Position numbers and translations under genes: made by a program
The notes under the pieces: generated by a model
Seen by the model: only the letters and a program-made list of their open reading frames with translations
Database searches by the model: none
Told to the model about the DNA's origin: nothing
Shown here: piece after piece, positions 1-64,000 of the stretch
Layout of the letters: each line of letters starts with the position of its first letter
Position numbering within the stretch: position 1 is the stretch's first letter
Virus record (IMG/VR): IMGVR_UViG_3300044641_009805
Location: 62,001 to 126,000 of that record
Reading direction: 5' to 3' (one strand)
DNA: 64,000 nt

Positions 1-135
1 AATGGTCAACCGATCAAGAAGAAGCGTGGGCGTCCGCCGGGGACCAAGAACCGACCGAAGGAGATCGTGGTTGCGGAACGTAAGGCCAAGGCAGAGATGA
101 AGGCCAAGAAGAAAGCAAAGCGTAAGAAGGCTTGA
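1..135 (+). CDS. 3' end of a basic AT-hook-containing protein (partial)
   Basis: Frame 1 reads NGQPIKKKRGRPPGTKNRPKE...KAKKKAKRKKA-stop(133-135); KRGRP is an AT-hook core. Confidence 0.6.
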   Translation, partial: NGQPIKKKRGRPPGTKNRPKEIVVAERKAKAEMKAKKKAKRKKA

Positions 136-142
136 TGGCCAT

Positions 143-216
143 GCCGCTGTAGCTCAGACGGATAGAGCAGATCATTCCTAACGATCAGGCCACAGGTTCG
201 ACTCCTGTCAGCGGTG
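143..216 (+). tRNA. tRNA-Arg (anticodon CCT)
   Basis: Acceptor GCCGCTG/CAGCGGT, D-arm GCTC/GAGC, anticodon loop TT-CCT-AA (175-181) with one A-C mismatch closing the stem, T-loop TTCGACT; CCA not encoded. Confidence 0.9.
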
Positions 217-249
217 CAAAGTTAACCTCAAACAAGGTAAGGTAGAACC

Positions 250-1092
250 ATGGACACGCAAGAGACGCTTCAACGGGCAGCTCAGCTATTGCGAGTAGCT
301 GACGCACTCATCATCACGGCTGGAGCAGGAATGGGGGTGGATAGCGGTCTGCCCGATTTCCGAGGAGATGAAGGTTTCTGGAACGCCTATCCGGCGTACA
401 AGCACCTTGGTCTCACCTTCTCCGACATGGCCAACCCGAGGTGGTTTGAGGATAACCCGGCGTTGGCATGGGGATTCTATGGTCACCGGCTCAACCTGTA
501 CCGAGCGACCCAACCTCACGCAGGCTTCGACGTTCTTAAGCGTCTTGCTCGAGGCATGAAGCATGGTGCCTTCGTCTTCACGTCTAACGTGGATGGTGCC
601 TTCCAGAAGGCTGGTTTCGACCCTGATCGTATCGTGGAATGCCATGGATCCATCCATCACGTCCAGTGTACAAAGGGATGTGGCATCGGCATTCTGCCTG
701 CAGAACGTGTTAAGATCGACGTGGATTCCAAGACGTTTGAGGCCCAGAGCCCGCTACCCGCCTGCCCGCGCTGCGGAGAGCTCTTGAGGCCAAACATCCT
801 GATGTTTGGCGATCCGGGATGGAATTTCTCTCGTGCCGATGAGCAAGACGAGAGGATGACGGAGTGGGTCCGGACCTTAGCAGATCGTCATGTCGCAACC
901 GTTGTCATCGAGTTGGGCGCAGGCAAACACATCCCCAGCGTGCGGGCGAAGAGTTCTTTGTTGTCAAACAAACTCAATGCTCCACTCATTCGCATCAATA
1001 CTCGAGATTCCGATGGTTTCCCCAATACGTTGTCGTTGCCGATGAAGGCAAAGGAGGCTCTCATCGAACTGGAAATCTTGTCAAAATCTTAA
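250..1092 (+). CDS. Sir2/CobB-family NAD-dependent deacylase
   Basis: GAGMGVDSGLPDFRG, TSNVDG, ECHGS, two Cys pairs, RPNILMFGD, ELGAG sirtuin motifs. Confidence 0.92.
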   Translation: MDTQETLQRAAQLLRVADALIITAGAGMGVDSGLPDFRGDEGFWNAYPAYKHLGLTFSDMANPRWFEDNPALAWGFYGHRLNLYRATQPHAGFDVLKRLARGMKHGAFVFTSNVDGAFQKAGFDPDRIVECHGSIHHVQCTKGCGIGILPAERVKIDVDSKTFEAQSPLPACPRCGELLRPNILMFGDPGWNFSRADEQDERMTEWVRTLADRHVATVVIELGAGKHIPSVRAKSSLLSNKLNAPLIRINTRDSDGFPNTLSLPMKAKEALIELEILSKS

Positions 1093-1183
1093 CACCACGC
1101 GGTGCAAACCTTAGACCCATCGTGATATACTGATTTCAACGCTGGCCACTAACCACAACCTCTTGACCTTGAAAGAAAAAGAA

Positions 1184-1375
1184 ATGAGCAACGAGAACAG
1201 CAACATCAGCACGGACACCTGCGACGACTGCGGACGACATGGCCCCGGGACACGTTACGTGCAGGACGACTCGACGACATACTTCATCTGCATGTCGTGT
1301 GGGCCAAAGCAATTCGAAAAGACCGCACGTCGGGACATCGACTCATGGCTGGCAGGAGGTGACTTCGGGGGATGA
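1184..1375 (+). CDS. Small Zn-finger-like hypothetical protein
   Basis: CDDC...CMSC; ATG at 1184 downstream of promoter copy 1103. Confidence 0.65.
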   Translation: MSNENSNISTDTCDDCGRHGPGTRYVQDDSTTYFICMSCGPKQFEKTARRDIDSWLAGGDFGG

Positions 1376-1626
1376 GCTGGAATTACCGAGTTGTCCGCAA
1401 GATCCTCTCTGGTGAAGGATACACCACAACTCAGTACGGAATCCATGAGGTCTACTACGATGACGATCACGTACCGACTTCATGTACCGTCAACCCTGTC
1501 ACCCCTTATGGTGAGTCCGAGGACGAGTTGGCCCAAGACGTGCGGCATTACGCCTCGGCCTTGGAGAAGCCGGTTCTTGATTACGATTCGATCGGTGTAA
1601 AGTCAGAGTCGAACGTGGTAGAGTAG
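1372..1626 (+). CDS. Phage hypothetical protein (WNYRV...IHEVYY type)
   Basis: ATGA overlap with the upstream stop; similar to 2579-2839. Confidence 0.75.
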   Translation: MSWNYRVVRKILSGEGYTTTQYGIHEVYYDDDHVPTSCTVNPVTPYGESEDELAQDVRHYASALEKPVLDYDSIGVKSESNVVE

Positions 1627-1630
1627 AACC

Positions 1631-1765
1631 ATGAAGAACAAGAGGAAGCAAAACCCTATCGCCGTGGCCATGACTCTTCGACACGCCACGACGACAACCC
1701 GTATGAAGGATCGTCGTAACCGGCGCCCGAAGGACGCCCGCCACAAGGAGGACTGGTACAAGTAG
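1631..1765 (+). CDS. 44-aa basic peptide, leaderless (not in ORF track)
   Basis: ATG 6 nt after TAGAGT box; MKNKRKQNPIAVAMTLRHATTTTRMKDRRNRRPKDARHKEDWYK. Confidence 0.75.
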   Translation: MKNKRKQNPIAVAMTLRHATTTTRMKDRRNRRPKDARHKEDWYK

Positions 1766-1782
1766 ACCCAACGGGTTTACCA

Positions 1783-2082
1783 TTGGCGCAGCAGAGATAC
1801 ATTGCGGCAATGGCACGAAAGAAGAAGCAAGAGGCACAAGATAAGCAAGCCTCGATAATCGAGATTCAAATACCGGAAGCAAAGATGGTTCCTGCAAATC
1901 AAGTGGTGCCTGGACAGGTCGTCAAAATTCCAGGCGGTGAGTTTCACAAGGTCGTATCTGTGGATCCCATCCTCGACCCGTCTCACCCTCAGCTCTGGGG
2001 CAATGAAGTCATTGCCAGGGTACAAGATGGCGGGGGAACGAAGCTGGTGATCCTGAAGGGACGGGTCGAACTAGCGGCTTGA
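1783..2082 (+). CDS. Hypothetical protein
   Basis: ORF fills the gap co-directionally; start uncertain. Confidence 0.55.
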   Translation: MAQQRYIAAMARKKKQEAQDKQASIIEIQIPEAKMVPANQVVPGQVVKIPGGEFHKVVSVDPILDPSHPQLWGNEVIARVQDGGGTKLVILKGRVELAA

Positions 2083-2093
2083 TCCTGACACCC

Positions 2094-2172
2094 GGATGAC
2101 CCAGGAGAGGTTTTTAGCAAATCATGGAAGGTTACCAAGGGGTGGCTTTTCGTAACCTCTCCTGGGTCATCC
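2094..2172. repeat. 79-bp palindromic element, copy 1
   Basis: GGATGACCCAGGAGAGG-N45-CCTCTCCTGGGTCATCC with GGTTACC (2130-2136) on the dyad axis. Confidence 0.95.
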
Positions 2173-2214
2173 TCAGGTAGTGTAAAGTCTCAAGGAAAGT
2201 GATATATTAAGACC

Positions 2215-2493
2215 ATGACCGAGGTTCTTGAGTCGATTCCGATTGATCCCATCGTAGAACACCCGACGGATGACATCGCAGCTGGGCCTCTACTTGAGAT
2301 CATGTTCGAAGGAGTTTGGATCCTGGCAGAGGAGGACGTGTTCGGGTGTTGGACTGGGTTGCGGAGGAAGAACGGCGAAGAGATCCATGGGTCGATCTAT
2401 CCTCTCGGGGGGAAGACGTTCTACACAGGTTCTCGGGTCTGCGGGTGCAAGGCATGTCAGGAACATGTGGAGGCGAAGTTCAAGAAGAACTGA
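2215..2493 (+). CDS. Hypothetical protein, leaderless
   Basis: ATG 6 nt after TATATT box; C-terminal CGCKAC. Confidence 0.75.
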   Translation: MTEVLESIPIDPIVEHPTDDIAAGPLLEIMFEGVWILAEEDVFGCWTGLRRKNGEEIHGSIYPLGGKTFYTGSRVCGCKACQEHVEAKFKKN

Positions 2494-2495
2494 TC

Positions 2496-2582
2496 ATGGA
2501 TGAGATGACATTTGGCGACAAAGTTCTGGCTGTTCTCACCATCGGCATCGTGCTGATGGTCTTCGCGATGGAGTTGAAATGA
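2496..2582 (+). CDS. 28-aa single-TM peptide
   Basis: MDEMTFGDKVLAVLTIGIVLMVFAMELK; tightly coupled to both neighbours. Confidence 0.55.
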   Translation: MDEMTFGDKVLAVLTIGIVLMVFAMELK

Positions 2583-2839
2583 AGTCAGACCAACGCATCG
2601 TGAGGCAGATCCTTCCATCAGGTGCCACCTACGATGGTATCTATGAGGTCTACTATGATGAGGAAGGTAGACCTACATCCAGGGCCACTCAACTGTCTAC
2701 TCTCCTCGCCCCAACAACAAAGGCTCTTGTCATAGGACTGAGCGACATGAGACGGGCTTTTGATCGACCTATCTTGCTCGAGGTGAACGATGAACAAGGA
2801 AGATTCGTAGAGATATCTACACAAGGAGACATGACATGA
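2579..2839 (+). CDS. Hypothetical protein, paralog of 1372-1626
   Basis: YDGIYEVYYDEEGRPT vs YGIHEVYYDDDHVPT; AFDRPIL vs ALEKPVL. Confidence 0.7.
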   Translation: MKSDQRIVRQILPSGATYDGIYEVYYDEEGRPTSRATQLSTLLAPTTKALVIGLSDMRRAFDRPILLEVNDEQGRFVEISTQGDMT

Positions 2840-3057
2840 CGACATTCTACAACCAAGAAAAAGCAGCGCTGCTCCAGGCTTTCGTTGCAATCCTCAATGA
2901 TGCAGAGGCCATCCTAGACAAGATCGAAGCCCTTGACATCACGCACAAAGGAGAACCTGATCACGATCATCTGGCTCTGAACGACCTGGTGGCCGACGCC
3001 ATCGAACTCGCGGAGGGGCTACGCGACGCCGCAGACAGCGTCAAAGAAGGAATCTAA
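2836..3057 (+). CDS. Hypothetical helical protein
   Basis: AGGAG SD and ATGA overlap. Confidence 0.7.
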   Translation: MTTFYNQEKAALLQAFVAILNDAEAILDKIEALDITHKGEPDHDHLALNDLVADAIELAEGLRDAADSVKEGI

Positions 3058-3065
3058 CCAAGCGG

Positions 3066-3284
3066 TTGGAAGATACCTTAGACCTGCACGGGGTGTCTCA
3101 TGAGGATGCCTCTGAAATGGTCCACAGGTTCATCAATGATCATTGGGTAGAAGGGTGGACCCTTCACGTCATCACGGGAAACTCTACGAAGATGAAGTCC
3201 ATCGTTCAATCCGTCCTGAACCTGTATCAGGTCGACTGGATTGATGACGAATGGAACGCTGGCAGCATCAAGATTTTTACATAG
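3066..3284 (+). CDS. Stand-alone Smr (small MutS-related) domain protein
   Basis: LDLHGVS.EDA...LHVITGNS...NAGSI Smr signature; TTG start. Confidence 0.8.
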   Translation: MEDTLDLHGVSHEDASEMVHRFINDHWVEGWTLHVITGNSTKMKSIVQSVLNLYQVDWIDDEWNAGSIKIFT

Positions 3285-3324
3285 CTTGTTGTAAAGTCAC
3301 TGAAACAAATGATAGGGTATAATC

Positions 3325-3537
3325 ATGCGGATCTTGCCGACAGACAACGTCGACCTGACGTACTACTCTTCTTCACATCTTAGGTCGATCGGCGAAGCTC
3401 TTGTCGAACGTTTGAAGAAGGGTCAGGTAAGCCTGGTCGGGCTAGATCAAGCTGCTCTAGCGGCTGCAAAATCAGGGATGCCGACACTCCGCGATGTTCT
3501 CAGGTTGAAGGAGGCCTGCAGGCTTGCGGGGGTGTGA
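3325..3537 (+). CDS. Hypothetical protein, leaderless
   Basis: ATG 6 nt after TAGGGT box of copy 3290. Confidence 0.7.
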   Translation: MRILPTDNVDLTYYSSSHLRSIGEALVERLKKGQVSLVGLDQAALAAAKSGMPTLRDVLRLKEACRLAGV

Positions 3538-3803
3538 CAGTGGCGTGGATTGATGACCATAGGATCCTGTTCATCTTCAGAACGGCCATGGAATCATTGA
3601 AGAGAGGAGATGAGGCCTCAGCTCAGTTCTATCTGAAACAAATCCCCCCAGAACAAATGGAGTATGTTTGGGGTCTTGTATCCCAGGCGACGGGTCGACC
3701 CATCCATGAACTTCGTAAACCTTGGTGGAAACGCCACATCAAACTGTTCGTTTCGGGGTTTGTGATTCTTGGAACCATTCTTTACTATACCACACGAGGG
3801 TAA
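3534..3803 (+). CDS. Hypothetical protein with C-terminal TM
   Basis: GTGA overlap; hydrophobic LFVSGFVILGTILYY. Confidence 0.65.
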   Translation: MTVAWIDDHRILFIFRTAMESLKRGDEASAQFYLKQIPPEQMEYVWGLVSQATGRPIHELRKPWWKRHIKLFVSGFVILGTILYYTTRG

Positions 3804-4025
3804 ATGAACAACGATGAATTCAATGACTTGATCATGCGACTCCGCGACTCCTCCACCCCACCACATCTGCGTGAGGAGGTCATCATGGCACTCAAACACC
3901 AACGTCAGATGTTAGAGGATATTTACCTAGGGGCGCGCAACGGACTTCACGTAGCACCAGAGCACCTTGCAGGGGTCGCCCTCGGTAAAACAGGTTACGG
4001 GGGATTGGGTGACATGGGATTCTGA
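3804..4025 (+). CDS. Hypothetical protein
   Basis: Abuts upstream stop; GAGG SD. Confidence 0.65.
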   Translation: MNNDEFNDLIMRLRDSSTPPHLREEVIMALKHQRQMLEDIYLGARNGLHVAPEHLAGVALGKTGYGGLGDMGF

Positions 4026-4026
4026 T

Positions 4027-4251
4027 ATGCAAACGATGACGTCATGCTGGGTGATTCGCACCAAAAATGGTGTTCGAGGTGGACAAGAATTCGTCTACTG
4101 GAACCTTAATGAGGGTTGGGTCTACGATCCAATGTTAGCGACTCGTTATGCAGACGAAGCGGAGGCCTGCGGGTCGATTGCAAACTATGCTGCGAACGGG
4201 TTGTTTCCAGAAAATGGTGTGTCCGCTGTGCAAATCTTCACGACGTCGTGA
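4027..4251 (+). CDS. Hypothetical protein
   Basis: ATG 1 nt after upstream stop; 3' end contains promoter copy 4229. Confidence 0.6.
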   Translation: MQTMTSCWVIRTKNGVRGGQEFVYWNLNEGWVYDPMLATRYADEAEACGSIANYAANGLFPENGVSAVQIFTTS

Positions 4252-4263
4252 TACAGTACGAAT

Positions 4264-4485
4264 GGGTCCATAAATGTGGTTGCGATGGTGACATCGATTC
4301 TGGTTCGAATCCAGATGGATCCCCTGGGATACAGGTCGTGGTAACTTGTAATCCTGACCAAACAATCGTTATGATTGTGGTCATTAGCGGCATGAAGGGC
4401 TGCCACGACAGGAAGCTGCCGATTAAGTAGGTGAACGGAGGACCTTCTTCCTCCATAGTAACTAACCCCGGGTTTCGGAGGAAAC
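4264..4485 (+). ncRNA. Candidate structured RNA: 5' tRNA-like module (4264-4323) plus multi-hairpin domain
   Basis: Starts exactly 6 nt after TACAGT box; acceptor GGGTCCA/TGGATCC, T-arm TCTGG-TTCGAAT-CCAGA, no D-stem, GNRA-capped CGATG/CATCG hairpin, then four more hairpins. Confidence 0.7.
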
Positions 4486-4486
4486 A

Positions 4487-4831
4487 GTGTACAACGATTC
4501 GATTTTCAAGCTAAAGTTGCAGATCGAATTTCTGAATAAGGGTGTCGTACCCCTTGCGTGGAGGCAAGAAAGTGGAGCTCCGACCCACTTCGACATCAAC
4601 AAGATCCTTGCCGAGTTCCCCCCGGACGAGGCCCGCGCGATGAAGCGCAAGTTCCGCAAGCTCTGGAGGAAGCTGGTTGAGCACAGCCTGAAGCGTCCAG
4701 GAAAAAACTCCAGGCGCCGGCTTCATAACATCGAACATGGCGAGGCGATCCCATCCCGCAAGGCGAAGAACTTCAGAAAGGGCGAGGTCCTCAATGCCAT
4801 TCACCGCAAAGTTGCCAAGGCACCCAAATGA
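4487..4831 (+). CDS. Basic hypothetical protein
   Basis: GGAGG SD at 4477-4481, GTG start; MKRKFRKLWRK. Confidence 0.75.
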   Translation: MYNDSIFKLKLQIEFLNKGVVPLAWRQESGAPTHFDINKILAEFPPDEARAMKRKFRKLWRKLVEHSLKRPGKNSRRRLHNIEHGEAIPSRKAKNFRKGEVLNAIHRKVAKAPK

Positions 4832-5109
4832 AGCTGACAGGAACCATGTGGCAGGTGAAGCCCTACGCTCCATCGATATGGGGTAACATCACGGATCATC
4901 CAGCGACGTACGTTGACGTCATCAACAACCGGGTGACCATGATGGGATGCATCCGGCCAGGAGACACGATCCTCATCATCTCTGAGAGAACGAGGTTCTC
5001 CGGTCTGGACAAATACCTCGAGGCTGTCAAAGTGGCCACTCCTGTCCCTGGGTGGTGCAATGCCACATATTTCACCAGCGACTCCTTGTGGATGGAAAGA
5101 ATCGCATAG
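4828..5109 (+). CDS. Hypothetical protein
   Basis: ATGA overlap; stop abuts promoter copy 5111. Confidence 0.65.
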   Translation: MKLTGTMWQVKPYAPSIWGNITDHPATYVDVINNRVTMMGCIRPGDTILIISERTRFSGLDKYLEAVKVATPVPGWCNATYFTSDSLWMERIA

Positions 5110-5146
5110 GTGCAAATCTGCACCTGAACAAGATATAAACAGCATG

Positions 5147-5317
5147 ATGACTCGTGAGGAAATGAAGGCCGCGGCCGACTTCTTGAGGAAGTACGCCACT
5201 GCCGTGGAGACGAAGTTGTACTGGAACATGTCGACCAGTGAGGCGAAGGCTGAAATCAAGGAGGCCAAACATCTAGCAACGTTATTGGACGAGGCAGCAG
5301 AAAAAGAGTGCAACTAG
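5147..5317 (+). CDS. Small hypothetical protein
   Basis: ATG 5144 or 5147 just after TATAAA box. Confidence 0.65.
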   Translation: MTREEMKAAADFLRKYATAVETKLYWNMSTSEAKAEIKEAKHLATLLDEAAEKECN

Positions 5318-5351
5318 TTACACGCACGTGTACACGGGAGCGGTTTTTTGA

Positions 5352-5738
5352 ATGAAGCGATCTGACACCGAGATGTTGCTGATGGCCGCCGGTGCAGGCC
5401 TGCGTAAGTCCGACCTACGGGCATTCAGACTTGGTGCAGTAGGCATCCGGAACGATGGTATCCTCGTATCGGCATCCAATGGTCCTGCCCCTTTCCCCCA
5501 TCCTGATGCCCATGCTGAGGCTCGGCTGACGATGAAGCTGACTCCCGGGTCTGAGATCTGGGTGGCACGTGTTCGGAAGGATGGAACCCTTGGTATCGCC
5601 CGGCCTTGTCCCCGGTGCATGGTGCGTATCCGGGCCGCCGGGGTATCTCGAGTGGCCTACACGATTTCAGATATAGAACATGGAGTGATCCATTTGCACT
5701 CCGGTGGTGAAGTAATGAAGCCGATGAGAGGGCGATGA
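5352..5738 (+). CDS. Zn-dependent cytidine/dCMP deaminase-fold protein
   Basis: HAE ... PCPRC deaminase motif. Confidence 0.85.
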   Translation: MKRSDTEMLLMAAGAGLRKSDLRAFRLGAVGIRNDGILVSASNGPAPFPHPDAHAEARLTMKLTPGSEIWVARVRKDGTLGIARPCPRCMVRIRAAGVSRVAYTISDIEHGVIHLHSGGEVMKPMRGR

Positions 5739-5741
5739 AGC

Positions 5742-5933
5742 ATGCGTGTCAAGAGAATGAAAGAAGGCAAACGTGTGACGCATGAGATGTCGCACAGGGA
5801 GAAGCTTCACTACGATCCTCACCTCGACGTGTACTGGATCGTGACGTTGTTGCCTGACGGGACGCAACACATCGGGTCGCCGTTCGCCACGAGCGCCTTG
5901 GATACCCTGTACAACGCATCTTGGGGGTCGTGA
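5742..5933 (+). CDS. Hypothetical protein
   Basis: Co-directional ORF; start uncertain. Confidence 0.5.
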   Translation: MRVKRMKEGKRVTHEMSHREKLHYDPHLDVYWIVTLLPDGTQHIGSPFATSALDTLYNASWGS

Positions 5934-5987
5934 AAAAAAAGCGCGGGAGCAGTGCAAAGTTTGCGGAAGAAAGTGTATACTGGGACC

Positions 5988-6176
5988 ATGGACCACGTCA
6001 AGAAGCTCACGGTCGTCGACGCAGACAACTCCCGCGAGTACCGCATCGAGGTGGAAGAGGGCCCGCTGCCTTACACGACGCGGATCGTGTTCGGGCCAAG
6101 CTTCTCGATCACCCTCCAGAACGAGGACGTCGCGACGCTCGCTCAGCTTCTCATGCAGGCTTCTTCGGACGTCTGA
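5988..6176 (+). CDS. Hypothetical protein, leaderless
   Basis: ATG 6 nt after TATACT (5976-5981). Confidence 0.75.
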   Translation: MDHVKKLTVVDADNSREYRIEVEEGPLPYTTRIVFGPSFSITLQNEDVATLAQLLMQASSDV

Positions 6177-6230
6177 AAAAAGTTCTCCACCCGGTGCAAA
6201 GTTCCACTTCGAAAATGTATATATAGGATC

Positions 6231-6593
6231 ATGAACAGCATCAAGTACGTGGCCATCCTCAACGACACCATCAAGACCCTCCGACTCAATGTCGATCCGG
6301 CGCAGCTGAACCACCTGCGTGCCGCCGCCGCGGAGATCGACCAACTCCGTGGAGAGGTCGCCGACCTCGCCTTCGGCCTGTCGAAACGGCTCGCCGCCTA
6401 CGCGGCCGACATCGACGCTGGCCGCACCAGCGTCGAGCTACCTACCGCGTCGATGAAGGGTGCGAACGACCTTCTCTTCATGCAAAAGAAGAACGACGCC
6501 CTCCTGCGAAAAGCCGAGGGCTTCCCGCTCCTCCTCACCGGGGCTCTCGGTTTCGAAGCCGAGAAGAAGTTCTTCGAACTCATCCGGGGCTGA
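6231..6593 (+). CDS. Hypothetical protein, paralog of 13595-13957
   Basis: Promoter copy 6195; AAAEIDQLR...KRLAAYAADIDAGRT...FFELIRG. Confidence 0.8.
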   Translation: MNSIKYVAILNDTIKTLRLNVDPAQLNHLRAAAAEIDQLRGEVADLAFGLSKRLAAYAADIDAGRTSVELPTASMKGANDLLFMQKKNDALLRKAEGFPLLLTGALGFEAEKKFFELIRG

Positions 6594-6647
6594 AAAAAAG
6601 TTCTCCCCTCGGTGCAAAGTTCTACCTCGAAAAGGTATACTGAAGCC

Positions 6648-6920
6648 ATGAACACCTTCCCGATCATCCTCGACGGTTCGAAGTTCGACTGGTACAACGC
6701 CTCCGCCGCGCACGGCATGGGATCGATCAGCGATCATCCTGGCTTCCCGCAGTCCGGCTGGGCACCGGGTCAGGTCGCGGTCCGCAGCCACCGTACGGGC
6801 AAGGTGGTGGCCTTCAAGTTCGTCGAGATCGCCAACGACGGCGAGGGCAACGTCAGCCTCAACTACGAGGGCACTCTCCCCGACGGCCGCTACTGCGCAC
6901 TTTCTCTCGCGGTCGGCTGA
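6648..6920 (+). CDS. Hypothetical protein, leaderless
   Basis: ATG 6 nt after TATACT (6636-6641). Confidence 0.75.
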   Translation: MNTFPIILDGSKFDWYNASAAHGMGSISDHPGFPQSGWAPGQVAVRSHRTGKVVAFKFVEIANDGEGNVSLNYEGTLPDGRYCALSLAVG

Positions 6921-6961
6921 GGGCAGTGCAAAGTCAACCTCAGGTAAGGTAAGGTAGAACC

Positions 6962-7192
6962 ATGAAGCGAAACTCCTCTCCCAAGTCGAAGGTTCTCGAG
7001 CTGGCTTCCTTCTGCGTCTCGGAAGGCACACCCCTCGAGGTCCGCAGCACCCGCATCAAGGGGCGGTTCGGTGGCGACTTCCTCGTCGAGGTCGACGCGG
7101 GCACTCAGGTCTTGGCCCGAGCCCGCCACCGCAACTGGCGCACGGCCTACAAGCTTCTCGGCATCGAACTGTCACGCCGGGGTGTCGCCTGA
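6962..7192 (+). CDS. Hypothetical protein, leaderless
   Basis: ATG 6 nt after TAAGGT. Confidence 0.75.
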   Translation: MKRNSSPKSKVLELASFCVSEGTPLEVRSTRIKGRFGGDFLVEVDAGTQVLARARHRNWRTAYKLLGIELSRRGVA

Positions 7193-7228
7193 GTGCAAAG
7201 CGCACGGTGAATGAGGTAAGATAGAACC

Positions 7229-7960
7229 ATGGACGCCACACCCCGGATCGAAGCCCTCCGCACCGCTAAGGCCATCATCGGCTCTCACGGTGTGGTTGCG
7301 CACATGAACAAGTACAACCGAGAAGTCCTCGCTCGGGAGGTGACCGAGGGATCGACGGGGATGCGGTGCGACTTCAACCTGGACCCCGCTCGCAGCGCCT
7401 GGCACGAGTCCAACCCGTCGGTCACGTTGGTGGTCGCCTACAATGCGGACCCGAAGGGGGCACAGCTCAATGATGAAGGTGCCATGGTGCTAGAAAACTA
7501 CCTACGTATCGCCGTGGGGACTTCAGGCGGCGACATGGACCTAGAGACGCTGAAGCAGCGGGAAAGCATGGTCTCGATGGTTGCCATGCTGGGAGAAATG
7601 CTGACAACGACGTTGCCCCAGAAGATCACGTTGACCATGGAGTCACCCGCTCAGGTGGTCGAGAGGACACAACGCCAGCACGAGCAGTTCGTTGGCAAGC
7701 AAATCTACGACAACCTCGGTGAGGCGGCCTTCAAGGGCCTCCGCGTCGATGGCTCAGGCCGATTCGTACGCCTCACTTCCACCTACGCTTCTGTGGCCGG
7801 AAAGTACCCGGATTCTGGGACCTACCGGTTCCGTCACGTCCGTCGAGTTGACCGTAGGGGTTGCCCCAAGGAAGTCGCCAACTATTCGATCCGGGTGTTC
7901 GGGTGTGGAGACGGTAGCCTCCCTCCTTCGGTCGCGATTCATCGCATCAAGGCAGTGTAA
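7229..7960 (+). CDS. Hypothetical protein, leaderless
   Basis: ATG 6 nt after TAAGAT; its TAA lies inside the next TGTAAA box. Confidence 0.8.
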   Translation: MDATPRIEALRTAKAIIGSHGVVAHMNKYNREVLAREVTEGSTGMRCDFNLDPARSAWHESNPSVTLVVAYNADPKGAQLNDEGAMVLENYLRIAVGTSGGDMDLETLKQRESMVSMVAMLGEMLTTTLPQKITLTMESPAQVVERTQRQHEQFVGKQIYDNLGEAAFKGLRVDGSGRFVRLTSTYASVAGKYPDSGTYRFRHVRRVDRRGCPKEVANYSIRVFGCGDGSLPPSVAIHRIKAV

Positions 7961-7990
7961 AGTTCCTCAGAGAGGTGATAGAGTAGAACC

Positions 7991-8017
7991 ATGGAAACGA
8001 TCAAGATCGGCATCTGA
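7991..8017 (+). CDS. 8-aa leaderless upstream ORF METIKIGI
   Basis: ATG at the canonical position 6 nt after TAGAGT; TGA at 8015-8017. Confidence 0.45.
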   Translation: METIKIGI

Positions 8018-8055
8018 CCCAATCCACCCGCCAACCTTCCGCCCAGGAGAACTAC

Positions 8056-8451
8056 ATGTCGACTCGCTCTTTCATCGGAATCCAGAATCTCGACGGCACG
8101 GTCACCGGCGTCTACTGCCACCATGATGGATATCTCGACGGCGTCGGAGCGACCCTCAAGGCCCACTACACGACGGTCCGCCAGGTGCTCGACCTCGTGG
8201 CGCTCGGCTCGTTGTCCTCTCTCCATGAGGACCTCGACTACACGCAGGCCTACCATCGTGACCGTGGTGATGACCTCGACATCTCCACCTACGACTCCCC
8301 TGTTGACATCAGCTTCGACGACGGAGGCTACGAGTTCGTCTACCTCTTCCGGCCGTCGGATGAGCGAGGATCGACCTATAGCTGGCACTACGCAGACCGT
8401 GAGGTCTTCGGCAAAGGTCCCGAGTTCAAGCCCCTCGCCTTCGCGGTGTAA
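8056..8451 (+). CDS. Conserved phage hypothetical protein (STRS.IG...YCHHDGY type)
   Basis: AGGAG SD; motif I recognise from other phages, function unknown. Confidence 0.8.
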   Translation: MSTRSFIGIQNLDGTVTGVYCHHDGYLDGVGATLKAHYTTVRQVLDLVALGSLSSLHEDLDYTQAYHRDRGDDLDISTYDSPVDISFDDGGYEFVYLFRPSDERGSTYSWHYADREVFGKGPEFKPLAFAV

Positions 8452-8481
8452 AGTCAACCCCCAACAAGATAAGGTAACAAC

Positions 8482-8724
8482 ATGACACGACGAGTTACGA
8501 ACAAGCTTCTCGAGATGATGGAAGAGGGCGCCTTGGATGCCGAGGTGCTGGTGAGGGCCTGCCTGACCTTCATGTCGGAGGCCGACGTGGCCGAGATGGC
8601 CGTGGGTGAGGGGTTCCTCGAGGAGGAGGACGCAGAGATCGACGAGGACGAAGATGAGGATGAGGTAGGCGAGGATGATGAGGAGGAAGAGCCCCTCTCA
8701 ACCTTCGGGGTGGACGACGACTGA
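8482..8724 (+). CDS. Highly acidic small protein, leaderless
   Basis: C-terminal D/E tract EEEDAEIDEDEDEDEVGEDDEEEE. Confidence 0.8.
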   Translation: MTRRVTNKLLEMMEEGALDAEVLVRACLTFMSEADVAEMAVGEGFLEEEDAEIDEDEDEDEVGEDDEEEEPLSTFGVDDD

Positions 8725-8776
8725 AAAAGTGCGGGCGGCGGTGCAAAGTCCTGTGTGATCGTGGTAGATTGGAACC

Positions 8777-9520
8777 ATGCCGATCATCAAGAAGAGCTAC
8801 GCCTACGGTCCCGGCCCCTCCACGTCGGAGGTGTACTTCCAGCACCGCGTCCTGCGGATCGAGAAGACCACGGAGACCCGCAACTGGTCGGACACGCTCG
8901 ACTACTCGGACCACCGCTCGACGGAGTGCACCTGGGCCCTCGTGTGGCTCGGTACCCGCGGCGTTCCAGCCCGCGATGCCCACTACGCCGGCGGTCGCAC
9001 CGTCGCCTACTTCGACGCCCTCAAGTGGGACGCCGACAAGATCCGCGACCTCGAGGTCCACGAGCAGTTTGCCTGGGTGGATTGCACCAACCTCTTCGTG
9101 GATCGTAACGGCTACTCGCTGGTGCCTTCGGTCGATCCTTTCGACATGCAGCTCCTCCACGGCGGTCCGGAGATGATCGAGGGGCTCGCGGTCTGGGAGG
9201 CCTACCACACGGCTCGGATCGCCCGTGCGGAGGCGGAACGGATGGCCAAGGTCGCCGAAGCTGCTGCCCAGGTCGCCGCCGAGAAGGCGAAGAGGGATGC
9301 CCGCCAAGCAAAGCGAGATGCCAAGCTCCAGGCCGAGAAGGCGGTGGCTGAGGGTCAGTTGGCCCGGATCCCCGCCAAGGGCACCACGGTCACGGTCGAT
9401 GGGTTCACCGGCAAGGTCTTCTGGATCGGTGTCTCCAAGTACCGCGGCAAGTGGAATGCCCGGGCAGGGGTGAAGGACCCCAAAGGGAACGTCCAGTGGG
9501 TCCCGGCAGATAAGTTCTGA
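8777..9520 (+). CDS. Hypothetical protein with Ala/Lys coiled coil and C-terminal beta domain
   Basis: ATG 6 nt after TAGATT; GC3-rich codon pattern. Confidence 0.8.
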   Translation: MPIIKKSYAYGPGPSTSEVYFQHRVLRIEKTTETRNWSDTLDYSDHRSTECTWALVWLGTRGVPARDAHYAGGRTVAYFDALKWDADKIRDLEVHEQFAWVDCTNLFVDRNGYSLVPSVDPFDMQLLHGGPEMIEGLAVWEAYHTARIARAEAERMAKVAEAAAQVAAEKAKRDARQAKRDAKLQAEKAVAEGQLARIPAKGTTVTVDGFTGKVFWIGVSKYRGKWNARAGVKDPKGNVQWVPADKF

Positions 9521-9537
9521 CCCTCGTCCCACCCCCA

Positions 9538-9616
9538 GGATGACCCAGGAGAGGTTCCTGAAACTGGGGGTGGGGTAACCTAGGTCGAATTGTCCTAGGC
9601 CTCTCCTGGGTCATCC
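9538..9616. repeat. 79-bp palindromic element, copy 2
   Basis: Same 17-bp arms (extendable to 21 bp, 9534-9620), N45, GGTAACC (9574-9580) on the dyad axis. Confidence 0.95.
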
Positions 9617-9682
9617 TGGGTGACCTGAGAAAAAGTGCCCATGTCGGTGCAAAGTTCCACCGGGAAAGGGTATACTGGGACC

Positions 9683-9769
9683 ATGAAGAACGCCGCCGCT
9701 GACATCCTCGGAGCCATCGTCACCGTCGCCACCACGGCCTTCGCGGCCTGGTGGATGATGGCCGCCTGA
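9683..9769 (+). CDS. 28-aa hydrophobic peptide, leaderless (not in ORF track)
   Basis: MKNAAADILGAIVTVATTAFAAWWMMAA; own promoter copy 9648. Confidence 0.7.
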   Translation: MKNAAADILGAIVTVATTAFAAWWMMAA

Positions 9770-9809
9770 ACCCGGTGCAAAGTCACCCATGACAAGATAT
9801 ATACTTGTC

Positions 9810-10136
9810 ATGAAACTGACCACGAAACAGCTAAGAAGCTTGATCAACGAAGTCCTTGAAGAAGAAGGAGTGACACCGGCCATGACCACCGACCAACTCA
9901 AGGAGATCGCGGCGGAACTCACCAAGGCGGAGAAGGCGGCCTTCCTCAACGCCCGGCCTTACCCCCCGGATGGTCGGGTCCAACTGCCTTCGGGCCGGGT
10001 CCTCGACGTCGGCTCTTGGGAAGCCGCCATGGAACTCAACACCCTCGTCATGTTGCCGCAGAAGAAGATCGGAACAGGCCGAGGTGGTCTGAAGGGTCGC
10101 CCGGCCTGGCTGAAAAAAGCGCTCGGCTACTACTGA
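9810..10136 (+). CDS. Hypothetical protein with MKLT..QLR.LI.E N-terminal motif
   Basis: MKLTTKQLRSLINEVLEEE; promoter copy 9776. Confidence 0.8.
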   Translation: MKLTTKQLRSLINEVLEEEGVTPAMTTDQLKEIAAELTKAEKAAFLNARPYPPDGRVQLPSGRVLDVGSWEAAMELNTLVMLPQKKIGTGRGGLKGRPAWLKKALGYY

Positions 10137-10175
10137 GCGGTGCAAAGTCAACCTCGAACAGGATAAGGTAGAACC

Positions 10176-10397
10176 ATGGACAACATCAAGATCTTCGTGG
10201 TGCAGCAGGGTGCAATGTCCTATTCCAACGTCGACGAGGTCACCTACGTGTTCCTCAACGAGGCGGACGCTCGGGTCAAGTACGCGTACCTCCTCGAGAA
10301 CCGGGTGGTCGAGTGCGACTCTTACGACAGGACCTGGACTTCCCTCCACGCGGTGACTCCTGGCGACGAGGTGTCGCAGGACAACAAGATCGCCTGA
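10176..10397 (+). CDS. Hypothetical protein, leaderless
   Basis: Promoter copy 10141. Confidence 0.75.
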   Translation: MDNIKIFVVQQGAMSYSNVDEVTYVFLNEADARVKYAYLLENRVVECDSYDRTWTSLHAVTPGDEVSQDNKIA

Positions 10398-10433
10398 GTG
10401 CAAAGTCAACCTCGAACAGGATAAGGTAGAACC

Positions 10434-10751
10434 ATGAACATCATCGAGTACGTCTCCGGCGGCCGTAGGTACCGGGCCACCCTCGTCCCTGGGAAGCACA
10501 TCATCGTGGAGTGCTTCCGGGATGATCAGTTCGTCTCCATGCGGAAGTTCGAGGTCGGCGATGTGGCCGAGTACGACTCCTTCAACCTCCGCTACACCGC
10601 GCCCATCGTCTCCATCGGCAAGTCCACGGTCACGTTCAATGTGTACGACAGCAAGAGGCGCCTCAAGGCTGAGAACTTCGCCTGGCGCAATTGGAACTTC
10701 AACGCCGAGGAGATCGCCCGTCGGAACGCGGAGACGAGCCAGCACATCTGA
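10434..10751 (+). CDS. Hypothetical protein, leaderless
   Basis: Promoter copy 10399 (identical to 10141). Confidence 0.8.
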   Translation: MNIIEYVSGGRRYRATLVPGKHIIVECFRDDQFVSMRKFEVGDVAEYDSFNLRYTAPIVSIGKSTVTFNVYDSKRRLKAENFAWRNWNFNAEEIARRNAETSQHI

Positions 10752-10792
10752 ACCCGGTGCAAAGTTCGACCGTGATAGGGTATACTAGGACC

Positions 10793-11035
10793 ATGAACAA
10801 GTTCGATGCTTTCGCGGCCAAGGCGAAGATCCTCGGGGAGATGCTGGAGACCGTCGGCAAGCTGCGGGACTCCGACCTGGAGAAGCTCGTGGCGCCGATG
10901 GAAGGCATGACGGTGTGGTCCCACGACGATGTTGAGTCGCTGACTGACTCGATCAACCACCTCTTCGAGGAGCTGATGATGCTCCAGGAAGAACTCCAGT
11001 CCTTCACCAGCCCGGCTGAGAGGTCGAGTGGCTGA
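10793..11035 (+). CDS. Hypothetical protein, leaderless
   Basis: ATG 6 nt after TATACT (10781-10786). Confidence 0.75.
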   Translation: MNKFDAFAAKAKILGEMLETVGKLRDSDLEKLVAPMEGMTVWSHDDVESLTDSINHLFEELMMLQEELQSFTSPAERSSG

Positions 11036-11039
11036 CCCA

Positions 11040-11117
11040 GGATGACCCAGGAGAGGCCCTGAGAATTCCCGGTGGGGTAACCTCCGCCTCGAACCTCCGG
11101 CCTCTCCTGGGTCATCC
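11040..11117. repeat. 78-bp palindromic element, copy 3
   Basis: Same 17-bp arms, N44, GGTAACC at 11076-11082. Confidence 0.95.
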
Positions 11118-11174
11118 TCGAGGGAGTGCAAGGGGACGGTGCAAAGTTCCACCGGAGAGGGATAAGATGGACCC

Positions 11175-11705
11175 ATGACAGTGATATCGTGGATCGCCCT
11201 CCTCGTCGCCATAGTGGCCCTTGCTGACTCGCAAGAGACTCGAGCACGCCTCAAGACACTCAGCCGCATCCCCGGTCCACGAGGGCTCCGAGGTCTACGT
11301 GGGGCGCCAGGACCGAGAGGAGAGGCCGGAGAGGTAGGCCCATGTGGCCCACCAGGACCCCAAGGTGAAACAGGTCCCCAAGGAACCCCAGGCATTCCTG
11401 GGCCAAAGGGAGACCCAGGAGACGGTGGGCCAATGGGACCCCAAGGCCCGACAGGGGAAGCAGGACCCAAGGGTGAGACCGGTCTAACGGGTGACCAGGG
11501 TCCAAGCGGCCCAACAGGTCCCCAGGGTCCTCGAGGTGAGGCAGGACCGACCGGACCCCAAGGTGATATGGGACCACCTGGCCCACGGGGAGAAGTGGGA
11601 CCTAGAGGTCCCCAGGGCTTCAAGGGTGAGTCCAGCGGACCGGCCGAACGGGAACTCCTCGCCCATTGGGCCCACGAGGCACTGAAGCCCCGAGGCGAAG
11701 AATGA
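11175..11705 (+). CDS. Membrane-anchored collagen-like protein
   Basis: N-terminal hydrophobic [14 protein letters not shown] followed by a long uninterrupted Gly-X-Y tract. Confidence 0.85.
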
Positions 11706-11751
11706 CACGAGATCGGTGCAAAGTCACCCCTGAATAGGGTATACTGGGACC

Positions 11752-11949
11752 GTGAAGATCATCTACCTGTTGTTCAGCGACGTGACCTTCGGGACCCACG
11801 AGCACGGCTTCATCCCGCGCAAAGTCGTTCAGGATCCGGACGACGAGGACGCCCGCTACGAGCGCCACCTGAAGTCCAAGGGCATCAATGCCCGTGTGTA
11901 CGACGGCAAGGTGAAGCTCCTTGAGCCCGGGGAAAAGTTCACGATCTGA
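11752..11949 (+). CDS. Hypothetical protein, leaderless (GTG)
   Basis: GTG 6 nt after TATACT. Confidence 0.7.
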   Translation: MKIIYLLFSDVTFGTHEHGFIPRKVVQDPDDEDARYERHLKSKGINARVYDGKVKLLEPGEKFTI

Positions 11950-11985
11950 GTGCAAAGTTCAACCTCGAAAGGATATACTAGGATC

Positions 11986-12213
11986 ATGAACAACGCAATC
12001 CAACCCGGCGATCGAGTCATCCTCTCCCCCGTCAACGGCCTCGGGTGCAGTGCCTTCCTCGTCCTGGAGGTCGACCCCAACGTGCATCCGACCCACCGCC
12101 TCTACGTCGAAGGCCGGAATGGCCAGCGCTGGTGGGCCCGGATCGAGGGAGCGCGGATCCTCCCGGAGGAACCTGAGGGGAACTTCACCTCGAGCCGTCA
12201 CGGCGATTGGTGA
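11986..12213 (+). CDS. Hypothetical protein, leaderless
   Basis: ATG 6 nt after TATACT. Confidence 0.75.
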   Translation: MNNAIQPGDRVILSPVNGLGCSAFLVLEVDPNVHPTHRLYVEGRNGQRWWARIEGARILPEEPEGNFTSSRHGDW

Positions 12214-12267
12214 GAAAAAGCCCTCCATCCGGTGCAAAGTCAACCCCGAACGAGGTAAGGTAGAACC

Positions 12268-12462
12268 ATGGACACCGCATTCGAAGTCTTCATCTCCGAC
12301 ACCATCCATGGCACCTCCGACCGTCGGGCATACAAGACCCGGGAGCGGGCCGTGGCTCGGTACGAGGAGCTGACGCGGAACCACAAACGCAATGGCCACT
12401 CCGCCGTGATCCTCCGCCAGGGCAAAGCACAGATCTTCCCGGCACCGATCTGCGGCCGCTGA
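12268..12462 (+). CDS. Hypothetical protein, leaderless
   Basis: ATG 6 nt after TAAGGT. Confidence 0.75.
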   Translation: MDTAFEVFISDTIHGTSDRRAYKTRERAVARYEELTRNHKRNGHSAVILRQGKAQIFPAPICGR

Positions 12463-12498
12463 GTGCAAAGTTCACAGAGGAAAGGATATACTAGGACC

Positions 12499-12714
12499 AT
12501 GAAGAACATCATCACCCTCCTCAACGACGGCGAGACCTTCACCTCCGCGGAGGGCACCTCGGTCTGCTTCCTCTCCGACGACGACGTGGATCTCCTCGCC
12601 TCGGGTGAACGCACCATCGACGAGCTGGTCGGTGCCGTGGGCCGGCGACGGTACGACCTCACCAACCCGGCCCACCTCCGCCTCCTCGCGGACCGGCTCG
12701 AAAAGAACCGCTGA
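12499..12714 (+). CDS. Hypothetical protein, leaderless
   Basis: ATG 6 nt after TATACT. Confidence 0.75.
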   Translation: MKNIITLLNDGETFTSAEGTSVCFLSDDDVDLLASGERTIDELVGAVGRRRYDLTNPAHLRLLADRLEKNR

Positions 12715-12753
12715 CCGGTGCAAAGTTCGACTCCGAAAGGATATACTAAGACC

Positions 12754-12936
12754 ATGAAGATCTCCCGCGCCCAAATGACCTTCGACCGCAACAAGGACGC
12801 CGTGGGCATCCACCTCACCCTCGACGACGCGAAGCGGATCCGGGCAGCCTTGAGCGACCTGGACGGGGAAGACCTGGACAACTACGGCGGGATCCTCGAA
12901 CGCCTGCGGAAGGCCATTCCCCAACAGTGGGGCTGA
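12754..12936 (+). CDS. Hypothetical protein, leaderless
   Basis: ATG 6 nt after TATACT. Confidence 0.75.
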   Translation: MKISRAQMTFDRNKDAVGIHLTLDDAKRIRAALSDLDGEDLDNYGGILERLRKAIPQQWG

Positions 12937-12988
12937 AAAAGTTCACCCCTCGGTGCAAAGTTCGACCCCGAAAGGATAAGGTAGAACC

Positions 12989-13174
12989 ATGGACGCCAAA
13001 CACATCGCCCAGCTCATCGCCCAGGTGACCGACCTCCTCACCGCGGGGAAGATCGACCACGAGATGCAGGCCAACCTCACCGCCTCCCTCTGGGAGCTGG
13101 CGGCGCGGAAGGACCTCCGCGAGGAGGTGACGGAAATCCTTCGCCAGGACGCCCTCGAAGAGATGGGGGTGTGA
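12989..13174 (+). CDS. Hypothetical protein, leaderless
   Basis: ATG 6 nt after TAAGGT. Confidence 0.75.
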   Translation: MDAKHIAQLIAQVTDLLTAGKIDHEMQANLTASLWELAARKDLREEVTEILRQDALEEMGV

Positions 13175-13242
13175 CGGGGACCCTCTGAAAAAAAAGCCTC
13201 GGGGCGGTGCAAAGTTCCACCGGGAAAAGGTATACTAAGACC

Positions 13243-13521
13243 ATGGAAAACATCTCCAAGGGTTTCAAAAGCTGGCAAGGCATCGCTCGGATTCCGTCGG
13301 CGGACAATGCCGTCCAAATCTGGGATCTCATGGCAGCCGACTGGACCTACCACAAGGACAACTTTCCGGACCGCGTCCCGGCCGGGTTCGAAAACTGCTC
13401 CTTTGAGGACCTCGAGTTCACCTCCCATCCCCGCAAGGACCGTCTCCTGGCTCGGCCGGCCGGCACCAAAATCCCCTTCCACATCTGGCGGGGAGCCCTC
13501 CAAGGCTTCAATACAAAGTGA
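13243..13521 (+). CDS. Hypothetical protein, leaderless
   Basis: ATG 6 nt after TATACT. Confidence 0.75.
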   Translation: MENISKGFKSWQGIARIPSADNAVQIWDLMAADWTYHKDNFPDRVPAGFENCSFEDLEFTSHPRKDRLLARPAGTKIPFHIWRGALQGFNTK

Positions 13522-13527
13522 CCGGTT

Positions 13528-13556
13528 GGGGGAGGACCTTCGGGTCCTCCCCCTTT
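13528..13556 (+). terminator. Intrinsic terminator-like hairpin
   Basis: GGGGGAGGACC-TTCG-GGTCCTCCCCC-TTT (cUUCGg loop) just after a stop. Confidence 0.8.
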
Positions 13557-13594
13557 CCGTGCAAAGTTCCCACCAGAAAAGGTACACTGAGACC

Positions 13595-13957
13595 ATGAAG
13601 AACCCCGGCAAGGGCGAGTCCACCCTGGCCACCACCATCCAGTCACTCGGCCTCGAGGCACACATGGACAAGGCCAACTTCCTCGAACTCCGTGAGGCGG
13701 CCTACACGATCGACCGCCTCCGTGCCGACCTCACCGACTGCTCTCGGCTCATGGCGAAACGTCTCACCTCCTTCGCGGATGACATCGCCGATGGCCGCAC
13801 TCACATGTCTCCCCCCACGGGCAGCTCCCTCCTCGACGACATCACGGAGAAGACCGCGGTGCTCAATGAGAAGACCTCGGCCTTCCCCACCCTCCTCCGC
13901 CTCGTGCTCGGCCCCGACGGGTCGAAGGAGTTCTTCCGGATCCTCCGCGGAGTGTGA
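13595..13957 (+). CDS. Hypothetical protein, paralog of 6231-6593
   Basis: ATG 6 nt after TACACT; AAYTIDRLR...KRLTSFADDIADGRT...FFRILRG. Confidence 0.8.
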   Translation: MKNPGKGESTLATTIQSLGLEAHMDKANFLELREAAYTIDRLRADLTDCSRLMAKRLTSFADDIADGRTHMSPPTGSSLLDDITEKTAVLNEKTSAFPTLLRLVLGPDGSKEFFRILRGV

Positions 13958-14007
13958 AGCTCCACCTCGTCAGCAGCTGACACGCGGGAGGATGATATAT
14001 ATCCTCC

Positions 14008-14295
14008 ATGAAGCTAACGTCAGAACAACTACGCATCATCATCGACGACGTCATCGCCGAGGACCTCAAGAACGTCCGCGGCAAACACGAACACACCATC
14101 GCAGGCACCACCGCCCTTCGACGAATGCACGATGCGCCCGGCGTACTCGAGGCGCTATCACAGATCACGGACCCCAAAGAACTGGCGCAGGTCATCGAGG
14201 CCATCATCGACGCGGTGCCCATGGTCAAACGCGGCGACGTCCTGGAAACATTGGCGAAGGTGACGCGCCACGAACGATCAACGCGGAGGTTCTGA
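14008..14295 (+). CDS. Hypothetical protein with MKLT motif
   Basis: MKLTSEQLRIIIDDVIAE; preceded by GATATATAT. Confidence 0.75.
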   Translation: MKLTSEQLRIIIDDVIAEDLKNVRGKHEHTIAGTTALRRMHDAPGVLEALSQITDPKELAQVIEAIIDAVPMVKRGDVLETLAKVTRHERSTRRF

Positions 14296-14296
14296 C

Positions 14297-14395
14297 ATGA
14301 ACCTCAACAGATCACACCTCATAGCCTTCCTCGAAGGCGCGGCCATCGGCATCATCATCGGCTGGGTGCTGTGGTGGGGCCTGCTGCAAGGTTGA
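14297..14395 (+). CDS. 32-aa single-TM peptide
   Basis: MNLNRSHLIAFLEGAAIGIIIGWVLWWGLLQG, 1 nt after upstream stop. Confidence 0.55.
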   Translation: MNLNRSHLIAFLEGAAIGIIIGWVLWWGLLQG

Positions 14396-14400
14396 ACTAC

Positions 14401-14585
14401 AAGGGGCCTGTGGAGAGAGCAAACGGGCCTAGGGGCCGCCCCCTTGCAAGGGCCCCTCAAAGGCCCCTCTTTAGGCCCCTAAAATGGGGCCCCGGCCCCG
14501 CCCCTAAAAGGGGCATTTTCTGTGGGGTTTTTGGGGCCGCCGGGGGGCGCTAAACCCGCGCGCAAATCTCGAGAAATTTTGAGAT
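14401..14585. other. Non-coding GGCCCC/GGGGCC repeat tract; candidate replication origin
   Basis: GGCCCCT at 14451, 14462, 14474, further GGCCCC/GCCCCT to 14505, inverted GGGGCC copies; + strand is C/A-rich to the left and G/T-rich to the right. Confidence 0.5.
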
Positions 14586-14634
14586 TAAAGCGGTCCTTAC
14601 CCACGCTCGTGGGGGCACATGCCTATTTATAAGC

Positions 14635-14817
14635 ATGTTAAAGCTCAGCCCCGGAGATCTGTGCGTCTACGAAGATGATGGCGTGGCACCGAGAGAGATC
14701 TTGGATCGAGTCTTGGTGTTCCTGTATCATCTCGATGAACAGCCGGATGAGGGAATCTTCCTGTGCAACGACGGGACGGTTGACTTCGAGTACATAGCCT
14801 TTCTAAAGAGGTTGTGA
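14635..14817 (+). CDS. Small hypothetical protein
   Basis: CTATTTAT immediately upstream; plausible composition. Confidence 0.55.
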   Translation: MLKLSPGDLCVYEDDGVAPREILDRVLVFLYHLDEQPDEGIFLCNDGTVDFEYIAFLKRL

Positions 14818-14948
14818 ATTGAGTTCCGGCTCCGCGGATTTTCTGGAGCTGTTGTGGTGCTCGAAAATTTCTCGGGAAATTTTTTGCGTCGAAATGACCG
14901 TTGTTCTTCGCGTCTGGAGCGACGTACCATGGTGGCTGAGGTGATGAG

Positions 14949-15053
14949 ATGCGTATGAGGTATGGTAAGATGTTTGAGAGGATGTTCGTGGCTTCGGTGT
15001 TTCGGTTGATCATTGGAGCCTTGTTGGCCCCGTTGCGGCGGCTCTTTCGGTAG
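14949..15053 (+). CDS. 34-aa basic/hydrophobic peptide
   Basis: GAGGTG SD; MRMRYGKMFERMFVASVFRLIIGALLAPLRRLFR. Confidence 0.4.
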   Translation: MRMRYGKMFERMFVASVFRLIIGALLAPLRRLFR

Positions 15054-15096
15054 ATGTCAGGTAGCGTGATATATATGTGTTGAGACAGGAGACGAC

Positions 15097-15474
15097 ATGA
15101 AGCTGACGCTGCCGAGATTGAGACAGATCATCAAAGAAGAACTTGAGACGCTGACGGGAGGAGATGGGCCTGGGGGACAGTGGAGGCTCACGGCAGAGCC
15201 TGCGATGGACATTTTGGCGGATGAGGCGGCGTCAAATCCTGCTCTCGTGTACGACGCGAATCCTGATGTGGATGAGACTCGTGAGGGCGTCCTTTCCAGG
15301 TTGAGTGATCCTGAAACGGGCGCGTTCGTGGAGCTCTCTCTAAGAGAGACCGACCAAGTTGTCGTGCGCTGGGCAGCCTCGAGGGCGCGCCCCAAGGTCA
15401 GCGTTTTGAAAGGCGATTCTCGTGACGACCGTACCATGATGGACGTGATGGACGACGCCTTTGGTGGCGTCTGA
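15097..15474 (+). CDS. Hypothetical protein with MKLT motif
   Basis: MKLTLPRLRQIIKEELE; AGGAG SD; GATATATAT upstream. Confidence 0.8.
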   Translation: MKLTLPRLRQIIKEELETLTGGDGPGGQWRLTAEPAMDILADEAASNPALVYDANPDVDETREGVLSRLSDPETGAFVELSLRETDQVVVRWAASRARPKVSVLKGDSRDDRTMMDVMDDAFGGV

Positions 15475-15604
15475 GAATCTTTTTAAATTGTCGTGTGTGG
15501 AAAACCAATAAATTATCGAAGAATGATTCTTGGGCTTTGTGGTGCATAGAGGCACCGACTTGTTGTACAAGTGACCTTAAGGAATTAAGGTAGTAATCAA
15601 GCTT

Positions 15605-16540
15605 ATGGCATTAGGCGTTTGTTGCCATTGGATTCGGCGCGAGACCGCGCCGCGGAGTGGCAAGTTGCAAGTCATTAACGAGTTGGATGAGAAGACGCTG
15701 CAGTTGGGTCGGTACGAACGAGGAGCGTATTCCGAAGATGCGATTCGTTCGTTGTACCTTCACAACGCTCGAATGTTACGCGACGTGTTGCGGAAGGTGG
15801 CCGCGAGTGGCGTGCGGTTATTTCGCGTGTCAAGCGCCATGTTTCCGTTGAGCGATCGCGTGCCTCGGAGGTTGTGGGACAACGATGCCTTGCGGGGCGA
15901 GCTGGCGTTGTGTGGCGAGGTGGCTCGGAAGTGTGGTATTCGGTTGACGACGCATCCGGGTCAGTTCTGCGTGTTGTCGTCGGATTCTGACTCGGTGGTT
16001 GAGAAGGCGATCGTCGAGCTCGAGCATCACGCGTGGATGTTTGATTCGATGGGGATGCCGCGGAGTCCGTACGCTGCGATCAACGTGCATGGTGGTAAGG
16101 CGGATCGGCAGACGAGGTTGATCGACGCGATTCGGTCATTGCCGGAGGCTAGTCGATCGCGATTGACGCTGGAGAATTGCGAGACGTGTTATTCGTTGGT
16201 GGATCTGTTGCCGGTGTCGATGGAGACGGGTGTGCCGATCGTGTGGGATTCGCATCATCATGTTTTCAACGACGGTGGATTGGACGGCGCAGAGGCTGCG
16301 GACGCAGCCGATGAGACGTGGCCTAAGGGTGTGAAACCCCTGCAACACATCAGCAATACCGAGCCAGGCATGGAAGGTGGATCTTTCACCGAGCGGCGCA
16401 AGCACAGCGACATGATCCATTATATTCCTGCGGTGCAGCTCGAGCGCCTGCGGCGCGATGCAGTGGATCTAGAGGTGGAGGCGAAGATGAAAAATCTCGC
16501 TGTCCTCGAGATGCCTAAGAAATTTGATGTGCCCCTTTAA
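15605..16540 (+). CDS. uvsE: UV DNA damage endonuclease (UvsE/UVDE)
   Basis: LFRVSS.MFP, RLTTHPGQFCVLSS, INVHGG, RLTLEN, WDSHHH, HSD, EVEAKMK. Confidence 0.93.
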   Translation: MALGVCCHWIRRETAPRSGKLQVINELDEKTLQLGRYERGAYSEDAIRSLYLHNARMLRDVLRKVAASGVRLFRVSSAMFPLSDRVPRRLWDNDALRGELALCGEVARKCGIRLTTHPGQFCVLSSDSDSVVEKAIVELEHHAWMFDSMGMPRSPYAAINVHGGKADRQTRLIDAIRSLPEASRSRLTLENCETCYSLVDLLPVSMETGVPIVWDSHHHVFNDGGLDGAEAADAADETWPKGVKPLQHISNTEPGMEGGSFTERRKHSDMIHYIPAVQLERLRRDAVDLEVEAKMKNLAVLEMPKKFDVPL

Positions 16541-16623
16541 TCTTCCAGTGCAATGTTAATGTTGCATGGTATAAAAAGAATTTGTTCCCTGGATTTGATG
16601 AACGCACGAAAGTGAGAAAAAAA

Positions 16624-16905
16624 ATGGCAAAGAAAGCAAAGACAAACAAGATCAACGTTGATTCCCCGATTCCTTTTCCTCAGGTGCACACGTTCGATGA
16701 GTTGGCTGTCATCGATGACGATTCATTGAACAACATGCAGCGATCGCTGACGGATTCCATCTCTAGGGTGAATAGTCATGGGTTGAATCCTTCAGCATGG
16801 GAGGTTGAGATGTGTTATGTACAGCGAGAGCTGCAGATTCGAACAGCTCGTCGTGAGGCCCACGCAAAGTATGTTTCGACTGTTTCCGTCACGGAGGAGG
16901 ATTGA
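16624..16905 (+). CDS. Hypothetical protein
   Basis: WEVEMCYVQRELQIR; overlaps the sigma start. Confidence 0.7.
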   Translation: MAKKAKTNKINVDSPIPFPQVHTFDELAVIDDDSLNNMQRSLTDSISRVNSHGLNPSAWEVEMCYVQRELQIRTARREAHAKYVSTVSVTEED

Positions 16906-17735
16906 ATTTGAGTTCTCAAGGCACAATTTCTCGAGAAAACTCTCGAGAGTCAGCCTTCGGCGGCGATTCAATGAATCGCTACTTTTCTTCTCTAAAGAAC
17001 CATCAACAGCTTTCGCATGAGCAGATGATGGAGCTCTTTAAGGTCCTCGAAGCAGGGGGTCTTGACGCGCCTCTCGCGAAGAAAAAGTTGATCGAGACCA
17101 ATCTTCGTTTGGTCGTTTATGTGGCGAAGCAGTACAAGAACCACAGCATGCCTCTCGAAGACATCATTCAAGAAGGCAACATGGGGTTGATGAGAGCGAT
17201 TGAGAAGTTTGATTGGAAGAAGGGATTTAGGTTCTCAACCTACGCGACCTGGTGGGTTAGGCAAGCGATTGGTCAACACATCCTGAAGCAGAAGCGGGTC
17301 ATCAGAATGTCCGCGCATGCCGTGAATACTCAAAAGAAGTTGTTGACAGCCGCCGAAGAATACAGGAACGCGATGGGATGTGAGCCAACTCCTGAAGAGT
17401 TGAAGGAGTTGACAGGCACTTCAGATGCAATCTTCAACGCGATGAGGATCAGTGGTCGATCGATTATTTCGCTTGATCAACCTCTGTCCTCAGATCCAGA
17501 TGCTGACACGATTGAAGATAAGATTGAGGCGGATCCTACGTCAGATCCACTCGAGATTTTTTCTTCCAAGCAAATGTTAGAGTTGGCTCAACGAGTCATC
17601 GTGGGCCTTTCTCCAAAGGAAGCTGCGATTTTGAGGTTACGGTTCGGGCTGGTCGACGACGTGTTGAGCGATGAATCTTATAAGATCACTCAAGAGCAAG
17701 TTGAGAAGATCTCAATGGGAGAAGGTCTCACGTGA
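16902..17735 (+). CDS. Sigma70-family RNA polymerase sigma factor lacking region 4.2 HTH
   Basis: LIETNLRLVVYVAKQY, DIIQEGNMGLMRAIEKFD, GFRFSTYATWWVRQAI, SLDQPL, LSPKEAAILRLRFGL; then ends without a TLEEIG...TRERIRQIE-like segment. Start may be ATG 16971. Confidence 0.93.
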   Translation: MNLSSQGTISRENSRESAFGGDSMNRYFSSLKNHQQLSHEQMMELFKVLEAGGLDAPLAKKKLIETNLRLVVYVAKQYKNHSMPLEDIIQEGNMGLMRAIEKFDWKKGFRFSTYATWWVRQAIGQHILKQKRVIRMSAHAVNTQKKLLTAAEEYRNAMGCEPTPEELKELTGTSDAIFNAMRISGRSIISLDQPLSSDPDADTIEDKIEADPTSDPLEIFSSKQMLELAQRVIVGLSPKEAAILRLRFGLVDDVLSDESYKITQEQVEKISMGEGLT

Positions 17736-17992
17736 CCAGCGAAAGTCTGATTCTTGTCCTATGTTCGATCAATCTGGTCACTTCTTTTGTTAGTTTGTAC
17801 ATGTTGATCCGTGACAAGAAATCTGATGAAATTGAGGAGGAAGAAGACGTAAAAGAAGATCTGCTGGTCGAACGGAACTTAAATTCAAGATTGCGATACT
17901 TGCAGACGACCAGATTTGGTCCATCAATGGTACCTCATTCTAGGGGCGAGACATTTCATAGGAAAAATGACAATGACAATGAAAAAAGGTAG
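17732..17992 (+). CDS. Membrane-anchored hypothetical protein
   Basis: N-terminal TM; GTGA overlap. Confidence 0.65.
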   Translation: MTSESLILVLCSINLVTSFVSLYMLIRDKKSDEIEEEEDVKEDLLVERNLNSRLRYLQTTRFGPSMVPHSRGETFHRKNDNDNEKR

Positions 17993-18281
17993 CAAATTTG
18001 TTGGTGGGTACGCAACAATTGACGATAATGGTGTTAATTATCGTGATATTGCGGATACAATGACAGAGCTTGGGTATAAAATGAACCATTCCTCAGCGAG
18101 GAATTACGTACTTCGAGTCATGCGCAAGTTTGTTGATGCAATAGCAGATCAGCATAACATTCACGTCGATTCTGAATCAGCTGAGATGATTTCGAAATCT
18201 CCGTTGTTCCAAAGTGGAATCTCTGACTTGTTACAAGATCTAGAGTCTCATAGAAAATTGGTGAAAAATGAAAGCAACTAA
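17967..18281 (+). CDS. HTH-like protein (resembles sigma region 4)
   Basis: GVNYRDIADTMTELGYKMNHSSARNYVLRVMRKF. Confidence 0.6.
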   Translation: MTMTMKKGSKFVGGYATIDDNGVNYRDIADTMTELGYKMNHSSARNYVLRVMRKFVDAIADQHNIHVDSESAEMISKSPLFQSGISDLLQDLESHRKLVKNESN

Positions 18282-18696
18282 GTATCAAAAGAAGTCTTTG
18301 ATCAGACTAGAAGATCTTCTTCGTCGCAGAAAGACCACGTTAAAAAAGTTTTTGATTGAGAGAGGTATCACCACCTACAGCGTTCTTGAAGAGACTTGCA
18401 ATAGATTAGGTGTTGTGACTCCTGGTTTCGAAGCATTCAATTTATGCATTCCTTCGTACGTTTCTGATCCAACGGCAGGCGTCGTTGTTGTTCCTCCGTT
18501 AGATGTCGTTGCAGAGGCGACTGGTGAGAAAGAAAATTTGAACGAGGTTTTTGCAGCTATTCCTCCAACTACCGCGTATGAAGACGTTCTGTCTCAAGAA
18601 AATCTTTCTCTCGTCGAAGATGAAGATGGAGATGCATCCAAGCTAGACCCAACATCAGAAACGAAGAATTACCAGAAGAAGAAGTTAAAAAAGTAG
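18268..18696 (+). CDS. Hypothetical protein
   Basis: Coupled ORF in operon. Confidence 0.7.
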   Translation: MKATKYQKKSLIRLEDLLRRRKTTLKKFLIERGITTYSVLEETCNRLGVVTPGFEAFNLCIPSYVSDPTAGVVVVPPLDVVAEATGEKENLNEVFAAIPPTTAYEDVLSQENLSLVEDEDGDASKLDPTSETKNYQKKKLKK

Positions 18697-18963
18697 GTGA
18701 AAACAAAGATGAGACGAGTCGTATACGAAGTAGAAAAGATCAATAGTAATAAAGTGAGCGAAAAGCAGAATGATTGGTCGTTCGAAAAGCAAAAAATTGC
18801 TTTTAAGTTGATTAACAATGCTTCAATTTTGACCGACGCAGTACAGACGTGTAGGAGCGTTCTAGAAAAGAATCCTGATTCTGAACTGAAAGTTGCGATC
18901 GCTAAGATCGACGGAGTGATCGAAGAGCTAAAGATAGATTTCAGAAAAAACTACAAGTTTTGA
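18697..18963 (+). CDS. Hypothetical protein
   Basis: Coupled ORF; start uncertain. Confidence 0.55.
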   Translation: MKTKMRRVVYEVEKINSNKVSEKQNDWSFEKQKIAFKLINNASILTDAVQTCRSVLEKNPDSELKVAIAKIDGVIEELKIDFRKNYKF

Positions 18964-19044
18964 GAAACTCGAATGAATCTAGGTTAGATTCTTGTCAAGA
19001 AAACTGTGAAATCTGTGAGTAGGGTTGGTTAATATAACCTCATA

Positions 19045-20382
19045 ATGACAGTCATCGACATTCTTGAATCTCTAGAGTCTAACAATTCTCGAATCTTTAA
19101 AGAAGAGTTGTTGGACACTCATAGTAACAATCAACTCTTGCAAAGGATTTTTGTATCTGTTGGTGATCCTTACACGAACTTTTTTGTCAACAAGTTCAAG
19201 ATGCCTTCTTCTTGTGGTGTTGGAGATGATGATGATGAAGTCATTGATAGTTTTTTGGATTTCGTAAATCATTCGTTGGCTCAACGCAACATCACAGGAA
19301 ATGCTGCAAAAGATGCCGTCGTTTCTTTTTTTGCACGTTTGACGGCAAACCAACAGAAGTGGTGTCTCAGAATTTTATTGAAAAATTTACGATGTGGTGT
19401 GCAGTCCACCACTGTCAATAAGATTTGGCCGAATTCTATCGTCGGGTTTTCAGTGCAGTTAGCTGAGAGCTTGCAGACGAGATTCGATCCTAATTCAGGA
19501 ATCATCATCAACGACAGCATCAGCTATCCTGTCCGCGTTGAGCCTAAGTTGGACGGATTGCGATGCATCATCGTGAAGAAAGATGGTCTAGCCACCATGT
19601 TTACCAGAAGTGGTACGGTTCTAGAGACGCTTCCGAAGATTAAGAAAGCGATCGAAGACGCGCCATGGGACAACTTTGTCTTGGATGGTGAGGCGATGGG
19701 TTCCGATTGGAATGAATCTGCGTCTGTGGTGATGTCTCACAAACGAGGCAAGGATGATTCTAACATCATGTTTCATGTGTTCGATTCCATGCCTTTTTCT
19801 GATTGGCACGATCAAGAAAGTTCGATGGAGCTGCTGACTCGAGTTGAACTGACCGAAGAACTAGTTTCGCAGGTCAATAACTCTTCGGTGGCACATGTTA
19901 AAGGCATCACCGTTAATGATTCAGGTGAACTATTGGATTTTTATTCAAAAAATCTAGAAAGCGGATTCGAAGGAATCATGATCAAGGATCTCTCGGCTCT
20001 TTATTCGTTTAAGAGATCTAACTCAGTTAAAAAGATGAAGCCGATTGCCACCTATGAAGGTATGATTGTCGGTCACTACATGGGAAACAGAGGTTCAAAG
20101 AGAGAAGGTCTGTGGGGTGGATTTGAGGTCATGATGCCAAACGGGATCATCACACGTGTGGGTGGAGGTTTCACCGACGCATTAAAAGCTGAGATCGGAA
20201 TGGATCCTGACTCATGGATTGGAAAAGTGGTTGAGCTAGAAGGTCAACCTGAACCTTCCACGTCGAATGGATTGACGAAGGACGGAAAAGTCAGATTTCC
20301 TGTCTTTATCCGCGAGAGAAGCATCAACGATGTCGATCCTAAAATTGCTGAGGTCGGTCAAAAATTCTTAAACATAGTTTGA
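19045..20382 (+). CDS. ATP-dependent DNA ligase
   Basis: EPKLDGLR (KxDG), LDGE, FHVFD, EGIMIK, C-terminal OB fold with RFP. Confidence 0.95.
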   Translation: MTVIDILESLESNNSRIFKEELLDTHSNNQLLQRIFVSVGDPYTNFFVNKFKMPSSCGVGDDDDEVIDSFLDFVNHSLAQRNITGNAAKDAVVSFFARLTANQQKWCLRILLKNLRCGVQSTTVNKIWPNSIVGFSVQLAESLQTRFDPNSGIIINDSISYPVRVEPKLDGLRCIIVKKDGLATMFTRSGTVLETLPKIKKAIEDAPWDNFVLDGEAMGSDWNESASVVMSHKRGKDDSNIMFHVFDSMPFSDWHDQESSMELLTRVELTEELVSQVNNSSVAHVKGITVNDSGELLDFYSKNLESGFEGIMIKDLSALYSFKRSNSVKKMKPIATYEGMIVGHYMGNRGSKREGLWGGFEVMMPNGIITRVGGGFTDALKAEIGMDPDSWIGKVVELEGQPEPSTSNGLTKDGKVRFPVFIRERSINDVDPKIAEVGQKFLNIV

Positions 20383-20451
20383 ATTTACCTTATAGTTATG
20401 TCACGGGTTGTATCACAATTGAACACAGCCTCTTACAGGAGATTATATAAA

Positions 20452-20673
20452 ATGTCAAAGTTTGTATTCGTTATCGCTTCAGTTTGTCTCGTCGCATGTG
20501 CATCAACCGACGCACCAGCACCAGCTGCATCCGCTACAGCCACGGCTGATGTTGCAGTTTCGGCAGAGCCTGCTGCTTCTGCAGCTCCTGCAACGGCGGC
20601 AACTGTTGTCGAGTCAGCTGCACCTGTGGTTGCTCCAAGCGCCGCAGTCAGTGCAACACCAGCTGCAAAGTGA
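20452..20673 (+). CDS. Ala/Pro-rich lipoprotein
   Basis: AGGAG SD; MSKFVFVIASVCLVAC lipobox then low-complexity ASAAPA tail. Confidence 0.75.
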   Translation: MSKFVFVIASVCLVACASTDAPAPAASATATADVAVSAEPAASAAPATAATVVESAAPVVAPSAAVSATPAAK

Positions 20674-20716
20674 TTTGAACAAATGGGACTGCTTGTATTA
20701 TAAGTAGTCCCATAAT

Positions 20717-20788
20717 GGTCCCATCGTCTAGAGGTTAGGACAGTGCCCTTTCAAGGCGCTTGCGGGGGTTCAATTCCCCCTGGGATCG
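20717..20788 (+). tRNA. tRNA-Glu (anticodon TTC)
   Basis: Acceptor GGTCCCA/TGGGATC, anticodon arm GTGCC-CTTTCAA-GGCGC, T-loop TTCAATT; CCA not encoded. Confidence 0.92.
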
Positions 20789-20791
20789 CTG

Positions 20792-20819
20792 AAAGCCATC
20801 TTTTATAGATGGCTTTTTT
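20792..20819 (+). terminator. Intrinsic terminator
   Basis: AAAGCCATCT-TTTAT-AGATGGCTTTTTT after tRNA-Glu. Confidence 0.75.
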
Positions 20820-20822
20820 ATT

Positions 20823-21017
20823 ATGAACTCTTTACCTGAAATTGGCGAAAGAATCGTCGTTTATGGAATGCTACAAGAAGCAAAGGTAGCATCTGTTTGT
20901 TGGGATACTACCTCTTTTGATTGGATCATCAATCTTGATTGGGGATTTCACGGACAATCTAAAGTTAGATTGCACGATGAGAACAAGACCTGGTATAGAT
21001 TTTCAAAGGTCAATTAA
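20823..21017 (+). CDS. Small hypothetical protein
   Basis: ORF fills the gap. Confidence 0.6.
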   Translation: MNSLPEIGERIVVYGMLQEAKVASVCWDTTSFDWIINLDWGFHGQSKVRLHDENKTWYRFSKVN

Positions 21018-21018
21018 A

Positions 21019-21345
21019 TCAAGAACCTGTTTTAATCTGTTTTATTAACCCAATGATAGACTGGATATCTCCTGGATCAGATATTATGATCTTTAAGAAA
21101 GCCGTTCCTAACGCTTGTCTTTCCATCTTGTCGATAAGTTTTTCGTCGCTTATAGCAGCAGCTGCATCTTTAGATTTTGCCACGTCTTTTATTGCCGAAG
21201 CTAGTTTTGTTGCATTCGCTTCGGGGGCTAACTTTTGAAGTTTGGTGCGTAATTGATCTATAGGTCCTTCGACTTCTCCTGCTTCGTGAATGTTCTTTAT
21301 TTCTTCTAGTATGATCTTGCGTAGCTGACGTTCTGTTAATTTCAT
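21019..21345 (-). CDS. Hypothetical protein with MKLT motif
   Basis: MKLTERQLRKIILEEIKNIHEA; AAGGA SD. Confidence 0.8.
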   Translation of the reverse strand: MKLTERQLRKIILEEIKNIHEAGEVEGPIDQLRTKLQKLAPEANATKLASAIKDVAKSKDAAAAISDEKLIDKMERQALGTAFLKIIISDPGDIQSIIGLIKQIKTGS

Positions 21346-21419
21346 GTTGGGTCCTTCGGTAATATATCTATGTAATTAACCACGATAGTTTGCAAAAAAG
21401 ATTATATTTAAGATTCGAA

Positions 21420-22658
21420 ATGAAGAACAAGAGAACCAATCGTCGTCCGCTCGTAGAAATGAAGAAGGCTTCTGGACTAGGGAAGTTATTCGATTCTTTA
21501 TACGAAGACATCTTAAAAGATTCTGGTGGAGATAAGAAACAAGCTCTTGATAATTTCATAGATCAAGTCATGGCATACACTGCTGGTGGATCTCCTGATA
21601 TGGGTTCTTCTAGATTGGCAGTCATTCACGGAGATGAAGTTATTAAGGTTGCTCTTAATGAAGCAGGCTTCGCGCAGAATGGAATTGAGGCCACAGCAGG
21701 AAATGACTCTGAAGTGAGCGATATAGTCGTTCCTGTGCTTAGTGCTAGCGATTTCACGGATCATGACGGATACTTGTGGATAGTTTCGCAGAAGGTCAAA
21801 CCCCTGACAATCCCGGGATTTTCTAAAGAATGGCAGATGGTTAGATCAGCATTGAAGCAAGCAGCAAGCGACGCGGCTTCAGGAAAAACTCCTAAGGCCC
21901 CTCCACCACCAGCAGCCCCCACTTCTGCCGCAACAAAAAAGGCTCCTAATGCGCAGGTTGATCCTGATGCCACAAAGGTTGCAGTTCCTCAAGGTGCTGC
22001 AATGAAGCAAGCAGCTAATGTGACTTCTCAGCTTCAGTCGACTGGATTGGACAAAATGTTGACTGATGAATTCCTTGGATCCTTTGCAAAACTTGTCACA
22101 AGGTATTCTGAGATAAACACAGGAGATCTATACAAGCCTGATTCTTGGGGTGTGGATGGCGATAACATCAAGTTATTGGACGCTGGATTAACAAAGTCAA
22201 TCAGCAAGAGCTATTATAAGAGCACAGGTTCTGGTCTAATATTTGCTGGATCAGAGCAGGCCAAGCAAGCCAAAGCCGAAAAAGAATCTTCTAGAACCTC
22301 CTCTATTGAATCTAGACGATCTCAAAATGAGGAGTTTGCCAAGGATGCTTTACAATTATCTTCGTATCCTGAAGAAACAGCGTTGCTTCTCTACGTGAGA
22401 GGATTGGTTGAACCTCTTCCTCGTTCTATCTTTTCCTACGATCCCGACAAGGGATTGTCAAAGTTTGACATACGTTCTGCTTCTAAAACGTTGCGAGACC
22501 AGTACGACAAGGTCGTCGGACTCATTGAAAAAATCTCAGATTCTTCTTTGAAAGATTCTCTTCTCAACGGGCTGGACGGGATCTTGACGTTGCAGGAATC
22601 TGTAGGACGATCTCAACTCAGAAGCCTCATCAGGATGCATCTGAAGACTCTGATTTAA
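21420..22658 (+). CDS. Protein-kinase-like (PKL fold) protein
   Basis: GSSR loop, VIKVA Lys, QNGIE Glu, WIVSQKV hinge, GDLYKPDSWG catalytic-loop-like, LLDAG DFG-like. Confidence 0.6.
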   Translation: MKNKRTNRRPLVEMKKASGLGKLFDSLYEDILKDSGGDKKQALDNFIDQVMAYTAGGSPDMGSSRLAVIHGDEVIKVALNEAGFAQNGIEATAGNDSEVSDIVVPVLSASDFTDHDGYLWIVSQKVKPLTIPGFSKEWQMVRSALKQAASDAASGKTPKAPPPPAAPTSAATKKAPNAQVDPDATKVAVPQGAAMKQAANVTSQLQSTGLDKMLTDEFLGSFAKLVTRYSEINTGDLYKPDSWGVDGDNIKLLDAGLTKSISKSYYKSTGSGLIFAGSEQAKQAKAEKESSRTSSIESRRSQNEEFAKDALQLSSYPEETALLLYVRGLVEPLPRSIFSYDPDKGLSKFDIRSASKTLRDQYDKVVGLIEKISDSSLKDSLLNGLDGILTLQESVGRSQLRSLIRMHLKTLI

Positions 22659-22989
22659 TCTTCATAACGACCAACGGGTTATCTTTTATTTTCCAAAATT
22701 GTTTTTCTAACGGTGGTTCTTGTCCTTCCTTGAACCACATCAACTTGCGGCCTTCGGTCGAGTCGTAGACGCCGATGATCGTTATTTGCCCTGCATGAAT
22801 TAAATCGTGACAGACATGACACACGACGCTGAGATTGTAGTTGTTGTTCGTTGATCTAGGATCTCTACGAGGAATTATGTGATGAATGTTAAGAGCTGCG
22901 GGATTGTTGTACCTGCAAATCTCACACTCATTCTTCTTTAATTTCTCTTGATTTCTAAACCTACGTTGAACCATCATAGTATTATACAA
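22630..22989 (-). CDS. HNH endonuclease
   Basis: CEIC...HHIIPR...NNNYNL...CHVCHDLIH. Confidence 0.88.
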   Translation of the reverse strand: MYNTMMVQRRFRNQEKLKKNECEICRYNNPAALNIHHIIPRRDPRSTNNNYNLSVVCHVCHDLIHAGQITIIGVYDSTEGRKLMWFKEGQEPPLEKQFWKIKDNPLVVMKIKSESSDAS

Positions 22990-23004
22990 ACGCGTGCGGA
23001 ACTC

Positions 23005-23406
23005 TTATCCCGTTCTATCATTCAACGAGTTCTGTGGGTCAGATGTTCGTCTTTGCGATTCGACCGCGGGACCCTTGTAGGTCTCTAACATCCTGCGCAG
23101 AGTCTTAACGATTGCGTCATACCCAACAACAGACACGCCGCCTGAAAGCGTGTAAGCTAGTATCGATCCCGCTAGCGTCTTTCCAAATGCGATTGGCACG
23201 GGCAAACCATATTCGTATCCGATCAATCCGACTCCTGCTCCCACAGCTAGGGCGTGAAGAGGTAAGGTTGCCCAGTAGATTCTTCTCCATCCGACGTGCC
23301 CATCAGATTCTCGCCTCTTGTTTCCAAGGATGATGTTACGAACTACCTGACCACACATCCCTATGATGAAGGGAACCACCCCTAGAATAATTATCCAATC
23401 TTGCAT
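23005..23406 (-). CDS. Multi-pass membrane protein (holin-like)
   Basis: Three hydrophobic segments and a charged C-terminal tail; holin function is a guess. Confidence 0.55.
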   Translation of the reverse strand: MQDWIIILGVVPFIIGMCGQVVRNIILGNKRRESDGHVGWRRIYWATLPLHALAVGAGVGLIGYEYGLPVPIAFGKTLAGSILAYTLSGGVSVVGYDAIVKTLRRMLETYKGPAVESQRRTSDPQNSLNDRTG

Positions 23407-23467
23407 GACCAATAACTATAAGAATTATTCATAGATTATCACGCGTCATCCTCACATTATGATATAC

Positions 23468-23495
23468 TTCAAAAGCCTCTTCCGAGGCTTTTGAA
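23468..23495 (-). terminator. Terminator-like hairpin
   Basis: TTCAAAAGCCTC-TTCC-GAGGCTTTTGAA just past the 23518 stop. Confidence 0.7.
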
Positions 23496-23517
23496 AAGTG
23501 CATTTGAATCTTAGGTT

Positions 23518-24315
23518 TTACTTTACGATTCCTGCAAGACGCTGCCAACGCTCAACAATTATATTTCCATCATTGTGAAGAGATTCTTTTTTTGTCTCTG
23601 AATTTAATTTTATGACTACTAATGGCGCGCTTCTTTCACCTCCCGCATATTTCAAGATAGTGCTTGAGGGCTGTTCCATGTTCAAAGAGATTTTTTCTTG
23701 CATCTTTTCTCCCAATGCTTCTGTCACGCCTTCTCTTTTTTGTTTTTTAGCATGAATTGCTTGAAATGAATCTACACACTCGTTCCAAAAATCAACAAAT
23801 GTTTTACCAATAGATTGAGCTGCTTCCAACTTCCCAGTTTTTTCATAAAAGTTAGCCCATCCATATACGGTTTTTGGTTCGTAATTTTTATCATATCCAG
23901 AGACAGAAGAAGGCGGATTATCATCCATGAAATTTTTAGGTGCTAACAACCCTTTAAAACTTTCCCCAAACCCAATTGCGTACACAGCATCACTCTTGGG
24001 TAAAACACGCGTCAAAGATACTCTTCCTTGAGGAGTTAAGTCTATTCTTATACCGCTACGGACTTGTGTTGAAAAGTCCTTAAAATGAGCATTTACAGCT
24101 TTTTCGTACTGTTGCTGTCTATCGTTACATATTTTTTCAAACTCTTCAAAAGACTTGACTGCTGGTAAGATTTCTTCTTTAGGTTCTTCTTTTTTTCCAC
24201 TAAAAGCGCTTTTTATCGTGTCAAAAAAACCTTCTTTTGTTAACTCGGTTTTTTTAGTTTGTTGTGATATTTCTTCTACAACTAGTTCTCTAAGTCTTGA
24301 TTTCGTTAACTTCAT
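23518..24315 (-). CDS. Putative internal head protein (MKLT N-terminus, ERWQRLAGI C-terminus)
   Basis: MKLTKSRLRELVVEEI...VERWQRLAGIVK; directly downstream of the major capsid gene. Confidence 0.7.
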   Translation of the reverse strand: MKLTKSRLRELVVEEISQQTKKTELTKEGFFDTIKSAFSGKKEEPKEEILPAVKSFEEFEKICNDRQQQYEKAVNAHFKDFSTQVRSGIRIDLTPQGRVSLTRVLPKSDAVYAIGFGESFKGLLAPKNFMDDNPPSSVSGYDKNYEPKTVYGWANFYEKTGKLEAAQSIGKTFVDFWNECVDSFQAIHAKKQKREGVTEALGEKMQEKISLNMEQPSSTILKYAGGERSAPLVVIKLNSETKKESLHNDGNIIVERWQRLAGIVK

Positions 24316-24393
24316 GGATAGAGTCTCTTTCTAAAACTTTGATAATTATAGATCTCTCGATCAATCAATTAAAATTTAAGCAAAATTAAATGT

Positions 24394-24419
24394 CAAAGGC
24401 CACCTTTCGGTGGCCTTTG
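24394..24419 (-). terminator. Terminator after the major capsid gene
   Basis: CAAAGGCCACC-GAAA-GGTGGCCTTTG on the - strand. Confidence 0.85.
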
Positions 24420-24441
24420 TTACATACATCTAAATTTTACT

Positions 24442-26328
24442 TCAGATGATGTTCATGTCGAGAACCGTGACCGTTCCGTAGAAGTCCGAACGGACCATCT
24501 TCTTACCGTAGCGGGTCATCACGCCCTTACGTGGTGTGAAGTCCTCTGGTGCGAAGATTGTTGGTGTCACGATGAGTGGAACGTATGGTGCGTATACGTA
24601 GCCTGTCTCGAGGTAGCTGCCACCCTTGTAACCGACGAGGATCTTGTTACGTGGGAAGTAAGGATCCTTGTAGACCGTGAAGCGGTTGCTGACCGTGCCG
24701 ATTGCCTCTGCACCGATTGTGAAGGGGCTGCCGACCTGACCTTCACCGTCGATCGAGAACTTGGGCTTGTAGAGGACCGAGCTCTCGAGGATTGTTGCAA
24801 CGTCTGGTCCTGTGACCATGAAGTTTGCTGATCCGCGGAGTGTCTTGCGGTGGATCGTGTTGGCAACGTCGATGACTGTCTCAACGAGCGTCTCATACCA
24901 CTCGCGAACCGTACCGGTGAATTGTGGTCCGATTGAGAGGCTTGAGGCGAGTGTTACAGGCTGTCCTGTTGTCTTGTTGACGAACTTACCAGGAGCGCGT
25001 GACCAGTAGTAGTTGGCGCCGTTGGCCTGTGTGACGAGGTCGTTGAGGATCTCGCGGTCGATCTCGAGGGCGATCTGCTCCGAGAGGATCGAGGTGAGCT
25101 CAACCTCTGCGTCCATGCTGTGGTAGGCGTTGAGGTCCTGTGCGAGCTCTGGTGACCAGCGAGCACGGAGCTTGCGGGTTGTTGCTGTGATTGCAATCGA
25201 CTCGATCTTGATGTCGATCTCTGGGATTGCTGGTGCTGGTGTTGCTCCGAAGTCAGACTCGAATGAAGGTACTGTGAGAGTTGCACCAGTCGAAGCGACT
25301 TCGAGTGAAGCTGCCTTCGAGAAGGTGACTCGTCCAGCGCCTGAAGTGAGAACTGACAATCCATTTGCTCCCTTGATAACGAATTGGAGATAGTTACCAT
25401 TCAATGCATCAGGAGTGAATGTATGTGCTGATGTACCGCCACCCGTGAGAGTGCCGCGCTTCGTGAGTCTACGGAGGTTGAGTACGCCTGTTCCTCCTTG
25501 GAATGTCTCGCCCCATGCTGTTGCGTTTGCTCCGAATCCGCTGAATACCGCGACCTGTTCAGCCGAGAGGAGGTCTGCTCCTGCTGCGGTGAATGCCGTC
25601 GTAGGAACGTAAACGAAGAGCGCATCGAGCTGATTGGCTTCGATAGAATTCTGAACCTGCGAATCAAAATCCATGAGACGTGCGTTCGAGCCGCTGAAGT
25701 CAGCTAACGTTGCAACGGTTGCACCGTTTGACCAGGTGAGTCCGTCAACTCCCTTGTATGAACCTGAGTAGACCGTGCCTGCTGAGAAGTCGAATGTCTG
25801 AAGTGAACCAGTTACTTTTGAGTAACCTGCTCCGACAAGATCATACATACCACCCGTCGCGAGTGATCCGCTTTGAACCCCTCTGCCTGTTGGGTTGTTG
25901 TAGATTGATTGACCTCTTGTATAGGTCGACTCTCCTGATGCTCCTACTGCCTGTCCAACGTTCGTACCGTATGTGTAATCGAGGTAGAAGATGAGACCTG
26001 AGGGGAGGCTCATTGGCTGGATCGAAACGAGCTCGTTTGAAACGAGACCGCCGAATACGCGGCGGACGATTGGGAATGCGATGTTTGTGAAGCCCTGGAT
26101 CTGTCCGCTGGATGTCACGTTGCCGCCGCCTGTTGAGAGGCTGTTGCTCTCCTTGAGGACCTGTGCTGCCTGGTTCTCAAGAAGCTGTGCCATTACTTCG
26201 CGACGTGTGCCATCGAGGCCACGGAGGAGGCCTGTGCGGCTCCACTTCTCTGTAAGACGGGCACGCTCGGCGCCTACGTGACGCTCTTTGATGCCCTGTG
26301 CAAGCTGATCAATTGTAAAAGATTTCAT
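24442..26328 (-). CDS. Major capsid protein (T4 gp23-like)
   Basis: QPMSLPSGLIFYL, TRKLRARWSPELAQDLNAYH, EIDREIL, YAPYVPL, FTPRKGVMTRYG. Confidence 0.97.
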   Translation of the reverse strand: MKSFTIDQLAQGIKERHVGAERARLTEKWSRTGLLRGLDGTRREVMAQLLENQAAQVLKESNSLSTGGGNVTSSGQIQGFTNIAFPIVRRVFGGLVSNELVSIQPMSLPSGLIFYLDYTYGTNVGQAVGASGESTYTRGQSIYNNPTGRGVQSGSLATGGMYDLVGAGYSKVTGSLQTFDFSAGTVYSGSYKGVDGLTWSNGATVATLADFSGSNARLMDFDSQVQNSIEANQLDALFVYVPTTAFTAAGADLLSAEQVAVFSGFGANATAWGETFQGGTGVLNLRRLTKRGTLTGGGTSAHTFTPDALNGNYLQFVIKGANGLSVLTSGAGRVTFSKAASLEVASTGATLTVPSFESDFGATPAPAIPEIDIKIESIAITATTRKLRARWSPELAQDLNAYHSMDAEVELTSILSEQIALEIDREILNDLVTQANGANYYWSRAPGKFVNKTTGQPVTLASSLSIGPQFTGTVREWYETLVETVIDVANTIHRKTLRGSANFMVTGPDVATILESSVLYKPKFSIDGEGQVGSPFTIGAEAIGTVSNRFTVYKDPYFPRNKILVGYKGGSYLETGYVYAPYVPLIVTPTIFAPEDFTPRKGVMTRYGKKMVRSDFYGTVTVLDMNII

Positions 26329-26381
26329 TCTTATATTCTCCTATAAACAAATTGAAAGATTAATCTACATGCCCTCAAGCA

Positions 26382-28286
26382 TCACTTAGCTATGCCTGCG
26401 AGCTTTGCCCAACGCTCTGCTTCATAACCCTCGTTGAGGGGTTGTGCCGAAGCCGAACGTGTTGCCTGAGAAGAAGATCCAAGAACGCGACCTTCTGTTA
26501 CAGGCTTACGCGGAGCTGCCAATGTCTTGGCGAGGCTCTCATATACAAGCTTCACTTCGCGGAGCGTGGCTGCTTCATCGAGCTGCGCAATAACCTGCGA
26601 TTTCTGGCGCGAGGTTAAGGCTTCTGATTGAAGAAGCTTGTTCGTGAACATGAGCTTGGCGTTGAGCAGATTCGTTTCTGCCAACTTGTTGCGGAGCTGA
26701 ACATCGCCTGCGCTCGCACCAGGTTTCACGTTGCTATTAGAGCGAACGTTGCTTGGACGCTTTGCTTCAGCAAGCGCCTCTGAAAGTTTGTTGAATCGTT
26801 TAACAGATTCGTTGTAACGCTTTGCGAATCCCGTGTAGGCTGCCTTGTGAGCATCTCCATGACGAGCAATTTCCTTGCGTTCAGAAAGTGTGCGGGTCTT
26901 GTTGAACTTTGCTTTAGATGCCTCATAAAGGCGTGCTGCGCCGCGAGCTCTTGCACGGAGAGACTCTTGAAGCTTTAGCTCTGCGACCATCTGACGACGG
27001 ATTGACTCACACTTAGCTGCTTCGTCGGCAGGGTTTTCAGCTCCCTCTTCATCTTCGTCAGCTTCATTGACTGGAGAATCAGACTGGACATTTGGCTGCT
27101 CAGCTCCTGAAGGCTTTGTTAATGAATCAGTTCTTTTAGCTGCTTCACCCTCTACGCCATAGGCTTCGTAGGTCTCATCCGTCATGCTAGCTTCGTCGAC
27201 TTCACTCAATGTCATCTCAAGAGGCTCGCCTTCTTCTTCGGCGTCGCCGAAGTCGTCAAACTCATCTGATCCAGGGGCTTCTCCCTTGGTTGAAGGAACT
27301 GCCTCTTCACGAATAGCCTTCATGCGTGCAATTTCACGACGTAACATGCCTTCGTCGATCTCGACAATCAAATTATCGTTGAGACGACGAGATTCTGTCG
27401 TCGGCATATTAGGCATAGACATTTCTTCCATGTCTTCTTCGTCCTCAGCGCCTTCTTCGTCATCTCCGCCGAGGTCTTCCATGTCATCGCCACCCTCTTC
27501 CTCGCCACCGAGGTCTTCCATGTCTTCGCCTGCTTCTTCGTCTTCCTCTTCGCCGCCTCCGGAGACCAAATTGACTCCAAGGCTCTCGAGGTCGACGTCG
27601 TCAGGAACTCCTGTTAATTCAATGCTAATTGTTTCTTCATCCAAACGACCATTTCTCTTCTTCATTTTAATCTCCTGAAGCTTTTCTAGTTTTTTTAAGC
27701 AATTCTGTATTTTAAGGTTACAGCTCAACTTTTGAGTTGAACTTACGATACGCGTGTTTGCATGTTCATAAAGCTCTGAGATCGTTTCTTCAAGAGAAGA
27801 GACTTTGTTTTCAAAGCTTTTTGATTCTTTCATGCTTTGTTCAATTGATGATAACGAATCGATCATCTTTTCGACATAGCGTAACTTTTCTTCAAATTCG
27901 CGGAGCGTTTCGTTCTTGCTCTTCGACGCGATTATCTCCATGACATCTTCAAGCGTTACCTCGGAAGCGGTTTGGTCCTCTTCAACTTTTTTCTCATCTT
28001 CTTCTGAGGTTAATTCGCCAATTGACATGGACATTTCGTTATTTTTAGCTTCAGGTCCTTTTTTAGTAGGATCATCTGTCAATATTTTATCATGATTTTT
28101 ATCATCATGATCATCCTCCGCAGACATGTCTGCGGAGGATTCTTCCAATAACTCTTTTTCTATCAGCTCACGAATTCGTGGAGCAACTGCCTCGATAACT
28201 GCTCTTTTAGCGTTATCTTCAGCTATTTCTTTTAGTTTTTTTACGTCTGCTATTGCTTCTTCGTAGAGCTGTTTAGACATTTTCAA
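26382..28286 (-). CDS. Prohead core/scaffolding protein
   Basis: Acidic coiled coil immediately upstream of the capsid gene; LAETNLLNAKLMFTNKL; many [LIV]xE sites; ends ERWAKLAGIAK. Confidence 0.8.
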   Translation of the reverse strand: MKMSKQLYEEAIADVKKLKEIAEDNAKRAVIEAVAPRIRELIEKELLEESSADMSAEDDHDDKNHDKILTDDPTKKGPEAKNNEMSMSIGELTSEEDEKKVEEDQTASEVTLEDVMEIIASKSKNETLREFEEKLRYVEKMIDSLSSIEQSMKESKSFENKVSSLEETISELYEHANTRIVSSTQKLSCNLKIQNCLKKLEKLQEIKMKKRNGRLDEETISIELTGVPDDVDLESLGVNLVSGGGEEEDEEAGEDMEDLGGEEEGGDDMEDLGGDDEEGAEDEEDMEEMSMPNMPTTESRRLNDNLIVEIDEGMLRREIARMKAIREEAVPSTKGEAPGSDEFDDFGDAEEEGEPLEMTLSEVDEASMTDETYEAYGVEGEAAKRTDSLTKPSGAEQPNVQSDSPVNEADEDEEGAENPADEAAKCESIRRQMVAELKLQESLRARARGAARLYEASKAKFNKTRTLSERKEIARHGDAHKAAYTGFAKRYNESVKRFNKLSEALAEAKRPSNVRSNSNVKPGASAGDVQLRNKLAETNLLNAKLMFTNKLLQSEALTSRQKSQVIAQLDEAATLREVKLVYESLAKTLAAPRKPVTEGRVLGSSSQATRSASAQPLNEGYEAERWAKLAGIAK

Positions 28287-28308
28287 AAATTCTCCATTTC
28301 AATTATTG

Positions 28309-28803
28309 TCATGTTGATGAATCAGAGGTTCCCATTTTGGTGGCACCATTCAGCATCAAAGATCCAATTTTCTTAGCGTATTGTGCTGGTGAACGAGTGC
28401 CAGTTGCAGGACCTCCAGGGACATAGTTTGGTTTAACATCGACTGCCTTTATTCCAGGATCTGCGGACTTGTCGACGCCATCCGTCTTTCCAGGTCCAGG
28501 TGATGAAAGATCTGGTGTAAAAGAATTAGCAGGGTCTCCAGGATTTTTCCAAGCGCCATCAGCACCTGCTAATATATCTGGAGAATTTTCGTAGTTAAGA
28601 CTTACCTTGGGACCAAAGAATGCGTCGCCTGTCGTTGAAGAAGGAGCTAGATATGCATTGCCTGTGCTAACGACAGCTGCTCTATACTCATTTTCTTTTC
28701 CAACAAAATTTGCTGTCGGGGATTCTGGATACAGCTTGCTCATTAAATTATTTTTTGCGTTCGATTCCGGTGCGTACACCGTGTATTTCCCTTGTCCAGG
28801 CAT
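28309..28803 (-). CDS. Head-module hypothetical protein (Gly/Pro-rich)
   Basis: AGGAGG SD; position in head operon. Confidence 0.75.
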   Translation of the reverse strand: MPGQGKYTVYAPESNAKNNLMSKLYPESPTANFVGKENEYRAAVVSTGNAYLAPSSTTGDAFFGPKVSLNYENSPDILAGADGAWKNPGDPANSFTPDLSSPGPGKTDGVDKSADPGIKAVDVKPNYVPGGPATGTRSPAQYAKKIGSLMLNGATKMGTSDSST

Positions 28804-28830
28804 AATTTCCTCCTTAAAGATTAAGTAAGG

Positions 28831-29067
28831 TCACTTGTTTCGAAGAGCTCTTTTTGCTTCACGAATTTTCTCTAAACGTTTCACTAATCTAGCTTCTTCA
28901 AGACCAAGTGCCTTGTAATAATTATGAGGATTCTCAATAGTATCTGCAAATTCATCAGCATCTACTTCTTCGGCATCTTTTGCTGCATCTTCTGTGCTAC
29001 GTTCTGCCTTAAATTTTGCGACCTCTTGCATGATGATTCTCTTCAACAAATTCGATGTTAGTTTCAT
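28831..29067 (-). CDS. Small head-module protein with MKLT motif
   Basis: MKLTSNLLKRIIMQEV; AAGGTG SD. Confidence 0.75.
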   Translation of the reverse strand: MKLTSNLLKRIIMQEVAKFKAERSTEDAAKDAEEVDADEFADTIENPHNYYKALGLEEARLVKRLEKIREAKRALRNK

Positions 29068-29124
29068 AAAAAGACACCTTTCGTGCAAATATATAGGCTA
29101 AGTATTCTAATCTATTTTAAAACA

Positions 29125-29550
29125 TCAAAATTTCTTTGATGTGTCCATAAACGCTAGCGCTGCCCATTTCGACGCTGCTTCATCCCCAAATAGTTCTTCT
29201 GGATTTGTAGAAGCTACGATTCTTTCTACAGAACCAACCGGTTGTGGTGTGTGATTGTGACCTTCATTCATTAACATGTTTGGTAGTGTAGTTGAAGCTG
29301 TGTCAGCTAAAATTGCAGCAAGAATAGGATCACCTTTAGACTCTGTCTTTATGACTTCGCTTATTCTTTTCTTATCCATTATCTGATTTCTTTGGCCATA
29401 AGAAATCATATCAGCAGGTTTTTTATGCACTTTTTTTTCTTGAAAAGCGAATGACTCTTTTAATTTTGTGGAATTTCCCATGCCTTCGGATAAAATTTCC
29501 ACAAGACATTCTTTCACTAGATCTTTCAGTTCATTACGAGTCATTTTCAT
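29125..29550 (-). CDS. Head-module protein with MKLT-like motif
   Basis: MKMTRNELKDLVKECLVEILSE. Confidence 0.78.
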   Translation of the reverse strand: MKMTRNELKDLVKECLVEILSEGMGNSTKLKESFAFQEKKVHKKPADMISYGQRNQIMDKKRISEVIKTESKGDPILAAILADTASTTLPNMLMNEGHNHTPQPVGSVERIVASTNPEELFGDEAASKWAALAFMDTSKKF

Positions 29551-29580
29551 ATGGCTGCTTCCTTTTTGACCCTTACAATA

Positions 29581-30189
29581 TTACTTCTTTGTAGATAAAA
29601 TATCATTAATAATTCTATTGATTCTGTCAGAACGATTAAAAATTCCTCTTACCTCAGAGGGATTTATTGTTTTTCCTTCTGCCATCATGAACGCACCTGG
29701 TGTTGATGGTTCAGAAACATAGTCCCAACAGATCAATTGAAAATCATCTTGAACTATCTGATAATCGCCTTGCTTTTTTGTAGAACCAACTCCTCTAGAT
29801 GATATTCCTAATTTTACTCCGCTTTCGACTAAGGATTGTAGTATCTTACCAGAAGGGGTGTCTAGAATTTCCACGCTTCCATAGACGACATCTCCGTCTA
29901 AGTATGCTTCACGAACTATATGAGAAACATTTTTTAAATTTACCACTGAAGAATCAGGATGATCTAACTCTCCTAAAGCTCTATTTTCAGCTATAAACTT
30001 TTGATAGTTTCTTATTTCTCTTTCTAGAATATTTTTCGGGTAGATTCTGCCATTTTGATTCAAGGTATCTGCTTTTTGCAGAATACCTTTCATCAAGATT
30101 TTTCCATCGTTCTTTTCTCTGGACTCTTTTATAGTTTCAGAAGAATAATCAAATATTTCATAAGAATTTAAGAGTTTCAAGTCAGACAT
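29581..30189 (-). CDS. Prohead protease (T4 gp21-like)
   Basis: NQNGRIYP, ALGELDHP, VSH, GISSRGVGS, WDYVSEPS. Confidence 0.95.
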   Translation of the reverse strand: MSDLKLLNSYEIFDYSSETIKESREKNDGKILMKGILQKADTLNQNGRIYPKNILEREIRNYQKFIAENRALGELDHPDSSVVNLKNVSHIVREAYLDGDVVYGSVEILDTPSGKILQSLVESGVKLGISSRGVGSTKKQGDYQIVQDDFQLICWDYVSEPSTPGAFMMAEGKTINPSEVRGIFNRSDRINRIINDILSTKK

Positions 30190-31051
30190 TTGACCCTCCT
30201 GAAGTTAGTTCATCAACTAACTTTGCGTATAACATGTATTCAGAAATAGTGGAATCGTTAACTTCATTTAACGGTTCGAACAACTTATTCTTTACTTCTA
30301 ATAATTTAGTGTTCAAATACTTTGAAGATTCTTTTGACTCCAGATAATCATTGATAGATTCCAATAATCTTTCTCTTATTTCACTCAATTTTTTTAAGAT
30401 CGTAGAGCTGTCGTCATTGGCTGTAGCAAAAGCATAAGCTTTGATAAGAGATTTTTGATCAGACGTAAGAGCTCCATCGTATTTTTCGCTTAACTTCTTC
30501 ATCATGACTTTCATAAGAAGACGATTCGTTCCTACTGAGTTTTCGTTGACCTTTTCTTCTTGCAACTGACTCTTTGGAGAAACAAGCCACTTCATCAATG
30601 CTTCTTCATATTCAGCTGTTTTTTGCAAGTCAGAATTAGGGTTCCTCCAACTGTTGAGCAAATTCTGTATTGTTGCAAACATCTTGTATTCATTGATATG
30701 CTGGTCATAAAAATTATCGTCTTTTAATTGGTGGTTTATACTCCTAATTAAAATTGATTTTTCTCTGTCTAATTCATGCATATCATGACTTCTAGCAGCG
30801 TTTTTTGCTTCAAAAATTATTGAAGCAGCAATTGATTCTGATCCAACTGTAGTTTTCATTAAAGCATTTATGAGTCTAAATTCTCTATATAACTCAGTAC
30901 CAGATTTGAAATTTTGCTTAATGATTTTAAGCGCTTTTGATGATTGAGGTTTGTTATTTTCTACGAGCGCTTTTGATATGGTTTTAATTAGAAACTCGTA
31001 AATTAATCCAGTATTTCTTTTTTTATTATGTGAGGATGACATTCTGGTCAA
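30182..31051 (-). CDS. Head-module hypothetical protein
   Basis: HNKKRNTGLIYEFL; lies between portal and protease. Confidence 0.8.
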   Translation of the reverse strand: MTRMSSSHNKKRNTGLIYEFLIKTISKALVENNKPQSSKALKIIKQNFKSGTELYREFRLINALMKTTVGSESIAASIIFEAKNAARSHDMHELDREKSILIRSINHQLKDDNFYDQHINEYKMFATIQNLLNSWRNPNSDLQKTAEYEEALMKWLVSPKSQLQEEKVNENSVGTNRLLMKVMMKKLSEKYDGALTSDQKSLIKAYAFATANDDSSTILKKLSEIRERLLESINDYLESKESSKYLNTKLLEVKNKLFEPLNEVNDSTISEYMLYAKLVDELTSGGSNV

Positions 31052-31093
31052 TTCCTTTCAACAGTTGAATTACTCTAATGAATAGATATACTT

Positions 31094-33082
31094 TCAGTCT
31101 TCGATGTCAAGATCTAAAGCCGCTTCCTCGTTAGATTCTGTTAATAATCCTTCTTTATTTTTTTGAATCTTCAAAGCTACTGTCATCTTTTTTAGAGAAG
31201 ACATTACATCAGGAGGAAGACTTGTCACGTGATAAGTTTCGTTTATCGACTCTGATAATCCTAATGGATCTTTAAATTGGTTTTTTAACCACTTCGTATC
31301 ATACGGGTCATTCAACGCTTGATGAGTTGACGTCATTTTTACGAAATCTGGTTCATGTAGTTGCCATTTTTTTCTTCTAGAACTATCATACTGCGCTTTT
31401 TTATTGCTGTATTTAGTCTTATTTGATTTCTTTATGGGTAGCTTGTCTTTTTCGTATAAATTTGGCATTTGTTCGGGTTCATCTACCGATAATAGCAACT
31501 TTGCATCAGGAGATGCATCATCTGAAGGTTTATCTCCTGCAAATAATCCGCCTCCTCCGCCGCCTGCTTCTTCTTCTTCGCCTCCTGCTTCTTCTCCAGC
31601 AGGCGCTTCTTCTTCACCTCCGCCTGCTTCTTCTTCGCCACCAGCAGGCGCTTCTTCTTCACCTTCAGGTTTAGCAGCTTCTACTTCAGCATCAATGATC
31701 TTTTCTTGCTTTCTTTGTTCATTGATTGCAAGAATTTGTTCGTCATTCAATCCCCAAATTTCTTTTTGAATAAATCTTTTGCTTCCCATTCCTTCAGGTA
31801 AAGCACCACCTATTTCAAACTTTGATCTCCAGAGTTCTAGCTTCTGTTGTTGGGCAACAGTCGAAGGGTTAGAAAGACGTAAAGTAAAGTTTTGTAAATC
31901 TTCGTTGTCAAATCCATTTGCATAAAGATGTATAATCGCCAACTTATTAAGTTCAGAAACAATCGTCTTTTGAACCACATTTATCGTTCTAGAAAATCTG
32001 ATATCTTCTTGAGCTAATGTAGCTTTTGAAGACAACATTTCATCATATCCCAAATAAGCTCTTGGAATTTTTAATGCGGCAAATAGCTTTTTTTGAATGT
32101 AAGCTACATCTTCAACCGAAGCTGCATTTTGACCACCTGCCAAGGTGTCAATCTTTGTTCCGCTTTCTCCGCCTCTCACTGGAATGAAATAATCATCTTC
32201 TACACTCAAAGGAGAATATCTTAGATCGACCCTACCTGTGTTCCTATCAACAACTTGATTAGTTCTAAGGTTCTTTCTTTGTTCTTCAACGTACATTGGA
32301 ACGTTCTCGGCCGGAATATTCGCAACGTCTACGTAAAATACACGACGTTCTGGTGCGCGGACAACTCTATACACAAGCATAGCGTCTTCAAGAAGAATTA
32401 GTTGACGCCAGATTCTTCTGGCGGCTTCTATGACTGAAGATCCATAAGGTAGAAACATGTCATTTCCGATGTACCTAAAATGAGAAATTTCCCAATTTTC
32501 TAATGTTCTATTTCCCATAGTCGTCCAACGATATCTTACTGCAAATGGATCTTCTCTATCGTAATTTTCTTCTCTTTCAATTTCGTTTACTGGAATTGGG
32601 AATGCGTTGATAACTCCTTGCGTGGGAGATACATCATTATAGAGAAAGAAGTCTCCATACTTAACCAAATTTCTAGCCCATGAACGTAAGTTAAATTCTA
32701 CATTTAGAGTGTTGTAGAATAGATCTTCTAATATCTGTTTTATTTTTTCGTTATCTGAATAAATGTGAAGTACTCTACCCTTTTCATCTTGCGCGCATGT
32801 TTCGTCGGCGTAGATATCGAGCGCCGCAGCAATTTCAGGCGTATATTCCATCTCTGCAAAATCTTGATATCTCATCAAACGTTCTGACAAGTTATAAGAA
32901 TTTGCAGTTATAGTAGAATAAGTGGGAGACATTGAACGCTGAAACAACAAGGCCGCTGACGATTTAGCTTTGTCAGCAACCGCTATTGTAGTGTCTAATG
33001 TCCGAATCTTTCTCTTGACTACAGGACCGCTTTTAAATAAGCGAGTAAGACGCTGAAATAAATTTTTTTCTTCTTTTGCCAC
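31094..33082 (-). CDS. Portal protein (T4 gp20-like)
   Basis: QLILLEDAMLVYRVVRAPERRVFYVDV, EDDYFIPVRG, IDTLAGG, LFAALKIP; acidic Gly/Glu tail. Confidence 0.96.
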   Translation of the reverse strand: MAKEEKNLFQRLTRLFKSGPVVKRKIRTLDTTIAVADKAKSSAALLFQRSMSPTYSTITANSYNLSERLMRYQDFAEMEYTPEIAAALDIYADETCAQDEKGRVLHIYSDNEKIKQILEDLFYNTLNVEFNLRSWARNLVKYGDFFLYNDVSPTQGVINAFPIPVNEIEREENYDREDPFAVRYRWTTMGNRTLENWEISHFRYIGNDMFLPYGSSVIEAARRIWRQLILLEDAMLVYRVVRAPERRVFYVDVANIPAENVPMYVEEQRKNLRTNQVVDRNTGRVDLRYSPLSVEDDYFIPVRGGESGTKIDTLAGGQNAASVEDVAYIQKKLFAALKIPRAYLGYDEMLSSKATLAQEDIRFSRTINVVQKTIVSELNKLAIIHLYANGFDNEDLQNFTLRLSNPSTVAQQQKLELWRSKFEIGGALPEGMGSKRFIQKEIWGLNDEQILAINEQRKQEKIIDAEVEAAKPEGEEEAPAGGEEEAGGGEEEAPAGEEAGGEEEEAGGGGGGLFAGDKPSDDASPDAKLLLSVDEPEQMPNLYEKDKLPIKKSNKTKYSNKKAQYDSSRRKKWQLHEPDFVKMTSTHQALNDPYDTKWLKNQFKDPLGLSESINETYHVTSLPPDVMSSLKKMTVALKIQKNKEGLLTESNEEAALDLDIED

Positions 33083-33140
33083 GTTCTATAACCCTACGTA
33101 TGAATATATTACTATAGAGTTATCTTGGGTAATAAATTCT

Positions 33141-33449
33141 TCAATCAACATCTTTAGTTGGTTTAAAAGTTACTCTTTGCTTTTCGGCCATTGTTGTTGA
33201 TTGTGGCACGTAGCTTGTAGGATTCTCTATCATTTTTTCAAGAGTGTCCTTCACGTTTTTTAAATGAGGAGTCAATGCATTAATAGCATCGGCGGTTGCA
33301 TTCTGTTCGAAATCTATGATTTCTTCATATAAATCTGCTGCAGAAGAAATTAAAGATTTTACCCCTGAAGAATCCACTCCTTCCATTAGTGCTTCTTTTT
33401 GTAGCAAAATTTTTGCATGAAGTTCAACAGAATTTAACTTTTTTGGCAT
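33141..33449 (-). CDS. Hypothetical protein
   Basis: ORF between terminase and portal. Confidence 0.7.
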   Translation of the reverse strand: MPKKLNSVELHAKILLQKEALMEGVDSSGVKSLISSAADLYEEIIDFEQNATADAINALTPHLKNVKDTLEKMIENPTSYVPQSTTMAEKQRVTFKPTKDVD

Positions 33450-33495
33450 ATTAGTCTCTTTTATCGTAACAGTAATGTCAAATATTTATTACGCT

Positions 33496-35139
33496 TCAAC
33501 GATACAACCAAGATAAATCTGCAATTAGTGGATCAGAATTAGCGTTGACATGTTTAACGTCGGTTGGTTCTCGCAATTTATACACATTTTGAGGATTAAT
33601 TCCAGTTGAAGCTCTTAATGAAGGACTGATGTATGGACTAGCTGAATTAGGGCCATTAGGAATTTCATTTAATTCTCTTCTAGAGATACCCGTCGCTTTT
33701 AGCATAGCATATGCCATAGCCATAGCAGATTCATTAGCACCACTTCCGTCTTCAACTAGCCACGCACCAATAGCAAGACTCATGATTAAATCATCATGAC
33801 TATCTTTAGAAGCCATAGGCTTATTACCATTCCAAATAAAAGCCTGAAGTTGATCGTACAGGCGTTGAGAATGGCACCTTAAAACCTTATTTCTTATAAG
33901 TTCTTCAAGCTTTGTTAAAACTTGAACTCTCGTTTTTTGATTCGTTGGGAATCCTGGTAGTTCTGAAGGATCTACTGAAGAGTAAGAAAACGGATCACCT
34001 TTATTGTTGTGGTAATACAATCGTGGATATCCGGAGTCTCTAAGCTTAACATTCACGAAATATCCAAATGTGTTATTCTCTGGACAGATGAAAGCATTAT
34101 TATATTTTTTACCCCATTCAGCCAATAACTCTGCAAACTTTTCTGGAGGTATTTTACCCATGTATTCTGCTACAATCTCACAAGCAGATTGATCTATTAC
34201 ATGAAACGCAGAATAATCTGATGCATCGCCTCTAGCAACATCTGCAGAAATTACATATGATTTTTCTGGTGAAGGGTGATCCCATATCCAAACGTTTCTA
34301 TCAAATCCTGATTTTTCAATAGGAGGAGATATTTTGGATCTTAAATCTTCTAGATCTTCTGACTGTAAGAACGTATCTCCAGACGTGATAAAATCGCAAA
34401 GATATTCTTGACTAACTTTTCTTTTTGGTAGATTTCTAGTTTCTTTTGTAAACCAAACTTCATCGTGCTCTGGGTGAACAGTCCACGGAAGTCTTATCGG
34501 ATTAAATTCGTTAGCCCCAGCTTCTGCTTCAACCCATAATCTGTAATATAAACCACCTACTCCATTAGGAGAAGAAATTAGAATAGCGTTACCACCTGTC
34601 GTAAGCGTGGGATAGAGACCTGTCCATATCGTGTCAAAATCTCTAATAAATGCACACTCGTCTACAATTAGCAAAGATAGAGCTTCAGAACGGCCTGCAT
34701 CTTCCGACGTAGGTACAGCCTTTATCTGAGATCCATTGCTAAAAGATATTTGTTGCTTTGATGGCTCAAACTTGGGCATCAAAAGCCATTTTGGCAAAGA
34801 TTGTAGTAAAACAGCTACTTTCTTAATAAAGTTCTGAGCAGTAGCAAGTTTTGTTGCAATAACTAATACGTTTTTATCTTTGTAAAAAATAGCTAACCAA
34901 GTGGCATATGCAGCTGAAACCGTTGATAAACCCAGCTGTCTGGATTTTAGCACAATGTTAAATCTATGCTTTTGAAAGTTTTCTAAGCATTCATCTTGAA
35001 AAGGATACAACTCAAATGGAATCGTGCCTTTTAATGGATGCTGGATTCTTGCGTAGTGCTTTATAAAATACGACGGATCTTTACCACAACGAATTATCTC
35101 GTTGACTTGTTGCTGTTTTGTTAACGTTTTTTCAGACAT
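33496..35139 (-). CDS. Terminase large subunit (T4 gp17-like)
   Basis: LYPFQ, KSRQLGLST, LLIVDECAF, ISSPNG, SADVARG...DYSA, HDDLIMS. Confidence 0.96.
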   Translation of the reverse strand: MSEKTLTKQQQVNEIIRCGKDPSYFIKHYARIQHPLKGTIPFELYPFQDECLENFQKHRFNIVLKSRQLGLSTVSAAYATWLAIFYKDKNVLVIATKLATAQNFIKKVAVLLQSLPKWLLMPKFEPSKQQISFSNGSQIKAVPTSEDAGRSEALSLLIVDECAFIRDFDTIWTGLYPTLTTGGNAILISSPNGVGGLYYRLWVEAEAGANEFNPIRLPWTVHPEHDEVWFTKETRNLPKRKVSQEYLCDFITSGDTFLQSEDLEDLRSKISPPIEKSGFDRNVWIWDHPSPEKSYVISADVARGDASDYSAFHVIDQSACEIVAEYMGKIPPEKFAELLAEWGKKYNNAFICPENNTFGYFVNVKLRDSGYPRLYYHNNKGDPFSYSSVDPSELPGFPTNQKTRVQVLTKLEELIRNKVLRCHSQRLYDQLQAFIWNGNKPMASKDSHDDLIMSLAIGAWLVEDGSGANESAMAMAYAMLKATGISRRELNEIPNGPNSASPYISPSLRASTGINPQNVYKLREPTDVKHVNANSDPLIADLSWLYR

Positions 35140-35519
35140 TATGCTAGTTCAAATATACACTTTCTTCTGTACAAAGCAGTTCTTTTTGGATTGTGAACAT
35201 TAAGACCAATTATTTCAACAGATTCGCCTGAAGAAACTTCTTTAACTTTTAAAGACTGTCCAGACAGATCTTTATATTTGCTTTTAACGTTATCAACTAT
35301 CGATTTCACATTTTTTACAGCTTGCTCAGACTCAAATAATTTTACTCTAAGCATTTCTCGCTCTGAAGCAAAGTTAATCACAGTCTGATAAACCAAGTGA
35401 AGTTGATTTTGACCAGCAAGCGACATTTTTGCTGAAAAACCTGAAGTCAAAGGCATGGAAGATCTACCCCATGATGTATCGATTGCTTCTCCAAGAGAAC
35501 TAAGATCAATATCAGCCAT
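35139..35519 (-). CDS. Hypothetical protein
   Basis: GAGG SD; coupled to terminase. Confidence 0.75.
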   Translation of the reverse strand: MADIDLSSLGEAIDTSWGRSSMPLTSGFSAKMSLAGQNQLHLVYQTVINFASEREMLRVKLFESEQAVKNVKSIVDNVKSKYKDLSGQSLKVKEVSSGESVEIIGLNVHNPKRTALYRRKCIFELA

Positions 35520-35561
35520 TTTTTCCTCTTCAAAAACAAAGATAACTATGTATCATCACAT

Positions 35562-35855
35562 TTAAAATTCTAAATGAATATCTAACTTTTTTTGTTCTGC
35601 TTTCAAAAGAACAATCTCTTTTTCAGGTCTCCACCCATTTTTCCATTTTTCTTGGTTGGGTCTTGCCCATAACGTCTCACAGCTTTCACAGCATCCAAAG
35701 CTTTTATAAGATTTTTCATCTTCTGAAGATCTAAAAATACATTCGCAGACTGGACAAATCAATGGTACAATTTCTCTTGCAATTTTTGGTTTGATCACGT
35801 AGTAACCTGAACATTCTTTAATCAATCTTTCGTGCGAATAATCTTTCCACGTCAT
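35562..35855 (-). CDS. Zn-finger hypothetical protein
   Basis: CPVC...CCESC, WKNGWRP. Confidence 0.75.
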   Translation of the reverse strand: MTWKDYSHERLIKECSGYYVIKPKIAREIVPLICPVCECIFRSSEDEKSYKSFGCCESCETLWARPNQEKWKNGWRPEKEIVLLKAEQKKLDIHLEF

Positions 35856-38800
35856 GTGACAACCACCTTGGAATCTTTTTCTTGCTTGGTTATTTCGATA
35901 ATATGATCTGCCATATCTTTTATTCCATCCACATGGGTAATCATCAAAATTGTCTTAAAATACCTCTTCAGGCTATTGAGCAATCTACTACATGCTTCCA
36001 CTCCAGATTCGTCTAACGTTCCAAATCCTTCGTCAATTATAAACATATCCAATTTTGGAAGAGTTGAAATATTAACTAAGGCTACTCTAATTGCAATTGA
36101 TGAGATGGTTTTTTCCATTCCTGAACATAACTCAATTATCCTCCTGCTGTCTCCATAGTTGATGTATATTTCCGTAGAGTCTGTTTCATCATCATTTTCA
36201 AGTTCTACTGTAAAATCTACGATACCTTGTAAGATTTTTGAAATCTCTTGATTGATGACAGGAAGCTGAGTTTTCGTGATCATTAAAGGAAGACCTTTTT
36301 TTGAAAAGGCATCGCATATCATTTCCGTCGATTTCATCTCACGAATCAAACTCTCTCTAGAATCTTTTTCAGATTTCAATTTTTCTAGATCAGATAAAGC
36401 TCTTCCATGCTGAGTCGCTAATCGTATCTTTTCATCGTCATGATCTCTAGCAATACTAGATAATTCTTCTAATTTTGAACGTAAGGCAACAACCTCATAA
36501 TTTTCATTATTTTTTAAAGCCTTTTGAATGTCAACTAACTTGGTCTTTGCTTCTTTTAAGTTCTCTAAACAAATCTCGCAGGAAGATTTGCACTTTTCAA
36601 TTTCTGTTTCTTTCTTAGAGATTTCCAATTTGATGTTAGACAATAAACCAACAGCTTTTTCATATTTAGAGATTTTTGAAATTATGGAATTTTTATCTAA
36701 CAAATTTAAAGAGTTGATTGCCTTGTCAAGAGATGCTTTTATATTGGCTTCTTTTTCTTTTTGATTTTGAAATTTTGACTTATCTAAGTGAGCATCTTTG
36801 ATGAATTTGCACGTGGGGTATTCATCACCACAAGGGACTTCATCCAACAACGCAAGAGATTTTTGTTGTTGTTTTAAAGTAGCAGTTTCTAACTCGTAAG
36901 AATGTTTTAGACTTGTGATAGATTTTTCGATAGAATCTATTGCGGTAAGTTTGGTTTTAAGTTCATCAATGTCTTCACTTTCAATAAAAGAATTGACAGT
37001 TTCAAGTTTTGAAGTTAAAGATGATATTTCTGCTTTTAATGAATCGATATAAGAAGAGCATTCTTGCGCTTGCTTTTCTAGCGAAGAAACTTTTTTCTCT
37101 TGAGCTTCAAGCTGAATTTTTGTTACTGGCTTTAGATCTTTATGCAAAGACAGTTTGTACTTGACGTCCGTTAGCAAATTTTGAGTATCAGATATTTTGA
37201 TCTGCAGATCTTCAATCTTTTTTTGAAGGTCTATACAAAGATCTTCTCCTTGTTTCTTCAAGGCATCCCAATCTTTTTCTGGGTAATTCTTTAACCTTGC
37301 TTTAAATCCATTTAGCTCTTTGTTGCAATTTTCGTACATTTTATCAAAGACATCTAAATCTAGAAATCTAGACAACAATGATCTTCTTTTGGCTGATGAT
37401 AATGCAATGAATGCGTTGGTTTCTCCTTGCGCAGAAAAAGAAGTCAGCAAGAAGTCATCAGGAGATCCTAACAACGATCTAATGATCTTTTCAGTGTCTG
37501 TTCTTTGCTCGCCGCCTAGATCTTCTGCTTCATCGTCATTAATCTTAAAAAGGTTAAGAGCTGTTGAAGCACTTACTCCGCCTTTTTTATTCAGCTGTTT
37601 TGTCGTTTGCCTTTCTACAACATAAGATTTACCGTTATGTTCAAATATTGCCCTGGATGAACAGTAAGGCTTTCTTACGTTACAAACGTAAATGTTCTTC
37701 ATGGATCCTCTATCGGTCGTGTTGAATAAAGAATACATGATTGTGCCTATAATCGAAGATTTTCCAATCCTGTTGGGACCAAAAATTCCTACTATTCCAT
37801 TCAAGTTTGAAAAATCTATCTCATTGCCTTCGCCATAAGCAAAAATGTTATCCCATTTCAACTGTTTAAGAGACCATGAAGATCCTCTAGCTAAATCATC
37901 CGTCGTTGTGACCAAAGAAAGATACTTTTTTACATCATTTTCTACCGCTTCCCAGTTTACGTTAGAATACTTGTTTTCTTTTGCATAAGAACGCAAAAGA
38001 GATAAGATCACTTCATTAGATCTAATATCAGATTTCTCTATTACAACATCTGACGTTGAGATTTTTTTCGTCTCTACTTTACAGTCTGTTTTAAAAGTAA
38101 CTTCCGTTGCTTGAAATGTAGTTTTCAGTTGATTAGAAATCGTCTGAATGTCACCTTGTGACATTGGTACGTTAGATCTAATACGAAATCTTGACTGCTT
38201 TGGATAAAGCAAAGCTTCGTTGATTAACTTTTCATGATTCTCTTGCCAATCAATCGTTACGTAAGGCTTAACATTAGGAAGTTGACAAAACTTAACATCC
38301 CAGTTGGATGCTGAACCAATATCCCAAAGCAAATATCCATGATCTAACTCTTCTGCGTAGTTTTGCTGAATGGGTGTACCTGGAAATCCTATCCAAGGCT
38401 TTCCATCTCTGTAGGCTAACATTTGTCGTTTGTGTATGTCACCTAGAAATACAAAGTCATATTCATTGAAAAAATCAGTGCTGATGCCTTCTGTTATGTC
38501 CCATCCTGTTTCCGTTACGCATCCTCTTACTGATCCATGGAAACACGCGATGTTGATCATTCCTGGGACTGGTTTTACATCTTTCCAACCTTCTTCGTCA
38601 AAGAGACTAAAAACACACCAATTGTATCCAGGAGAAAATTCGTAAGTACCACTTTTCTTGTAGAGCTTTATCCGATCATTTTTCATTGCATCAACAATCG
38701 GAGAAACTGCGTCTTGCCTAGAAAGATTAGTTAGGTTACCATCATGGTTACCCAATATGATGTGCACCACTGCAACTTCAGACATGGCATTTAGCCACCA

Positions 38801-38989
38801 CGTTAGTTGGTTGATGTATTCAGGAGAAATTCCTGATGTTTTTGTATGAAAGATATCACCACCAATGAAGATGTGGTCGACGCGGCTCTTCTTACAGTCA
38901 TTTATAAAAGCAGAAAATATCTCTCGATATTCATCATGTCGACTAAGCCCACGCCAGTGCACGTCTGCTGTATGCGCAATTCGTAGCAT
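35852..38989 (-). CDS. Fused Mre11/SbcD nuclease - Rad50/SbcC ATPase (gp47-gp46-like)
   Basis: DVH, GDIFH, GNHD, FHG, GDIH phosphoesterase motifs; Walker A GPNRIGKS, coiled coil, CSGME signature, Walker B FIIDEGFGTLD, ITH. Confidence 0.93.
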   Translation of the reverse strand: MLRIAHTADVHWRGLSRHDEYREIFSAFINDCKKSRVDHIFIGGDIFHTKTSGISPEYINQLTWWLNAMSEVAVVHIILGNHDGNLTNLSRQDAVSPIVDAMKNDRIKLYKKSGTYEFSPGYNWCVFSLFDEEGWKDVKPVPGMINIACFHGSVRGCVTETGWDITEGISTDFFNEYDFVFLGDIHKRQMLAYRDGKPWIGFPGTPIQQNYAEELDHGYLLWDIGSASNWDVKFCQLPNVKPYVTIDWQENHEKLINEALLYPKQSRFRIRSNVPMSQGDIQTISNQLKTTFQATEVTFKTDCKVETKKISTSDVVIEKSDIRSNEVILSLLRSYAKENKYSNVNWEAVENDVKKYLSLVTTTDDLARGSSWSLKQLKWDNIFAYGEGNEIDFSNLNGIVGIFGPNRIGKSSIIGTIMYSLFNTTDRGSMKNIYVCNVRKPYCSSRAIFEHNGKSYVVERQTTKQLNKKGGVSASTALNLFKINDDEAEDLGGEQRTDTEKIIRSLLGSPDDFLLTSFSAQGETNAFIALSSAKRRSLLSRFLDLDVFDKMYENCNKELNGFKARLKNYPEKDWDALKKQGEDLCIDLQKKIEDLQIKISDTQNLLTDVKYKLSLHKDLKPVTKIQLEAQEKKVSSLEKQAQECSSYIDSLKAEISSLTSKLETVNSFIESEDIDELKTKLTAIDSIEKSITSLKHSYELETATLKQQQKSLALLDEVPCGDEYPTCKFIKDAHLDKSKFQNQKEKEANIKASLDKAINSLNLLDKNSIISKISKYEKAVGLLSNIKLEISKKETEIEKCKSSCEICLENLKEAKTKLVDIQKALKNNENYEVVALRSKLEELSSIARDHDDEKIRLATQHGRALSDLEKLKSEKDSRESLIREMKSTEMICDAFSKKGLPLMITKTQLPVINQEISKILQGIVDFTVELENDDETDSTEIYINYGDSRRIIELCSGMEKTISSIAIRVALVNISTLPKLDMFIIDEGFGTLDESGVEACSRLLNSLKRYFKTILMITHVDGIKDMADHIIEITKQEKDSKVVVT

Positions 38990-39027
38990 TATCTAAATGT
39001 AACGTAGATAATGCGTATGTTCATATC

Positions 39028-39942
39028 TCATGCTCCGCTGACAATTTTTCGAACGTCAGCAAATCCTTTTGCTAGTTCGATACCTTTCACTGTTGTTGCA
39101 GTTCCCTCAACGAATCCTAACAATGATGCACCAGCTTTAAGCGCGCCTGCTAATCCTTGAAAAGCAAAATATATCAATAAAGCCTTATAGATTAATTCTG
39201 CTGTTTTTTGTTCTGACTTCGAAGATTTATATCTTTCGTAAGATAAAACTTCTTTTTCGCCAGCCGTGTGAAATCCTTTTTCAGCTAAAAACTTATATAC
39301 GAAATACGAAAGTTTGCTAGGGATTACAAATTTTATAAATTTTTGCTCAAAAGCGTGAGTAACATGTTCAGCTTTTTCAAAGATTGAAGCTAATTTTTCA
39401 GCTTTCAAATAGACAGCCAACTTAGTTAAGCCTTTAAATAACAAAGGTAAACCTCCGATGATCGCTAATCCTACTCCTACGCCAGCTATTATTCCTGCTT
39501 CATGTAAGTTTTTTCTTTGTTCGACGTAAGAATTATCGGACAATACAACATACATTTCTTTTAATTCTTTTGCTTTTGCGTAGATAGGACCAGATAATTC
39601 TTCTTCAGCAGAAGCAAGAGGATTTTCTTTACCGAGAGACTGAGCTAGCTTTAATGTTTCATCTAACTCTATTGATTCTCCTGTCGACTTCATTCCTTCT
39701 TTGAGTGCATTGACGATTGTCAATATCTCTGGAGGGATCGTCTGCATCATGTTTATCTTTTCAGAGATAACGTTTGCCCACTCGTTTGCCGCTTCCTTAA
39801 ATCTATTAGTAACTGCAACTGACAATTTTTTTATTGCATCTTTAGCAGAATCTAAAAATCCTTCTTCAAGGAGCTGTTGAATTGCTATTTCTTCTTGGAT
39901 TATTTCTCTAATCCTAGCTTCTGTAATTACGTACTTTCTCAC
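39028..39942 (-). CDS. Hypothetical protein with ITEARIREIIQEE motif and hydrophobic helices
   Basis: N-terminus resembles the MKLT family; GIIAGVGVGLAIIGGL segment. Confidence 0.75.
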   Translation of the reverse strand: MRKYVITEARIREIIQEEIAIQQLLEEGFLDSAKDAIKKLSVAVTNRFKEAANEWANVISEKINMMQTIPPEILTIVNALKEGMKSTGESIELDETLKLAQSLGKENPLASAEEELSGPIYAKAKELKEMYVVLSDNSYVEQRKNLHEAGIIAGVGVGLAIIGGLPLLFKGLTKLAVYLKAEKLASIFEKAEHVTHAFEQKFIKFVIPSKLSYFVYKFLAEKGFHTAGEKEVLSYERYKSSKSEQKTAELIYKALLIYFAFQGLAGALKAGASLLGFVEGTATTVKGIELAKGFADVRKIVSGA

Positions 39943-39957
39943 AATAACTAATTATCA

Positions 39958-40941
39958 CTAAAATGCAAAACTTACTGCAGTAGCTTTTTTTAACTTTCTA
40001 CTAAAGTTATCATCCCAGCTCATTGGTTTTGCTTCTTTTAATGCTTCTTCAAATTCAATTTTAGACATGCTACCTGGGTCTCCCCATGGACGAACATCGA
40101 CTACGATGACGTCTATATTATATTCCTGCAACTTTTTCGCTATTTTAGGAGTCTTTTTGTCCCACATGTCTCCGTCTAAAGATAATGCAATTGGTGTGTT
40201 GTGTAGTAAGATTTTATTAAAGATTTCGTGTCTCTCGTCAAGATCCGATCCTAATATTGCAGTAGAGTTTTCTGGGCACTTTACTAGATCGAATGAACCT
40301 TCTACTAGCACCAATCTCTTTGACCAATCTATGTTTAGATCGTTAAAGACGATAGGATTTTTATCTACGTCTGGGCTATCATACTTTGGCTTTTTGTCCT
40401 TATCGATCGCTCTAGCTACAAAAAAATTTAAATTTCCTTGCGCGTCAAATGAAGGCATGATGATTCTTCTCTTCCATCTAGGCTCATCAGAAACTCCTAG
40501 TTTGAAGTACCAAGCATCTCTGTCAGTAAGTCCTCGAGAGTACACATAGCGCCAGGCGGCCTTTACGTCAGGATCCATACTATTTGCTAACGTCAAAAGC
40601 CTAAAATCTTTTGGAAGTTCGAGCTTTTGTTTTTCTTCTTTTTCACCAGTCACTAGCTGAAAAGAGTTGTCAAATAGCCCAAACAACTCTTTGAATTCTG
40701 CTAGTTGATTTTGCGTTCCAAATTTTCTTATTAGGGGAATTACGGTACGAGATTTCCACCCACAAACCCAACAATGATTTGCGGTGGTGTCAGTGCGAAT
40801 AGAAAGTTTCTTTTTCGTTGGATCTGCCGAGGCGCATATTGGACAACGAACATCAAAGTTGATGCCGTTGGAAGATATACGTCCCTTACCAAAAACAGAT
40901 TCAAAAAAATTAATGCTATCAGAGACCGAACGAATGGCCAC
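39958..40941 (-). CDS. DNA primase (Zn finger + TOPRIM)
   Basis: CPIC...HCWVC, RRIIMP, LVEGSFD, LDGD, DPG. Confidence 0.9.
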   Translation of the reverse strand: MAIRSVSDSINFFESVFGKGRISSNGINFDVRCPICASADPTKKKLSIRTDTTANHCWVCGWKSRTVIPLIRKFGTQNQLAEFKELFGLFDNSFQLVTGEKEEKQKLELPKDFRLLTLANSMDPDVKAAWRYVYSRGLTDRDAWYFKLGVSDEPRWKRRIIMPSFDAQGNLNFFVARAIDKDKKPKYDSPDVDKNPIVFNDLNIDWSKRLVLVEGSFDLVKCPENSTAILGSDLDERHEIFNKILLHNTPIALSLDGDMWDKKTPKIAKKLQEYNIDVIVVDVRPWGDPGSMSKIEFEEALKEAKPMSWDDNFSRKLKKATAVSFAF

Positions 40942-40973
40942 GGTTCAACCGTAACACATTCTAGGCGAGTTGT

Positions 40974-41531
40974 TCACATGAGGCTGGCTGCTCTTGCAAT
41001 CACATATGCATCCGTCATGTCTCTTGATGCATCAATAGGTTGACCATTTTTTTTCTTTGGCCAATCAACATGCTTCAAATCATTTTCAGACATGTGTTTG
41101 AAGACTTGTTCCTTGCCATTCATTCCGGCGATGGACGTACGCTGCATCTTTATTCCGCATAATTTTCTGGCGTGCGAGGATGAGATGTAGGTTGGATCGA
41201 CCTGAAATATTCTTCTACCGATATAAGAAACTATACCGTTAAACCTCATGAGGGTGGTGATGGTTGTTGCTGATGACATTCCTTTTTGAAATCCTAACAA
41301 CGGTTCCTCAAGAGCGAATACGACTGGTGTTAGTTTCTGTCGATGGAATATGTCTGACAAAACTGATTCAATAACATCAGACTTCTCCCAAAACGTTTTA
41401 CACTTCTTGAACTCTACTTTGTCGAGGAGAAGGATGTGAGAACCTTTGTCATCAGGTTGAACATCTTTATCTATAACGCAAACACCTGTTACTGAAGTTG
41501 AAACGTCAAGACCTAAAACAATTTTTGACAC
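40974..41531 (-). CDS. RuvC-like Holliday junction resolvase
   Basis: LGLDVSTSVTG, ALEE, DMTDAYVIA. Confidence 0.85.
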   Translation of the reverse strand: MSKIVLGLDVSTSVTGVCVIDKDVQPDDKGSHILLLDKVEFKKCKTFWEKSDVIESVLSDIFHRQKLTPVVFALEEPLLGFQKGMSSATTITTLMRFNGIVSYIGRRIFQVDPTYISSSHARKLCGIKMQRTSIAGMNGKEQVFKHMSENDLKHVDWPKKKNGQPIDASRDMTDAYVIARAASLM

Positions 41532-41571
41532 ATCTGATTATCATCATCAGGTGACATCAGGTAAAATCTTT

Positions 41572-41964
41572 TTATAAGATTCCCATATCTTTTAATTCTA
41601 ATTCAGTAAGAATTAAGAAAGAGGCATTGTTGATCATGCACCACTGTTGTGCCGCTGCCGATTTTTTCTTGACGGCCGAGGAATCTAACTTCCTTTTTTG
41701 TTTGATCTCCACGACGAGTAGATCGCCATTTTTCATCTTCACAAAAAAATCAGGATAGTACTTTCGAATTTTTCCTGAAGACTTATTAGAGATGTATTTG
41801 ATAACGATCTTTTCGTAAGACCAAGATTCTACGTTTGGGTCAGCATCTAAATACTCCATGTACTTTTGCTCCCATCCTGAACGAAACTTACACTCGCCAG
41901 CTAGAGGAGAATTATGAGTACCTCTATGATACCTTCCTTTTTTCTTTCTCTTTTTTACTGTCAT
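41572..41964 (-). CDS. TnsA-like PD-(D/E)xK nuclease (T4 gp4 head-completion-like)
   Basis: FRSGWEQKYMEYLD, WSYE, YYPDF, VEIK. Confidence 0.85.
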   Translation of the reverse strand: MTVKKRKKKGRYHRGTHNSPLAGECKFRSGWEQKYMEYLDADPNVESWSYEKIVIKYISNKSSGKIRKYYPDFFVKMKNGDLLVVEIKQKRKLDSSAVKKKSAAAQQWCMINNASFLILTELELKDMGIL

Positions 41965-41976
41965 GAACTAGATCTG

Positions 41977-44472
41977 TTACCAATCGTATTTCACTCTGAA
42001 AGCTATCTTGTCAGAGTGTCGTTTCATGATGGGCTGTGCAAGCTGAGTTTTCATGATCACGTTTAGATTATCATCATGAAAATTTATGCCTGAAATATAC
42101 ACAAAGTCAGAGTCATATTCATTAGGATTCAGCGTGGATGGAACCTTCACGAATGTGGGATTTGAAGATGAATTTAAATGATTGACTGGTGCTGACATGT
42201 CTAACTTCAAAACGTGAATGTTTTGTTCACCTTTAAATGAAACTTCAAAGTTTTCCTTACCAAAGAAATACAAATGCGGACTCTTTATTGCAATGATTCC
42301 TTCATTGTAATAAATGGTTCCCACAGTATTCCACTTGCAAGTAGGTGAATCGCTATCTGCTCTATACAATCCTCCGTTGCCGTTGTCTCTAATGGTAATC
42401 TTCATTTCTCCGTTAGAGCCTGAAAGAGAAACATCTTTTATCATGAAACTGCCGGGTAAAATACTCATCCCATAGTACAGATTGCTGATATCAAAGAAAG
42501 TTACTTGATTAGAGCTAGAATCTCCTGTTCTTTGATATATCGTCAATGGAGCATTTTCTTGAAGACCTTGTCCTGATTGTCCTGCATAAATTGCTTTGTT
42601 GGTATTTCTCAAATAATTCTTGTAAGCAGGCCCACCAGACGAAGCGGGATTTTCAGGCGTGACGCCGATCGTCTCTTTTATGAAGAAATCTGGGTCTTTT
42701 TCTGCTTTATTAGTAGATTCAGAATCTTCAAAAGAGGTGTTAAACACTAATGAAGATGTCAAAAGCATGTTATTAAGGCTGATAAATCCAGGAGTGAAGT
42801 TATCTAAATCATCTGAATAGAGGTTTTGCAATTCTTCATTTTTAAGCAAATCGTAATCAGGATAGAAATTTCCATCATCACACGGCGTGATCAACAAGTT
42901 TCTTTTTCTGACCATGGGTTGATCGTAAAGAAATTCATTCGCTGATCTAGCTGTCGTTGTGCTGTTTAATGCTGATGCTGAAAGGTGATGTTGCCTAGGA
43001 AAGTTGTTGGTGGCAAAATCTTTTAAAAAGTTTTCAGTGTTGATGTAATGGCCTGCCACACCAAATGCCATTGCAATGTTGAATGGATCAGCCGTGGTTC
43101 CATCGACTTCAATAAAAGGAGTTTGTAGTATTCCTCCCCACGTATTTACGAATTTTCTAACAGGCGTTGCTTCGACAAAGAAAGGAGGAACATAAAAAGC
43201 CACTCTAGAATCAATGCTTGAAGGACCTATCGAGCTAGAAACTTGTAAGTCGGCTTCTGACATATAGTAGTTTTTTATTGATAAATCATGGACCTCTGCT
43301 CTAAGAGGGTGATTAAAAGCATATTTGTCAGGTTCATCTACGCCCGTCGCTGGATCTAGTTCTAACAGACCTTCTCTGTTAGACGTGTCTCTTGCAAAAA
43401 AACTTTTAAGAGTATTAAATCCACTATTACTTCCTTCGTAATAATTTCCGATGCACAAAACATCTGGATTTGTTGGATCAGTTCCGTTGTCTGGAAATAC
43501 CAACGGAGCTATTGTTCCGGAAGGAACTACAAAGTAACCCTTGTCAACTCCGTCAACATTGAACGAACCTGTACCTGCATTAATTTCGCTTGTACCCCAC
43601 CTAACGACTACGTGGTGCCATTTATTAAATGTCAATGCATTGTCCTGAGACTCAAATACTAAATTATTTGGGTAAGAACCTTGCGTGGCAATTGATGGAG
43701 GAATATCGGCACTGTGACTTAGCTGTAACAGCATCTTAAACCCCAGGGGTCGTCCTCGACCATCTTTTAAGCTACCTGACACCAAAGACAACGCATACGT
43801 TGATGACAGATGAAAAATGGTTCCTGCTTTAAATCCTTCATCTATATTGTTATATCTGGGATTTATGTAAAAATCAAAACTGATGGCTCCACTTGGCATG
43901 TAAGCGCCGTAGGAGTAACCTTCATGGATTGTCCCATTGTCATAGTTGGGGTACAACAGGACCGATGAAGATGGGATACCGGAAGAAGAAAAAAAATTTA
44001 AAGAATTATAGTTAACATAAGCCCAGTGAGATGATGGGTATGCACCTCTGTAATAAGAAGATAAGTTCTCTTTTATCACCATCTTTCGCACTGTGTTCGA
44101 AGTGAAGTTAAAAGAAGGTGTGAATCTTATTACGTCAAGAACTTTTTTCTTCTTTGCAGATACGCCCTGATCATTTACGAAATTTAAAAAAGATTCGACT
44201 GCATTTTTTACATCTATCGAGCCTGTCGTCGAATTCTTTTTACTTTTTATCTGCTGCTTTATTCCTTGTATCGTCGAAGCGATGTCAACGTCATTGTGCG
44301 TCGCTTCAATGAAGGAAGATAAAGGCGCTGTCTCTTTTTCTATTTTCGATCTGCGCGCAAAAACGTGAACGGATCCCGTGACGCCACTTGAGCTTGAAGA
44401 ATAATATCTACTAGGATTAGTGGCGACAGTGATGCTTTGAAAGTCGGTCGGGTTTACTTTGTATATTGACAT
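41977..44472 (-). CDS. Virion structural protein with LamG/concanavalin-like region
   Basis: FNKWHHVVVRW, SFDFYINP; C-terminal VGTIYYNEG...YISGINFHDDNLNVIMKTQLAQP. Confidence 0.7.
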   Translation of the reverse strand: MSIYKVNPTDFQSITVATNPSRYYSSSSSGVTGSVHVFARRSKIEKETAPLSSFIEATHNDVDIASTIQGIKQQIKSKKNSTTGSIDVKNAVESFLNFVNDQGVSAKKKKVLDVIRFTPSFNFTSNTVRKMVIKENLSSYYRGAYPSSHWAYVNYNSLNFFSSSGIPSSSVLLYPNYDNGTIHEGYSYGAYMPSGAISFDFYINPRYNNIDEGFKAGTIFHLSSTYALSLVSGSLKDGRGRPLGFKMLLQLSHSADIPPSIATQGSYPNNLVFESQDNALTFNKWHHVVVRWGTSEINAGTGSFNVDGVDKGYFVVPSGTIAPLVFPDNGTDPTNPDVLCIGNYYEGSNSGFNTLKSFFARDTSNREGLLELDPATGVDEPDKYAFNHPLRAEVHDLSIKNYYMSEADLQVSSSIGPSSIDSRVAFYVPPFFVEATPVRKFVNTWGGILQTPFIEVDGTTADPFNIAMAFGVAGHYINTENFLKDFATNNFPRQHHLSASALNSTTTARSANEFLYDQPMVRKRNLLITPCDDGNFYPDYDLLKNEELQNLYSDDLDNFTPGFISLNNMLLTSSLVFNTSFEDSESTNKAEKDPDFFIKETIGVTPENPASSGGPAYKNYLRNTNKAIYAGQSGQGLQENAPLTIYQRTGDSSSNQVTFFDISNLYYGMSILPGSFMIKDVSLSGSNGEMKITIRDNGNGGLYRADSDSPTCKWNTVGTIYYNEGIIAIKSPHLYFFGKENFEVSFKGEQNIHVLKLDMSAPVNHLNSSSNPTFVKVPSTLNPNEYDSDFVYISGINFHDDNLNVIMKTQLAQPIMKRHSDKIAFRVKYDW

Positions 44473-44494
44473 TCACGCTTCAACTCGTTAAGGA

Positions 44495-45703
44495 TCAGAA
44501 ATCTAGACGTACTCTAAAGGTCAAGTCTCTTTCTGGACTCTTCTCTACTGGTCTACTTAACTTAGCAACTGCGAGCAAGTTATCATTCGGATCATAAAGT
44601 CCAACCGACGTCACGAAAGTGAAAGTCTGTTGCGTGTCTTCTTGCCCCGAATCAATTACAACTATTCTGTTTTGTGAATCTGTAAAAGTAGGATTCGAAG
44701 AATAGTTGAACTCATCAGCCGCTGCTCTGCAAAAGACTAACGTGCTGTTAATATTTGTCGTGTTTTGAAAAGTAATTGCCGTCTGCGATCCCGAACTAAA
44801 CCTGGTGGCACAAATGTGGTCTACTACGTTGTCAATAGAAGCTGAAACTATAAAGTCAGGAATAAACTTAGAGATTCCTGATGTTTCAGTCCCAGGTCCA
44901 CCTAACACGGCCAATCCTGTTGGAGACATGGCGTCAATATTTCCAGACACGAATTGGCTAGCTGATGTGATCTTTTCTAGATCCATCACGGCAATTCCTC
45001 TGTCATAGAACAGCAGACCGACAGTTCTATTCGTGTCAGCGGCATCAACTATGTTGCCTAGTTGACCACCAAACTCAGTTAGTTTGTTGGTAGAAGCTCC
45101 GATATCAGTGTAAATTGACATTCCAATCTCTGATGTTTTATAAAGATTAGGGATGTTAGGAGCTCCGTCGTATCTGCAAAGAGAAGCTGATTGAAAGAAT
45201 CTCATTGCAAATGATTCTCTCTTTATCGCATCACGAGCGAATAATCTCTTAAATGCTATAAAGAATGCGGCATCAATTTTATCATTCGCACTAACTGATC
45301 CATACGGAGCAACAAACTGAGAATTAGCATCTCCTAATAGAAGCTGCGCAAACTGACGATAGTTGTCAAGTTTTTCTCTCATCATCAATGAAGATGAAGG
45401 AAAAATTTCTTTTCCTGCGGAGTCTACTGACGACAAAGAAGACGAAGTAATATCAGAGTTGGGATAAATTCCAACAGTGCAGTCAAAAACAGGGTTAGCC
45501 GTTTGTAACGTAAAATCTTGATCATAGACGGTTTGAAATAACGAAGATGTAATTCCAGGACCAACACCTCCAGTTACGAAAACTTGATATTTTCTTCTTG
45601 AAGTTGATCCGCTGATGTCTTCTTGAATTACGTCAATCAATTGACTTAAAAAAGAACGAGCAGTTTTTACGTCTGATGGATCTAAGTTTTTATAGGTGGC
45701 CAT
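44495..45703 (-). CDS. Virion structural protein
   Basis: VGLLFYDRG, EFNYSSNPTF, VTSVGLYD...LLAVAKLSRP; C-terminus similar to 41977-44472. Confidence 0.7.
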   Translation of the reverse strand: MATYKNLDPSDVKTARSFLSQLIDVIQEDISGSTSRRKYQVFVTGGVGPGITSSLFQTVYDQDFTLQTANPVFDCTVGIYPNSDITSSSLSSVDSAGKEIFPSSSLMMREKLDNYRQFAQLLLGDANSQFVAPYGSVSANDKIDAAFFIAFKRLFARDAIKRESFAMRFFQSASLCRYDGAPNIPNLYKTSEIGMSIYTDIGASTNKLTEFGGQLGNIVDAADTNRTVGLLFYDRGIAVMDLEKITSASQFVSGNIDAMSPTGLAVLGGPGTETSGISKFIPDFIVSASIDNVVDHICATRFSSGSQTAITFQNTTNINSTLVFCRAAADEFNYSSNPTFTDSQNRIVVIDSGQEDTQQTFTFVTSVGLYDPNDNLLAVAKLSRPVEKSPERDLTFRVRLDF

Positions 45704-45715
45704 ATATTTCTTTTT

Positions 45716-46435
45716 TCAACGTTTGAGTTCAACGGCTATGTCTTTCACAGCGCCTGATTGCATACCTGTCACGCGGACATAGGTCTTTATTGTATTTTTT
45801 TGCGTGCCTGTTCCATACACGTCAAATACAGTTTGCGTTAAAGATTTTGCATTAACAGTAAACATTAAAGTAGATCCAGCCGTGCTATTAGTTCCTGATT
45901 TGGTAAGAGTGTAATATGCTCTTTGCTGATTGTCTATATTGTTCGGAGATTTGTTACCAGAATCTACCAACAAGAACAAGTTTGGTACGTCAACAATAAA
46001 AGTTTGATCTCTCAATTCGACGTCAATTAACGTCTCATTCAGCACTGTCTGTTCTAAATTAACCTTAGAAGATGTAGCTTTTCCAGAAGTAGACACAGTG
46101 TATAAAGTTATAACACCCCCAGATGAAGCTGCATCTCCTGTGTATGTGAAGCTAGGTAATCTAACCAAATTAGGATTAGACACGCTTATGAGCCTATATT
46201 TCTGAGAATGAGCTTGATTCGTTAATGCTTCAAAAATAGGAGTGTTTTTTTCGATTTTTTCTCTGCCTACCGTTCTACCATATTTTTGTATAATGCTGTA
46301 GTTTACTTCATCATCTCCCAGAGCGAACTTAGTTAAAGTAAAATCGCCATTATTTCTTGACAAAAATTGTCGGCCCGTGTCTGTTAAAACGGCATCAAGG
46401 ATGATGTTATTGGTCGAATGATCAAGAAAACCCAT
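45716..46435 (-). CDS. Virion structural protein
   Basis: MGFLD...ILDAVLTDTGR...KFALGDDEVNY; beta-rich. Confidence 0.7.
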   Translation of the reverse strand: MGFLDHSTNNIILDAVLTDTGRQFLSRNNGDFTLTKFALGDDEVNYSIIQKYGRTVGREKIEKNTPIFEALTNQAHSQKYRLISVSNPNLVRLPSFTYTGDAASSGGVITLYTVSTSGKATSSKVNLEQTVLNETLIDVELRDQTFIVDVPNLFLLVDSGNKSPNNIDNQQRAYYTLTKSGTNSTAGSTLMFTVNAKSLTQTVFDVYGTGTQKNTIKTYVRVTGMQSGAVKDIAVELKR

Positions 46436-46517
46436 AATTCCTCTACTCTTAAATCTACACGTAAGTATTAGTTAGTTAAATATTGCTTTCCTTTATTTGC
46501 CAAGAATTGATTAACGC

Positions 46518-48347
46518 CTATCGAAAATCTTTCAAGTTAATAGTGAGTTGCGTAGAAGCTTGATTCTCTATGTTTATAAAATTTATTTTATATCTTCCAT
46601 TTTCTGTCACAATGACATCAGTTTTGACGTTATCATTATTGACTGAATAACAGGTTGGTGTGAAATAAACATGCATCGTATTTTTGTTGCTTGTTTTTAC
46701 TGAATCCAAAAATAGATCTTTTTCAAGATACATGTTAGGATAACTCTTAGGCGCATTTTGAGTAGAAACTAATCTTATTATTAGCTTATTTGCATATTGA
46801 TCAAATTTCACTTGAAACTGTTCAGAATAATTAGAACTAATTCCATGAGCATCTACAGATGCGACTGCGTAAATGTACTCCGAATTTTTGAAGAAATCAT
46901 CATCGTAATAAGAAGATTCTGGATTTGGTGTGACTACTTCTACTAACTTTTGATCAATCTTTTTTTCATCATCTGGAAATTTGATGGACGCATCGTTAAA
47001 GTCAAAAACTTTTAATAACTCAAATGGGTGTTCTAAACTTTTTCGTCTAAATACTTGAAATTTTTTGATGTCCATCTGCGAATTTACTGGAAATGACCAA
47101 TAAATTAACAAACTTCCTCTAATACCAGTTCCGGGTATGGTACCGTTTGAGATATGATCAAATTCTGCGGTCACAGGATTTATCCTATCAAAATCCCAAA
47201 CAAACTTTAATCCCGTAGGCGGAGGGGGAGCTATATCCTCTGTCGTTTCTACATAAGAAATCACGGGTTTTGAACTGATCAAAGAGCTGATCATCGATAT
47301 GCCTAGTCCGACATTATCGACAGCGGCAAAGGTTGCTTCCATTATTGATTTAACTTGATAAATGTAGACAGTACCATACCGTACATCAAAATCTGCATAG
47401 CTAGTTGATCTTGGATCCTCTATAATAATTGGATTAAAATCTCTTTGGGTTCCATCGGGGAAGATTTCTGTTTTTTCTATAACATAACCAACAAGCTTGT
47501 ATGTCGTTGGAACATTCGCATCATCTGCTGAGGATACTACGTTGATATATTGTACGTTCGTCTTAAATTCATCTTCGGTCAGGTCAAAATTACTGTTGTT
47601 ATTCCTTTTATTACCAACCGAATTTTTTAATTTTTTAAAAGAGTCCTTGTTTAAATTCAATGAATCATTGGATGCTCTTTGAACCAAGTCGTATAACAAA
47701 TTATTACTAATCTGCATGTTGGTCGAAACATTCTTTAAACTATTCAAGTAGTTGTTTATTGTTTTTTTACCATCATTTTTTTTATAGATAGTGTTGGAAA
47801 TGTATTCTTGCTGGCTTAGCACATTTCCTACTACTTTTTCATTAGAACTTCCCACCAAATTTTTTACAGATTGTACAGACTTTGAAGAATCAATTTCTTC
47901 AGTATCATGAAGCAGCATTGAAGCATTTTTAAAAATCGAAGCAGTCTGTTTGTCTATTTCATTATTTTTTAAATTTACAGCAGTGTAATAGCTGGTAGCA
48001 AACTGACTTTCTGACACAATCTTGTCAAAATTTTGAGCAATTATGTCATTCTCTTCTCCAGATTCTATGTAAGGTATCTTTTTAGGACCTTTGAATGTAA
48101 TTTTTACGTACCTTGGGAATTTTCTGCTACCATAATCCAAATAAGATTCTGCTAACTCAGTACGTGGTTTAGAGATGATATTTTGCGATAAATTCATATT
48201 TTTTATCGCGTCATCGGTTAAGATATCTTTGTCTCTGACAGCTTCATTAGGAACATAATAATTGTAAACAAATTCTGTCTTCAACTCAGTGACTTCAGGT
48301 ACGTCTACTGAATAGATGATTCTTGTCGGTATTGATTTTATTCCCAT
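46518..48347 (-). CDS. Putative structural protein with FN3/Ig-like segments
   Basis: YADFDVRYGTVYIYQV, PPPPTGL, YIYAVASVDAHGISSNYS. Confidence 0.65.
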   Translation of the reverse strand: MGIKSIPTRIIYSVDVPEVTELKTEFVYNYYVPNEAVRDKDILTDDAIKNMNLSQNIISKPRTELAESYLDYGSRKFPRYVKITFKGPKKIPYIESGEENDIIAQNFDKIVSESQFATSYYTAVNLKNNEIDKQTASIFKNASMLLHDTEEIDSSKSVQSVKNLVGSSNEKVVGNVLSQQEYISNTIYKKNDGKKTINNYLNSLKNVSTNMQISNNLLYDLVQRASNDSLNLNKDSFKKLKNSVGNKRNNNSNFDLTEDEFKTNVQYINVVSSADDANVPTTYKLVGYVIEKTEIFPDGTQRDFNPIIIEDPRSTSYADFDVRYGTVYIYQVKSIMEATFAAVDNVGLGISMISSLISSKPVISYVETTEDIAPPPPTGLKFVWDFDRINPVTAEFDHISNGTIPGTGIRGSLLIYWSFPVNSQMDIKKFQVFRRKSLEHPFELLKVFDFNDASIKFPDDEKKIDQKLVEVVTPNPESSYYDDDFFKNSEYIYAVASVDAHGISSNYSEQFQVKFDQYANKLIIRLVSTQNAPKSYPNMYLEKDLFLDSVKTSNKNTMHVYFTPTCYSVNNDNVKTDVIVTENGRYKINFINIENQASTQLTINLKDFR

Positions 48348-48359
48348 GTTCGTTTCTCT

Positions 48360-51300
48360 TTATAGCTTACCAACGCTTTTTTTCGTTATGGATTTTTTGT
48401 CTTGTTGCTTTCTTGCTGATTCCTGCGCATTTTCGCTCTTTTGAATTGAAGTTAACAATTTTGGATCCGCAACAAAAGGCTCTGCATGAGTTTCTACGAC
48501 CGCAAAAAAAGCGTCTAGGGATGGATTTTCAAAAGATTTATCTACATCAACATAGACATTGGGATTACTTTTTTGTTTAATAGATTTTGCAGTTTTTATT
48601 AAAAATTCTAATTTAGAAGAACTACTTTGGGTTGATGTTGATTTTTCATAATCTATTTCAAACTCAGGATCAAATATAATGTTAAAGACTCTATCAAATT
48701 TTTTAGGCTGAACCAAGTTCTTAATATACAAATCTTGTCTTGGAATCAAAACATCTGCAACTATCAAATTTTTTAAAGCTTCATTCTTTATCTTCGGTAT
48801 CTTATTGAGACCAGAAGAATTTAAAACAGATTTTCCTGCATTTCCTAATCCTTTAGATAAAGAGTTAGAAGATTTAGAATCTTTAGTGGTCGAAGTAGAA
48901 CTTTGCAAATTCTTAGTTACATCATCGTTAGTTGAATTACCAGCTTCAGCAAGAGCATCTGCTTCTGTATTCGATAGATTAAATTGAACATCACCAACGT
49001 CAAACCCGGTCAAGATTTTTATGTAATTTTCTAGAAGAAAACTAGTTATATGATTTTCTATAATTTCATTTTTTTCTCTTGCTGTTAGAAAATTATATTC
49101 TTCTCCAAAAGAGCTGGTTTTATCGTCCCAATACGTAGATGCTCCTGTGTCTATCAAGTTCAAGCTTGTAAATAAAGAATAATTTCTAGTTGGAATTGCA
49201 TTAGCTATGTCGCTAATTCCTCTCACATTTGTATTGATTGGCTTTACTGATGAATAAACTCGTGTCGGGAATCTAGATGCTTCGAACAAAAATTCTTTTG
49301 GTTTATACACAATATCACTGTTAAAGATGTCTATCTTATAGATTAAGATCTTTATAATATCATTATGCTTATTGCTATCAGCCATTAAAGGATTTTTTAA
49401 CAACCCTTTAAGCAACCCTTGAGGAATTCCGATTGTGGCAATTTTTTTGTTATATCCTTTTGTCTCAGTGAATTCTGCGTCTGAAAAGAATCTTTGTAAA
49501 ACTGATACCATTTGTGGAGAATAATGCAAGCTTTTAAGATACTTGGTCGCCAAGATCATATCAGGATCTGTTTCTTCTGTCGAAAAGTTTTCAGTAAAAG
49601 TTTGAAAGTTCTGGTAGACGTCTTCCACTGATGATAGCAACATCATAAGTTGTTGTTCTCTCATCAAAATTGACAACTTTTCAGTCGTTTCCAGATATCC
49701 TAACAAATAAGCTATTGCTTCTTTATTGAATTTGTTAATCGTGTTGTATATAGTTTGAATTTTTCCATTCAGCGTATCCAAAAAATTGGCCACGGAAAAC
49801 ATCATTGAAGTTAAAGTTTTCATTTCATCTTCAATTATAGAGATGATTTCTTGCTGGCCTATAGAATGATTTGTTGGTGCAGAATCAACGTACACAACAA
49901 GTTCGTAGAAAGAAGCTCCTATGCTTGTAAAGTATTTTCTATTTTCAGGAGTTAATGAAAAAAAGCCATTTAATTCAACTGATTCAAATCCAAGAGCTGA
50001 TCCTATTATTCCGCCGCTTGAGGTTTTTACAGGATTTATAGTCTTTGAATATGGCGTTAAAAAATCTTGAAATGCATTTGTCGCAACTAAATTGTTGTCG
50101 GAAAATTTCTTAACTAAAGAGCAGATAACAGTAAAAGCCAACACAATTATAGTGTTAATGTTTAATTCAGAAAAAATAGTACTGTTAGTAGAACTTGAAG
50201 TTGCATAGTTAGAGAATGCATCCTTAATATCTTTTATTATGTTAACGATTGAAAGAAAAAGTTTGTTATTTCTTAGAGAATTTCCCAAATCTGCTGAGTT
50301 ATCATATTTGCAAGGAATTCTGTTGATTATATTTTTGCTTTCGTAATTTGCTACCAACGATATTTTAAGAGTTTTTTCTGTAAGATTTTTAAAGATATCA
50401 TTGTAATCATTCAAGTTCACGTTAAAAAGAGACGAAAATGCGATGCGGTCTGCTATTATTTGAGACAATAATTCCGGAGGAACGTTTTTTGATTCATTAA
50501 TTAAGAGCAACTGTAGATTTTCATCATTATTACCTGCGTTAACAGAATCTTCCACTAATTCAATCAAAGAAATTAATAGAGAAGCTCTTAGTTCTCTACC
50601 AAAATTGCTGTTCTCTCCAGCTTTTGCTAAAATAGCAACTATTCCCCTGTCTTTTTGAGCAAATATCTCAAGATCTGATTCTCTATCGGCAAAATCATAT
50701 GTTTTAGAGTTTCCTTCTCCATCGACAAGAACATTAAGAATATTTTTAGCAAAAGTTGCTGGATTGAAGGATGTAAATGAAGGTTTTTGAGAACTGTCAT
50801 TTTTCATGGTCTCAAACATGCTGTCATCTATCGGCAAAAATCCAAAATTTGAAATAATTTCAAAAAAGCCAGAATCTAATCTTTCAATTTCTCTAGAAAT
50901 TTCAAACATTCTAGATAAATTTATGCTATTTTGAGATATGTTATTGAATAGCGCTTGTGAATCAAAAAAATAACGACCTCCAGGAACCAATGTTGTAGAC
51001 ATGTTAGAAGATTCATTCTCTTCAAGAGTTAACACTATTTTAGAGCTATCTTCTACATGTCTAGAGTAAGTAAGATCAAATAAAGAAAATGAATTTACGT
51101 TAACGTTTTTGCTGGGTGCTTGAAAAACTTCAAAACCTGATTGATCTTGTCCAAATATTTTTTCAATGTAATTCGTGGAATTAATGACCCCTGTCCCAGT
51201 TGAACGAAAATTTCTTAAAAACTGAAAGTTTTGATCAAAACAAGCAGAATGTCTCAACTCTTTTGATAACAGATGAATCAATACAGGAGCTATATAATTT

Positions 51301-52400
51301 TCGCTTTTTAAGTTATTATCAAGAGACGTATCTATCTCTAACATAGACATTTTCAAATCAAAAACAAGAGTCTTTAAATCGGCATTCAACTTTGATTTAT
51401 CTAATTTTTGATCTTTTACGCTTGTTGGAATCTCTAAAGAAATTCCAATATTTTTTAAGTCTTTTTGCGCTTTTTCTAAATTTGATTGCTCCGATTCAGA
51501 AAGAGAATTTTGAAAAGTGGGAGCAACCACTAAATTTGAAGGTATATTAGCGTTTTTTTGAATGTTTTTTAATGATATTCTGTTTTTTCCGCCGTCAATT
51601 ATAGGAATTTGTCCTTTGATAGATGCTTGCTTTTCTTCAAGCGAATTTACATTCAAAGACTTCTTTGAATGAGTTTGTATTAATTTTGATAATTCACTTA
51701 CGCACGTCAACCATAGCTTTGTAGAAGAATAATTCTTTACAGTAGAAGGTGTAGAGATGATAGCATCCGCCAGAGATGTTTCTAAGGTCAATGTTTCAGG
51801 TAGCTTTTCTGCTATGGCGTCTAAATCTTCTTTTTTAGTTTTTCTTTGTGAGCCTTCAAACATTCTAGAAACAAACTCAGTTGGAGAAAATCTGTATATT
51901 GAGTTGTGAGAATTAATGTTCTTGTTGGCTGTTGCTAACATCTTAAGAATGTTATTGAGTTCGCTCAATCTGTTTCTTAAAATGGAAATTTGCTGTTTAA
52001 ACTGTTTGTTGTTATCTTTTATTAACTTCTTATTTTTTTCTGAGCTCATGGCAGATTGAGTTGAAGCATCAATCTGCCTTAATGTTTCTACGTATAGATC
52101 GAATAATTCTCCATATGCAGTCTTTGTTTGAGAATCAGTCAAGATAGGAGAAAAATTAGTTAGCGCAATCATTTCAGGTCTGTCTTCTGAAAGATTTGCT
52201 AGTTCTTCATATTTTGTTAACTTACGTTTATGAGAATTTGTAGAAGTTGCAGACGGATCAGAAGACGGATCTAGGTCTTTTTTTGGTATATAAACGGTAG
52301 ATGTTTTTCTAGAGTTGTTTGAATCAGAACTAACAACTCTTGTTTGCATGTTTCCTGACTTAAGAAACGTTCCATTGCTTGACTTAGGGAATCTAAACAT
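48360..52400 (-). CDS. Large hypothetical protein (1346 aa), probably virion-associated
   Basis: Long uninterrupted ORF in the structural operon; no motif recognised. Confidence 0.7.
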   Translation of the reverse strand: MFRFPKSSNGTFLKSGNMQTRVVSSDSNNSRKTSTVYIPKKDLDPSSDPSATSTNSHKRKLTKYEELANLSEDRPEMIALTNFSPILTDSQTKTAYGELFDLYVETLRQIDASTQSAMSSEKNKKLIKDNNKQFKQQISILRNRLSELNNILKMLATANKNINSHNSIYRFSPTEFVSRMFEGSQRKTKKEDLDAIAEKLPETLTLETSLADAIISTPSTVKNYSSTKLWLTCVSELSKLIQTHSKKSLNVNSLEEKQASIKGQIPIIDGGKNRISLKNIQKNANIPSNLVVAPTFQNSLSESEQSNLEKAQKDLKNIGISLEIPTSVKDQKLDKSKLNADLKTLVFDLKMSMLEIDTSLDNNLKSENYIAPVLIHLLSKELRHSACFDQNFQFLRNFRSTGTGVINSTNYIEKIFGQDQSGFEVFQAPSKNVNVNSFSLFDLTYSRHVEDSSKIVLTLEENESSNMSTTLVPGGRYFFDSQALFNNISQNSINLSRMFEISREIERLDSGFFEIISNFGFLPIDDSMFETMKNDSSQKPSFTSFNPATFAKNILNVLVDGEGNSKTYDFADRESDLEIFAQKDRGIVAILAKAGENSNFGRELRASLLISLIELVEDSVNAGNNDENLQLLLINESKNVPPELLSQIIADRIAFSSLFNVNLNDYNDIFKNLTEKTLKISLVANYESKNIINRIPCKYDNSADLGNSLRNNKLFLSIVNIIKDIKDAFSNYATSSSTNSTIFSELNINTIIVLAFTVICSLVKKFSDNNLVATNAFQDFLTPYSKTINPVKTSSGGIIGSALGFESVELNGFFSLTPENRKYFTSIGASFYELVVYVDSAPTNHSIGQQEIISIIEDEMKTLTSMMFSVANFLDTLNGKIQTIYNTINKFNKEAIAYLLGYLETTEKLSILMREQQLMMLLSSVEDVYQNFQTFTENFSTEETDPDMILATKYLKSLHYSPQMVSVLQRFFSDAEFTETKGYNKKIATIGIPQGLLKGLLKNPLMADSNKHNDIIKILIYKIDIFNSDIVYKPKEFLFEASRFPTRVYSSVKPINTNVRGISDIANAIPTRNYSLFTSLNLIDTGASTYWDDKTSSFGEEYNFLTAREKNEIIENHITSFLLENYIKILTGFDVGDVQFNLSNTEADALAEAGNSTNDDVTKNLQSSTSTTKDSKSSNSLSKGLGNAGKSVLNSSGLNKIPKIKNEALKNLIVADVLIPRQDLYIKNLVQPKKFDRVFNIIFDPEFEIDYEKSTSTQSSSSKLEFLIKTAKSIKQKSNPNVYVDVDKSFENPSLDAFFAVVETHAEPFVADPKLLTSIQKSENAQESARKQQDKKSITKKSVGKL

Positions 52401-52429
52401 CTTTGATCCTTCTTTAATTTATTGCGCTT

Positions 52430-54919
52430 TTAATTTGCCTGTTCTATTAAAATCTTAGAAGATTCTACAGTATTACCTGAAGTGTAATCTAAATAAACGG
52501 GCGTCAAAAGGTAAGAAACAAGTCCTATATCATCTTTTGTTAAGTTATGAATAAAATTATGCAAATCAGAAAAGCTAGCCGACTTGCCCACCAAGGTTCT
52601 AACGTCATCAGTTGTTTTCATTACAAGTATATGATCAATTAAATTAGGATCTCCATCAATTTTCCAAGTTAGATAATTTTTGCTATTCGTTTGTCTAATT
52701 GAAAGACCATTTATCCGCGGATTTTTATTGGCAAATGAGATAGGAACTTCATAACTAGTTCCAAGCATACCTTTCATCATCTCTGGTCTTGGGTCGTTTT
52801 TTATAAAGTGATCTGATACAACATTTCCTTTTAACAAGGTCGCTGGATGGTGATGTTTTTGTGGGGTTATTTTGTAACTTTTCTTTGTTTCAGTATCAAC
52901 CATGTCTATGACTTTGTCAACGACAGTATTTGGATCTCTGACCAACGGATATATCACATACTTGTAAGATTGGCCGATTTCTACTGTCTTTATTCCTCTT
53001 TTACCTGATTCTATAGAATCAGAAAAAGTAGAATCATTGGAAATGATTCCCATGTCATCGACGTCACCCGTTAACGTGTTGTATCTGGTTATGCTGAATG
53101 CTATTAATTCAGAAAGTGTGCTTCTACCTACAGGATCTGAAATCTGCAATTGATCCAACATAGTCCTCAACATCTTGGTTTGATCATCAACTACGCTAGC
53201 AGCCACAGAAAATTGAACATCTATGGTATTTCCTCTGTTAGAAACAGTTAATGGTTTAGATATAACAACGTTTAGCGGAGTTCCGACGGGCGGAATATAC
53301 TCTAGACAAGCAGAATAATTTGATGGTATTTCATCTCCCATTTCGGTAATTAAAATCGTCTTAAATTCGTAAAGGTTATATGGGATTAAATTTTTTACAA
53401 TTAATCTAGAACTGTTTTGTTTATCAGAAAAATTGAAATTATTTACAACTTCAAAGTTTTTCTTACCGGTCGTCGCATTTCTTACTAAGAGTTTAGCGGC
53501 GACGACGTCTGGCAAATAATCGTTATATGCTGTTATCTCTATTCCTTCTCCTCCTTGTTTCGATAAGGAAGGAATAATGATTAATTTTCTTTCATTTACT
53601 CTAGGATTATCTCTTATCACCACATCAGTAAATTCATAAGATTGAATTTTTGTTATCCCGTTAAAAGGCACAAATCGAAAAATCGCTATGTTGTCTTTTA
53701 AATTAATAATGTTGAAACTAGCTTCTCCTTCTTTCGTTGTAACAGGAACAGAAGCTAGTTTTACATATTTCTCTCTTAAATTTCCATTGTTTATTGTTCG
53801 TTTATACACCGAAACAAAATTAGCGTTTGCATCCAATTGTTTTATTTTGAAAGTGATGTTTTGATTTGTCTTTGAAAATCTAACAAGAGGCGGAGTCGTA
53901 GGACGAAAAAGATTCGAAATGTAAGACTGTATGTTTAGATCTTTTTCTATTTTTTCAATGACCTTAACTTCTTTAACACCAGATTTTTTTGCTGTTGACT
54001 TCAAAAGTTCAAAGCTGACCAAAACCGTAGACTGATCTTTTGCAACTGATTCTTTTATATTAATTTCAGTATCTATCGAAATCTTATCATCAAAGATATC
54101 TTGAATAGACGCAAAAAAATCTTTTTTTGTTTCAAGACTTCTTTGACCTTCAAAAAGATGAGCATTAAGTAATTTTGTTTTTATATCTCCTACATATTCT
54201 TCTGTTTTTTGTTTTCTAGAAGTTCCTGAAGATGCATTATGAATTGATAAAGATCTATCTGAGAGTTGCGTTATTTGAGATGGCGAATTTTCTTTATTGA
54301 ATATTAGCTTTAATCTTTCATTTTTGACATTAACGAATGTAGAAAGATTGTTTTTCAGCAGTGTATCATTGTCTTTTATTTCTACAGTGTTGTGACCTAC
54401 TTGAGCTTCTAAAATAGAGTTCTTTGAAAAATTATTTATTTCGTTCTTTGCTAAGAACACTAGTTTGGATTTTTTTAATCCTTTAAGCTCACTTATGTCA
54501 TCACCATTTTTTAGAGCATTTAAGATTTGGTTGTTTACTCTTGAACCAATATCAGATTCTTTGATTAGTATTATAGAATCTTTTTCTTCTTTGTTTGAAT
54601 TGACAATGTTTATCTTTTGCATTAAGATATTTTCTACTAATTTTTTAGTATCAACTGATCCTACTTTAGTAGATTGAGTAATGCTATTTTTTGTTTTGTT
54701 TTTCTTTTTTACTGTGATTCTAACTGACAACGCATTCTCTTGCGTGACTTTTATTTGAGAAACCTTGTAAGTAAATTTGAACTTTAAACATGAATCAATG
54801 CGTTGGCTTTTAAAATCAGAACTAGAAGAAGCTGGTGGTCCTGTAATTTCTACCAACTCGGCAAAATTATCATCTATTTCTAATAATCCTTTTACGTTAT
54901 TTGCTGGATTAAAGTACAT
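52430..54919 (-). CDS. Putative structural protein with FN3-like segments
   Basis: VKNLIPYNLYEF, GQSYKYVIYP. Confidence 0.65.
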   Translation of the reverse strand: MYFNPANNVKGLLEIDDNFAELVEITGPPASSSSDFKSQRIDSCLKFKFTYKVSQIKVTQENALSVRITVKKKNKTKNSITQSTKVGSVDTKKLVENILMQKINIVNSNKEEKDSIILIKESDIGSRVNNQILNALKNGDDISELKGLKKSKLVFLAKNEINNFSKNSILEAQVGHNTVEIKDNDTLLKNNLSTFVNVKNERLKLIFNKENSPSQITQLSDRSLSIHNASSGTSRKQKTEEYVGDIKTKLLNAHLFEGQRSLETKKDFFASIQDIFDDKISIDTEINIKESVAKDQSTVLVSFELLKSTAKKSGVKEVKVIEKIEKDLNIQSYISNLFRPTTPPLVRFSKTNQNITFKIKQLDANANFVSVYKRTINNGNLREKYVKLASVPVTTKEGEASFNIINLKDNIAIFRFVPFNGITKIQSYEFTDVVIRDNPRVNERKLIIIPSLSKQGGEGIEITAYNDYLPDVVAAKLLVRNATTGKKNFEVVNNFNFSDKQNSSRLIVKNLIPYNLYEFKTILITEMGDEIPSNYSACLEYIPPVGTPLNVVISKPLTVSNRGNTIDVQFSVAASVVDDQTKMLRTMLDQLQISDPVGRSTLSELIAFSITRYNTLTGDVDDMGIISNDSTFSDSIESGKRGIKTVEIGQSYKYVIYPLVRDPNTVVDKVIDMVDTETKKSYKITPQKHHHPATLLKGNVVSDHFIKNDPRPEMMKGMLGTSYEVPISFANKNPRINGLSIRQTNSKNYLTWKIDGDPNLIDHILVMKTTDDVRTLVGKSASFSDLHNFIHNLTKDDIGLVSYLLTPVYLDYTSGNTVESSKILIEQAN

Positions 54920-54937
54920 AACAGTTATTTACCTTTG

Positions 54938-55921
54938 CTATTCAAAAACCACTGTAAAAAGTCTAACGAACGTGTTAGTACCATTATCATCCAACAACAC
55001 TTTTCCAACGAAAAATGCTTGTTTCATCTTATTTTTGTAACGATAAGATCCATAATCTATAACGTCTAGCTTTTTCATTTCTTCTTCATTTACTTCAAAG
55101 AATTGAGAAACTAATTTATTATTTAAAGATGTCGGATCAAAGACTATCGTTTTTTTGTATCCTAATTTTTCAAAGTTTGCTAAATCATCTTCTAACTTAA
55201 CAAAATCATACTTTTCAGCTTGATTTAAAGGCTGGTAATCGCCTATCTTGTTAGATTCAATTATTTCTTTTGAAGATTTATCCACCAAGTCGTTTTGCAC
55301 CTTATTTATTGGCGGCAAAAATTTGAAATTTAATACGTTGCTAAGCAACTTATCATTGAATAAACTTGGTATATCATTCAAGTTTTTTTCATAAAATTGG
55401 GGGCTAGAAATTGGATTATCTTTCAATATCTTAAATTCTATCTCACTATTTCCAATACCAAATCCATCATCTTCAAACAAATAATCTCTAGTCCCTAAGA
55501 CATAAAGCTTTTTGTAGTTATCTATTGAAGAGTTCAACAGGCTCTCTGCTGTTGAAGCAAACTGAGAGCCTGTCAAATAAACAGTCTCTTCTCTAGAAGA
55601 ACCTTCAAAGACTTGATTAATGACTTTTTTGGATAATTTTCCATTCAATACATCAATTTCATTAGCATTTTTGAATGGTTTTAATTTTCCTGAATCATCT
55701 GCTTCAAAAGTGATTTGATCTTGAGGTAAATGACATTGCTCAAAATACAACCTTTTAGTTACATCAGCAGATCCGCTAACGACATCCGCGCTATAAAAAG
55801 TGGAACTATCAGTAAAGCTGATGTATTCTATCTTTAATTTTCCATCAGCAATTTGCTTCCTGCCTTCCAACGTAACGATGGTATCCATGATACGTTTTCG
55901 GCTGTCTAATATACCACTCAT
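54938..55921 (-). CDS. Putative structural protein, N-terminus similar to 45716-46435
   Basis: GILD...IMDTIVTLEGRKQIADG...SFTDSSTFY. Confidence 0.7.
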   Translation of the reverse strand: MSGILDSRKRIMDTIVTLEGRKQIADGKLKIEYISFTDSSTFYSADVVSGSADVTKRLYFEQCHLPQDQITFEADDSGKLKPFKNANEIDVLNGKLSKKVINQVFEGSSREETVYLTGSQFASTAESLLNSSIDNYKKLYVLGTRDYLFEDDGFGIGNSEIEFKILKDNPISSPQFYEKNLNDIPSLFNDKLLSNVLNFKFLPPINKVQNDLVDKSSKEIIESNKIGDYQPLNQAEKYDFVKLEDDLANFEKLGYKKTIVFDPTSLNNKLVSQFFEVNEEEMKKLDVIDYGSYRYKNKMKQAFFVGKVLLDDNGTNTFVRLFTVVFE

Positions 55922-55964
55922 AGCAATAAATTATGTTTGATGTCATTATATGCAACCAAACAAT

Positions 55965-57356
55965 TTACAATATTTGAGAAGCCAATGTAGCAAGTTCGCT
56001 TCTTTCTCCTTTTAGCATAGTAACGTGTCCAGCTATATCATACTCTTTAAATTTTTCAATTGCGTATGTTAAACCGCATGTGTATGCATCAACATGCACA
56101 TTGTCGATCTGTTCAATATCTCCAGTAAGAACTATCTTTGTTCCGTCTCCTACTCTGGTTATGATCGTCTTTAATTCATGCATTGAAAGGTTTTGAGCCT
56201 CATCAATGACTATAAAAGAATTAGGTATAGATCTTCCTCTGATGAAGGTAATCGCTTCAATCTCAATTAACCCTTTTTCTTGCATTAAAGACAAATACGC
56301 ATTGCTATCGGTCTTGTTCCACCCGCTGTCTGCTTTTGTTCCGCCTCTGACTTTTGCTGCGTTACCTCTCTTACTTCCCATTAAGAAATTTAAATTGTCT
56401 TTGATGGGAGATATCCAAGGTTCCATTTTTTCTTGTAAAGTTCCAGGTAAAAATCCGATGTCTTTTCCTACAGGCTGAACTGGCTTTGTTACTATTAATT
56501 TTGAATACCTGGCTACTTCTGGACTTCCTATTCCTTTTAGCTGTTCTAGTGCTGCGGCTAACGCTAACAGGGTTTTTCCGCTTCCGCTTAATCCGACCAA
56601 GGTTAAAAGCTTAACGTCAGGATCAAAAAGCAAATCTAAAGAAAATGCTTGTTCTTTGTTCCTAGGTTTTAACCCAAAGACATTTTCAAACTTCTCGATT
56701 GGAACAAGCGTTTTAACTCCGTCAACAACTTTTAACTTTGTTATTGCTGATTTTACTGTCTTTTCGTTCTCTACGTGCTTGATTATGACGACTTGGTTTG
56801 GATATCTGACTTGAGGAACATCGATTACTAATTTTTCCTGATGATAAAAATTGTCTATTTCATCTTCAGATAGCTCTACAACTTCTACTCCTTTGTAAAA
56901 AGTTTTTGGATCATTAGTAATTCTTAATTTCAAATAATCTTCAGATACTATTCCTAAAGCATCACACTTAATTCTTACGTTAATATCTTTAGAAACCAGT
57001 ATGTAATCTCTTGGTAATCCTAACATTAAGCTTATGATTACGTTGTCTGCCTTCGTTGGATCTAGTTCTACTGGTAGTTTTTCTTTTACAACTGTAGAAT
57101 CAACTGATACTACTCGTAAAATTCCGCCTTCAGGCAATGCAACTCCGTCTATCAAACTATCATTAGATGATCTCATACCATCCAATGTTCTGCTCACGCT
57201 TCTGGCGTTGTGTCCTACTTCATCCATTCTGCTTTTATGGTGGTCTAATTCCTCTAAAACCACCATTGGAATAATGACATCATTATCTTGAAATGAAAAT
57301 ATAGCATTAGGATCGCTTAAAAGAACGTTCGTGTCAAGGACGTATGTTTTTTTCAT
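55965..57356 (-). CDS. phoH: PIN-PhoH (PhoH2-type) ATPase
   Basis: YVLDTNVLL PIN, SKDINVRIK, GLSGSGKT, GFLPG, IRGRS, IDEAQN, GDIEQID. Confidence 0.93.
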   Translation of the reverse strand: MKKTYVLDTNVLLSDPNAIFSFQDNDVIIPMVVLEELDHHKSRMDEVGHNARSVSRTLDGMRSSNDSLIDGVALPEGGILRVVSVDSTVVKEKLPVELDPTKADNVIISLMLGLPRDYILVSKDINVRIKCDALGIVSEDYLKLRITNDPKTFYKGVEVVELSEDEIDNFYHQEKLVIDVPQVRYPNQVVIIKHVENEKTVKSAITKLKVVDGVKTLVPIEKFENVFGLKPRNKEQAFSLDLLFDPDVKLLTLVGLSGSGKTLLALAAALEQLKGIGSPEVARYSKLIVTKPVQPVGKDIGFLPGTLQEKMEPWISPIKDNLNFLMGSKRGNAAKVRGGTKADSGWNKTDSNAYLSLMQEKGLIEIEAITFIRGRSIPNSFIVIDEAQNLSMHELKTIITRVGDGTKIVLTGDIEQIDNVHVDAYTCGLTYAIEKFKEYDIAGHVTMLKGERSELATLASQIL

Positions 57357-57418
57357 GTTGATTTCAATATCTTCTTTGAACAATGTACCTTTTTTGCCTA
57401 AAGTATAAACAAATTCTA

Positions 57419-57697
57419 ATGACAAAAAGCAAAAGTTTACCAATACTAAAACAATCAGCTACTTGCTTTGAGACGCATGCTAAATACAACGTCAACTGCA
57501 ATAAAGACAGCTGCAAAAATTACATGAATGATAAAAATAATCAAAACTGTGTAATCGTTGCAGCTCAAAAAGGACCATATACCCTACAAAATATAGGAAA
57601 AATATATGGATTGACAAGAATGAGAATTTGTCAAATAGAAAAAAACATCATTCAAAAGTTAAAGTTTCAGCTGTTGTTTGATAATGATTTCTTTTGA
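57419..57697 (+). CDS. Stand-alone sigma70 region-4.2 HTH protein with Cys-rich N-terminus
   Basis: YTLQNIGKIYGLTRMRICQIEKNIIQKLK resembles RpoD TLEEVG..F.VTRERIRQIE..ALRKL. Confidence 0.8.
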   Translation: MTKSKSLPILKQSATCFETHAKYNVNCNKDSCKNYMNDKNNQNCVIVAAQKGPYTLQNIGKIYGLTRMRICQIEKNIIQKLKFQLLFDNDFF

Positions 57698-58086
57698 AAT
57701 AATTGCTTTTTCTTTTGCTTTTCTGACTGTTCATCAACACTTTTATCAGTTGAAAAATTAACTTCCACTTTTTCTTCAAGAATTGCGGATTCAGCGTCAG
57801 CTTCTTTTTCTTTTAAGGAAGCATTAGTAGTAATGGTAGCTTTTTCGTTTTCAACTCTAGGACTAACGTCCACAATTTCGGTAAGCTTTTCTTGCTTTAA
57901 AGTTTCTACCTTAGTGGATTCTTCTTGCGCCGGTACAAAAACGAAACCTGGTTTAAGATTAAGATCTTTCTTCTTTTTTGAAGAAACATTCTTAAGCTTT
58001 CCATCTTTAGACAAAGATCTATGGGATTTTTTTGGATCTAATCCCAAGTTTAAGATATCTGCTAGGACTGCTCTAGGTGCTGGCAT
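57667..58086 (-). CDS. Hypothetical charged protein
   Basis: GAGG SD. Confidence 0.65.
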   Translation of the reverse strand: MPAPRAVLADILNLGLDPKKSHRSLSKDGKLKNVSSKKKKDLNLKPGFVFVPAQEESTKVETLKQEKLTEIVDVSPRVENEKATITTNASLKEKEADAESAILEEKVEVNFSTDKSVDEQSEKQKKKQLFQKKSLSNNS

Positions 58087-58124
58087 TTTTTCCTCTTATT
58101 CAATTTAAATTTGAATATTAATTC

Positions 58125-58148
58125 AAACGGGTGCTGAAGCACCCGTTT
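58125..58148 (-). terminator. Terminator-like hairpin
   Basis: AAACGGGTGC-TGAA-GCACCCGTTT downstream of the Hc1-like gene. Confidence 0.75.
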
Positions 58149-58157
58149 AATAATTAT

Positions 58158-58361
58158 TCACTTTGAATCTTTTGAACTTTTTTCAAAAGCAATCGTTGTT
58201 TTCACCATGTCGGATGCTTTTGTTTTTAATTCTCTCAAACCTTTTCTGACTCTGACGCCAGCCGCAGCAACTCCTCTAGCTGATTTTGCAACGTCATGTT
58301 CAAGAGATTCAACTAAAGATTTAACTTCATTCCATTTTGCTAAAACTTCATTATCGGACAT
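58158..58361 (-). CDS. Histone H1-like (Hc1-family) protein
   Basis: DVAKSARGVAAAGVRVRKGLRELK resembles the GNKAAGTRARK Hc1 motif; GGAGG SD. Confidence 0.78.
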   Translation of the reverse strand: MSDNEVLAKWNEVKSLVESLEHDVAKSARGVAAAGVRVRKGLRELKTKASDMVKTTIAFEKSSKDSK

Positions 58362-58414
58362 TTGATTGTTACCTCCAGAATTAATATACGGAATCACGTT
58401 TGCAGGTAAATATC

Positions 58415-60070
58415 TTAAAAAATTTTAAATGTTTCGTCAAACAATGTTCGATTCATTCTAAAAAACTTTTCCCAATCAGAATCTAATATGTAAGAGATTG
58501 CATGGTCACTTTCATTCCTAATTGATCTACCTAAAGATTGGATTATAGATTTGGCTGTCATATAAGGATACCAAAACTTGTTTTTTTCCATTCTCTTTTT
58601 TACGACCAAGTCTCCTAGATAAGGAAAAGGAATCTTACATATAATTTGAAAACGACTTAAATCGTCATGTAAGTCTACTCCTTCCATCATAGAAGGGCTG
58701 ACTAGCACAGTTGGATCCTTGCTGTTGACATGAAACTTTAGCATTTCTTCTCTATTGCTTGAATCATGAAGTACTAACCTGTGAGAATCTACGTTCTCTT
58801 TGATGTATTTTGCTACTTTGAAATTGGTACAATGAATGATTCCTTTTTCTTGAGGATGCTTTTCTAGCAACAATTTTACAACCTCTACCATTTTTGGAAG
58901 TGTAGAATCAATTGTCGATTTTGACATAGATCCTACAGGCAAAAAATGAACAGGCCTGTTTTCTACAGGAAATGGCGAAGGTATAGAAAGATAAGAAACA
59001 TCTTTCTCTTCAATGCCGATAGATCGAGAAAAAATTTCTTTGTTGACAATTGTTGCAGACATTAGCAACACTCTATTTCCTAATCTAAAAAAACTTGAAT
59101 ATGCGTAAGGTGAAACATCAATTGGTTTAAATTCGAATTTTTTACCTGCCTTCTTGTTATCGTATGAAGGTAATGCTACGTTCATGATCCAATTTTCAGG
59201 TTTATAGACTTCTATAAATCGATTGATCTTACACACATGTTTATCTAAAATCTCATATTGCTTTGAAAAATTGCCATATCCTTCAATATCATTGCTAAGT
59301 TTTTCTAGAGCCTTTTCTACTTCTTTGATGTGCTTCAACAAGGCTTTTTTGTAAGTCGAATTGATCCATTCAAAAATAGCAGATTGAGATTCTGATTTTG
59401 GAGACTTACACTTTAGAATGTCTCTAGCAAATTTTTCTGAAAAAGTAATCTCAATGAATTTTCCGAGCTCAGTTTCAGCATTGTGAGCTTCGTCTACGAT
59501 AAGCATAGCTCTAGGTTCTAATTTCCCTGCGTAAGTAGATTCTGCAAGAAGATAAGGAAAATTAGTAACAGCGATAGAAGAATCTATAAATTCTTGCTTT
59601 TCTATAGAATACTTGCAATTAGTTTTACAGTTTTTTTGAAAATCAGTTCCATTTAACTGTTTTCCTAAATTCATCAAGATTCTTTTAGATTCAGCGCACG
59701 TTTGATCTGAATAAAAAGAACACATATAATTGCTGGAAGATTTTATAGATTTGACAAGATTCTTCCCACAGCTTGGACCGAAGTCTCTTAGATACTGCTC
59801 TTGAAGAATTTTTTGCGTTGTAACCACATAAGAACCAACCAAACGATCACCATTCTCTCCAATTGAAATTGGAGCATGATTTTCCATGTATCTAGCAATT
59901 GTAATTCCTGTTGCGGATTTACCCACGCCAGTACCTAGCTCTAAGATTACATACTTCTTATTTTCGTTTAAGAAAGAGTTTAAAGCAAAGTTAATTGCTA
60001 CTTCTTGCTCTTTGCGAATCTTATCGAATGGAAAATACATTTTCCAATCTTCAATAGAGATTTTTTTCAT
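58415..60070 (-). CDS. DinG/YoaA-family helicase
   Basis: IRKEQ, GTGVGKS, VDEAH, MSAT, EGVD, KIPFP, QSLGRSIR. Confidence 0.9.
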   Translation of the reverse strand: MKKISIEDWKMYFPFDKIRKEQEVAINFALNSFLNENKKYVILELGTGVGKSATGITIARYMENHAPISIGENGDRLVGSYVVTTQKILQEQYLRDFGPSCGKNLVKSIKSSSNYMCSFYSDQTCAESKRILMNLGKQLNGTDFQKNCKTNCKYSIEKQEFIDSSIAVTNFPYLLAESTYAGKLEPRAMLIVDEAHNAETELGKFIEITFSEKFARDILKCKSPKSESQSAIFEWINSTYKKALLKHIKEVEKALEKLSNDIEGYGNFSKQYEILDKHVCKINRFIEVYKPENWIMNVALPSYDNKKAGKKFEFKPIDVSPYAYSSFFRLGNRVLLMSATIVNKEIFSRSIGIEEKDVSYLSIPSPFPVENRPVHFLPVGSMSKSTIDSTLPKMVEVVKLLLEKHPQEKGIIHCTNFKVAKYIKENVDSHRLVLHDSSNREEMLKFHVNSKDPTVLVSPSMMEGVDLHDDLSRFQIICKIPFPYLGDLVVKKRMEKNKFWYPYMTAKSIIQSLGRSIRNESDHAISYILDSDWEKFFRMNRTLFDETFKIF

Positions 60071-60138
60071 AAATGATAATCGTCTGAGGATTTACTCCCC
60101 AGACGATCATAAAGCAAACTATCGATCAATTACAAAGT

Positions 60139-60756
60139 TTATGCACCAATAATTTTATCCACGATGCCTAATTTGATTGCTTCTTCAGGAGTCACATAAA
60201 AATCATGTCCAGATTTCATGATTTTTTCGACTTGCTCTTTTGTCATGTTGGATTCTTTTTGAAGAGATGAAACCATCAATTCTTGTAGCCTTTTGAATTC
60301 GTTGGTTTCACTCATGGATTCAAAAACGTTTCCGTAAAAACCTCCTGATATAGGATGCATCATAAGTCTTGCTGATGATCCAATTAAGCGTTTGCCTTTC
60401 ACGCCAGAAGCTAGCAGTAGCACACCTGCTGACATTACTTTACCCAACGCTATTGTATGGACAGGACATGGCAAAAATCTGATGGTATCATAAAGCGAAA
60501 ACATTTCATCTACAGACCCTCCATAAGTAGAAACCACTAGATGAATTGGTTTGTGGTTTTGATTTGCTAAATACAAGAGCTGATAGATTACTGCGGAAAT
60601 TGATTGTTCGCTGACCCCTCCGTATAATACTACGATTCTAGAATCTTCTCCATGTTTTGGATGAGGGAGCAAAGCTGCTAACTCAGCTTCATCATGATCG
60701 CCGGTTTTATTTTTTGTTGTAAACGGAGTTTTTACGTTAATTGATCTTCCCATCAT
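60139..60756 (-). CDS. clpP: ClpP-family protease subunit
   Basis: STYGGSV, VMSAG (Ser), MMHP (His), DFYVTPEEAIKLGIVDKI. Confidence 0.9.
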   Translation of the reverse strand: MMGRSINVKTPFTTKNKTGDHDEAELAALLPHPKHGEDSRIVVLYGGVSEQSISAVIYQLLYLANQNHKPIHLVVSTYGGSVDEMFSLYDTIRFLPCPVHTIALGKVMSAGVLLLASGVKGKRLIGSSARLMMHPISGGFYGNVFESMSETNEFKRLQELMVSSLQKESNMTKEQVEKIMKSGHDFYVTPEEAIKLGIVDKIIGA

Positions 60757-60985
60757 CGCTCCTTGAGACAAAAATATCGTCTCCTGCAATTTCTTTAATC
60801 ACTTCTGTTAGGTCTTTTACATATTCTATATTCTCTAATTCAAGAGAAAGTAAATAAATAAGGAACATTTGTTGCCTTTGCGTAAGACCTACATTCAAAA
60901 TTTCTTTTACGATCTTTCGACATTCTTCATTTTCTTCTGCTAATTTTTCAGAAGAAAGCTTACCAAAAGTTTGCATATTACTCAC
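60737..60985 (-). CDS. Hypothetical protein
   Basis: Coupled ORF. Confidence 0.7.
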   Translation of the reverse strand: MSNMQTFGKLSSEKLAEENEECRKIVKEILNVGLTQRQQMFLIYLLSLELENIEYVKDLTEVIKEIAGDDIFVSRSDDGKIN

Positions 60986-61493
60986 CTAATGTTTCTTTTC
61001 TTATGTGAGAATCTACTTTGAATAATGAATCGCCTAAAATTCTGACGTATTTTATAACTTTATCTTCTTTTTCTACGTCAGTAGACAATATGACAATTTC
61101 TCCCCACTTTTTATTCTCAAGAATGTATTGAGCAAACTCCCAAGTAGGTAAATCACAATTGTGTCTATCTAATATCGAAGATAAGCTTTTGTTCATGGAA
61201 GATCTAATGTCTTCTATAGTCATAATAGAACTCATTGCATCTTTTCCACTCATTATTTCCGAAGAACATATGTCAACAACCTTGTGAACCACACCACAGT
61301 TATTACATTGAGAAAATTTCGGTTTTATTTGACCTTCAAATACTTCAGAAAAAACCACAAAACAATGAGGAGCAGGATTTGCAGTATTTTTCATTTGTGG
61401 CAAAATGCATCTACATTTTATTAGATGCTTTTGTCCAAAAGATTCTTTTAAGCTTGTTCCAGAATCCTGGATTTGGGCTTTTCTTTTCTTCAT
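60978..61493 (-). CDS. Cys-rich hypothetical protein
   Basis: HLIKCRC, QCNNCG..H. Confidence 0.75.
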   Translation of the reverse strand: MKKRKAQIQDSGTSLKESFGQKHLIKCRCILPQMKNTANPAPHCFVVFSEVFEGQIKPKFSQCNNCGVVHKVVDICSSEIMSGKDAMSSIMTIEDIRSSMNKSLSSILDRHNCDLPTWEFAQYILENKKWGEIVILSTDVEKEDKVIKYVRILGDSLFKVDSHIRKETLGE

Positions 61494-61499
61494 GATCTA

Positions 61500-61742
61500 C
61501 TATTTTTTTTTCTTTGGCTGTTCTTCAGTCATGTTTGATAAAGCGTTTAAGAAATTATTGTGGCCCTTATTGAATCCTTCATTAACTGACACATCAATAA
61601 GCCCTAAAATAGCAGGTAGTAAGCTTTCATTTACGTTAATTTGCTTCGTGTTGACAGCCGTGACTAAATTTCTCTTGGCGATTTCTTTTGTAACTTCAAA
61701 AAAATCCCAAGTTAATTTGCTTACTTTATTCTTGTTTAACAT
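61500..61742 (-). CDS. Hypothetical protein
   Basis: Co-directional ORF. Confidence 0.6.
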   Translation of the reverse strand: MLNKNKVSKLTWDFFEVTKEIAKRNLVTAVNTKQINVNESLLPAILGLIDVSVNEGFNKGHNNFLNALSNMTEEQPKKKK

Positions 61743-61763
61743 AAGTAAGATATAATTTATTAC

Positions 61764-62588
61764 ATGAGTGAAGTAAACAAAGTTAATGAAGATATCGTAG
61801 CGTTAAAAATCGCTTTATTAGAATCTAAGGTTCTAAAAGAGATATCTGAGAAGCAGCAAGAAGAATTGGAAAATTTTGTTGAAAAATCACAAAAAGCAGT
61901 AGAGTTGTTTTTAGACGCAATTACTAGCGAGAACATAAGTTCTACTGCTATTAAGGGATTTTTAGAAAAAGCAGAAGAAAAACAACGAGAATATCTAGAA
62001 AAGATTCAATCTGGTTCTTTAAAACCTAAAGACGAACAAAAAGCAATAGAGAACATAAAAAAAATAAATGGAGCTTTTGCAGGATTTGCCGTGGCAATGA
62101 AAAATATTCCAAAAGCAGGAATAGCAATAAAAGACTTCAAGAAAATATTAAAAAAAGAATTAGAAGACAGTAGAAATGATAATAGAACTTCTAAAAAAAT
62201 GTCAGAGCTATTTCCAAATGATTATCAGAAATTTTCAGCAGCCTTAAGTTCTTCTTTTAAAACTAAGATTAGCGTTTATGATCCTGTAAAATTGGGAATT
62301 CCTTGGGATACAAATGCTGTAGTTTCTGAATTCGTGAACATGCCTGTAAAAGCTTTAAATAGATTTACTGGTAAAGTTCAAGACAGCGAACCGCCTCCAA
62401 CTCCTCCTGCACCGACACCACCAGGGTCTCCACCGACACCTGCCGCACCTGATGTGAAAATTAAAGATATTTTCAAAGGTGCAAATGAACAAGACATTAG
62501 AAAGTTTAATGAAAAGTTTAAAGAAAAATTTGGATTTGAACTTTCTGATAAAGATGACCTAGCTGCAATACTTGCTAGTATGACATAA
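61764..62588 (+). CDS. Hypothetical protein with Pro-rich linker
   Basis: LKIALLES N-terminus; ATAATTTAT directly upstream. Confidence 0.7.
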   Translation: MSEVNKVNEDIVALKIALLESKVLKEISEKQQEELENFVEKSQKAVELFLDAITSENISSTAIKGFLEKAEEKQREYLEKIQSGSLKPKDEQKAIENIKKINGAFAGFAVAMKNIPKAGIAIKDFKKILKKELEDSRNDNRTSKKMSELFPNDYQKFSAALSSSFKTKISVYDPVKLGIPWDTNAVVSEFVNMPVKALNRFTGKVQDSEPPPTPPAPTPPGSPPTPAAPDVKIKDIFKGANEQDIRKFNEKFKEKFGFELSDKDDLAAILASMT

Positions 62589-63768
62589 TGACAGAGTTAT
62601 GTATTACTGCACCTAATGAATTTAATTTTTCAAAAAACAATTTAGAATATAAGTTAGAAGAGACATAAGATCCGTAAAGCTTAGAATCATTTATCACTCC
62701 AAATTCTATCATAGATTTTATTGATCTAAGACAATAATCAACAGATTGTCTTTTTACGACAAAATCGCTGGTATCTGGAAGTCTAATAATGACATTATTT
62801 GCTGACAAAGATCTTATTCTATCTTCATAGATTTCTTCTACATTTTTTGATTCTTCTCTTTTAGATAATAGAAATTTAATATGAGAATTGACATCAGATT
62901 TTGATGATTGATTTTTTATGCAAATTGAATTAACGTAAATAGAGATTTCATCTACTTTTCTTGCATCATCTATAGAAATATTAGAAATCAGTTGGCCTAA
63001 ATTGCTAGAAAACAAAGATGCAGAACAAGCTATTGAGATATCATTAAGTTTGTTTATTCCTTCCAGATTAAACTCAACTACAATAGGATAAACTTCAATA
63101 GCTCCTCTAATTCTATTGACTTTCAGTGTATTTAAAACTTCGTCATGAAGTCCTCTAGCTATTAGAATTACAGGGTGTTTTGTTGAACTTGCTCCTTCAA
63201 GCAATAAATTAATCTCAGAAACAGATTCAACAAATCCATCAATAACGATGACTCTAGGATTTACTATTTTTATTGGTTTTTCTTCAAAAGTTTTTACTTT
63301 AAAGGTAAAACCATCAATAGCTTCAATTGAAGTAAAGTTATTGCTAGACTTTTCTACAGATATTCTGCCACCAAACCCAGCTAAAAGCACAGCGTCAAAT
63401 AATAAGTTGCTTAACGTGTTATCGTCTTTTGTTTGAGAAAAAATGATTTTTTTTAGATCATTCAAAGTAGCCTTGTTTGAAGATCTGGTTTTATCATCAA
63501 GATTAGAGTTTAATATCCTGTGTAACGTAAAGTCAAACCCACCAGGAGATATTTTTTCTGATAAAATACAATGTTCTATAATCAACCTATGAATAGCTAA
63601 TTTCAGTTGATTAGAATATTTTAAATTAAAAATTCCTTGAAATGAAGTTTTTAACAAAACTTGATCTTTTTCAAGGAATAATACTTTTTCTGTATTTAAA
63701 AAATTTCTTAAATCATCGCATACTTCTTTAAATGATTCAAGTATTTCTTTTTTTAGAAAAATTGTCAC
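62575..63768 (-). CDS. Divergent GroEL/Cpn60-like protein
   Basis: GRISVEKS, NPRVIVIDG.VESVSEINLLLE, PVILIARG..DEVLNTLKVNRIRG, EDRIRSL follow the GroEL intermediate/apical pattern; no GDGTT. Confidence 0.75.
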   Translation of the reverse strand: MTIFLKKEILESFKEVCDDLRNFLNTEKVLFLEKDQVLLKTSFQGIFNLKYSNQLKLAIHRLIIEHCILSEKISPGGFDFTLHRILNSNLDDKTRSSNKATLNDLKKIIFSQTKDDNTLSNLLFDAVLLAGFGGRISVEKSSNNFTSIEAIDGFTFKVKTFEEKPIKIVNPRVIVIDGFVESVSEINLLLEGASSTKHPVILIARGLHDEVLNTLKVNRIRGAIEVYPIVVEFNLEGINKLNDISIACSASLFSSNLGQLISNISIDDARKVDEISIYVNSICIKNQSSKSDVNSHIKFLLSKREESKNVEEIYEDRIRSLSANNVIIRLPDTSDFVVKRQSVDYCLRSIKSMIEFGVINDSKLYGSYVSSNLYSKLFFEKLNSLGAVIHNSVIMSY

Positions 63769-63799
63769 AAAATCATTGTAGCTTATTTTTGGCTAATGT

Positions 63800-64000
63800 T
63801 CAAATAATTTGAATATGCGAATTAATGTAAGCATGTATTATCTTACCAATAGCACCTAAAATTGCTGTACCTACTGCAATTGAAAGCCATCTAGTAAAAG
63901 CTGCTTGTTTTTGATACCAAGATTGTAATTCTTTAATTACTTCAGAATGTTGATTTATAATCTTTGCAAGATTTTCATCATTTAGTTCTTCTTTTTGAGC
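63800..64000 (-). CDS. 3' end of a coiled-coil plus C-terminal TM protein (partial)
   Basis: ...IKELQSWYQKQAAFTRWLSIAVGTAILGAIGKIIH...-stop at 63800-63802. Confidence 0.6.
   Translation of the reverse strand, partial: AQKEELNDENLAKIINQHSEVIKELQSWYQKQAAFTRWLSIAVGTAILGAIGKIIHAYINSHIQII

Follow-up and report, generated by a model that had tools for sequence, protein, structure and literature searches.

We analyzed a 64,000-nucleotide stretch (the window) of the uncultured phage record IMGVR_UViG_3300044641_009805, covering positions 62,001 to 126,000 of a record of 278 kb. Near the start of the window a short orphan ORF is followed by a reduced tRNA, a series of hairpins and the gene of a small basic protein, and the coordinates of these features are collected in Table 1. 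A sequence-only reading had proposed that the hairpins form a structured RNA with a loop-loop contact, and all of the elements it described are present in the sequence. The upstream ORF gave no Pfam or PHROG hit, is conserved in three relatives (loci L005 to L007), and is weakly similar (E=0.004 in a single comparison) to an 85-aa ORF which lies next to a second copy of the RNA in the same genome.

Table 1. Features of the RNA locus and its flanks (window coordinates).
Feature	Position	Strand	Description
Upstream ORF	4027-4251	+	74 aa, orphan; ends 12 nt before the tRNA-like element
tRNA-like minihelix	4264-4323	+	Acceptor stem 4264-4271 with 4315-4322, including a G3:U70-type wobble; one short hairpin at 4283-4296 (5 bp, 4-nt loop); T arm 4300-4314 with loop TTCGAAT; discriminator at 4323; inferred processing handle derived from tRNA-Lys
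RNA element	4326-4470	+	About 145 nt
Hairpin A	4327-4354	+	10 bp with one bulged A at 4350; apical loop CGTGGTA at 4337-4343
Hairpin B	4355-4383	+	TGACC/GGTCA plus ACAATC/GATTGT
Hairpin C	4388-4421	+	Base stem 4388-4392 with 4417-4421; purine-rich asymmetric internal loop (TGAAGGG // GAAGC); apical stem CTG/CAG, 4400-4402 with 4409-4411; loop CCACGA at 4403-4408
Loop-loop (kissing) pairing	4337-4407	+	CGTGG 4337-4341 with CCACG 4403-4407; extendable to 7 bp, 4335-4341 with 4403-4409
Invariant 3' module	4430-4463	+	GGT (4430-4432) pairs with ACT (4461-4463); GAA at 4433-4435; hairpin D at 4437-4454, flanked by GAAC and AGTA; AGTA at 4457-4460; inferred protein-binding site
Proposed alternative pairing	4448-4454 with 4477-4483	+	TTCCTCC with GGAGGAA
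Pyrimidine tail and SD	4466-4483	+	CCCC (4466-4469) can pair with part of the SD GGAGGA (4477-4482)
Basic protein gene	4487-4831	+	114 aa, start codon GTG at 4487; motif PPDEARAMKRKFRKLWRK (residues 45-62); invariant R54, F56, R57, W60 and R97; inferred RNA-binding partner

Thermodynamics alone does not lift the structure above chance, since the MFE z-score was only -1.4 for 4326-4489 and -1.6 for 4245-4500, and the MFE fold replaces hairpins A and C with one long helix. Comparative evidence does. In an alignment of 10 distinct sequences the proposed helices plus the kissing pairs were 87% paired, against 31-48% when partners were slid by 1-3 columns, 29 of 54 pairs changed on both sides, against 3-8 in the slid controls, and no shuffle of 500 reached the observed covariation score. 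The kissing helix was 96% paired with 4 of 5 pairs compensatory (nominal duplex energy -14.9 kcal/mol), in hairpin A 9 of 10 pairs changed on both sides, and hairpin B showed compensatory changes of A-U to G-C. Hairpin B varies in length between clades, being 5 bp with a tetraloop in loci L017 and L019 and absent in the minimal forms, while the GGAAG-type 3' strand of hairpin C recurs in many clades. Different complementary loop pairs were found in more than 10 clades, among them CCACGG/CCGUGG, CUGCA/UGCAG, GUGCAG/CUGCAC, CACGGC/GCCGUG, CGCAC/GUGCG, GUCGCG/CGCGAC and CGUGCAC/GUGCACG. An automatic search for any two hairpins with complementary loops was too permissive, as shuffled sequences scored as well, but with hairpin C anchored next to the 3' module a run of at least 5 bp occurred in 61% of loci against 29% for cross-locus pairings. 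A pattern scan of viral contigs with the kissing sequences gave only the three close relatives plus two chance hits in coding DNA. A closing helix (CCUGGG 4323-4328 with CCCGGG 4467-4472) conflicts with hairpin A in the window clade and was not adopted there; a comparable 5'/3' helix, GUCC(G) with (C)GGAC, appears in distant clades by inspection only.

The constant core of the RNA is its 3' module, composed of GGU-GAA, a variable hairpin and AGUA-AC. GUGAA and AGUAAC were invariant in 29 seed sequences, and in 42 distinct matches the G-C and U-A pairs of the closing helix were invariant while its third pair and stem D covaried. At the level of sequence and secondary structure this is the signature of a bulged-G (sarcin-ricin / loop E) motif, with AGUA opposite GAA between two helices. 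The order is GAA, then a hairpin, then AGUA, which appears to be opposite to the 23S SRL and the eukaryal 5S loop E and to resemble the S-turn of the T-box specifier loop. In the minimal forms, a single hairpin of about 25-35 nt with an internal loop, the module is the only RNA element present.

The RNA matched no family of Rfam 15 (4227 models, including riboswitches, ribozymes, r-protein leaders, T-box, YrlA, tmRNA, GOLLD and ROOL), neither on 4326-4489 at gathering thresholds or at E<=10 nor in 20 diverse homologous loci at E<=5. No nucleotide match, and no protein match by tblastn of three members of the protein family, was found in 50,697 deposited phage records, T4-like phages included, and thus no cultured host system. 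A scan of prokaryote genomes gave one hit, on a Bdellovibrionota MAG contig. Literature searches found no description, although it cannot be excluded that the motif is listed unnamed in the supplements of the 2023 catalogue of viral structured RNAs.

The 3' module is linked to the gene of the basic protein. A covariance model of the module found it in 58 of 100 protein loci, always on the gene strand, upstream of the gene in 13 and downstream in 45, and a strict pattern search found it in 62 of 112 loci on the gene strand and in 0 on the other. It should be noted that 42 of the 100 loci gave no module hit at E<=0.05, some of these having divergent or AU-rich modules or short flanks. The protein family has 546 cluster representatives at E<=0.001, all stand-alone proteins of about 100-180 aa, with an invariant R.FR..W core. 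The AlphaFold model is all-helical (pLDDT 77), with the basic helix spanning residues 46-69. No Pfam, PHROG or PDB match was found, and structure searches with Foldseek (PDB and AFDB clusters) and VIA-align, as well as a search of a protein atlas, gave no match and no recognised RNA-binding fold. The protein shares a 20-residue R..KR.FR.LW motif with ribosomal protein bL20 at the same residue numbers, but homology was not supported: PF00453 found nothing in the genome or among 15 family members, hhalign probability was 7-9% over 20-21 residues only, and a deeper profile no longer found L20 in the PDB.

The same phage carries a second copy of the RNA. The covariance model gave exactly two hits in the record, window 4425-4466 and genome 53304-53346 on the minus strand, which are 13 kb apart and on opposite strands. 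The second copy lies in the tRNA cluster, away from the protein gene and directly 3' of a true tRNA-Lys(UUU), and keeps its own kissing pair, CGACG/CGUCG. The same two-copy layout occurs in two related genomes (G002 and G003), a weaker second copy (E=0.004) lies behind a tRNA-Val in a distant genome, and two complete genomes (G004 and G005) have only one copy. A full tRNA-Lys also precedes the RNA in L017 and L019. The element that the sequence-only reading called a tRNA mimic, 3 nt upstream of the window copy, is a reduced tRNA: it was called neither by ARAGORN nor by the Rfam tRNA model (RF00005), and only the acceptor and T arms plus a short hairpin remain, yet its acceptor and T stems covary and are 99-100% paired. 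It is not supported as a tmRNA, since ARAGORN found none, the G3:U70 wobble is not kept in all relatives (GU in 7, GC in 2 and AU in 1) and no conserved tag frame exists.

These results support the inference of the sequence-only reading that the locus holds an undescribed structured ncRNA or translational switch, possibly working with the downstream K/R-rich protein, with two refinements. The switch it proposed, in which the 3' arm of stem D pairs alternatively with the SD, is not conserved and is not supported beyond the nearest relatives, as both partners change without compensation in the homologous loci L013, L017 and L019. What recurs in the upstream-type loci is a short distance from the module to the start codon, 21-28 nt in 16 of the 21 loci listed, the outliers being L142 and five of the six E-module-only loci. 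In many of them there is also a weak pyrimidine-tail/SD hairpin (-5.4 kcal/mol for the local fold here, -1 to -6 kcal/mol overall); similar CCYC-loop-GAGG hairpins occur in L142, L013, L066, L074, L077, L088, L067 and L089 but not in the MFE of L017, L019, L023 or L025, and this evidence is weak. In addition, the RNA is not only a 5' leader, given its downstream position in most clades and the second copy in the tRNA cluster.

The reading which we consider somewhat more likely than not is that of a tRNA-linked RNA and its cognate RNA-binding protein. The RNA would be made as part of a tRNA-type transcript, with tRNA-processing enzymes defining its 5' end. The neighbouring protein is inferred, from co-occurrence, to be its partner, with the invariant R-K-F-R-K-x-W-R helix most likely binding the 3' module, so that the two would form a ribonucleoprotein, although there is no evidence of binding. 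Direct evidence for transcription or processing is lacking: contigs from RNA libraries cover 4182-4425 and 4334-4484 only at depth 3-4, and DNA carry-over cannot be excluded. The inference of regulation is weaker. In this phage and most other upstream-type loci, bound protein would also block its own translation, as ribosomal proteins do on their leaders, and the second copy would supply the free RNA. However, in 45 of 58 loci the RNA is downstream of the gene, where it cannot act as a translational operator of that gene, so that autoregulation can hold only for some clades, and the single copy in G004 and G005 means that a scheme of free copy plus operator copy is not general.

Other explanations appear less likely. 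That no RNA element exists, the hairpins being chance features of a spacer or lying inside a coding frame (ORF 4116-4430 or a minus-strand ORF), could be suggested by the unremarkable single-sequence stability and by the ORFs of 70-104 aa which overlap the region on both strands. This is refuted by the covariation, by G-U pairs that fit the + strand only, by the strand specificity of the module next to the gene and by the interrupted frames: in 8 of the 9 sequences checked all three + frames carry stops inside the element (in L142 one frame has none), and loop indels of +1 and -1 occur. The conserved 4248-4430 reading frame that would have argued against the sequence-only reading was thus not found. 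A protein-independent riboswitch or self-cleaving ribozyme, with the basic protein merely the regulated gene, would agree with the compact fold, its pseudoknot-like tertiary contact and invariant single-stranded purines, and with the 13 of 58 hits in the 5' leader. It is very doubtful in view of the 45 downstream positions, the copy unlinked to the gene, minimal forms too small for a ligand pocket and the absence of a match to any known riboswitch or ribozyme model. A type III toxin-antitoxin system is not supported either, as there are only two distant copies rather than a tandem repeat array and the protein matches no known family.

Processive antitermination of the lambda N/nut or HK022 put kind, in which the RNA would act in cis on the polymerase with the basic protein as the N-like factor, is also unlikely. 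A small protein with an arginine-rich helix is encoded next to its RNA site on the same transcript, in an early-type region of small genes, the site lies upstream or downstream as with nutL and nutR, and in distant clades the RNA sits between the protein gene and a conserved downstream gene block. On the other hand, the RNA core is an internal-loop module, often joined by kissing hairpins, and far more elaborate than boxB, typically a 15-nt hairpin with boxA beside it. The arginine-rich helix is internal and not N-terminal, there are one or two copies per genome, one of them behind a tRNA, and no terminator-like signals above chance lie beyond the RNA (promoter scans were not above chance either), although no boxA-like element was looked for. 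A trans-acting RNA aimed at host translation, tRNA metabolism or a host defence, with the protein only its chaperone or stabiliser, is an improbable but not a mutually exclusive alternative. It would fit the free-standing copy behind tRNA-Lys(UUU) in three related phages, the tRNA-shaped handle retained in several clades, the motif shared with bL20, which is of an rRNA-contacting type, and the often palindromic kissing sequences (GUGCAC, UCGCGA), which would also allow intermolecular pairing. Against it, no target is identified, there is no similarity to any rRNA leader, Y RNA or tmRNA model, and bL20 homology is not supported. Also improbable in our view is a new kind of phage ribonucleoprotein whose RNA is produced from tRNA operons by tRNA punctuation, whose protein is kept in step by feedback on the leader copy, and which acts in trans on the host's translation or tRNA machinery or against a tRNA-targeting defence, the clade-specific kissing loops either locking the fold or letting the RNA oligomerise.

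Among known systems, autogenous operators of ribosomal proteins (such as bL20 on the rpmI-rplT leader, and S15, L1 and S8 on their mRNAs) are similar in that a small basic protein is encoded beside a structured RNA shortly ahead of its own SD, with a second site in a stable-RNA operon. Here the RNA matches no leader family, L20_leader included, is downstream of the gene in most clades, and its free form is a small phage RNA and not rRNA. Small stable RNAs of phage tRNA clusters, such as T4 RNA C and D, and tRNA-like handles such as mascRNA on MALAT1 probably offer a parallel for an inferred release by RNase P and 3'-end tRNA processing, but here the RNA has a dedicated, inferred partner protein family. 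GOLLD and ROOL RNAs (PMC12286853) are likewise phage-borne, often adjacent to tRNA genes, found in lake metagenomes and built with loop-loop contacts. They are 580-800 nt, RNA-only and in Rfam, while the present RNA is about 30-150 nt, has an inferred protein partner and matches neither model. Short covarying loop-loop pairings of 5-7 bp, with a small helical protein in the neighbourhood, also recall phi29 pRNA and ColE1 RNA I/RNA II with Rop. In our case both loops are in one RNA, about 60 nt apart, and minimal members lack the loops but keep the protein, so that the kissing complex is not the protein's primary site.

The result defines a new RNA family and a new protein family that travel together in hundreds of uncultured large phages from lakes, soils and seas, with no match in Rfam, Pfam or PHROGs or in the deposited phage records searched. 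It adds a compact RNA with an inferred protein partner to the short list of structured RNAs tied to phage tRNA clusters, where the other known tRNA-adjacent phage RNAs are huge and form RNA-only cages. While its significance is potential rather than shown, the function of the pair being still unknown, it could reveal a new way in which large phages handle RNA or translation, and it also shows how a tRNA gene can decay into a bare, inferred processing handle while its passenger RNA stays under selection.

The window is part of a 278-kb IMG/VR virus record, and the same DNA is present in many lake and river metagenomes. It should be noted that the G+C content falls from about 0.60 (6-14 kb) to about 0.30 (50-64 kb) within positions 1-64000, which reflects either a strongly mosaic genome or a chimeric assembly. 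Between a 74-aa ORF and a 114-aa basic ORF lies a gap of 235 nt, which is unusually long for this densely packed region, and this gap holds a tRNA-shaped element followed by a series of hairpins. All of the coordinates proposed for these hairpins by the sequence-only reading check out, as do the complementarity of loops A and C and a 7-nt complement between the 3' arm of hairpin D and the SD. Folding of the single sequence does not make the structure significant: the z-scores were -1.4 and -1.6, and the MFE fold merges hairpins A and C into one long helix. The hairpin model scores -41.5 kcal/mol without the loop-loop duplex (nominally -14.9), as compared to -53.8 kcal/mol for the MFE.

Coordinates of the RNA elements and of the associated features
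Feature	Position	Strand	Remarks
74-aa ORF	window 4027-4251		
tRNA-shaped element	window 4264-4323		60-nt remnant
Hairpin A	window 4327-4354	+	loop at 4337-4343
Hairpin B	window 4355-4383	+	
Hairpin C	window 4388-4421	+	loop at 4403-4408
Hairpin D	window 4437-4454	+	set between GAAC and AGTA
114-aa basic ORF	window 4487-4831		
Cytidine/dCMP deaminase-family ORF	window 5352-5738		Pfam PF00383, E=3.7e-6; 0.5 kb downstream of the basic-protein gene
Second RNA copy	genome 53300-53430 (L143 about 1805-1930)	-	outside the window, about 8.6 kb upstream of window position 1; model hit at genome 53304-53346
Small ORF flanking the second RNA copy	L143 1478-1735	-	
Two "tRNA-???" genes in the tRNA cluster of G006	L165 969-1117		2-nt anticodons (ARAGORN)
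Conserved gene pair preceding the basic-protein gene in distant clades	L020, L021, L029-L060, about 1-1200 in each locus		

The conservation of the structure was addressed by collecting the contigs that carry homologs of the downstream protein, which range from 96% down to 37% identity. The gap is conserved in these contigs, and its substitutions keep the base pairs. Pairs were counted on an alignment of 10 distinct sequences for a structure composed of the acceptor, T, A, B, C-base, C-apical, module-base and D helices, with the kissing pairs written as a pseudoknot. In this alignment 87% of cells are paired, against 31-48% when the partners are slid by 1-3 columns; 29 of 54 pairs change on both sides, against 3-8 in the slid controls; and 0 of 500 shuffles reached the observed covariation score. 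The kissing helix itself has 4 of 5 pairs compensatory and is 96% paired. Other clades carry different, mutually complementary loop pairs, among them CCACGG/CCGUGG, CUGCA/UGCAG, GUGCAG/CUGCAC, CACGGC/GCCGUG, CGCAC/GUGCG, GUCGCG/CGCGAC and CGUGCAC/GUGCACG. The G-U pairs place the RNA on the + strand. In 8 of the 9 sequences checked all three + frames carry stop codons inside the element (in the ninth, locus L142, one frame has none), and the loops carry +1 and -1 indels; a conserved reading frame as the alternative explanation is therefore excluded. One metagenomic contig joins window position 4327 to 4429, and skips or replaces hairpins A to C while keeping the tRNA-like element and the 3' module; this may be a natural short variant or a diverged relative.

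One part of the RNA never changes, i.e., GGU-GAA, a variable hairpin, and then AGUA-AC(Y). A strict pattern search for this module found it beside the protein gene, on the gene strand, in 62 of 112 loci and in none on the opposite strand. A covariance model of the module (R1) found it in 58 of 100 loci at E<=0.05, all of them on the gene strand, with 13 upstream and 45 downstream of the gene. Stem D and the third base pair of the closing helix covary. Some marine relatives keep nothing but this module, which sits there 16-33 nt before the start codon of the protein, while other clades add hairpin C with its purine-rich internal loop, then hairpins A and B and the kissing contact, and then a tRNA or tRNA-like handle. 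In distant clades the basic-protein gene is preceded by a conserved pair of genes, one encoding an AAA_5 (MoxR-like) ATPase of about 370 aa and the other a protein of about 185-245 aa with weak M78/DUF6782 metallopeptidase hits, and a conserved unknown protein of about 140 aa follows the RNA. The deaminase-family ORF downstream of the basic-protein gene in the window is also seen as a neighbor in the homologous loci L013 and L014.

The protein family is large, with 546 representatives at 50% identity, all of which are stand-alone proteins of about 100-180 aa. Residues R54, F56, R57, W60 and R97 are invariant. The AlphaFold model (pLDDT 77) is all-helical and matches no known fold, and searches of Pfam, PHROG, the PDB and a protein atlas gave no match. 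The only lead was a 20-residue resemblance to the R..KR.FR.LW segment of ribosomal protein bL20, at the same residue numbers. Profile-profile comparison gives only 7-9% probability, however, and the Pfam L20 model finds nothing; we regard this resemblance as a shared basic-aromatic helix and not as homology.

In two of the homologous loci, L017 and L019, the element upstream of the RNA is a full tRNA-Lys(UUU) with an encoded CCA. The remnant in the window keeps the acceptor and T arms, which covary and are 99-100% paired, while one short hairpin replaces the D and anticodon arms. Scanning of the whole 278-kb record with R1 gave exactly two hits, the window copy and a second copy which lies directly 3' of a genuine tRNA-Lys(UUU) inside the 12-tRNA cluster. 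This second copy has its own hairpin A and C-type loop, with the kissing pair CGACG/CGUCG, and its 3' tail carries an unpaired CCUCC (anti-SD-like) followed by an A-run; it is not next to a homolog of the basic protein. The small ORFs flanking the two RNA copies are weakly similar to each other (27% identity over 51 aa, E=0.004 in a single comparison); the RNA and this ORF may have been duplicated together. Two close relatives, G002 and G003, have the same two copies, and a distant phage, G006, has a weaker second copy (E=0.004) behind a tRNA-Val in its tRNA cluster. By contrast, two complete jumbo genomes, G004 and G005, have a single copy next to the protein gene.

Nothing in Rfam 15 matches the RNA, and nothing matches among 50,697 deposited phage genomes at either the DNA or the protein level. 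A search of 185,579 prokaryote genomes gave one hit for the protein family (35% identity), on an 89-kb contig of a Bdellovibrionota MAG which may be a prophage or a mis-binned phage contig; the same MAG has an ordinary bL20 gene elsewhere. No description was found in the papers searched, although these did not include the supplements of a 2023 catalogue of about 10,000 unnamed viral RNA candidates.

Taken together, these data show a new and widespread family of structured RNAs that neighbors one protein family, is frequently attached to tRNAs, and is present in two copies in this phage. We infer, without direct evidence of binding or transcription (RNA-library contigs reach only a depth of 3-4), that the protein binds the invariant module and that the RNA is released by tRNA processing. 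What such a particle would do remains open; the other readings are antitermination, action on host translation or tRNA metabolism, a decoy against a defence system, and oligomerisation through the loops. The specific switch proposed by the sequence-only reading, in which the 3' arm of stem D pairs with the SD, is not conserved. The hairpin between the pyrimidine tail and the SD is weak, and in most clades the RNA lies downstream of the gene, where that gene cannot be regulated at initiation. Where the module does lie 21-28 nt before the start codon, as in 16 of the 21 loci listed, we further infer that bound protein would repress its own translation and that the copy in the tRNA cluster would act as the free RNA, which is the logic of ribosomal-protein operons.

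What the first reader, a model, noticed from the sequence alone, without database searches (positions are those of the whole stretch)
5941..13597. Promoter repeats look like junctions of shuffleable gene cassettes
Seen: upstream stop codons abut or lie inside the motif (TGA-GTGCAAAG at 7190, 10395, 11947, 12460; TAA within GTGTAAAG at 7958, 8449). Spacer bases are conserved more than a promoter needs and fall into two subfamilies (GTCAACCYC...TAAGGTAGAACC and GTTC(C/G)AC...TATACT..GACC). 10140-10178 and 10398-10436 are an exact 39-bp direct repeat flanking one gene. Known: promoter-containing PeSL repeats in T4-type phages such as RB49 mediate modular gene exchange. Inference: an integron-like but integrase-free array in which [promoter+ORF] units are gained, lost or duplicated by recombination between repeats.
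Basis: partly seen in the sequence, partly recalled or inferred. Interest (0 to 1): 0.72.

Follow-up and report, generated by a model that had tools for sequence, protein, structure and literature searches.

The report
Promoter repeats that shuffle phage genes
A lake-water relative of phage T4 carries about 40 tiny genes, each behind a near-identical 39-base promoter that ends at the start codon, and comparison with wild relatives shows genes being gained, lost, swapped and reordered by crossovers inside those promoters.

Summary
GTG[CT]AAAG-N16-TAnnnT-N6-ATG occurs 20 times in the window against 0 expected. There are 22 copies in 5941-13597 and about 37 in the 278-kb genome.

The genome is a distant T4-like jumbo phage from lake-water metagenomes. 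The -10 hexamer ends 6 nt before each ATG, so the mRNAs should be leaderless; this is inferred, because no RNA was examined.

About 25 IMG/VR contigs of the same clade carry the motif in the same neighbourhood. The same ORF families appear in different orders among them.
- 46 of 83 internal homology breakpoints fall inside the promoter, against 10% expected.
- Nucleotide-level junctions show hybrid promoters. Crossovers occur in the octamer, in the -10 hexamer or at the ATG.
- One lake sample holds forms both with and without cassette 12718-12952.
- The genome encodes a UvsX/RecA recombinase and no integrase.

This is a new variant of the known PeSL shuffling of T4-type phages. It differs in being leaderless, in having a -35 box unlike sigma-70's, and in mostly lacking a stem-loop. 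It sits in a GC3 0.81 island of a genome whose structural genes have GC3 about 0.26.

The parts
214..1092 (+). Cassette: promoter 214-252, leaderless ORF 250-1092 (280 aa, Sir2 domain). The promoter abuts the 3' end of tRNA-Arg(CCT) 143-217.
1595..1765 (+). Cassette: promoter 1595-1633 (GTGTAAAG variant), ORF of 44 aa.
2180..2493 (+). Cassette: promoter with spacing 1 nt shorter, ORF 2215-2493 (92 aa).
3289..3537 (+). Cassette: degenerate octamer TTGTAAAG, ORF 3325-3537 (70 aa).
5952..6176 (+). Cassette: ORF of 62 aa (family 11). In relative A the same promoter drives a family-3 ORF instead.
6194..6593 (+). Cassette: ORF 6231-6593 (120 aa, family 2), a paralogue of cassette 13559. Absent from relatives A and D at this position.
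6612..6920 (+). Cassette: ORF of 90 aa (family 17). It is 99.3% identical to relative B but 92.3% to relative A.
6926..7192 (+). Cassette: ORF of 76 aa (family 8). It is 98.7% identical to A but 93.5% to B, the opposite of its left neighbour, so there is a crossover between the two.
7193..7960 (+). Cassette: ORF of 243 aa. The upstream TGA abuts the octamer, and its own TAA lies inside the next octamer.
7955..8451 (+). Promoter 7955-7993 followed by an 8-codon mini-ORF (7991-8017), then an ORF 8056-8451 (131 aa) preceded by AGGAG. This is the one unit in the range with a leader.
8446..8724 (+). Cassette: ORF of 80 aa (acidic C-terminus), family 4.
8741..9520 (+). Cassette: ORF of 247 aa (family 1). 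It is found in 10 contig pieces behind five different upstream neighbours.
9647..9769 (+). Cassette: ORF of 28 aa, hydrophobic. Its promoter is a hybrid of the two promoters that flank an extra 195-bp cassette in relatives A and D.
9775..10136 (+). Cassette: leaderless ATG at 9810, ORF of 108 aa.
10140..10397 (+). Cassette: ORF of 73 aa (family 36), flanked by the exact 39-nt promoter repeat.
10398..10751 (+). Cassette: ORF of 105 aa (family 28). Its orthologues in F and J have other promoters and other neighbours.
10757..11035 (+). Cassette: ORF of 80 aa, unique to this genome among the contigs compared.
11126..11133 (+). Truncated octamer (GTGCAAGG) 5 nt before the full promoter at 11139; a likely recombination scar.
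11139..11705 (+). Cassette: ORF of 176 aa with collagen-like Gly-X-Y repeats.
11716..11949 (+). Cassette: GTG start, ORF of 65 aa.
11950..12213 (+). Cassette: ORF of 75 aa (family 14).
12232..12462 (+). Cassette: ORF of 64 aa.
12463..12714 (+). Cassette: ORF of 71 aa (family 41). In relative C an 88.5% identical copy sits about 14 kb away, at the position of window -1396, bounded by the octamer on both sides.
12718..12936 (+). Cassette: ORF of 60 aa (family 3). It is precisely absent from relative E and from one contig of lake sample X8, which also holds the form that has it.
12953..13174 (+). Cassette: ORF of 61 aa (family 32). Its order relative to family 3 is inverted in relative D.
13207..13521 (+). 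Cassette: ORF of 92 aa. Absent from relative E, whose junction keeps a truncated-motif scar.
13559..13957 (+). Last cassette: ORF of 120 aa (family 2). From 13560 onward relative E is 99.5% identical.
9538..9617 (+). Long hairpin element with conserved 17-nt arms (CCTCTCCTGGGTCATCC and its complement) between a stop codon and the next promoter. Other copies lie at 2094-2173 and 11040-11118.
13528..13553 (+). GC-rich hairpin (-29.9 kcal/mol) between the stop codon at 13521 and promoter 13559.
16902..17735 (+). Phage-encoded sigma-70-family factor (region 2 at 80 bits, region 3 weak, region 4 barely detectable), 3 kb beyond the array. It is a candidate reader of the promoters.

Best explanation
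The region is the right arm of a hyperplastic, probably early-expressed gene compartment of an uncultured T4-like jumbo phage. It consists of about 37 monocistronic units.

**Anatomy of a unit (shown).** Each unit starts with a 39-nt promoter: a -35-like octamer GTGCAAAG, a 16-nt spacer, a -10 hexamer TAnnnT, then 6 nt ending in ACC, then ATG. The previous gene's stop codon, almost always TGA, lies 0-37 nt before the octamer.

**Expression (inferred).** Transcription should begin at or next to the A of the ATG, giving leaderless mRNAs.

**Recombination (shown from outcomes, mechanism inferred).** Dozens of near-identical promoters lie in the same orientation 200-900 bp apart. The phage's general homologous recombination (a UvsX/RecA gene is present) can therefore cross over between any two of them. 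Within one genome this gives deletion or duplication. Between co-infecting relatives it gives insertion, replacement or relocation. Every product keeps an intact promoter fused to an intact ORF, so it stays viable.

**The promoter's two roles.** The promoter is both the expression signal and the portable homology. It does not always travel with its ORF.
For: **The motif is real and has promoter geometry.**
- 20 copies against 0 expected.
- 168 of 170 distinct promoters across the clade have TAnnnT.
- The first T of the hexamer lies exactly 12 nt before the ATG. That is the published signature of leaderless genes (PMC3160421).

**The ORFs are real genes in the predicted frame.**
- GC by codon position is 0.64/0.44/0.81.
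- Differences between orthologues fall 209/135/705 by codon position, with 613 synonymous against 283 non-synonymous codon changes.

**Relatives exist.** An IMG/VR scan found 53 loci from about 25 contigs with many motif copies. They are syntenic with the same anchor genes.

**Shuffling.**
- Family order differs among contigs. Families 3 and 32 are inverted between this genome and D. Between the anchors family 7 and family 2 this genome has 13 cassettes and D has 6, with only 2 shared.
- 46 of 83 internal blastn breakpoints lie in the promoter ±5 nt, against 10% expected.
- Junctions resolved to the nucleotide: the hybrid promoter at 9647 (crossover in GGTATACT); the exact loss of cassette 12718 in E; the family-41 cassette in C bounded by the octamer on both sides; the promoter at 5952 retained in A with a different ORF.
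- Adjacent cassettes show opposite nearest relatives: 6612 is 99.3% to B and 92.3% to A, while 6926 is 93.5% to B and 98.7% to A. Against C, per-cassette identity steps from 99.5% to 65.7% to 92.4%.
- Lake sample X8 holds contigs both with cassette 12718 (depth 12.6) and without it (depth 10).

**Machinery.** RecA/UvsX is present at 217 bits. No tyrosine or serine recombinase was found.
Against: - No RNA data were examined, so promoter activity and the leaderless start are inferred from geometry alone.
- Genes are packed so tightly that 'gene boundary' and 'promoter' are nearly the same place. Selection for intact genes alone would therefore also enrich breakpoints there.
- Some breakpoints lie 10-50 nt upstream of the octamer or at the hairpin element (5902-5925).
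- Over about 9 kb with 14 promoters this genome and relative A show no cassette difference, so exchange is not uniformly frequent.
- The metagenome evidence comes from assembled contigs, not from single molecules.
- The genome record is estimated to be 84% complete, so a recombinase could have been missed.
Confidence: 0.75

Rival explanations
1. The repeats are only promoters. Cassette differences arise by illegitimate recombination anywhere, and selection keeps the products that happen to break at gene boundaries. Here those boundaries coincide with the promoter because there is no other intergenic DNA.
For: The gap from stop codon to octamer is 0-37 nt, so boundary and motif cannot be separated. 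A minority of breakpoints lie just upstream of the motif. Truncated-motif scars exist at 11126 and in relative E.
Against: Junction promoters are in-register hybrids of the two parental promoters, with no lost or added bases. Crossovers fall in shared stretches of 8-10 nt. No partial ORF remnants were seen between cassettes. The promoter's 3' half tracks the downstream ORF (0.75 against a background of 0.67), while the 5' half tracks both neighbours only weakly. That pattern is expected if exchanges occur inside the promoter.
Confidence: 0.14
2. The motif is not a promoter but a binding or processing site. Candidates are a start-associated translation signal, an operator for a phage regulator, or an RNA-processing site within a long polycistronic transcript.
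For: The spacer (..gAaa.Gg) and the ACC before the ATG are more conserved than a promoter strictly needs. The -35 box does not match sigma-70 consensus. G-rich -10 variants such as TAAGGT resemble a Shine-Dalgarno core 7 nt before the ATG.
Against: T, A and T are invariant at hexamer positions 1, 2 and 6 in 168 of 170 copies, while the middle varies freely. The spacing is fixed at 16 nt to the octamer and 6 nt to the ATG. A-tracts lie at UP-element distance in a subset. A regulator site could coexist with the promoter, so this rival is not exclusive.
Confidence: 0.08
3. An integron-like site-specific system: the motif is an attC-like site cut by a dedicated recombinase.
For: The repeats are regularly spaced and bound single small ORFs. 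Exact 39-nt repeats flank cassette 10140.
Against: No Phage_integrase or Resolvase domain was found in the 278-kb record. Crossover positions differ between events (octamer, -10 hexamer, ATG end), unlike a fixed cleavage point. The motif has no attC-like imperfect palindrome, and every cassette has its own promoter.
Confidence: 0.02
4. Assembly artefact: a high-GC array from another organism was joined by mistake to a low-GC phage contig.
For: GC jumps from about 0.33 to about 0.61 within one contig. Many IMG/VR contigs end inside the array.
Against: Independent assemblies from other samples span the same junctions into the low-GC flanks: E at 99.5% over 6.4 kb, D at 92%. The GC decline is gradual over conserved genes. 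Lake-water runs from several separate studies hold 94-99% of the sampled words.
Confidence: 0.01

Closest known systems
PeSL (promoter-early stem-loop) cassettes of T4-type phages: RB49/phi1, T4/PST, KVP40/nt-1 (Arbiol et al. 2010, PMC2839356; Comeau et al. 2014, PMC4122927)
   Same: - The host genome is T4-like.
- Dozens of repeated intergenic promoter motifs lie directly upstream of small ORFan genes in a hyperplastic region.
- The upstream stop codon is embedded in or next to the motif, and some copies have an A-rich tract upstream.
- Indels and replacements between close relatives are bounded by the motif.
- No dedicated recombinase is involved.
   Different: - The -35 element is GTGCAAAG, not sigma-70 consensus.
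- There is no Shine-Dalgarno sequence; the ATG sits at the predicted transcription start (leaderless).
- Most units lack any stem-loop: only 4 of 22 junctions have a hairpin, and 3 of those are a separate long element.
- The repeat is shorter (39-60 nt against about 100 nt).
- The array is GC-rich (GC3 0.81) in an AT-rich genome.
- Mini-circles were not tested.
[quoted passage not shown] 2011, PMC3160421)
   Same: TAnnnT has its first T 12 nt before the start codon. The middle three positions carry little information.
   Different: Here the pattern occurs as about 40 near-identical copies in a phage, each with a strongly conserved -35-like octamer and ACC before the ATG. The host is unknown.
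Integron gene-cassette arrays
   Same: Arrays of single small ORFs separated by a repeated element. Cassette content varies between close relatives.
   Different: There is no IntI, no attI or attC, and no common Pc promoter. Each cassette has its own promoter, and exchange points vary within the repeat, which indicates homologous rather than site-specific recombination.
T4 middle promoters (MotA box plus TAnnnT, sigma appropriation by MotA/AsiA)
   Same: A good TAnnnT -10 hexamer is combined with an upstream box unlike sigma-70's that contains TGC.
   Different: The box lies at -36 to -29, not centred at -30, and its sequence differs. No MotA or AsiA homologue was found. The phage instead encodes a sigma-70-family protein.
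Start-associated sequences of Cluster K mycobacteriophages (recalled from memory, not checked here)
   Same: A conserved short motif lies immediately upstream of many start codons in a phage of a high-GC host.
   Different: Those are described as translation-associated and are not known as recombination junctions. No test was made here.

Membership tests
PeSL cassettes of T4-type phages | Lies in a T4-like myovirus genome | tested here: met
   Gp23 capsid protein 258 bits, T4-type portal 246 bits, T4-type large terminase. The nearest capsid relatives are T4-like phages at 32-52% identity.
PeSL cassettes of T4-type phages | Many copies of an intergenic promoter motif directly upstream of ORFans, clustered in a hyperplastic region between conserved genes | tested here: met
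   About 37 copies in genome 51-76 kb. 22 of 24 ORFs have no Pfam or PHROG match. Conserved anchor genes lie on both sides in relatives.
PeSL cassettes of T4-type phages | Promoter matches the sigma-70 consensus (-35 TTGACA, -10 TATAAT) with an AT-rich upstream region | tested here: not met
   The consensus scan finds no + strand site in 5900-13700. The -35 box is GTGCAAAG. The -10 is TAnnnT. An A-tract is present upstream of only a subset.
PeSL cassettes of T4-type phages | A stem-loop (terminator or attenuator) is part of each motif | tested here: not met
No + strand terminator-like site was found, and overall fewer than in shuffles.
PeSL cassettes of T4-type phages | Shine-Dalgarno sequence and start codon at the 3' end of the motif | tested here: not met
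   The ATG follows the -10 hexamer by 6 nt in 34 of 37 units, which leaves no room for a leader.
PeSL cassettes of T4-type phages | Insertions, deletions and replacements between close relatives are bounded by the motif | tested here: met
PeSL cassettes of T4-type phages | Circular single-cassette DNAs (mini-circles) | not testable with these tools
   Only assembled contigs could be laid. 'Go-back' joints are explained equally well by alternative linear orders, as in relative E.
Integron | IntI tyrosine recombinase next to the array | tested here: not met
   No Phage_integrase match in the 278-kb record, which is estimated to be 84% complete.
Integron | Promoterless cassettes ending in attC, expressed from one Pc promoter | tested here: not met
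   Each ORF has its own complete promoter, and the repeat has no attC-like palindrome.
Leaderless (TA-led) bacterial genes | TAnnnT with its first T about 12 nt upstream of the start codon | tested here: met
   Exactly 12 nt in the 39-nt pattern. 168 of 170 promoters have TAnnnT. The criterion comes from PMC3160421.
Leaderless (TA-led) bacterial genes | Transcript 5' end at the start codon | not tested
T4 MotA-dependent middle promoters | MotA and AsiA encoded, with a MotA box centred at -30 | tested here: not met
   No MotA_activ or AsiA match. The octamer spans -36 to -29.

The most novel reading that the evidence does not exclude
A clade of freshwater T4-like jumbo phages keeps a compositionally separate early-gene compartment: GC3 0.81 against 0.26 in structural genes. 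The compartment is built entirely of leaderless promoter-ORF units. The 39-nt promoter serves at once as transcription start, translation start and portable recombination site. It is possibly read by the phage's own sigma factor. Cassettes circulate among co-infecting phages in the lake, perhaps as mini-circles, like an integron without an integrase.
Probability: 0.3. Interest if true: 0.78.

Novelty: new variant of a known kind. Interest (0 to 1): 0.6.

Why it matters
- **Reach of the mechanism.** Promoter-mediated modular shuffling was described for a few cultured T4-type coliphages and vibriophages. Here it operates in a very distant, uncultured freshwater branch with a different promoter architecture, and in wild populations: both alleles occur in one lake sample.
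- **A minimal cassette design.** The layout is stop codon, then -35 box, then -10 hexamer, then a start codon that is also the transcription start. Every recombinant is automatically expressible. This helps explain how phages keep sampling ORFan genes, likely host-takeover or anti-defence functions, at low cost.
- **Use for annotation.** The motif is a ready handle for finding and delimiting such genes in metagenomes.
- **An open question.** The extreme early/late codon-composition split, together with 14 phage tRNAs, is unusual in its own right.

Tried and rejected
- **Annotated phage collection.** Megablast of the array and of a structural stretch found nothing. The clade has no cultured or annotated close relative.
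- **Sigma-70 consensus and terminator scan.** No + strand sites, so the motif is not an E. coli-type promoter and has no built-in terminator.
- **MotA/AsiA.** Absent, so the T4 middle-promoter model was dropped.
- **Rfam on 1-18000.** Only the tRNA matched. The hairpin element is not a known RNA family.
- **Host inference.**
  - The sigma-factor search returned only unnamed metagenomic proteins.
  - The motif scan of prokaryote genome bins returned short phage-like fragments binned under inconsistent labels: Ca. Aquidulcis, Proteobacteria, Bdellovibrionota, Acidimicrobiales.
  - No host can be named.
- **'Go-back' joints in Logan contigs.** These were considered as evidence for circles and rejected. 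At least one (13172 to 9648, with the 16 letters between) is exactly the linear arrangement seen in relative E.
- **Two promoter subfamilies as separate lineages.** Rejected clade-wide.
- **Literature.** Searches for a description of this promoter or clade found nothing.

Full report
**1. What the window is**

The window is bases 62001-126000 of a single 278,435-bp IMG/VR virus record. The record is linear and CheckV estimates it as 84% complete.

It encodes a Gp23-type major capsid protein, a T4-type portal and a T4-type large terminase. The nearest annotated capsid genes belong to T4-like phages of Microcystis, Flavobacterium and Synechococcus, and to a 484-kb uncultured phage, at only 32-52% identity. 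Megablast against annotated phages finds nothing.

Lake-water metagenomes from several separate studies hold 94-99% of the region's sampled words. The genome is therefore a distant, uncultured, freshwater T4-like jumbo phage.

**2. The observation**

- The octamer GTGCAAAG occurs 21 times in the window, all on the + strand, against 2.6 expected.
- The full pattern GTG[CT]AAAG-N16-TAnnnT-N4-YC-ATG occurs 20 times against 0.00 expected.
It begins at 214 in the window. In the genome it extends leftward to about 51.3 kb, with promoters on the - strand left of about 59.8 kb and on the + strand from 59.97 to 75.6 kb.
- The two 39-mers at 10140 and 10398 are identical.

**3. Anatomy of a unit**

The consensus of 181 non-redundant copies from this genome and its relatives is c.GTGCAAAGTtc..c...gAaa.GgTAta.Tag.ACCATG.

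- **The -10 hexamer.** It is TAnnnT in 168 of 170 distinct promoters, with a free middle: TATACT, TAGGAT, TAAGGT, TATAGT and others.
- **Distance to the start codon.** The hexamer's first T lies exactly 12 nt before the A of the ATG. That is the published signature of leaderless genes, which are commonest in high-GC bacteria (PMC3160421).
- **The octamer.** It sits 16 nt upstream of the hexamer, where a -35 element belongs, but it does not match the sigma-70 consensus. The consensus scan finds no + strand site.
- **Upstream tract.** A subset of copies has TGA followed by an A-tract 16-18 nt upstream, at UP-element distance.
- **Terminators.** Intrinsic terminators are not enriched.

That these are promoters giving leaderless mRNAs is an inference from this geometry. 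No RNA was examined.

**4. The ORFs are real genes**

Array ORFs have GC 0.64/0.44/0.81 at codon positions 1/2/3. In 50 equal-length orthologous pairs, differences fall 209/135/705 by codon position, with 613 synonymous against 283 non-synonymous codon changes.

22 of 24 ORFs match nothing in Pfam or PHROGs. The exceptions are a Sir2-domain protein (250-1092) and a collagen-like repeat protein (11175-11705).

**5. Relatives**

A pattern scan of IMG/VR returned 53 loci from about 25 contigs, many with 5-16 motif copies. They share the conserved genes on both sides of the array, so the array occupies the same neighbourhood throughout the clade.

Five contigs are close enough for nucleotide comparison:

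| Label | IMG/VR contig | Identity to this genome |
|---|---|---|
| A | 3300042453_005804 | 95-98% |
| B | 3300035703_000516 | 92-96% |
| C | 3300022752_000054 | 88-92% |
| D | 3300022752_000015 | 84-92% |
| E | 3300002835_000483 | 99.5% from 13560 onward |

Many of these contigs end inside the array. This is expected where repeats and strain variation break assemblies.

**6.

*(a) Gene order is not fixed.* Clustering 259 cassette proteins into families gives different orders of the same families in different contigs.
- Between the shared anchors family 7 and family 2, this genome has 13 cassettes and D has 6. Only families 3 and 32 are shared, and they are in inverted order.
- Family 1 (247 aa) follows five different upstream neighbours.

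*(b) Breakpoints coincide with the motif.* 46 of 83 internal blastn alignment ends lie within the promoter ±5 nt, against 10% expected if uniform. Most of the rest lie within 50 nt upstream.

*(c) Junctions at nucleotide resolution.*
- Relatives A and D carry an extra 195-bp cassette at promoter 9647. This genome's single promoter equals their left promoter up to GGTATACT and their right promoter from there on. It is an in-register hybrid.
- E lacks cassette 12718-12952 exactly. The crossover is at or next to the octamer.
- C carries an 88.5% identical copy of cassette 12463-12717 about 14 kb away. It is bounded by GTGCAAAG on both sides.
- A keeps this genome's promoter 5952 (one mismatch) but fuses it to a family-3 ORF instead of family 11. 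The crossover is at the ATG end.
- The crossover position therefore varies between events. This indicates homologous rather than site-specific recombination.

*(d) Mosaicism.*
- Cassette 6612 is 99.3% identical to B and 92.3% to A. Its neighbour 6926 is 93.5% to B and 98.7% to A.
- Against C, consecutive cassettes read 99.5%, 94.4%, 95.7%, 65.7% and 92.4%.
- The promoter in front of the 65.7% ORF differs by one base.

*(e) Promoter halves.*
- The -10-to-ATG half follows the downstream ORF: identity 0.75 against a background of 0.67.
- The spacer follows both neighbours only weakly: 0.57 and 0.53 against 0.48.
- The 5' and 3' promoter types are unlinked across the clade (p = 0.18).

*(f) Within-sample variation.*
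- In Logan contigs of lake sample X8, a contig joins 12717 to 12953 (depth 10), skipping exactly one cassette. Another contig covers 12677-12998 intact (depth 12.6).
- In X5, a contig joins promoter 9647 to promoter 10398 in register.

**7. Machinery**

The genome encodes a RecA/UvsX-type recombinase at 217 bits. It has no tyrosine or serine recombinase and no MotA or AsiA.

A sigma-70-family gene lies 3 kb beyond the array at 16902-17735. It belongs to a large family found on big metagenomic contigs. Whether host sigma or this phage sigma reads the octamer is open.

**8. Interpretation**

The best explanation is a leaderless variant of the PeSL mechanism described for RB49/phi1 and other T4-type phages (PMC2839356, PMC4122927). 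Repeated promoters serve as portable homology for the phage's general recombination system. Whole genes are then deleted, duplicated, inserted, replaced or moved, and every product keeps a working promoter-ORF fusion.

Three of the seven PeSL features tested were not met: the sigma-70-consensus promoter, the stem-loop, and the Shine-Dalgarno sequence. It is therefore filed as a new variant of that kind rather than as a member.

The integron analogy is only functional.

The main rival is that selection for intact genes alone puts breakpoints at boundaries. It cannot be fully excluded, because boundary and promoter coincide. The in-register hybrid promoters and the absence of ORF remnants argue against it.

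**9. Limits**

- Transcription starts were not measured.
- Mini-circles were not tested.
- The host is unknown.
- The metagenome evidence rests on assembled contigs.

Noticed in passing
whole genome; window 6000-14500 against 28000-64000: Extreme compositional split within one phage genome. The array has GC 0.58-0.65 and GC3 0.81. Portal, terminase and tail-region genes have GC3 0.25-0.28. The capsid gene is intermediate at GC3 0.59. Relatives show the same step (L033, L014). This may reflect host-like codon usage for early and highly expressed genes.
   Followed up: partly
genome 52059-53806 (outside the window); window 143-217 and 20717-20789: The genome has 14 tRNA genes, 12 of them in one cluster inside the left arm of the array. 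Most have anticodons for A/U-ending codons (UGU, UGC, UCC, UUG, UCU, UUU, UUC and others). This fits AT-rich late genes in a GC-rich host. tRNA-Arg(CCU) ends inside the octamer at 214.
   Followed up: partly
window 2094-2173, 9538-9617, 11040-11118: An 80-nt hairpin element with conserved 17-nt inverted arms and variable interiors (folds of -57 to -63 kcal/mol, z -3.9 to -7.5). It always lies between a stop codon and the next promoter. Relatives A, B, C, D and F have a copy at the site equivalent to window 5902, where this genome has none, so the element is itself an indel. It has no Rfam match.
   Followed up: partly
window 16902-17735: A phage-encoded sigma-70-family protein (277 aa; region 2 strong, region 3 weak, region 4 barely detectable). 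It has hundreds of metagenomic homologues on contigs up to 357 kb. A motif-like sequence (GTGCAATG-N14-TATAAA) lies upstream at about 16550.
   Followed up: partly
window 7955-8451: One promoter copy is followed by an 8-codon mini-ORF and then by a gene with an AGGAG ribosome-binding site. This arrangement is conserved in relatives A, B and D. The copy at genome 59765 (- strand) also has only an 8-codon ORF.
   Followed up: no
window 11126-11146; L033 around 6965: Truncated motif copies lie directly before full promoters: GTGCAAGG plus 5 nt in this genome, and GTGTAAAG plus 12 nt in relative E. They look like scars of imprecise promoter-promoter exchange.
   Followed up: partly
window 14390-14560: A GC-rich stretch of GGGGCC/GGCCCC-type palindromic repeats lies right after the last small ORFs of the array, before GC content starts to fall. 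It may be a terminator or a boundary element.
   Followed up: no
window 11175-11705: A cassette encodes a 176-aa protein with an N-terminal hydrophobic segment and about 40 Gly-X-Y collagen-like repeats (Pfam Collagen, 5.5e-20). It is unique to this genome among the contigs compared.
   Followed up: no
window 250-1092 and 15605-16540: A Sir2-domain protein is expressed from an array promoter. A UvdE UV-endonuclease gene lies just beyond the array.
   Followed up: no
window 24442-26328: The major capsid gene encodes 628 aa. The Gp23 match falls in two stretches, the best covering residues 350-619, and tblastn aligns it in two pieces. This suggests a long N-terminal extension or an insertion.
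   Followed up: no
L062, L064, L067, L071-L073 (GTDB genome bins): Short contigs with 2-7 motif copies are binned into MAGs labelled Ca. Aquidulcis, Proteobacteria, Gammaproteobacteria, Bdellovibrionota and 'bacterium'. These are probably mis-binned phage fragments and give no usable host signal.
   Followed up: no
IMG/VR contigs behind L004, L005, L011, L014, L021, L024, L033, L038: At least eight independent assemblies end inside the array. In Logan contigs the 39-mer at 10398-10436 stands alone at about 3 times the flanking depth. The promoters act as assembly-graph nodes, so array content in short-read assemblies of this clade should be treated with care.
   Followed up: partly

What the first reader, a model, noticed from the sequence alone, without database searches (positions are those of the whole stretch)
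9810..39942. Shared N-terminal MKLT..(Q/R)LR.II.EE peptide on at least eight unrelated proteins
Seen: MKLTTKQLRSLINEVLEE (9810), MKLTSEQLRIIIDDVIAE (14008), MKLTLPRLRQIIKEELE (15097), MKLTERQLRKIILEEI (21345-), MKLTKSRLRELVVEEI (24315-), MKLTSNLLKRIIMQEV (29067-), MKMTRNELKDLVKECL (29550-), VITEARIREIIQEEI (39942-). Downstream sequences are unrelated, and the genes lie in both GC-rich and AT-rich zones, three inside the head operon. Known: T4 internal proteins use a short N-terminal capsid-targeting sequence removed by gp21 after (I/L)-x-E, and a gp21-like protease is encoded here. Inference: a portable amphipathic-helix packaging tag that loads cargo into the prohead for injection.
Basis: partly seen in the sequence, partly recalled or inferred. 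Interest (0 to 1): 0.72.

Follow-up and report, generated by a model that had tools for sequence, protein, structure and literature searches.

The report
Shared N-terminal head-targeting-like peptide tag
A distant T4-like jumbo phage puts the same ~16-residue N-terminal helix, ending in a T4-type protease cleavage motif, on about 25 otherwise unrelated small proteins; it looks like a new version of T4's capsid-targeting sequence, which would mean many proteins are loaded into the phage head.

Summary
Seven of the eight listed N-termini match a tag profile at 21-33 bits, where shuffled sequence reaches at most 8.7. The eighth (39942-) scores 6.5 bits, which is noise level.

- **Extent.** The 278-kb genome holds 25-26 tagged ORFs, all at N-termini. 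Related environmental phage contigs hold hundreds more, on at least 180 unrelated cargo families.
- **Level of selection.** It acts on the protein: the invariant Leu8 uses all six Leu codons.
- **Protease link.** The tag is a predicted amphipathic helix with [LIV]-x-E ending at residue 14 in 20 of 26 copies. The phage encodes a T4 gp21-family protease with the T4-aligned His and Ser conserved. The capsid-protein propeptide keeps L-[KR]-E at the T4 gp23 cleavage position, and the scaffold is twofold enriched in [LI]xE.
- **Head link.** Tagged genes cluster with terminase, portal and protease genes.

Best reading (about 0.6): a non-homologous functional analogue of the T4 capsid targeting sequence, directing proteins into the prohead core and then cut off. 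Packaging, cleavage and injection are all untested, and most cargo is acidic, unlike the basic T4 internal proteins. I found no paper describing this tag. A cultured relative, Flavobacterium phage immuto, carries a shorter version and could be used for tests.

The parts
9810..10136 (+). Tagged ORF, 108 aa (MKLTTKQLRSLINEVLEE...), in the GC-rich zone (GC 0.60)
   Evidence: HMM 26-29 bits. TATATA lies 12 nt upstream. No Pfam family.
14008..14295 (+). Tagged ORF, 95 aa (MKLTSEQLRIIIDDVIAE...), GC 0.59
   Evidence: HMM 25-29 bits. TATATA lies 12 nt upstream. A variant copy in a near-identical IMG/VR contig has the canonical E14 (L139).
15097..15474 (+). Tagged ORF, 125 aa (MKLTLPRLRQIIKEELET...), followed by a Gly/Pro-rich linker
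   Evidence: HMM 27-29 bits. TATATA lies 27 nt upstream.
21019..21345 (-). Tagged ORF, 108 aa (MKLTERQLRKIILEEIKN...)
   Evidence: HMM 24-26 bits. No Pfam or PHROG family.
23518..24315 (-). Tagged ORF t265, 265 aa, immediately downstream of the major capsid gene. It carries the N-terminal tag and also the scaffold-type C-terminus (...ERWQRLAGIVK)
   Evidence: HMM 20.8 bits. C-terminal motif shared with the scaffold.
24442..26328 (-). Major capsid protein (gp23 family), with an N-terminal propeptide containing ...QVLKE|SNS
   Evidence: Pfam Gp23, E 3e-76. L-[KR]-E|[SA] is invariant in about 60 relatives at the position aligned with the T4 gp23 cleavage site.
26382..28280 (-). Putative scaffold (gp22 position): 632-aa acidic protein, apparently coiled-coil. 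It has a conserved N-terminal 48 residues with a tag-like helix (PRIRELIEKELLEE) and a conserved C-terminus RWAKLAGIAK
   Evidence: Position and composition. Conservation across relatives. 4.3 [LI]xE per 100 aa against 2.0 expected from its own composition and 1.1 in the proteome.
28831..29067 (-). Tagged ORF t78, 78 aa, a conserved head-module protein (MKLTSxLLKKIIAEEVAKF... in relatives)
   Evidence: HMM 26-29 bits. Orthologues with the tag occur throughout the clade.
29125..29550 (-). Tagged ORF t141, 141 aa, a conserved head-module protein directly downstream of the protease. Order: tag, variable linker, then conserved ...SKWAxLAF C-terminus
   Evidence: HMM 24-27 bits. Family alignment.
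29581..30189 (-). Prohead protease (T4 gp21 family, Peptidase_S77)
   Evidence: Pfam E 2.4e-28. 35% identical to T4 gp21, with the residues aligned to T4 His85 (ELDHP) and Ser140 (GISSRG) conserved.
31094..33082 (-). Portal protein (gp20 family)
   Evidence: Pfam Portal_T4, E 6.6e-73.
33141..33449 (-). 102-aa ORF between portal and terminase with a degenerate tag (MPKKLNSVELHAKILLQKE...). The relatives' ORFs 8-9 kb upstream of the capsid gene carry a clear tag (M-PKLTISQLRKIISEEV...)
   Evidence: N-terminus read; tagged ORFs in the corresponding part of the relatives' loci (L024, L025, L045, L065). Below the HMM threshold in this genome. The equivalence rests on my reading of the two N-termini and on position, not on a computed alignment.
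39028..39942 (-). A tag-like core (ARIREIIQEEI) lies 6 residues in from a GTG start. Not counted as a member
   Evidence: HMM 6.5 bits, inside the range of shuffles. Apparent hydrophobic segment; no homologue in two related genomes.

Best explanation
The peptide M-K-[LI]-[TRK]-x-x-[QE]-L-[RK]-x-[IL]-I-x-E-E-[VIL] is an N-terminal address label that directs otherwise unrelated proteins into the assembling prohead core of this T4-like phage. I take it to be a non-homologous functional analogue of the T4 capsid targeting sequence (CTS).

Proposed steps:
1. Tagged proteins are made. Several tagged genes share a TATATA element upstream; when they are expressed is not known.
2. The amphipathic tag helix docks onto the scaffold/core. 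Possibly it imitates the conserved scaffold helix PRIR[DE]LIExELL.
3. The capsid shell closes around the core.
4. The gp21-type protease cuts after Glu14 of the tag ([LIV]-x-E|), at the capsid-protein propeptide (L-[KR]-E|S), and many times within the scaffold.
5. The freed cargo either stays in the head and leaves with the DNA, or, for the conserved head-module members t141, t78 and t265, acts as core or scaffold accessory protein.

Shown here: the tag, its portability, protein-level selection, the fixed [LIV]-x-E site, the conserved protease, the conserved capsid-protein site and the linkage to the head module. Inferred: steps 2 to 5.
For: - **Not chance.** 25-26 ORFs score above 12 bits against at most 8.7 in shuffles, all at N-termini.
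- **Protein-level selection.** The invariant Leu8 uses all six Leu codons, Arg9 uses six codons, Ile12 uses three. Identical residues share a codon in only 41% of pairs.
- **Portable.** Only one paralogue trio among the 26 cargos. 238 unique tagged proteins from this lineage fall into 180 BLASTP clusters, 142 of them singletons. Cargo includes a PAP2 phosphatase, an HTH protein, a DnaJ+WGR protein and a GNAT-like family. Untagged homologues of cargo domains exist.
- **Conserved.** The tag is more conserved than the cargo in 9 of 10 orthologue pairs, 68% against 48% identity.
- **Cleavage motif.** [LIV]-x-E ends at residue 14 in 20 of 26 tags. The protease is 35% identical to T4 gp21 and keeps the residues aligned with T4 His85 and Ser140. 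L-[KR]-E is invariant at the site aligned with T4 gp23 cleavage. The scaffold is twofold enriched in [LI]xE.
- **Architecture.** In the AlphaFold2 model of g45015 (pLDDT 85.7) the tag is helix 5-21, residues 17-22 are a low-confidence hinge, and the globular domain starts near residue 30.
- **Head linkage.** Three tagged genes lie between protease and capsid genes. Their orthologues keep the tag in the IMG/VR relatives whose loci cover that region. An exact-pattern scan of IMG/VR gave 107 loci where far fewer than one is expected by my estimate. 93 of them share other genes with this phage: TerL in 41, portal in 36, protease in 21.
- **Lineage-specific.** 21, 10, 7 and 4 copies in four related contigs and 22 in a 484-kb phage; none in T4; 3-5 in Flavobacterium phage immuto.
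- **Precedent.** The T4 CTS is a 10-19-residue N-terminal propeptide with separate targeting and processing residues, and it packages foreign proteins (PMC9026906, PMC3012670).
Against: - There is no direct evidence that any tagged protein is in a virion or is cleaved. The clade is known mainly from metagenomes.
- The complex prediction (scaffold N-terminus plus tag) gave no verdict, so it counts neither for nor against.
- The tag has no sequence similarity to the T4 CTS MKTYQEFIAE, and the tag profile finds nothing in T4.
- Most cargo is acidic (median pI 5.35; 16 of 26 below pI 6). The T4 internal proteins are basic and DNA-associated (PMC3012670, PMC9026906).
- Cargo is not depleted in internal [LI]xE: 1.46 per 100 aa against 1.14 in the proteome. 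Survival of the cargo after protease action is therefore not implied.
- Six of 26 tags lack [LIV]-x-E at position 14.
- No detectable homology of t141 to T4 gp68 or of t78 to gp67.
Confidence: 0.6

Rival explanations
1. The tag docks proteins onto a shared hub unrelated to the capsid. Candidates: the phage-encoded GroEL-type chaperonin (inside the main cluster of tagged genes) or a host chaperone; a host AAA+ protease, making the tag an N-terminal degron that limits protein lifetime; or the membrane, bound through the amphipathic helix.
For: - A GroEL-like gene, judged from its N-terminal sequence only (genome 37335-38957), lies inside the 30-49 kb cluster of tagged genes.
- One tagged protein in a relative is a DnaJ-domain protein.
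- The tag is a short amphipathic helix starting Met-basic-hydrophobic. From my own memory of the N-terminal ClpX motifs (Flynn et al. 2003), this loosely resembles them.
- Most tagged genes lie outside the head module in this genome.
Against: - This reading does not explain the fixed [LIV]-x-E site that matches the specificity of the phage's own head protease.
- It does not explain why three or four of the most conserved tagged genes are in the head morphogenesis module.
- It does not explain the proximity of tagged genes to TerL, portal and protease across the lineage.
- It does not explain why t265 and t141 also carry the scaffold-type C-terminal motif.
Confidence: 0.2
2. The tagged proteins are all prohead-core or scaffold building blocks. 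The tag is a scaffold co-assembly helix, and the proteins are degraded and expelled at maturation like T4 gp22. Nothing is delivered to the host.
For: - Most cargo is acidic, like scaffolds.
- The scaffold has a tag-like helix of its own.
- t141 and t265 share the scaffold C-terminal W-A-x-L-A motif.
- Cargo is not depleted in [LI]xE.
Against: - The cargo repertoire is very diverse and turns over fast: 180 clusters, 142 singletons. About half of this genome's cargos have no homologue in two related genomes. That is the pattern expected of arms-race effectors, not of structural parts.
- Some cargos have enzyme or regulator domains: PAP2, HTH, a GNAT-like fold, DnaJ.
Confidence: 0.12
3. The shared N-terminus is a leftover of common descent: one expanded paralogous family whose C-terminal parts have diverged beyond recognition. 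It has no addressing role.
For: Tagged genes occur in tandem clusters, e.g. genome 45-49 kb and the tandem arrays in L126, L137 and L143. That is typical of local duplication.
Against: - Cargos belong to different Pfam families or folds (PAP2, HTH_8, DnaJ+WGR, GNAT-like) and range from 59 to 366 aa.
- Within one cargo family the N-terminus switches between the full tag and a different short helix that also ends in L-x-E.
- The tag is more conserved than the rest of the protein, which indicates a function of its own.
Confidence: 0.05
4. The conservation is at the nucleotide level: a translation-initiation element, an RNA structure or a recombination site at the start of these genes.
For: Many tagged genes lack an obvious Shine-Dalgarno sequence, and some have TATATA only 12-31 nt upstream. 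Short or absent leaders are therefore possible.
Against: Synonymous codons vary freely at the conserved residues: six Leu codons at position 8, six Arg codons at position 9. The tag persists in genes of 32% and of 60% GC.
Confidence: 0.02

Closest known systems
Capsid targeting sequence (CTS) of T4 internal proteins IPI, IPII and IPIII (Mullaney and Black 1996; reviewed in PMC9026906 and PMC3012670)
   Same: A short N-terminal propeptide on otherwise unrelated proteins. It ends in the gp21 consensus (L/I)-x-E. The phage encodes a gp21-family protease. The loci carrying tagged genes are variable. Conserved positions fall into an upstream part (K2, L8, R9 here; residues 4 and 7 in T4) and a processing part (I12 and E14 here; residues 8 and 10 in T4).
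   Different: No sequence similarity: MKTYQEFIAE (verified in T4) against MK[LI]TxxQLRxIIxEE, and the tag profile finds nothing in T4. The tag is longer, about 16 residues against 10. There are far more carriers, about 25 per genome against three internal proteins named in T4. Tags have diverged at the DNA level, whereas the ipII and ipIII CTS are identical over 30 nt. Cargo is mostly acidic rather than basic. Packaging is untested here.
T4 prohead core proteins gp22, gp67 and gp68
   Same: t141 (141 aa) and t78 (78 aa) are small proteins encoded next to the protease, with sizes close to gp68 (141 aa) and gp67 (80 aa). The 632-aa acidic protein upstream of the capsid gene occupies the gp22 position and is rich in L/I-x-E. 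The T4 gp22 N-terminus (MLKEQLIAEA) resembles the T4 CTS, just as this scaffold has a tag-like helix.
   Different: No detectable homology: hhalign probability 0.1-0.2%; no Pfam or PHROG hits. Gene order differs: here they follow the protease, in T4 genes 67 and 68 precede it.
Propeptides of head and ejection proteins in phiKZ-like giant phages such as SPN3US and 201phi2-1 (PMC5694885, PMC7411985)
   Same: Many head-internal proteins are trimmed by a prohead protease that cuts after Glu in an x-x-E context (the motif is from my memory of the phiKZ-group literature), and a large protein mass is packaged with the DNA (PMC7411985).
   Different: To my knowledge those propeptides share no conserved address sequence. 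The protease and capsid lineage differ. Here one short, recognisable motif is shared by all carriers.
P1 Dar antirestriction proteins and encapsulin cargo-loading peptides (functional analogues)
   Same: Short terminal peptides or N-terminal regions direct diverse proteins to the interior of an HK97-fold shell. P1 is discussed in PMC9024508, which I found in a search but did not read. The encapsulin comparison is from my own knowledge.
   Different: The lineages are unrelated. Encapsulin peptides are usually C-terminal and bind the shell protein directly. No protease removal is involved.

Membership tests
T4-type capsid targeting sequence (CTS) system | Short (10-19 aa) peptide at the extreme N-terminus of the carrier | tested here: met
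   All 25-26 hits start at or within 5 residues of the start codon. The conserved block is about 16 residues.
T4-type capsid targeting sequence (CTS) system | Carried by proteins that are otherwise unrelated (portable) | tested here: met
   One paralogue trio among 26 cargos. 180 clusters among 238 tagged proteins of the lineage. Different Pfam families.
T4-type capsid targeting sequence (CTS) system | Ends in the prohead protease consensus (L/I)-x-E | tested here: met
   [LIV]-x-E ends at residue 14 in 20 of 26 tags.
T4-type capsid targeting sequence (CTS) system | Genome encodes a gp21-family prohead protease with the catalytic residues intact | tested here: met
   Peptidase_S77, E 2.4e-28. 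35% identical to T4 gp21. The residues aligned with T4 His85 and Ser140 are conserved; their catalytic role is from my memory of the gp21 literature.
T4-type capsid targeting sequence (CTS) system | Sequence similarity to the T4 CTS (MKTYQEFIAE) | tested here: not met
   The tag profile finds nothing in the T4 genome. The T4 CTS was verified at ipII and ipIII and shares only Met-Lys and the I-x-E ending with this tag.
T4-type capsid targeting sequence (CTS) system | Carrier is incorporated into the prohead core and the tag is removed by the protease | not testable with these tools
   This needs virion proteomics or N-terminomics, or a packaging assay. The complex prediction of tag with scaffold gave no verdict.
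T4-type capsid targeting sequence (CTS) system | Cargo is small, basic and DNA-associated, and is injected with the DNA | tested here: not met
   Cargo is small (59-265 aa) but mostly acidic: median pI 5.35, only 5 of 26 above pI 8. Injection cannot be tested here.
T4 prohead core proteins gp67/gp68 | Detectable homology of t78 to gp67 and of t141 to gp68 | tested here: not met
   hhalign probability 0.2% and 0.1%. Only size and neighbourhood agree.

The most novel reading that the evidence does not exclude
A cosmopolitan freshwater and marine lineage of T4-like large phages uses one 16-residue N-terminal label, evolved independently of the T4 CTS and perhaps imitating a scaffold helix, to load dozens of fast-evolving proteins per genome into the head and deliver them with the DNA. 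That is about 7% of the genes in this genome and at least 180 sequence families across the lineage. The tag would then give a sequence-only way to read out a large, unexplored injected proteome of candidate host-takeover or anti-defence effectors from metagenomes. It would also be a second, orthogonal tag for packaging foreign proteins into phage heads.
Probability: 0.4. Interest if true: 0.8.

Novelty: new variant of a known kind. Interest (0 to 1): 0.68.

Why it matters
The papers I read describe the capsid-targeting principle only for T4 and its close relatives, for a handful of internal proteins. If this tag works the same way, three things follow.

- **Generality.** The principle would be a recurrent solution across the wider T4 superfamily, reached with an unrelated sequence and used on a much larger scale.
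- **Effector discovery.** Packaged proteins could be listed directly from sequence in uncultured phages. I counted hundreds of candidates in at least 180 families. They include a PAP2 phosphatase, an HTH protein, a DnaJ-domain protein and a GNAT-like family. These are candidates for early-acting host-takeover or counter-defence proteins.
- **Mechanism and tools.** The resemblance between the tag and a conserved scaffold helix suggests a testable way the tag is recognised. A short orthogonal tag would also be useful for loading proteins into phage capsids.

Tried and rejected
- **Complex prediction** (two copies of the scaffold N-terminal 55 residues plus the first 30 residues of a tagged protein): score 0.05, no verdict. 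It is not evidence either way.
- **Homology of t141 and t78 to T4 gp68 and gp67:** hhalign probability 0.1-0.2%. Rejected; only size and position agree.
- **PHROGs** on ten proteins (head-module proteins, tagged and untagged, plus other tagged proteins): no family. **Pfam** on 20 of the 26 tagged proteins of this genome: PAP2 and HTH families were the only matches above their curated cut-offs.
- **DEK_C:** the weak Pfam hit covering the tag of g35507 (16.5 bits, cut-off 24.8) is taken as a chance helix resemblance.
- **g47125 family:** the protein atlas gave a weak DarT/PARP lead at 0.86. The AlphaFold2 model had low confidence (pLDDT 60.8) and Foldseek found nothing significant. Its function stays unknown.
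- **g45015 family:** the GNAT-like assignment rests on atlas features and on consistent but weak structural hits (Foldseek E 0.014, VIA Z at most 4.8). It is a lead only.
- **Nucleotide-level element:** rejected by codon diversity.
- **T4-type late promoter TATAAATA:** only 7 copies in the genome, none upstream of a called gene.
- **megablast of the head region** against GenBank phages: no match. **tblastn with a 20-aa tag:** too short to be informative, one hit at E = 9.
- **Literature:** three full-text searches found no description of this motif.
Full report
**Context**

The window is bases 62001-126000 of a single 278,435-bp contig. Its GC content is strongly heterogeneous, from 0.30 to 0.62.

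The contig is a distant member of the T4 superfamily. On the minus strand the window carries these genes:
- portal, gp20 family (31094-33082)
- prohead protease, gp21/Peptidase_S77 family (29581-30189)
- major capsid protein, gp23 family (24442-26328)
- large terminase (33496-35139)

The nearest GenBank phages by capsid protein are:
- Microcystis phage Mel-JY01 (35% identity)
- Flavobacterium phage immuto (43%)
- a 484-kb uncultured phage, LR756508.1 (52%)

IMG/VR holds many closer relatives, with capsid identity of 64-100%.

I built a profile HMM from the first 18 residues and scanned every six-frame ORF of the genome.
- Seven of the eight score 20.8-32.6 bits.
- Five residue-shuffled proteomes give best scores of only 5.7-8.7 bits.
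- The eighth (39942-) scores 6.5 bits. It begins six residues in from a GTG start and sits on a protein with an apparent hydrophobic segment. I do not count it.

The scan found 18-19 further copies outside the window. The total is 25-26, all at ORF N-termini. They cluster at genome positions 30-49 kb, 71-92 kb and 215-255 kb. Degenerate variants also exist, such as ...LLREYIKE... and ...IYKRLLKEA..., and the ORF at 33141-33449 between portal and terminase.

**Protein or DNA signal?**
- The invariant Leu8 is encoded by all six Leu codons.
- Arg9 uses six codons, and Ile12 uses three in near-equal numbers.
- Residues that are identical between two tags share a codon only 41% of the time.
- The tag occurs in genes of 32% to 60% GC.

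Selection therefore acts on the peptide.

**Is the cargo unrelated?**

With the tag removed, BLASTP links only one paralogue trio among the 26. Pfam recognises a PAP2 phosphatase domain (g46431-) and an HTH (g42115+), and nothing else. PHROGs recognises nothing.

I pooled tagged proteins from this genome, two related 200-kb contigs and 107 IMG/VR loci. The 238 unique proteins fall into 180 clusters, of which 142 are singletons.

Other observations on the cargo:
- One tagged protein in a relative is DnaJ+WGR.
- Untagged homologues of cargo domains exist in the same genomes.
- Within the g45015 family the N-terminus alternates between the full tag and a different short helix that also ends in L-x-E.
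- Where orthologues exist, the tag is more conserved than the rest of the protein in 9 of 10 pairs, 68% against 48% identity.

**Distribution**

| Genome or collection | Tag matches |
|---|---|
| Related contigs G001, G002, G003, G004 | 21, 10, 7 and 4 |
| LR756508.1 (484 kb) | 22 |
| T4 | 0 |
| Mel-JY01 | 1 weak match (E 0.23) |
| Flavobacterium phage immuto (cultured) | 3-5, in a shorter MKKSQLRxIIKE form |

I also scanned IMG/VR for exact matches to a degenerate 45-nt pattern encoding MKLTxxQLRxIIxEE. The pattern carries about 48 bits by my arithmetic, so far fewer than one match is expected by chance. It returned 107 loci.
- These loci contain 265 tags, and 66 of them hold two or more.
- 93 of the 107 share other genes with this phage.
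- TerL lies within the roughly 9-kb locus in 41 cases, portal in 36 and protease in 21.
- Random placement in a 200-kb genome would give about 5% by my estimate.
- The largest cargo cluster has only 10 members, so this linkage is not caused by one conserved orthologue.

**Link to the head protease**

The protease is 35% identical to T4 gp21. It keeps the residues that align with T4 His85 and Ser140; their catalytic role is from my memory of the gp21 literature. According to the T4 reviews, gp21 cuts after (L/I)-x-E (PMC9026906).
- [LIV]-x-E ends at tag residue 14 in 20 of 26 copies.
- The capsid-protein propeptide carries L-[KR]-E|[SA], invariant in about 60 relatives, at the position that aligns with the T4 gp23 cleavage site.
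- The putative scaffold (26382-28280) has 4.3 [LI]xE per 100 aa. Its composition predicts 2.0, and the proteome average is 1.1.

**Architecture**

The AlphaFold2 model of g45015 (pLDDT 85.7) shows three parts:
- the tag as helix 5-21
- a low-confidence hinge at residues 17-22
- a globular domain from about residue 30

That domain gives consistent but weak matches to GNAT and MYST acetyltransferases, which agrees with the protein-atlas lead. By eye, several tags are followed by Gly/Pro/Ser/Thr-rich stretches.

**The head module**

On the minus strand the order is:
portal, o289, protease, t141 (tagged), t78 (tagged), o164, scaffold, capsid, t265 (tagged).

- t141 and t78 keep the tag in the relatives whose loci cover that region.
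- The scaffold has a conserved N-terminal 48 residues containing a tag-like helix, PRIR[DE]LIExELL.
- The scaffold also has a conserved C-terminus, RW[AS]xLAG[IL]xK. The same ending is kept in immuto, and a related one (RMKKLAGIVK) in Mel-JY01.
- t265 shares that C-terminus, and t141 has a related SKWAxLAF.
- In T4, the gp22 N-terminus (MLKEQLIAEA) likewise resembles the CTS MKTYQEFIAE.

**Interpretation**

The best-supported reading is a CTS-like address label for the prohead core that is removed by the head protease. I regard it as an analogue and not a homologue of the T4 CTS, because the sequences are unrelated.

What is not shown:
- binding to the scaffold (the complex prediction gave no verdict)
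- cleavage of the tag
- presence of tagged proteins in virions
- injection into the host

Injection is the weakest step, for two reasons:
- Cargo is mostly acidic, with median pI 5.35, whereas the T4 internal proteins are basic.
- Cargo is not depleted in [LI]xE.

Some carriers, especially t141, t78 and t265, may therefore be core or scaffold accessory proteins instead of delivered effectors.

Rival readings are listed with their evidence in the Rival explanations section. They are a non-capsid hub (chaperone, degron or membrane), pure scaffold parts, a relic of paralogy, and a nucleotide element. The nucleotide reading is excluded.

**Novelty**

The T4 literature states the principle and anticipates that it may be general among T4-like phages (PMC9026906, PMC3012670). 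Three full-text searches found no description of this motif or of a CTS outside the T-even group.

I rate it a new variant of a known kind. It has a different sequence, roughly ten times as many carriers per genome, and a wide environmental distribution.

Noticed in passing
window 26382-26420 (scaffold C-terminus), 23518-23560 (t265 C-terminus), 29125-29180 (t141 C-terminus): A second shared signal at the C-terminus. The scaffold ends ...ERWAKLAGIAK, tagged t265 ends ...ERWQRLAGIVK, and tagged t141 ends ...SKWAALAF... The scaffold version is nearly invariant across about 75 relatives. Flavobacterium phage immuto keeps it (...SRWQKLAGIIK) and Microcystis phage Mel-JY01 has a related ...ERMKKLAGIVK. 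I think it is a coat-binding motif.
   Followed up: partly
window 9792-9797, 13990-13995, 15064-15069, 29090-29095; also upstream of genome 33243, 45015 and 218368: TATATA lies 12-31 nt upstream of 7 of 26 tagged genes, although the whole genome has only 47 copies (0.8% of positions expected). Most tagged genes lack an obvious Shine-Dalgarno sequence, whereas capsid, scaffold and protease genes have GGAG-type sites. This could be a dedicated promoter with very short leaders.
   Followed up: partly
window 16902-17735 (+): The phage encodes a sigma-70-family factor with regions 2 and 3. It could read the TATATA-type elements.
   Followed up: no
window 1-64000, especially 6000-16000 against 28000-64000: GC content swings from 0.60-0.62 to 0.30-0.35 inside one phage contig. 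Tagged genes occur in both zones. The GC-rich zone also holds a collagen-repeat ORF (11175-11705). The cause (mosaic acquisition or an assembly chimera) was not examined, but a near-identical IMG/VR contig (L139) covers both the GC-rich tagged genes at 14008 and 15097 and the AT-rich ones at 21345 and 24315.
   Followed up: partly
genome 45015-45713 (+), 47138-47821 (-), 30225-30896 (-), 42407-43237 (+) (outside the window; loci L002, L003): A four-member paralogous family. Two members carry the full tag, one a weak tag and one a variant N-terminus. It has invariant Cys, Asp-Asp-Cys and His positions and a confident AlphaFold2 model whose best structural matches are all GNAT or MYST acetyltransferases, but weakly (Foldseek E 0.014, Z at most 4.8).
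   Followed up: partly
genome 37335-38957 (+), 29019-30191 (-) (outside the window; locus L002): By eye from the N-terminal sequences only, a GroEL-like chaperonin gene sits inside the main cluster of tagged genes, and a YeaH/DUF444-like ORF sits next to it. Neither was checked against a family library.
   Followed up: no
L064:10663-11760 (+) (IMG/VR relative): A tagged protein whose tag is followed directly by a DnaJ J-domain (residues 19-79) and a WGR domain.
   Followed up: no
window 30182-31051 (-): A 289-aa ORF between portal and protease with a conserved N-terminus (...KKRNTGLIYEFL...). Similar N-termini are found in immuto and Mel-JY01 at the same position. No Pfam or PHROG family, so it is an unrecognised conserved head-module gene.
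   Followed up: no
window 250-1092 (+), 15605-16540 (+), 19045-20382 (+), 35852-38989 (-): Other annotatable genes: a Sir2-family protein, UV endonuclease UvdE, an ATP-dependent DNA ligase, and a fused SbcD/SbcC-like nuclease-ATPase.
   Followed up: no
L096:17110-17337 (Microcystis phage Mel-JY01): In Mel-JY01 a gene annotated as ribosomal protein S21 lies inside the head module, between the protease and the scaffold-like gene. That is the position held by tagged t78 in this phage.
   Followed up: no
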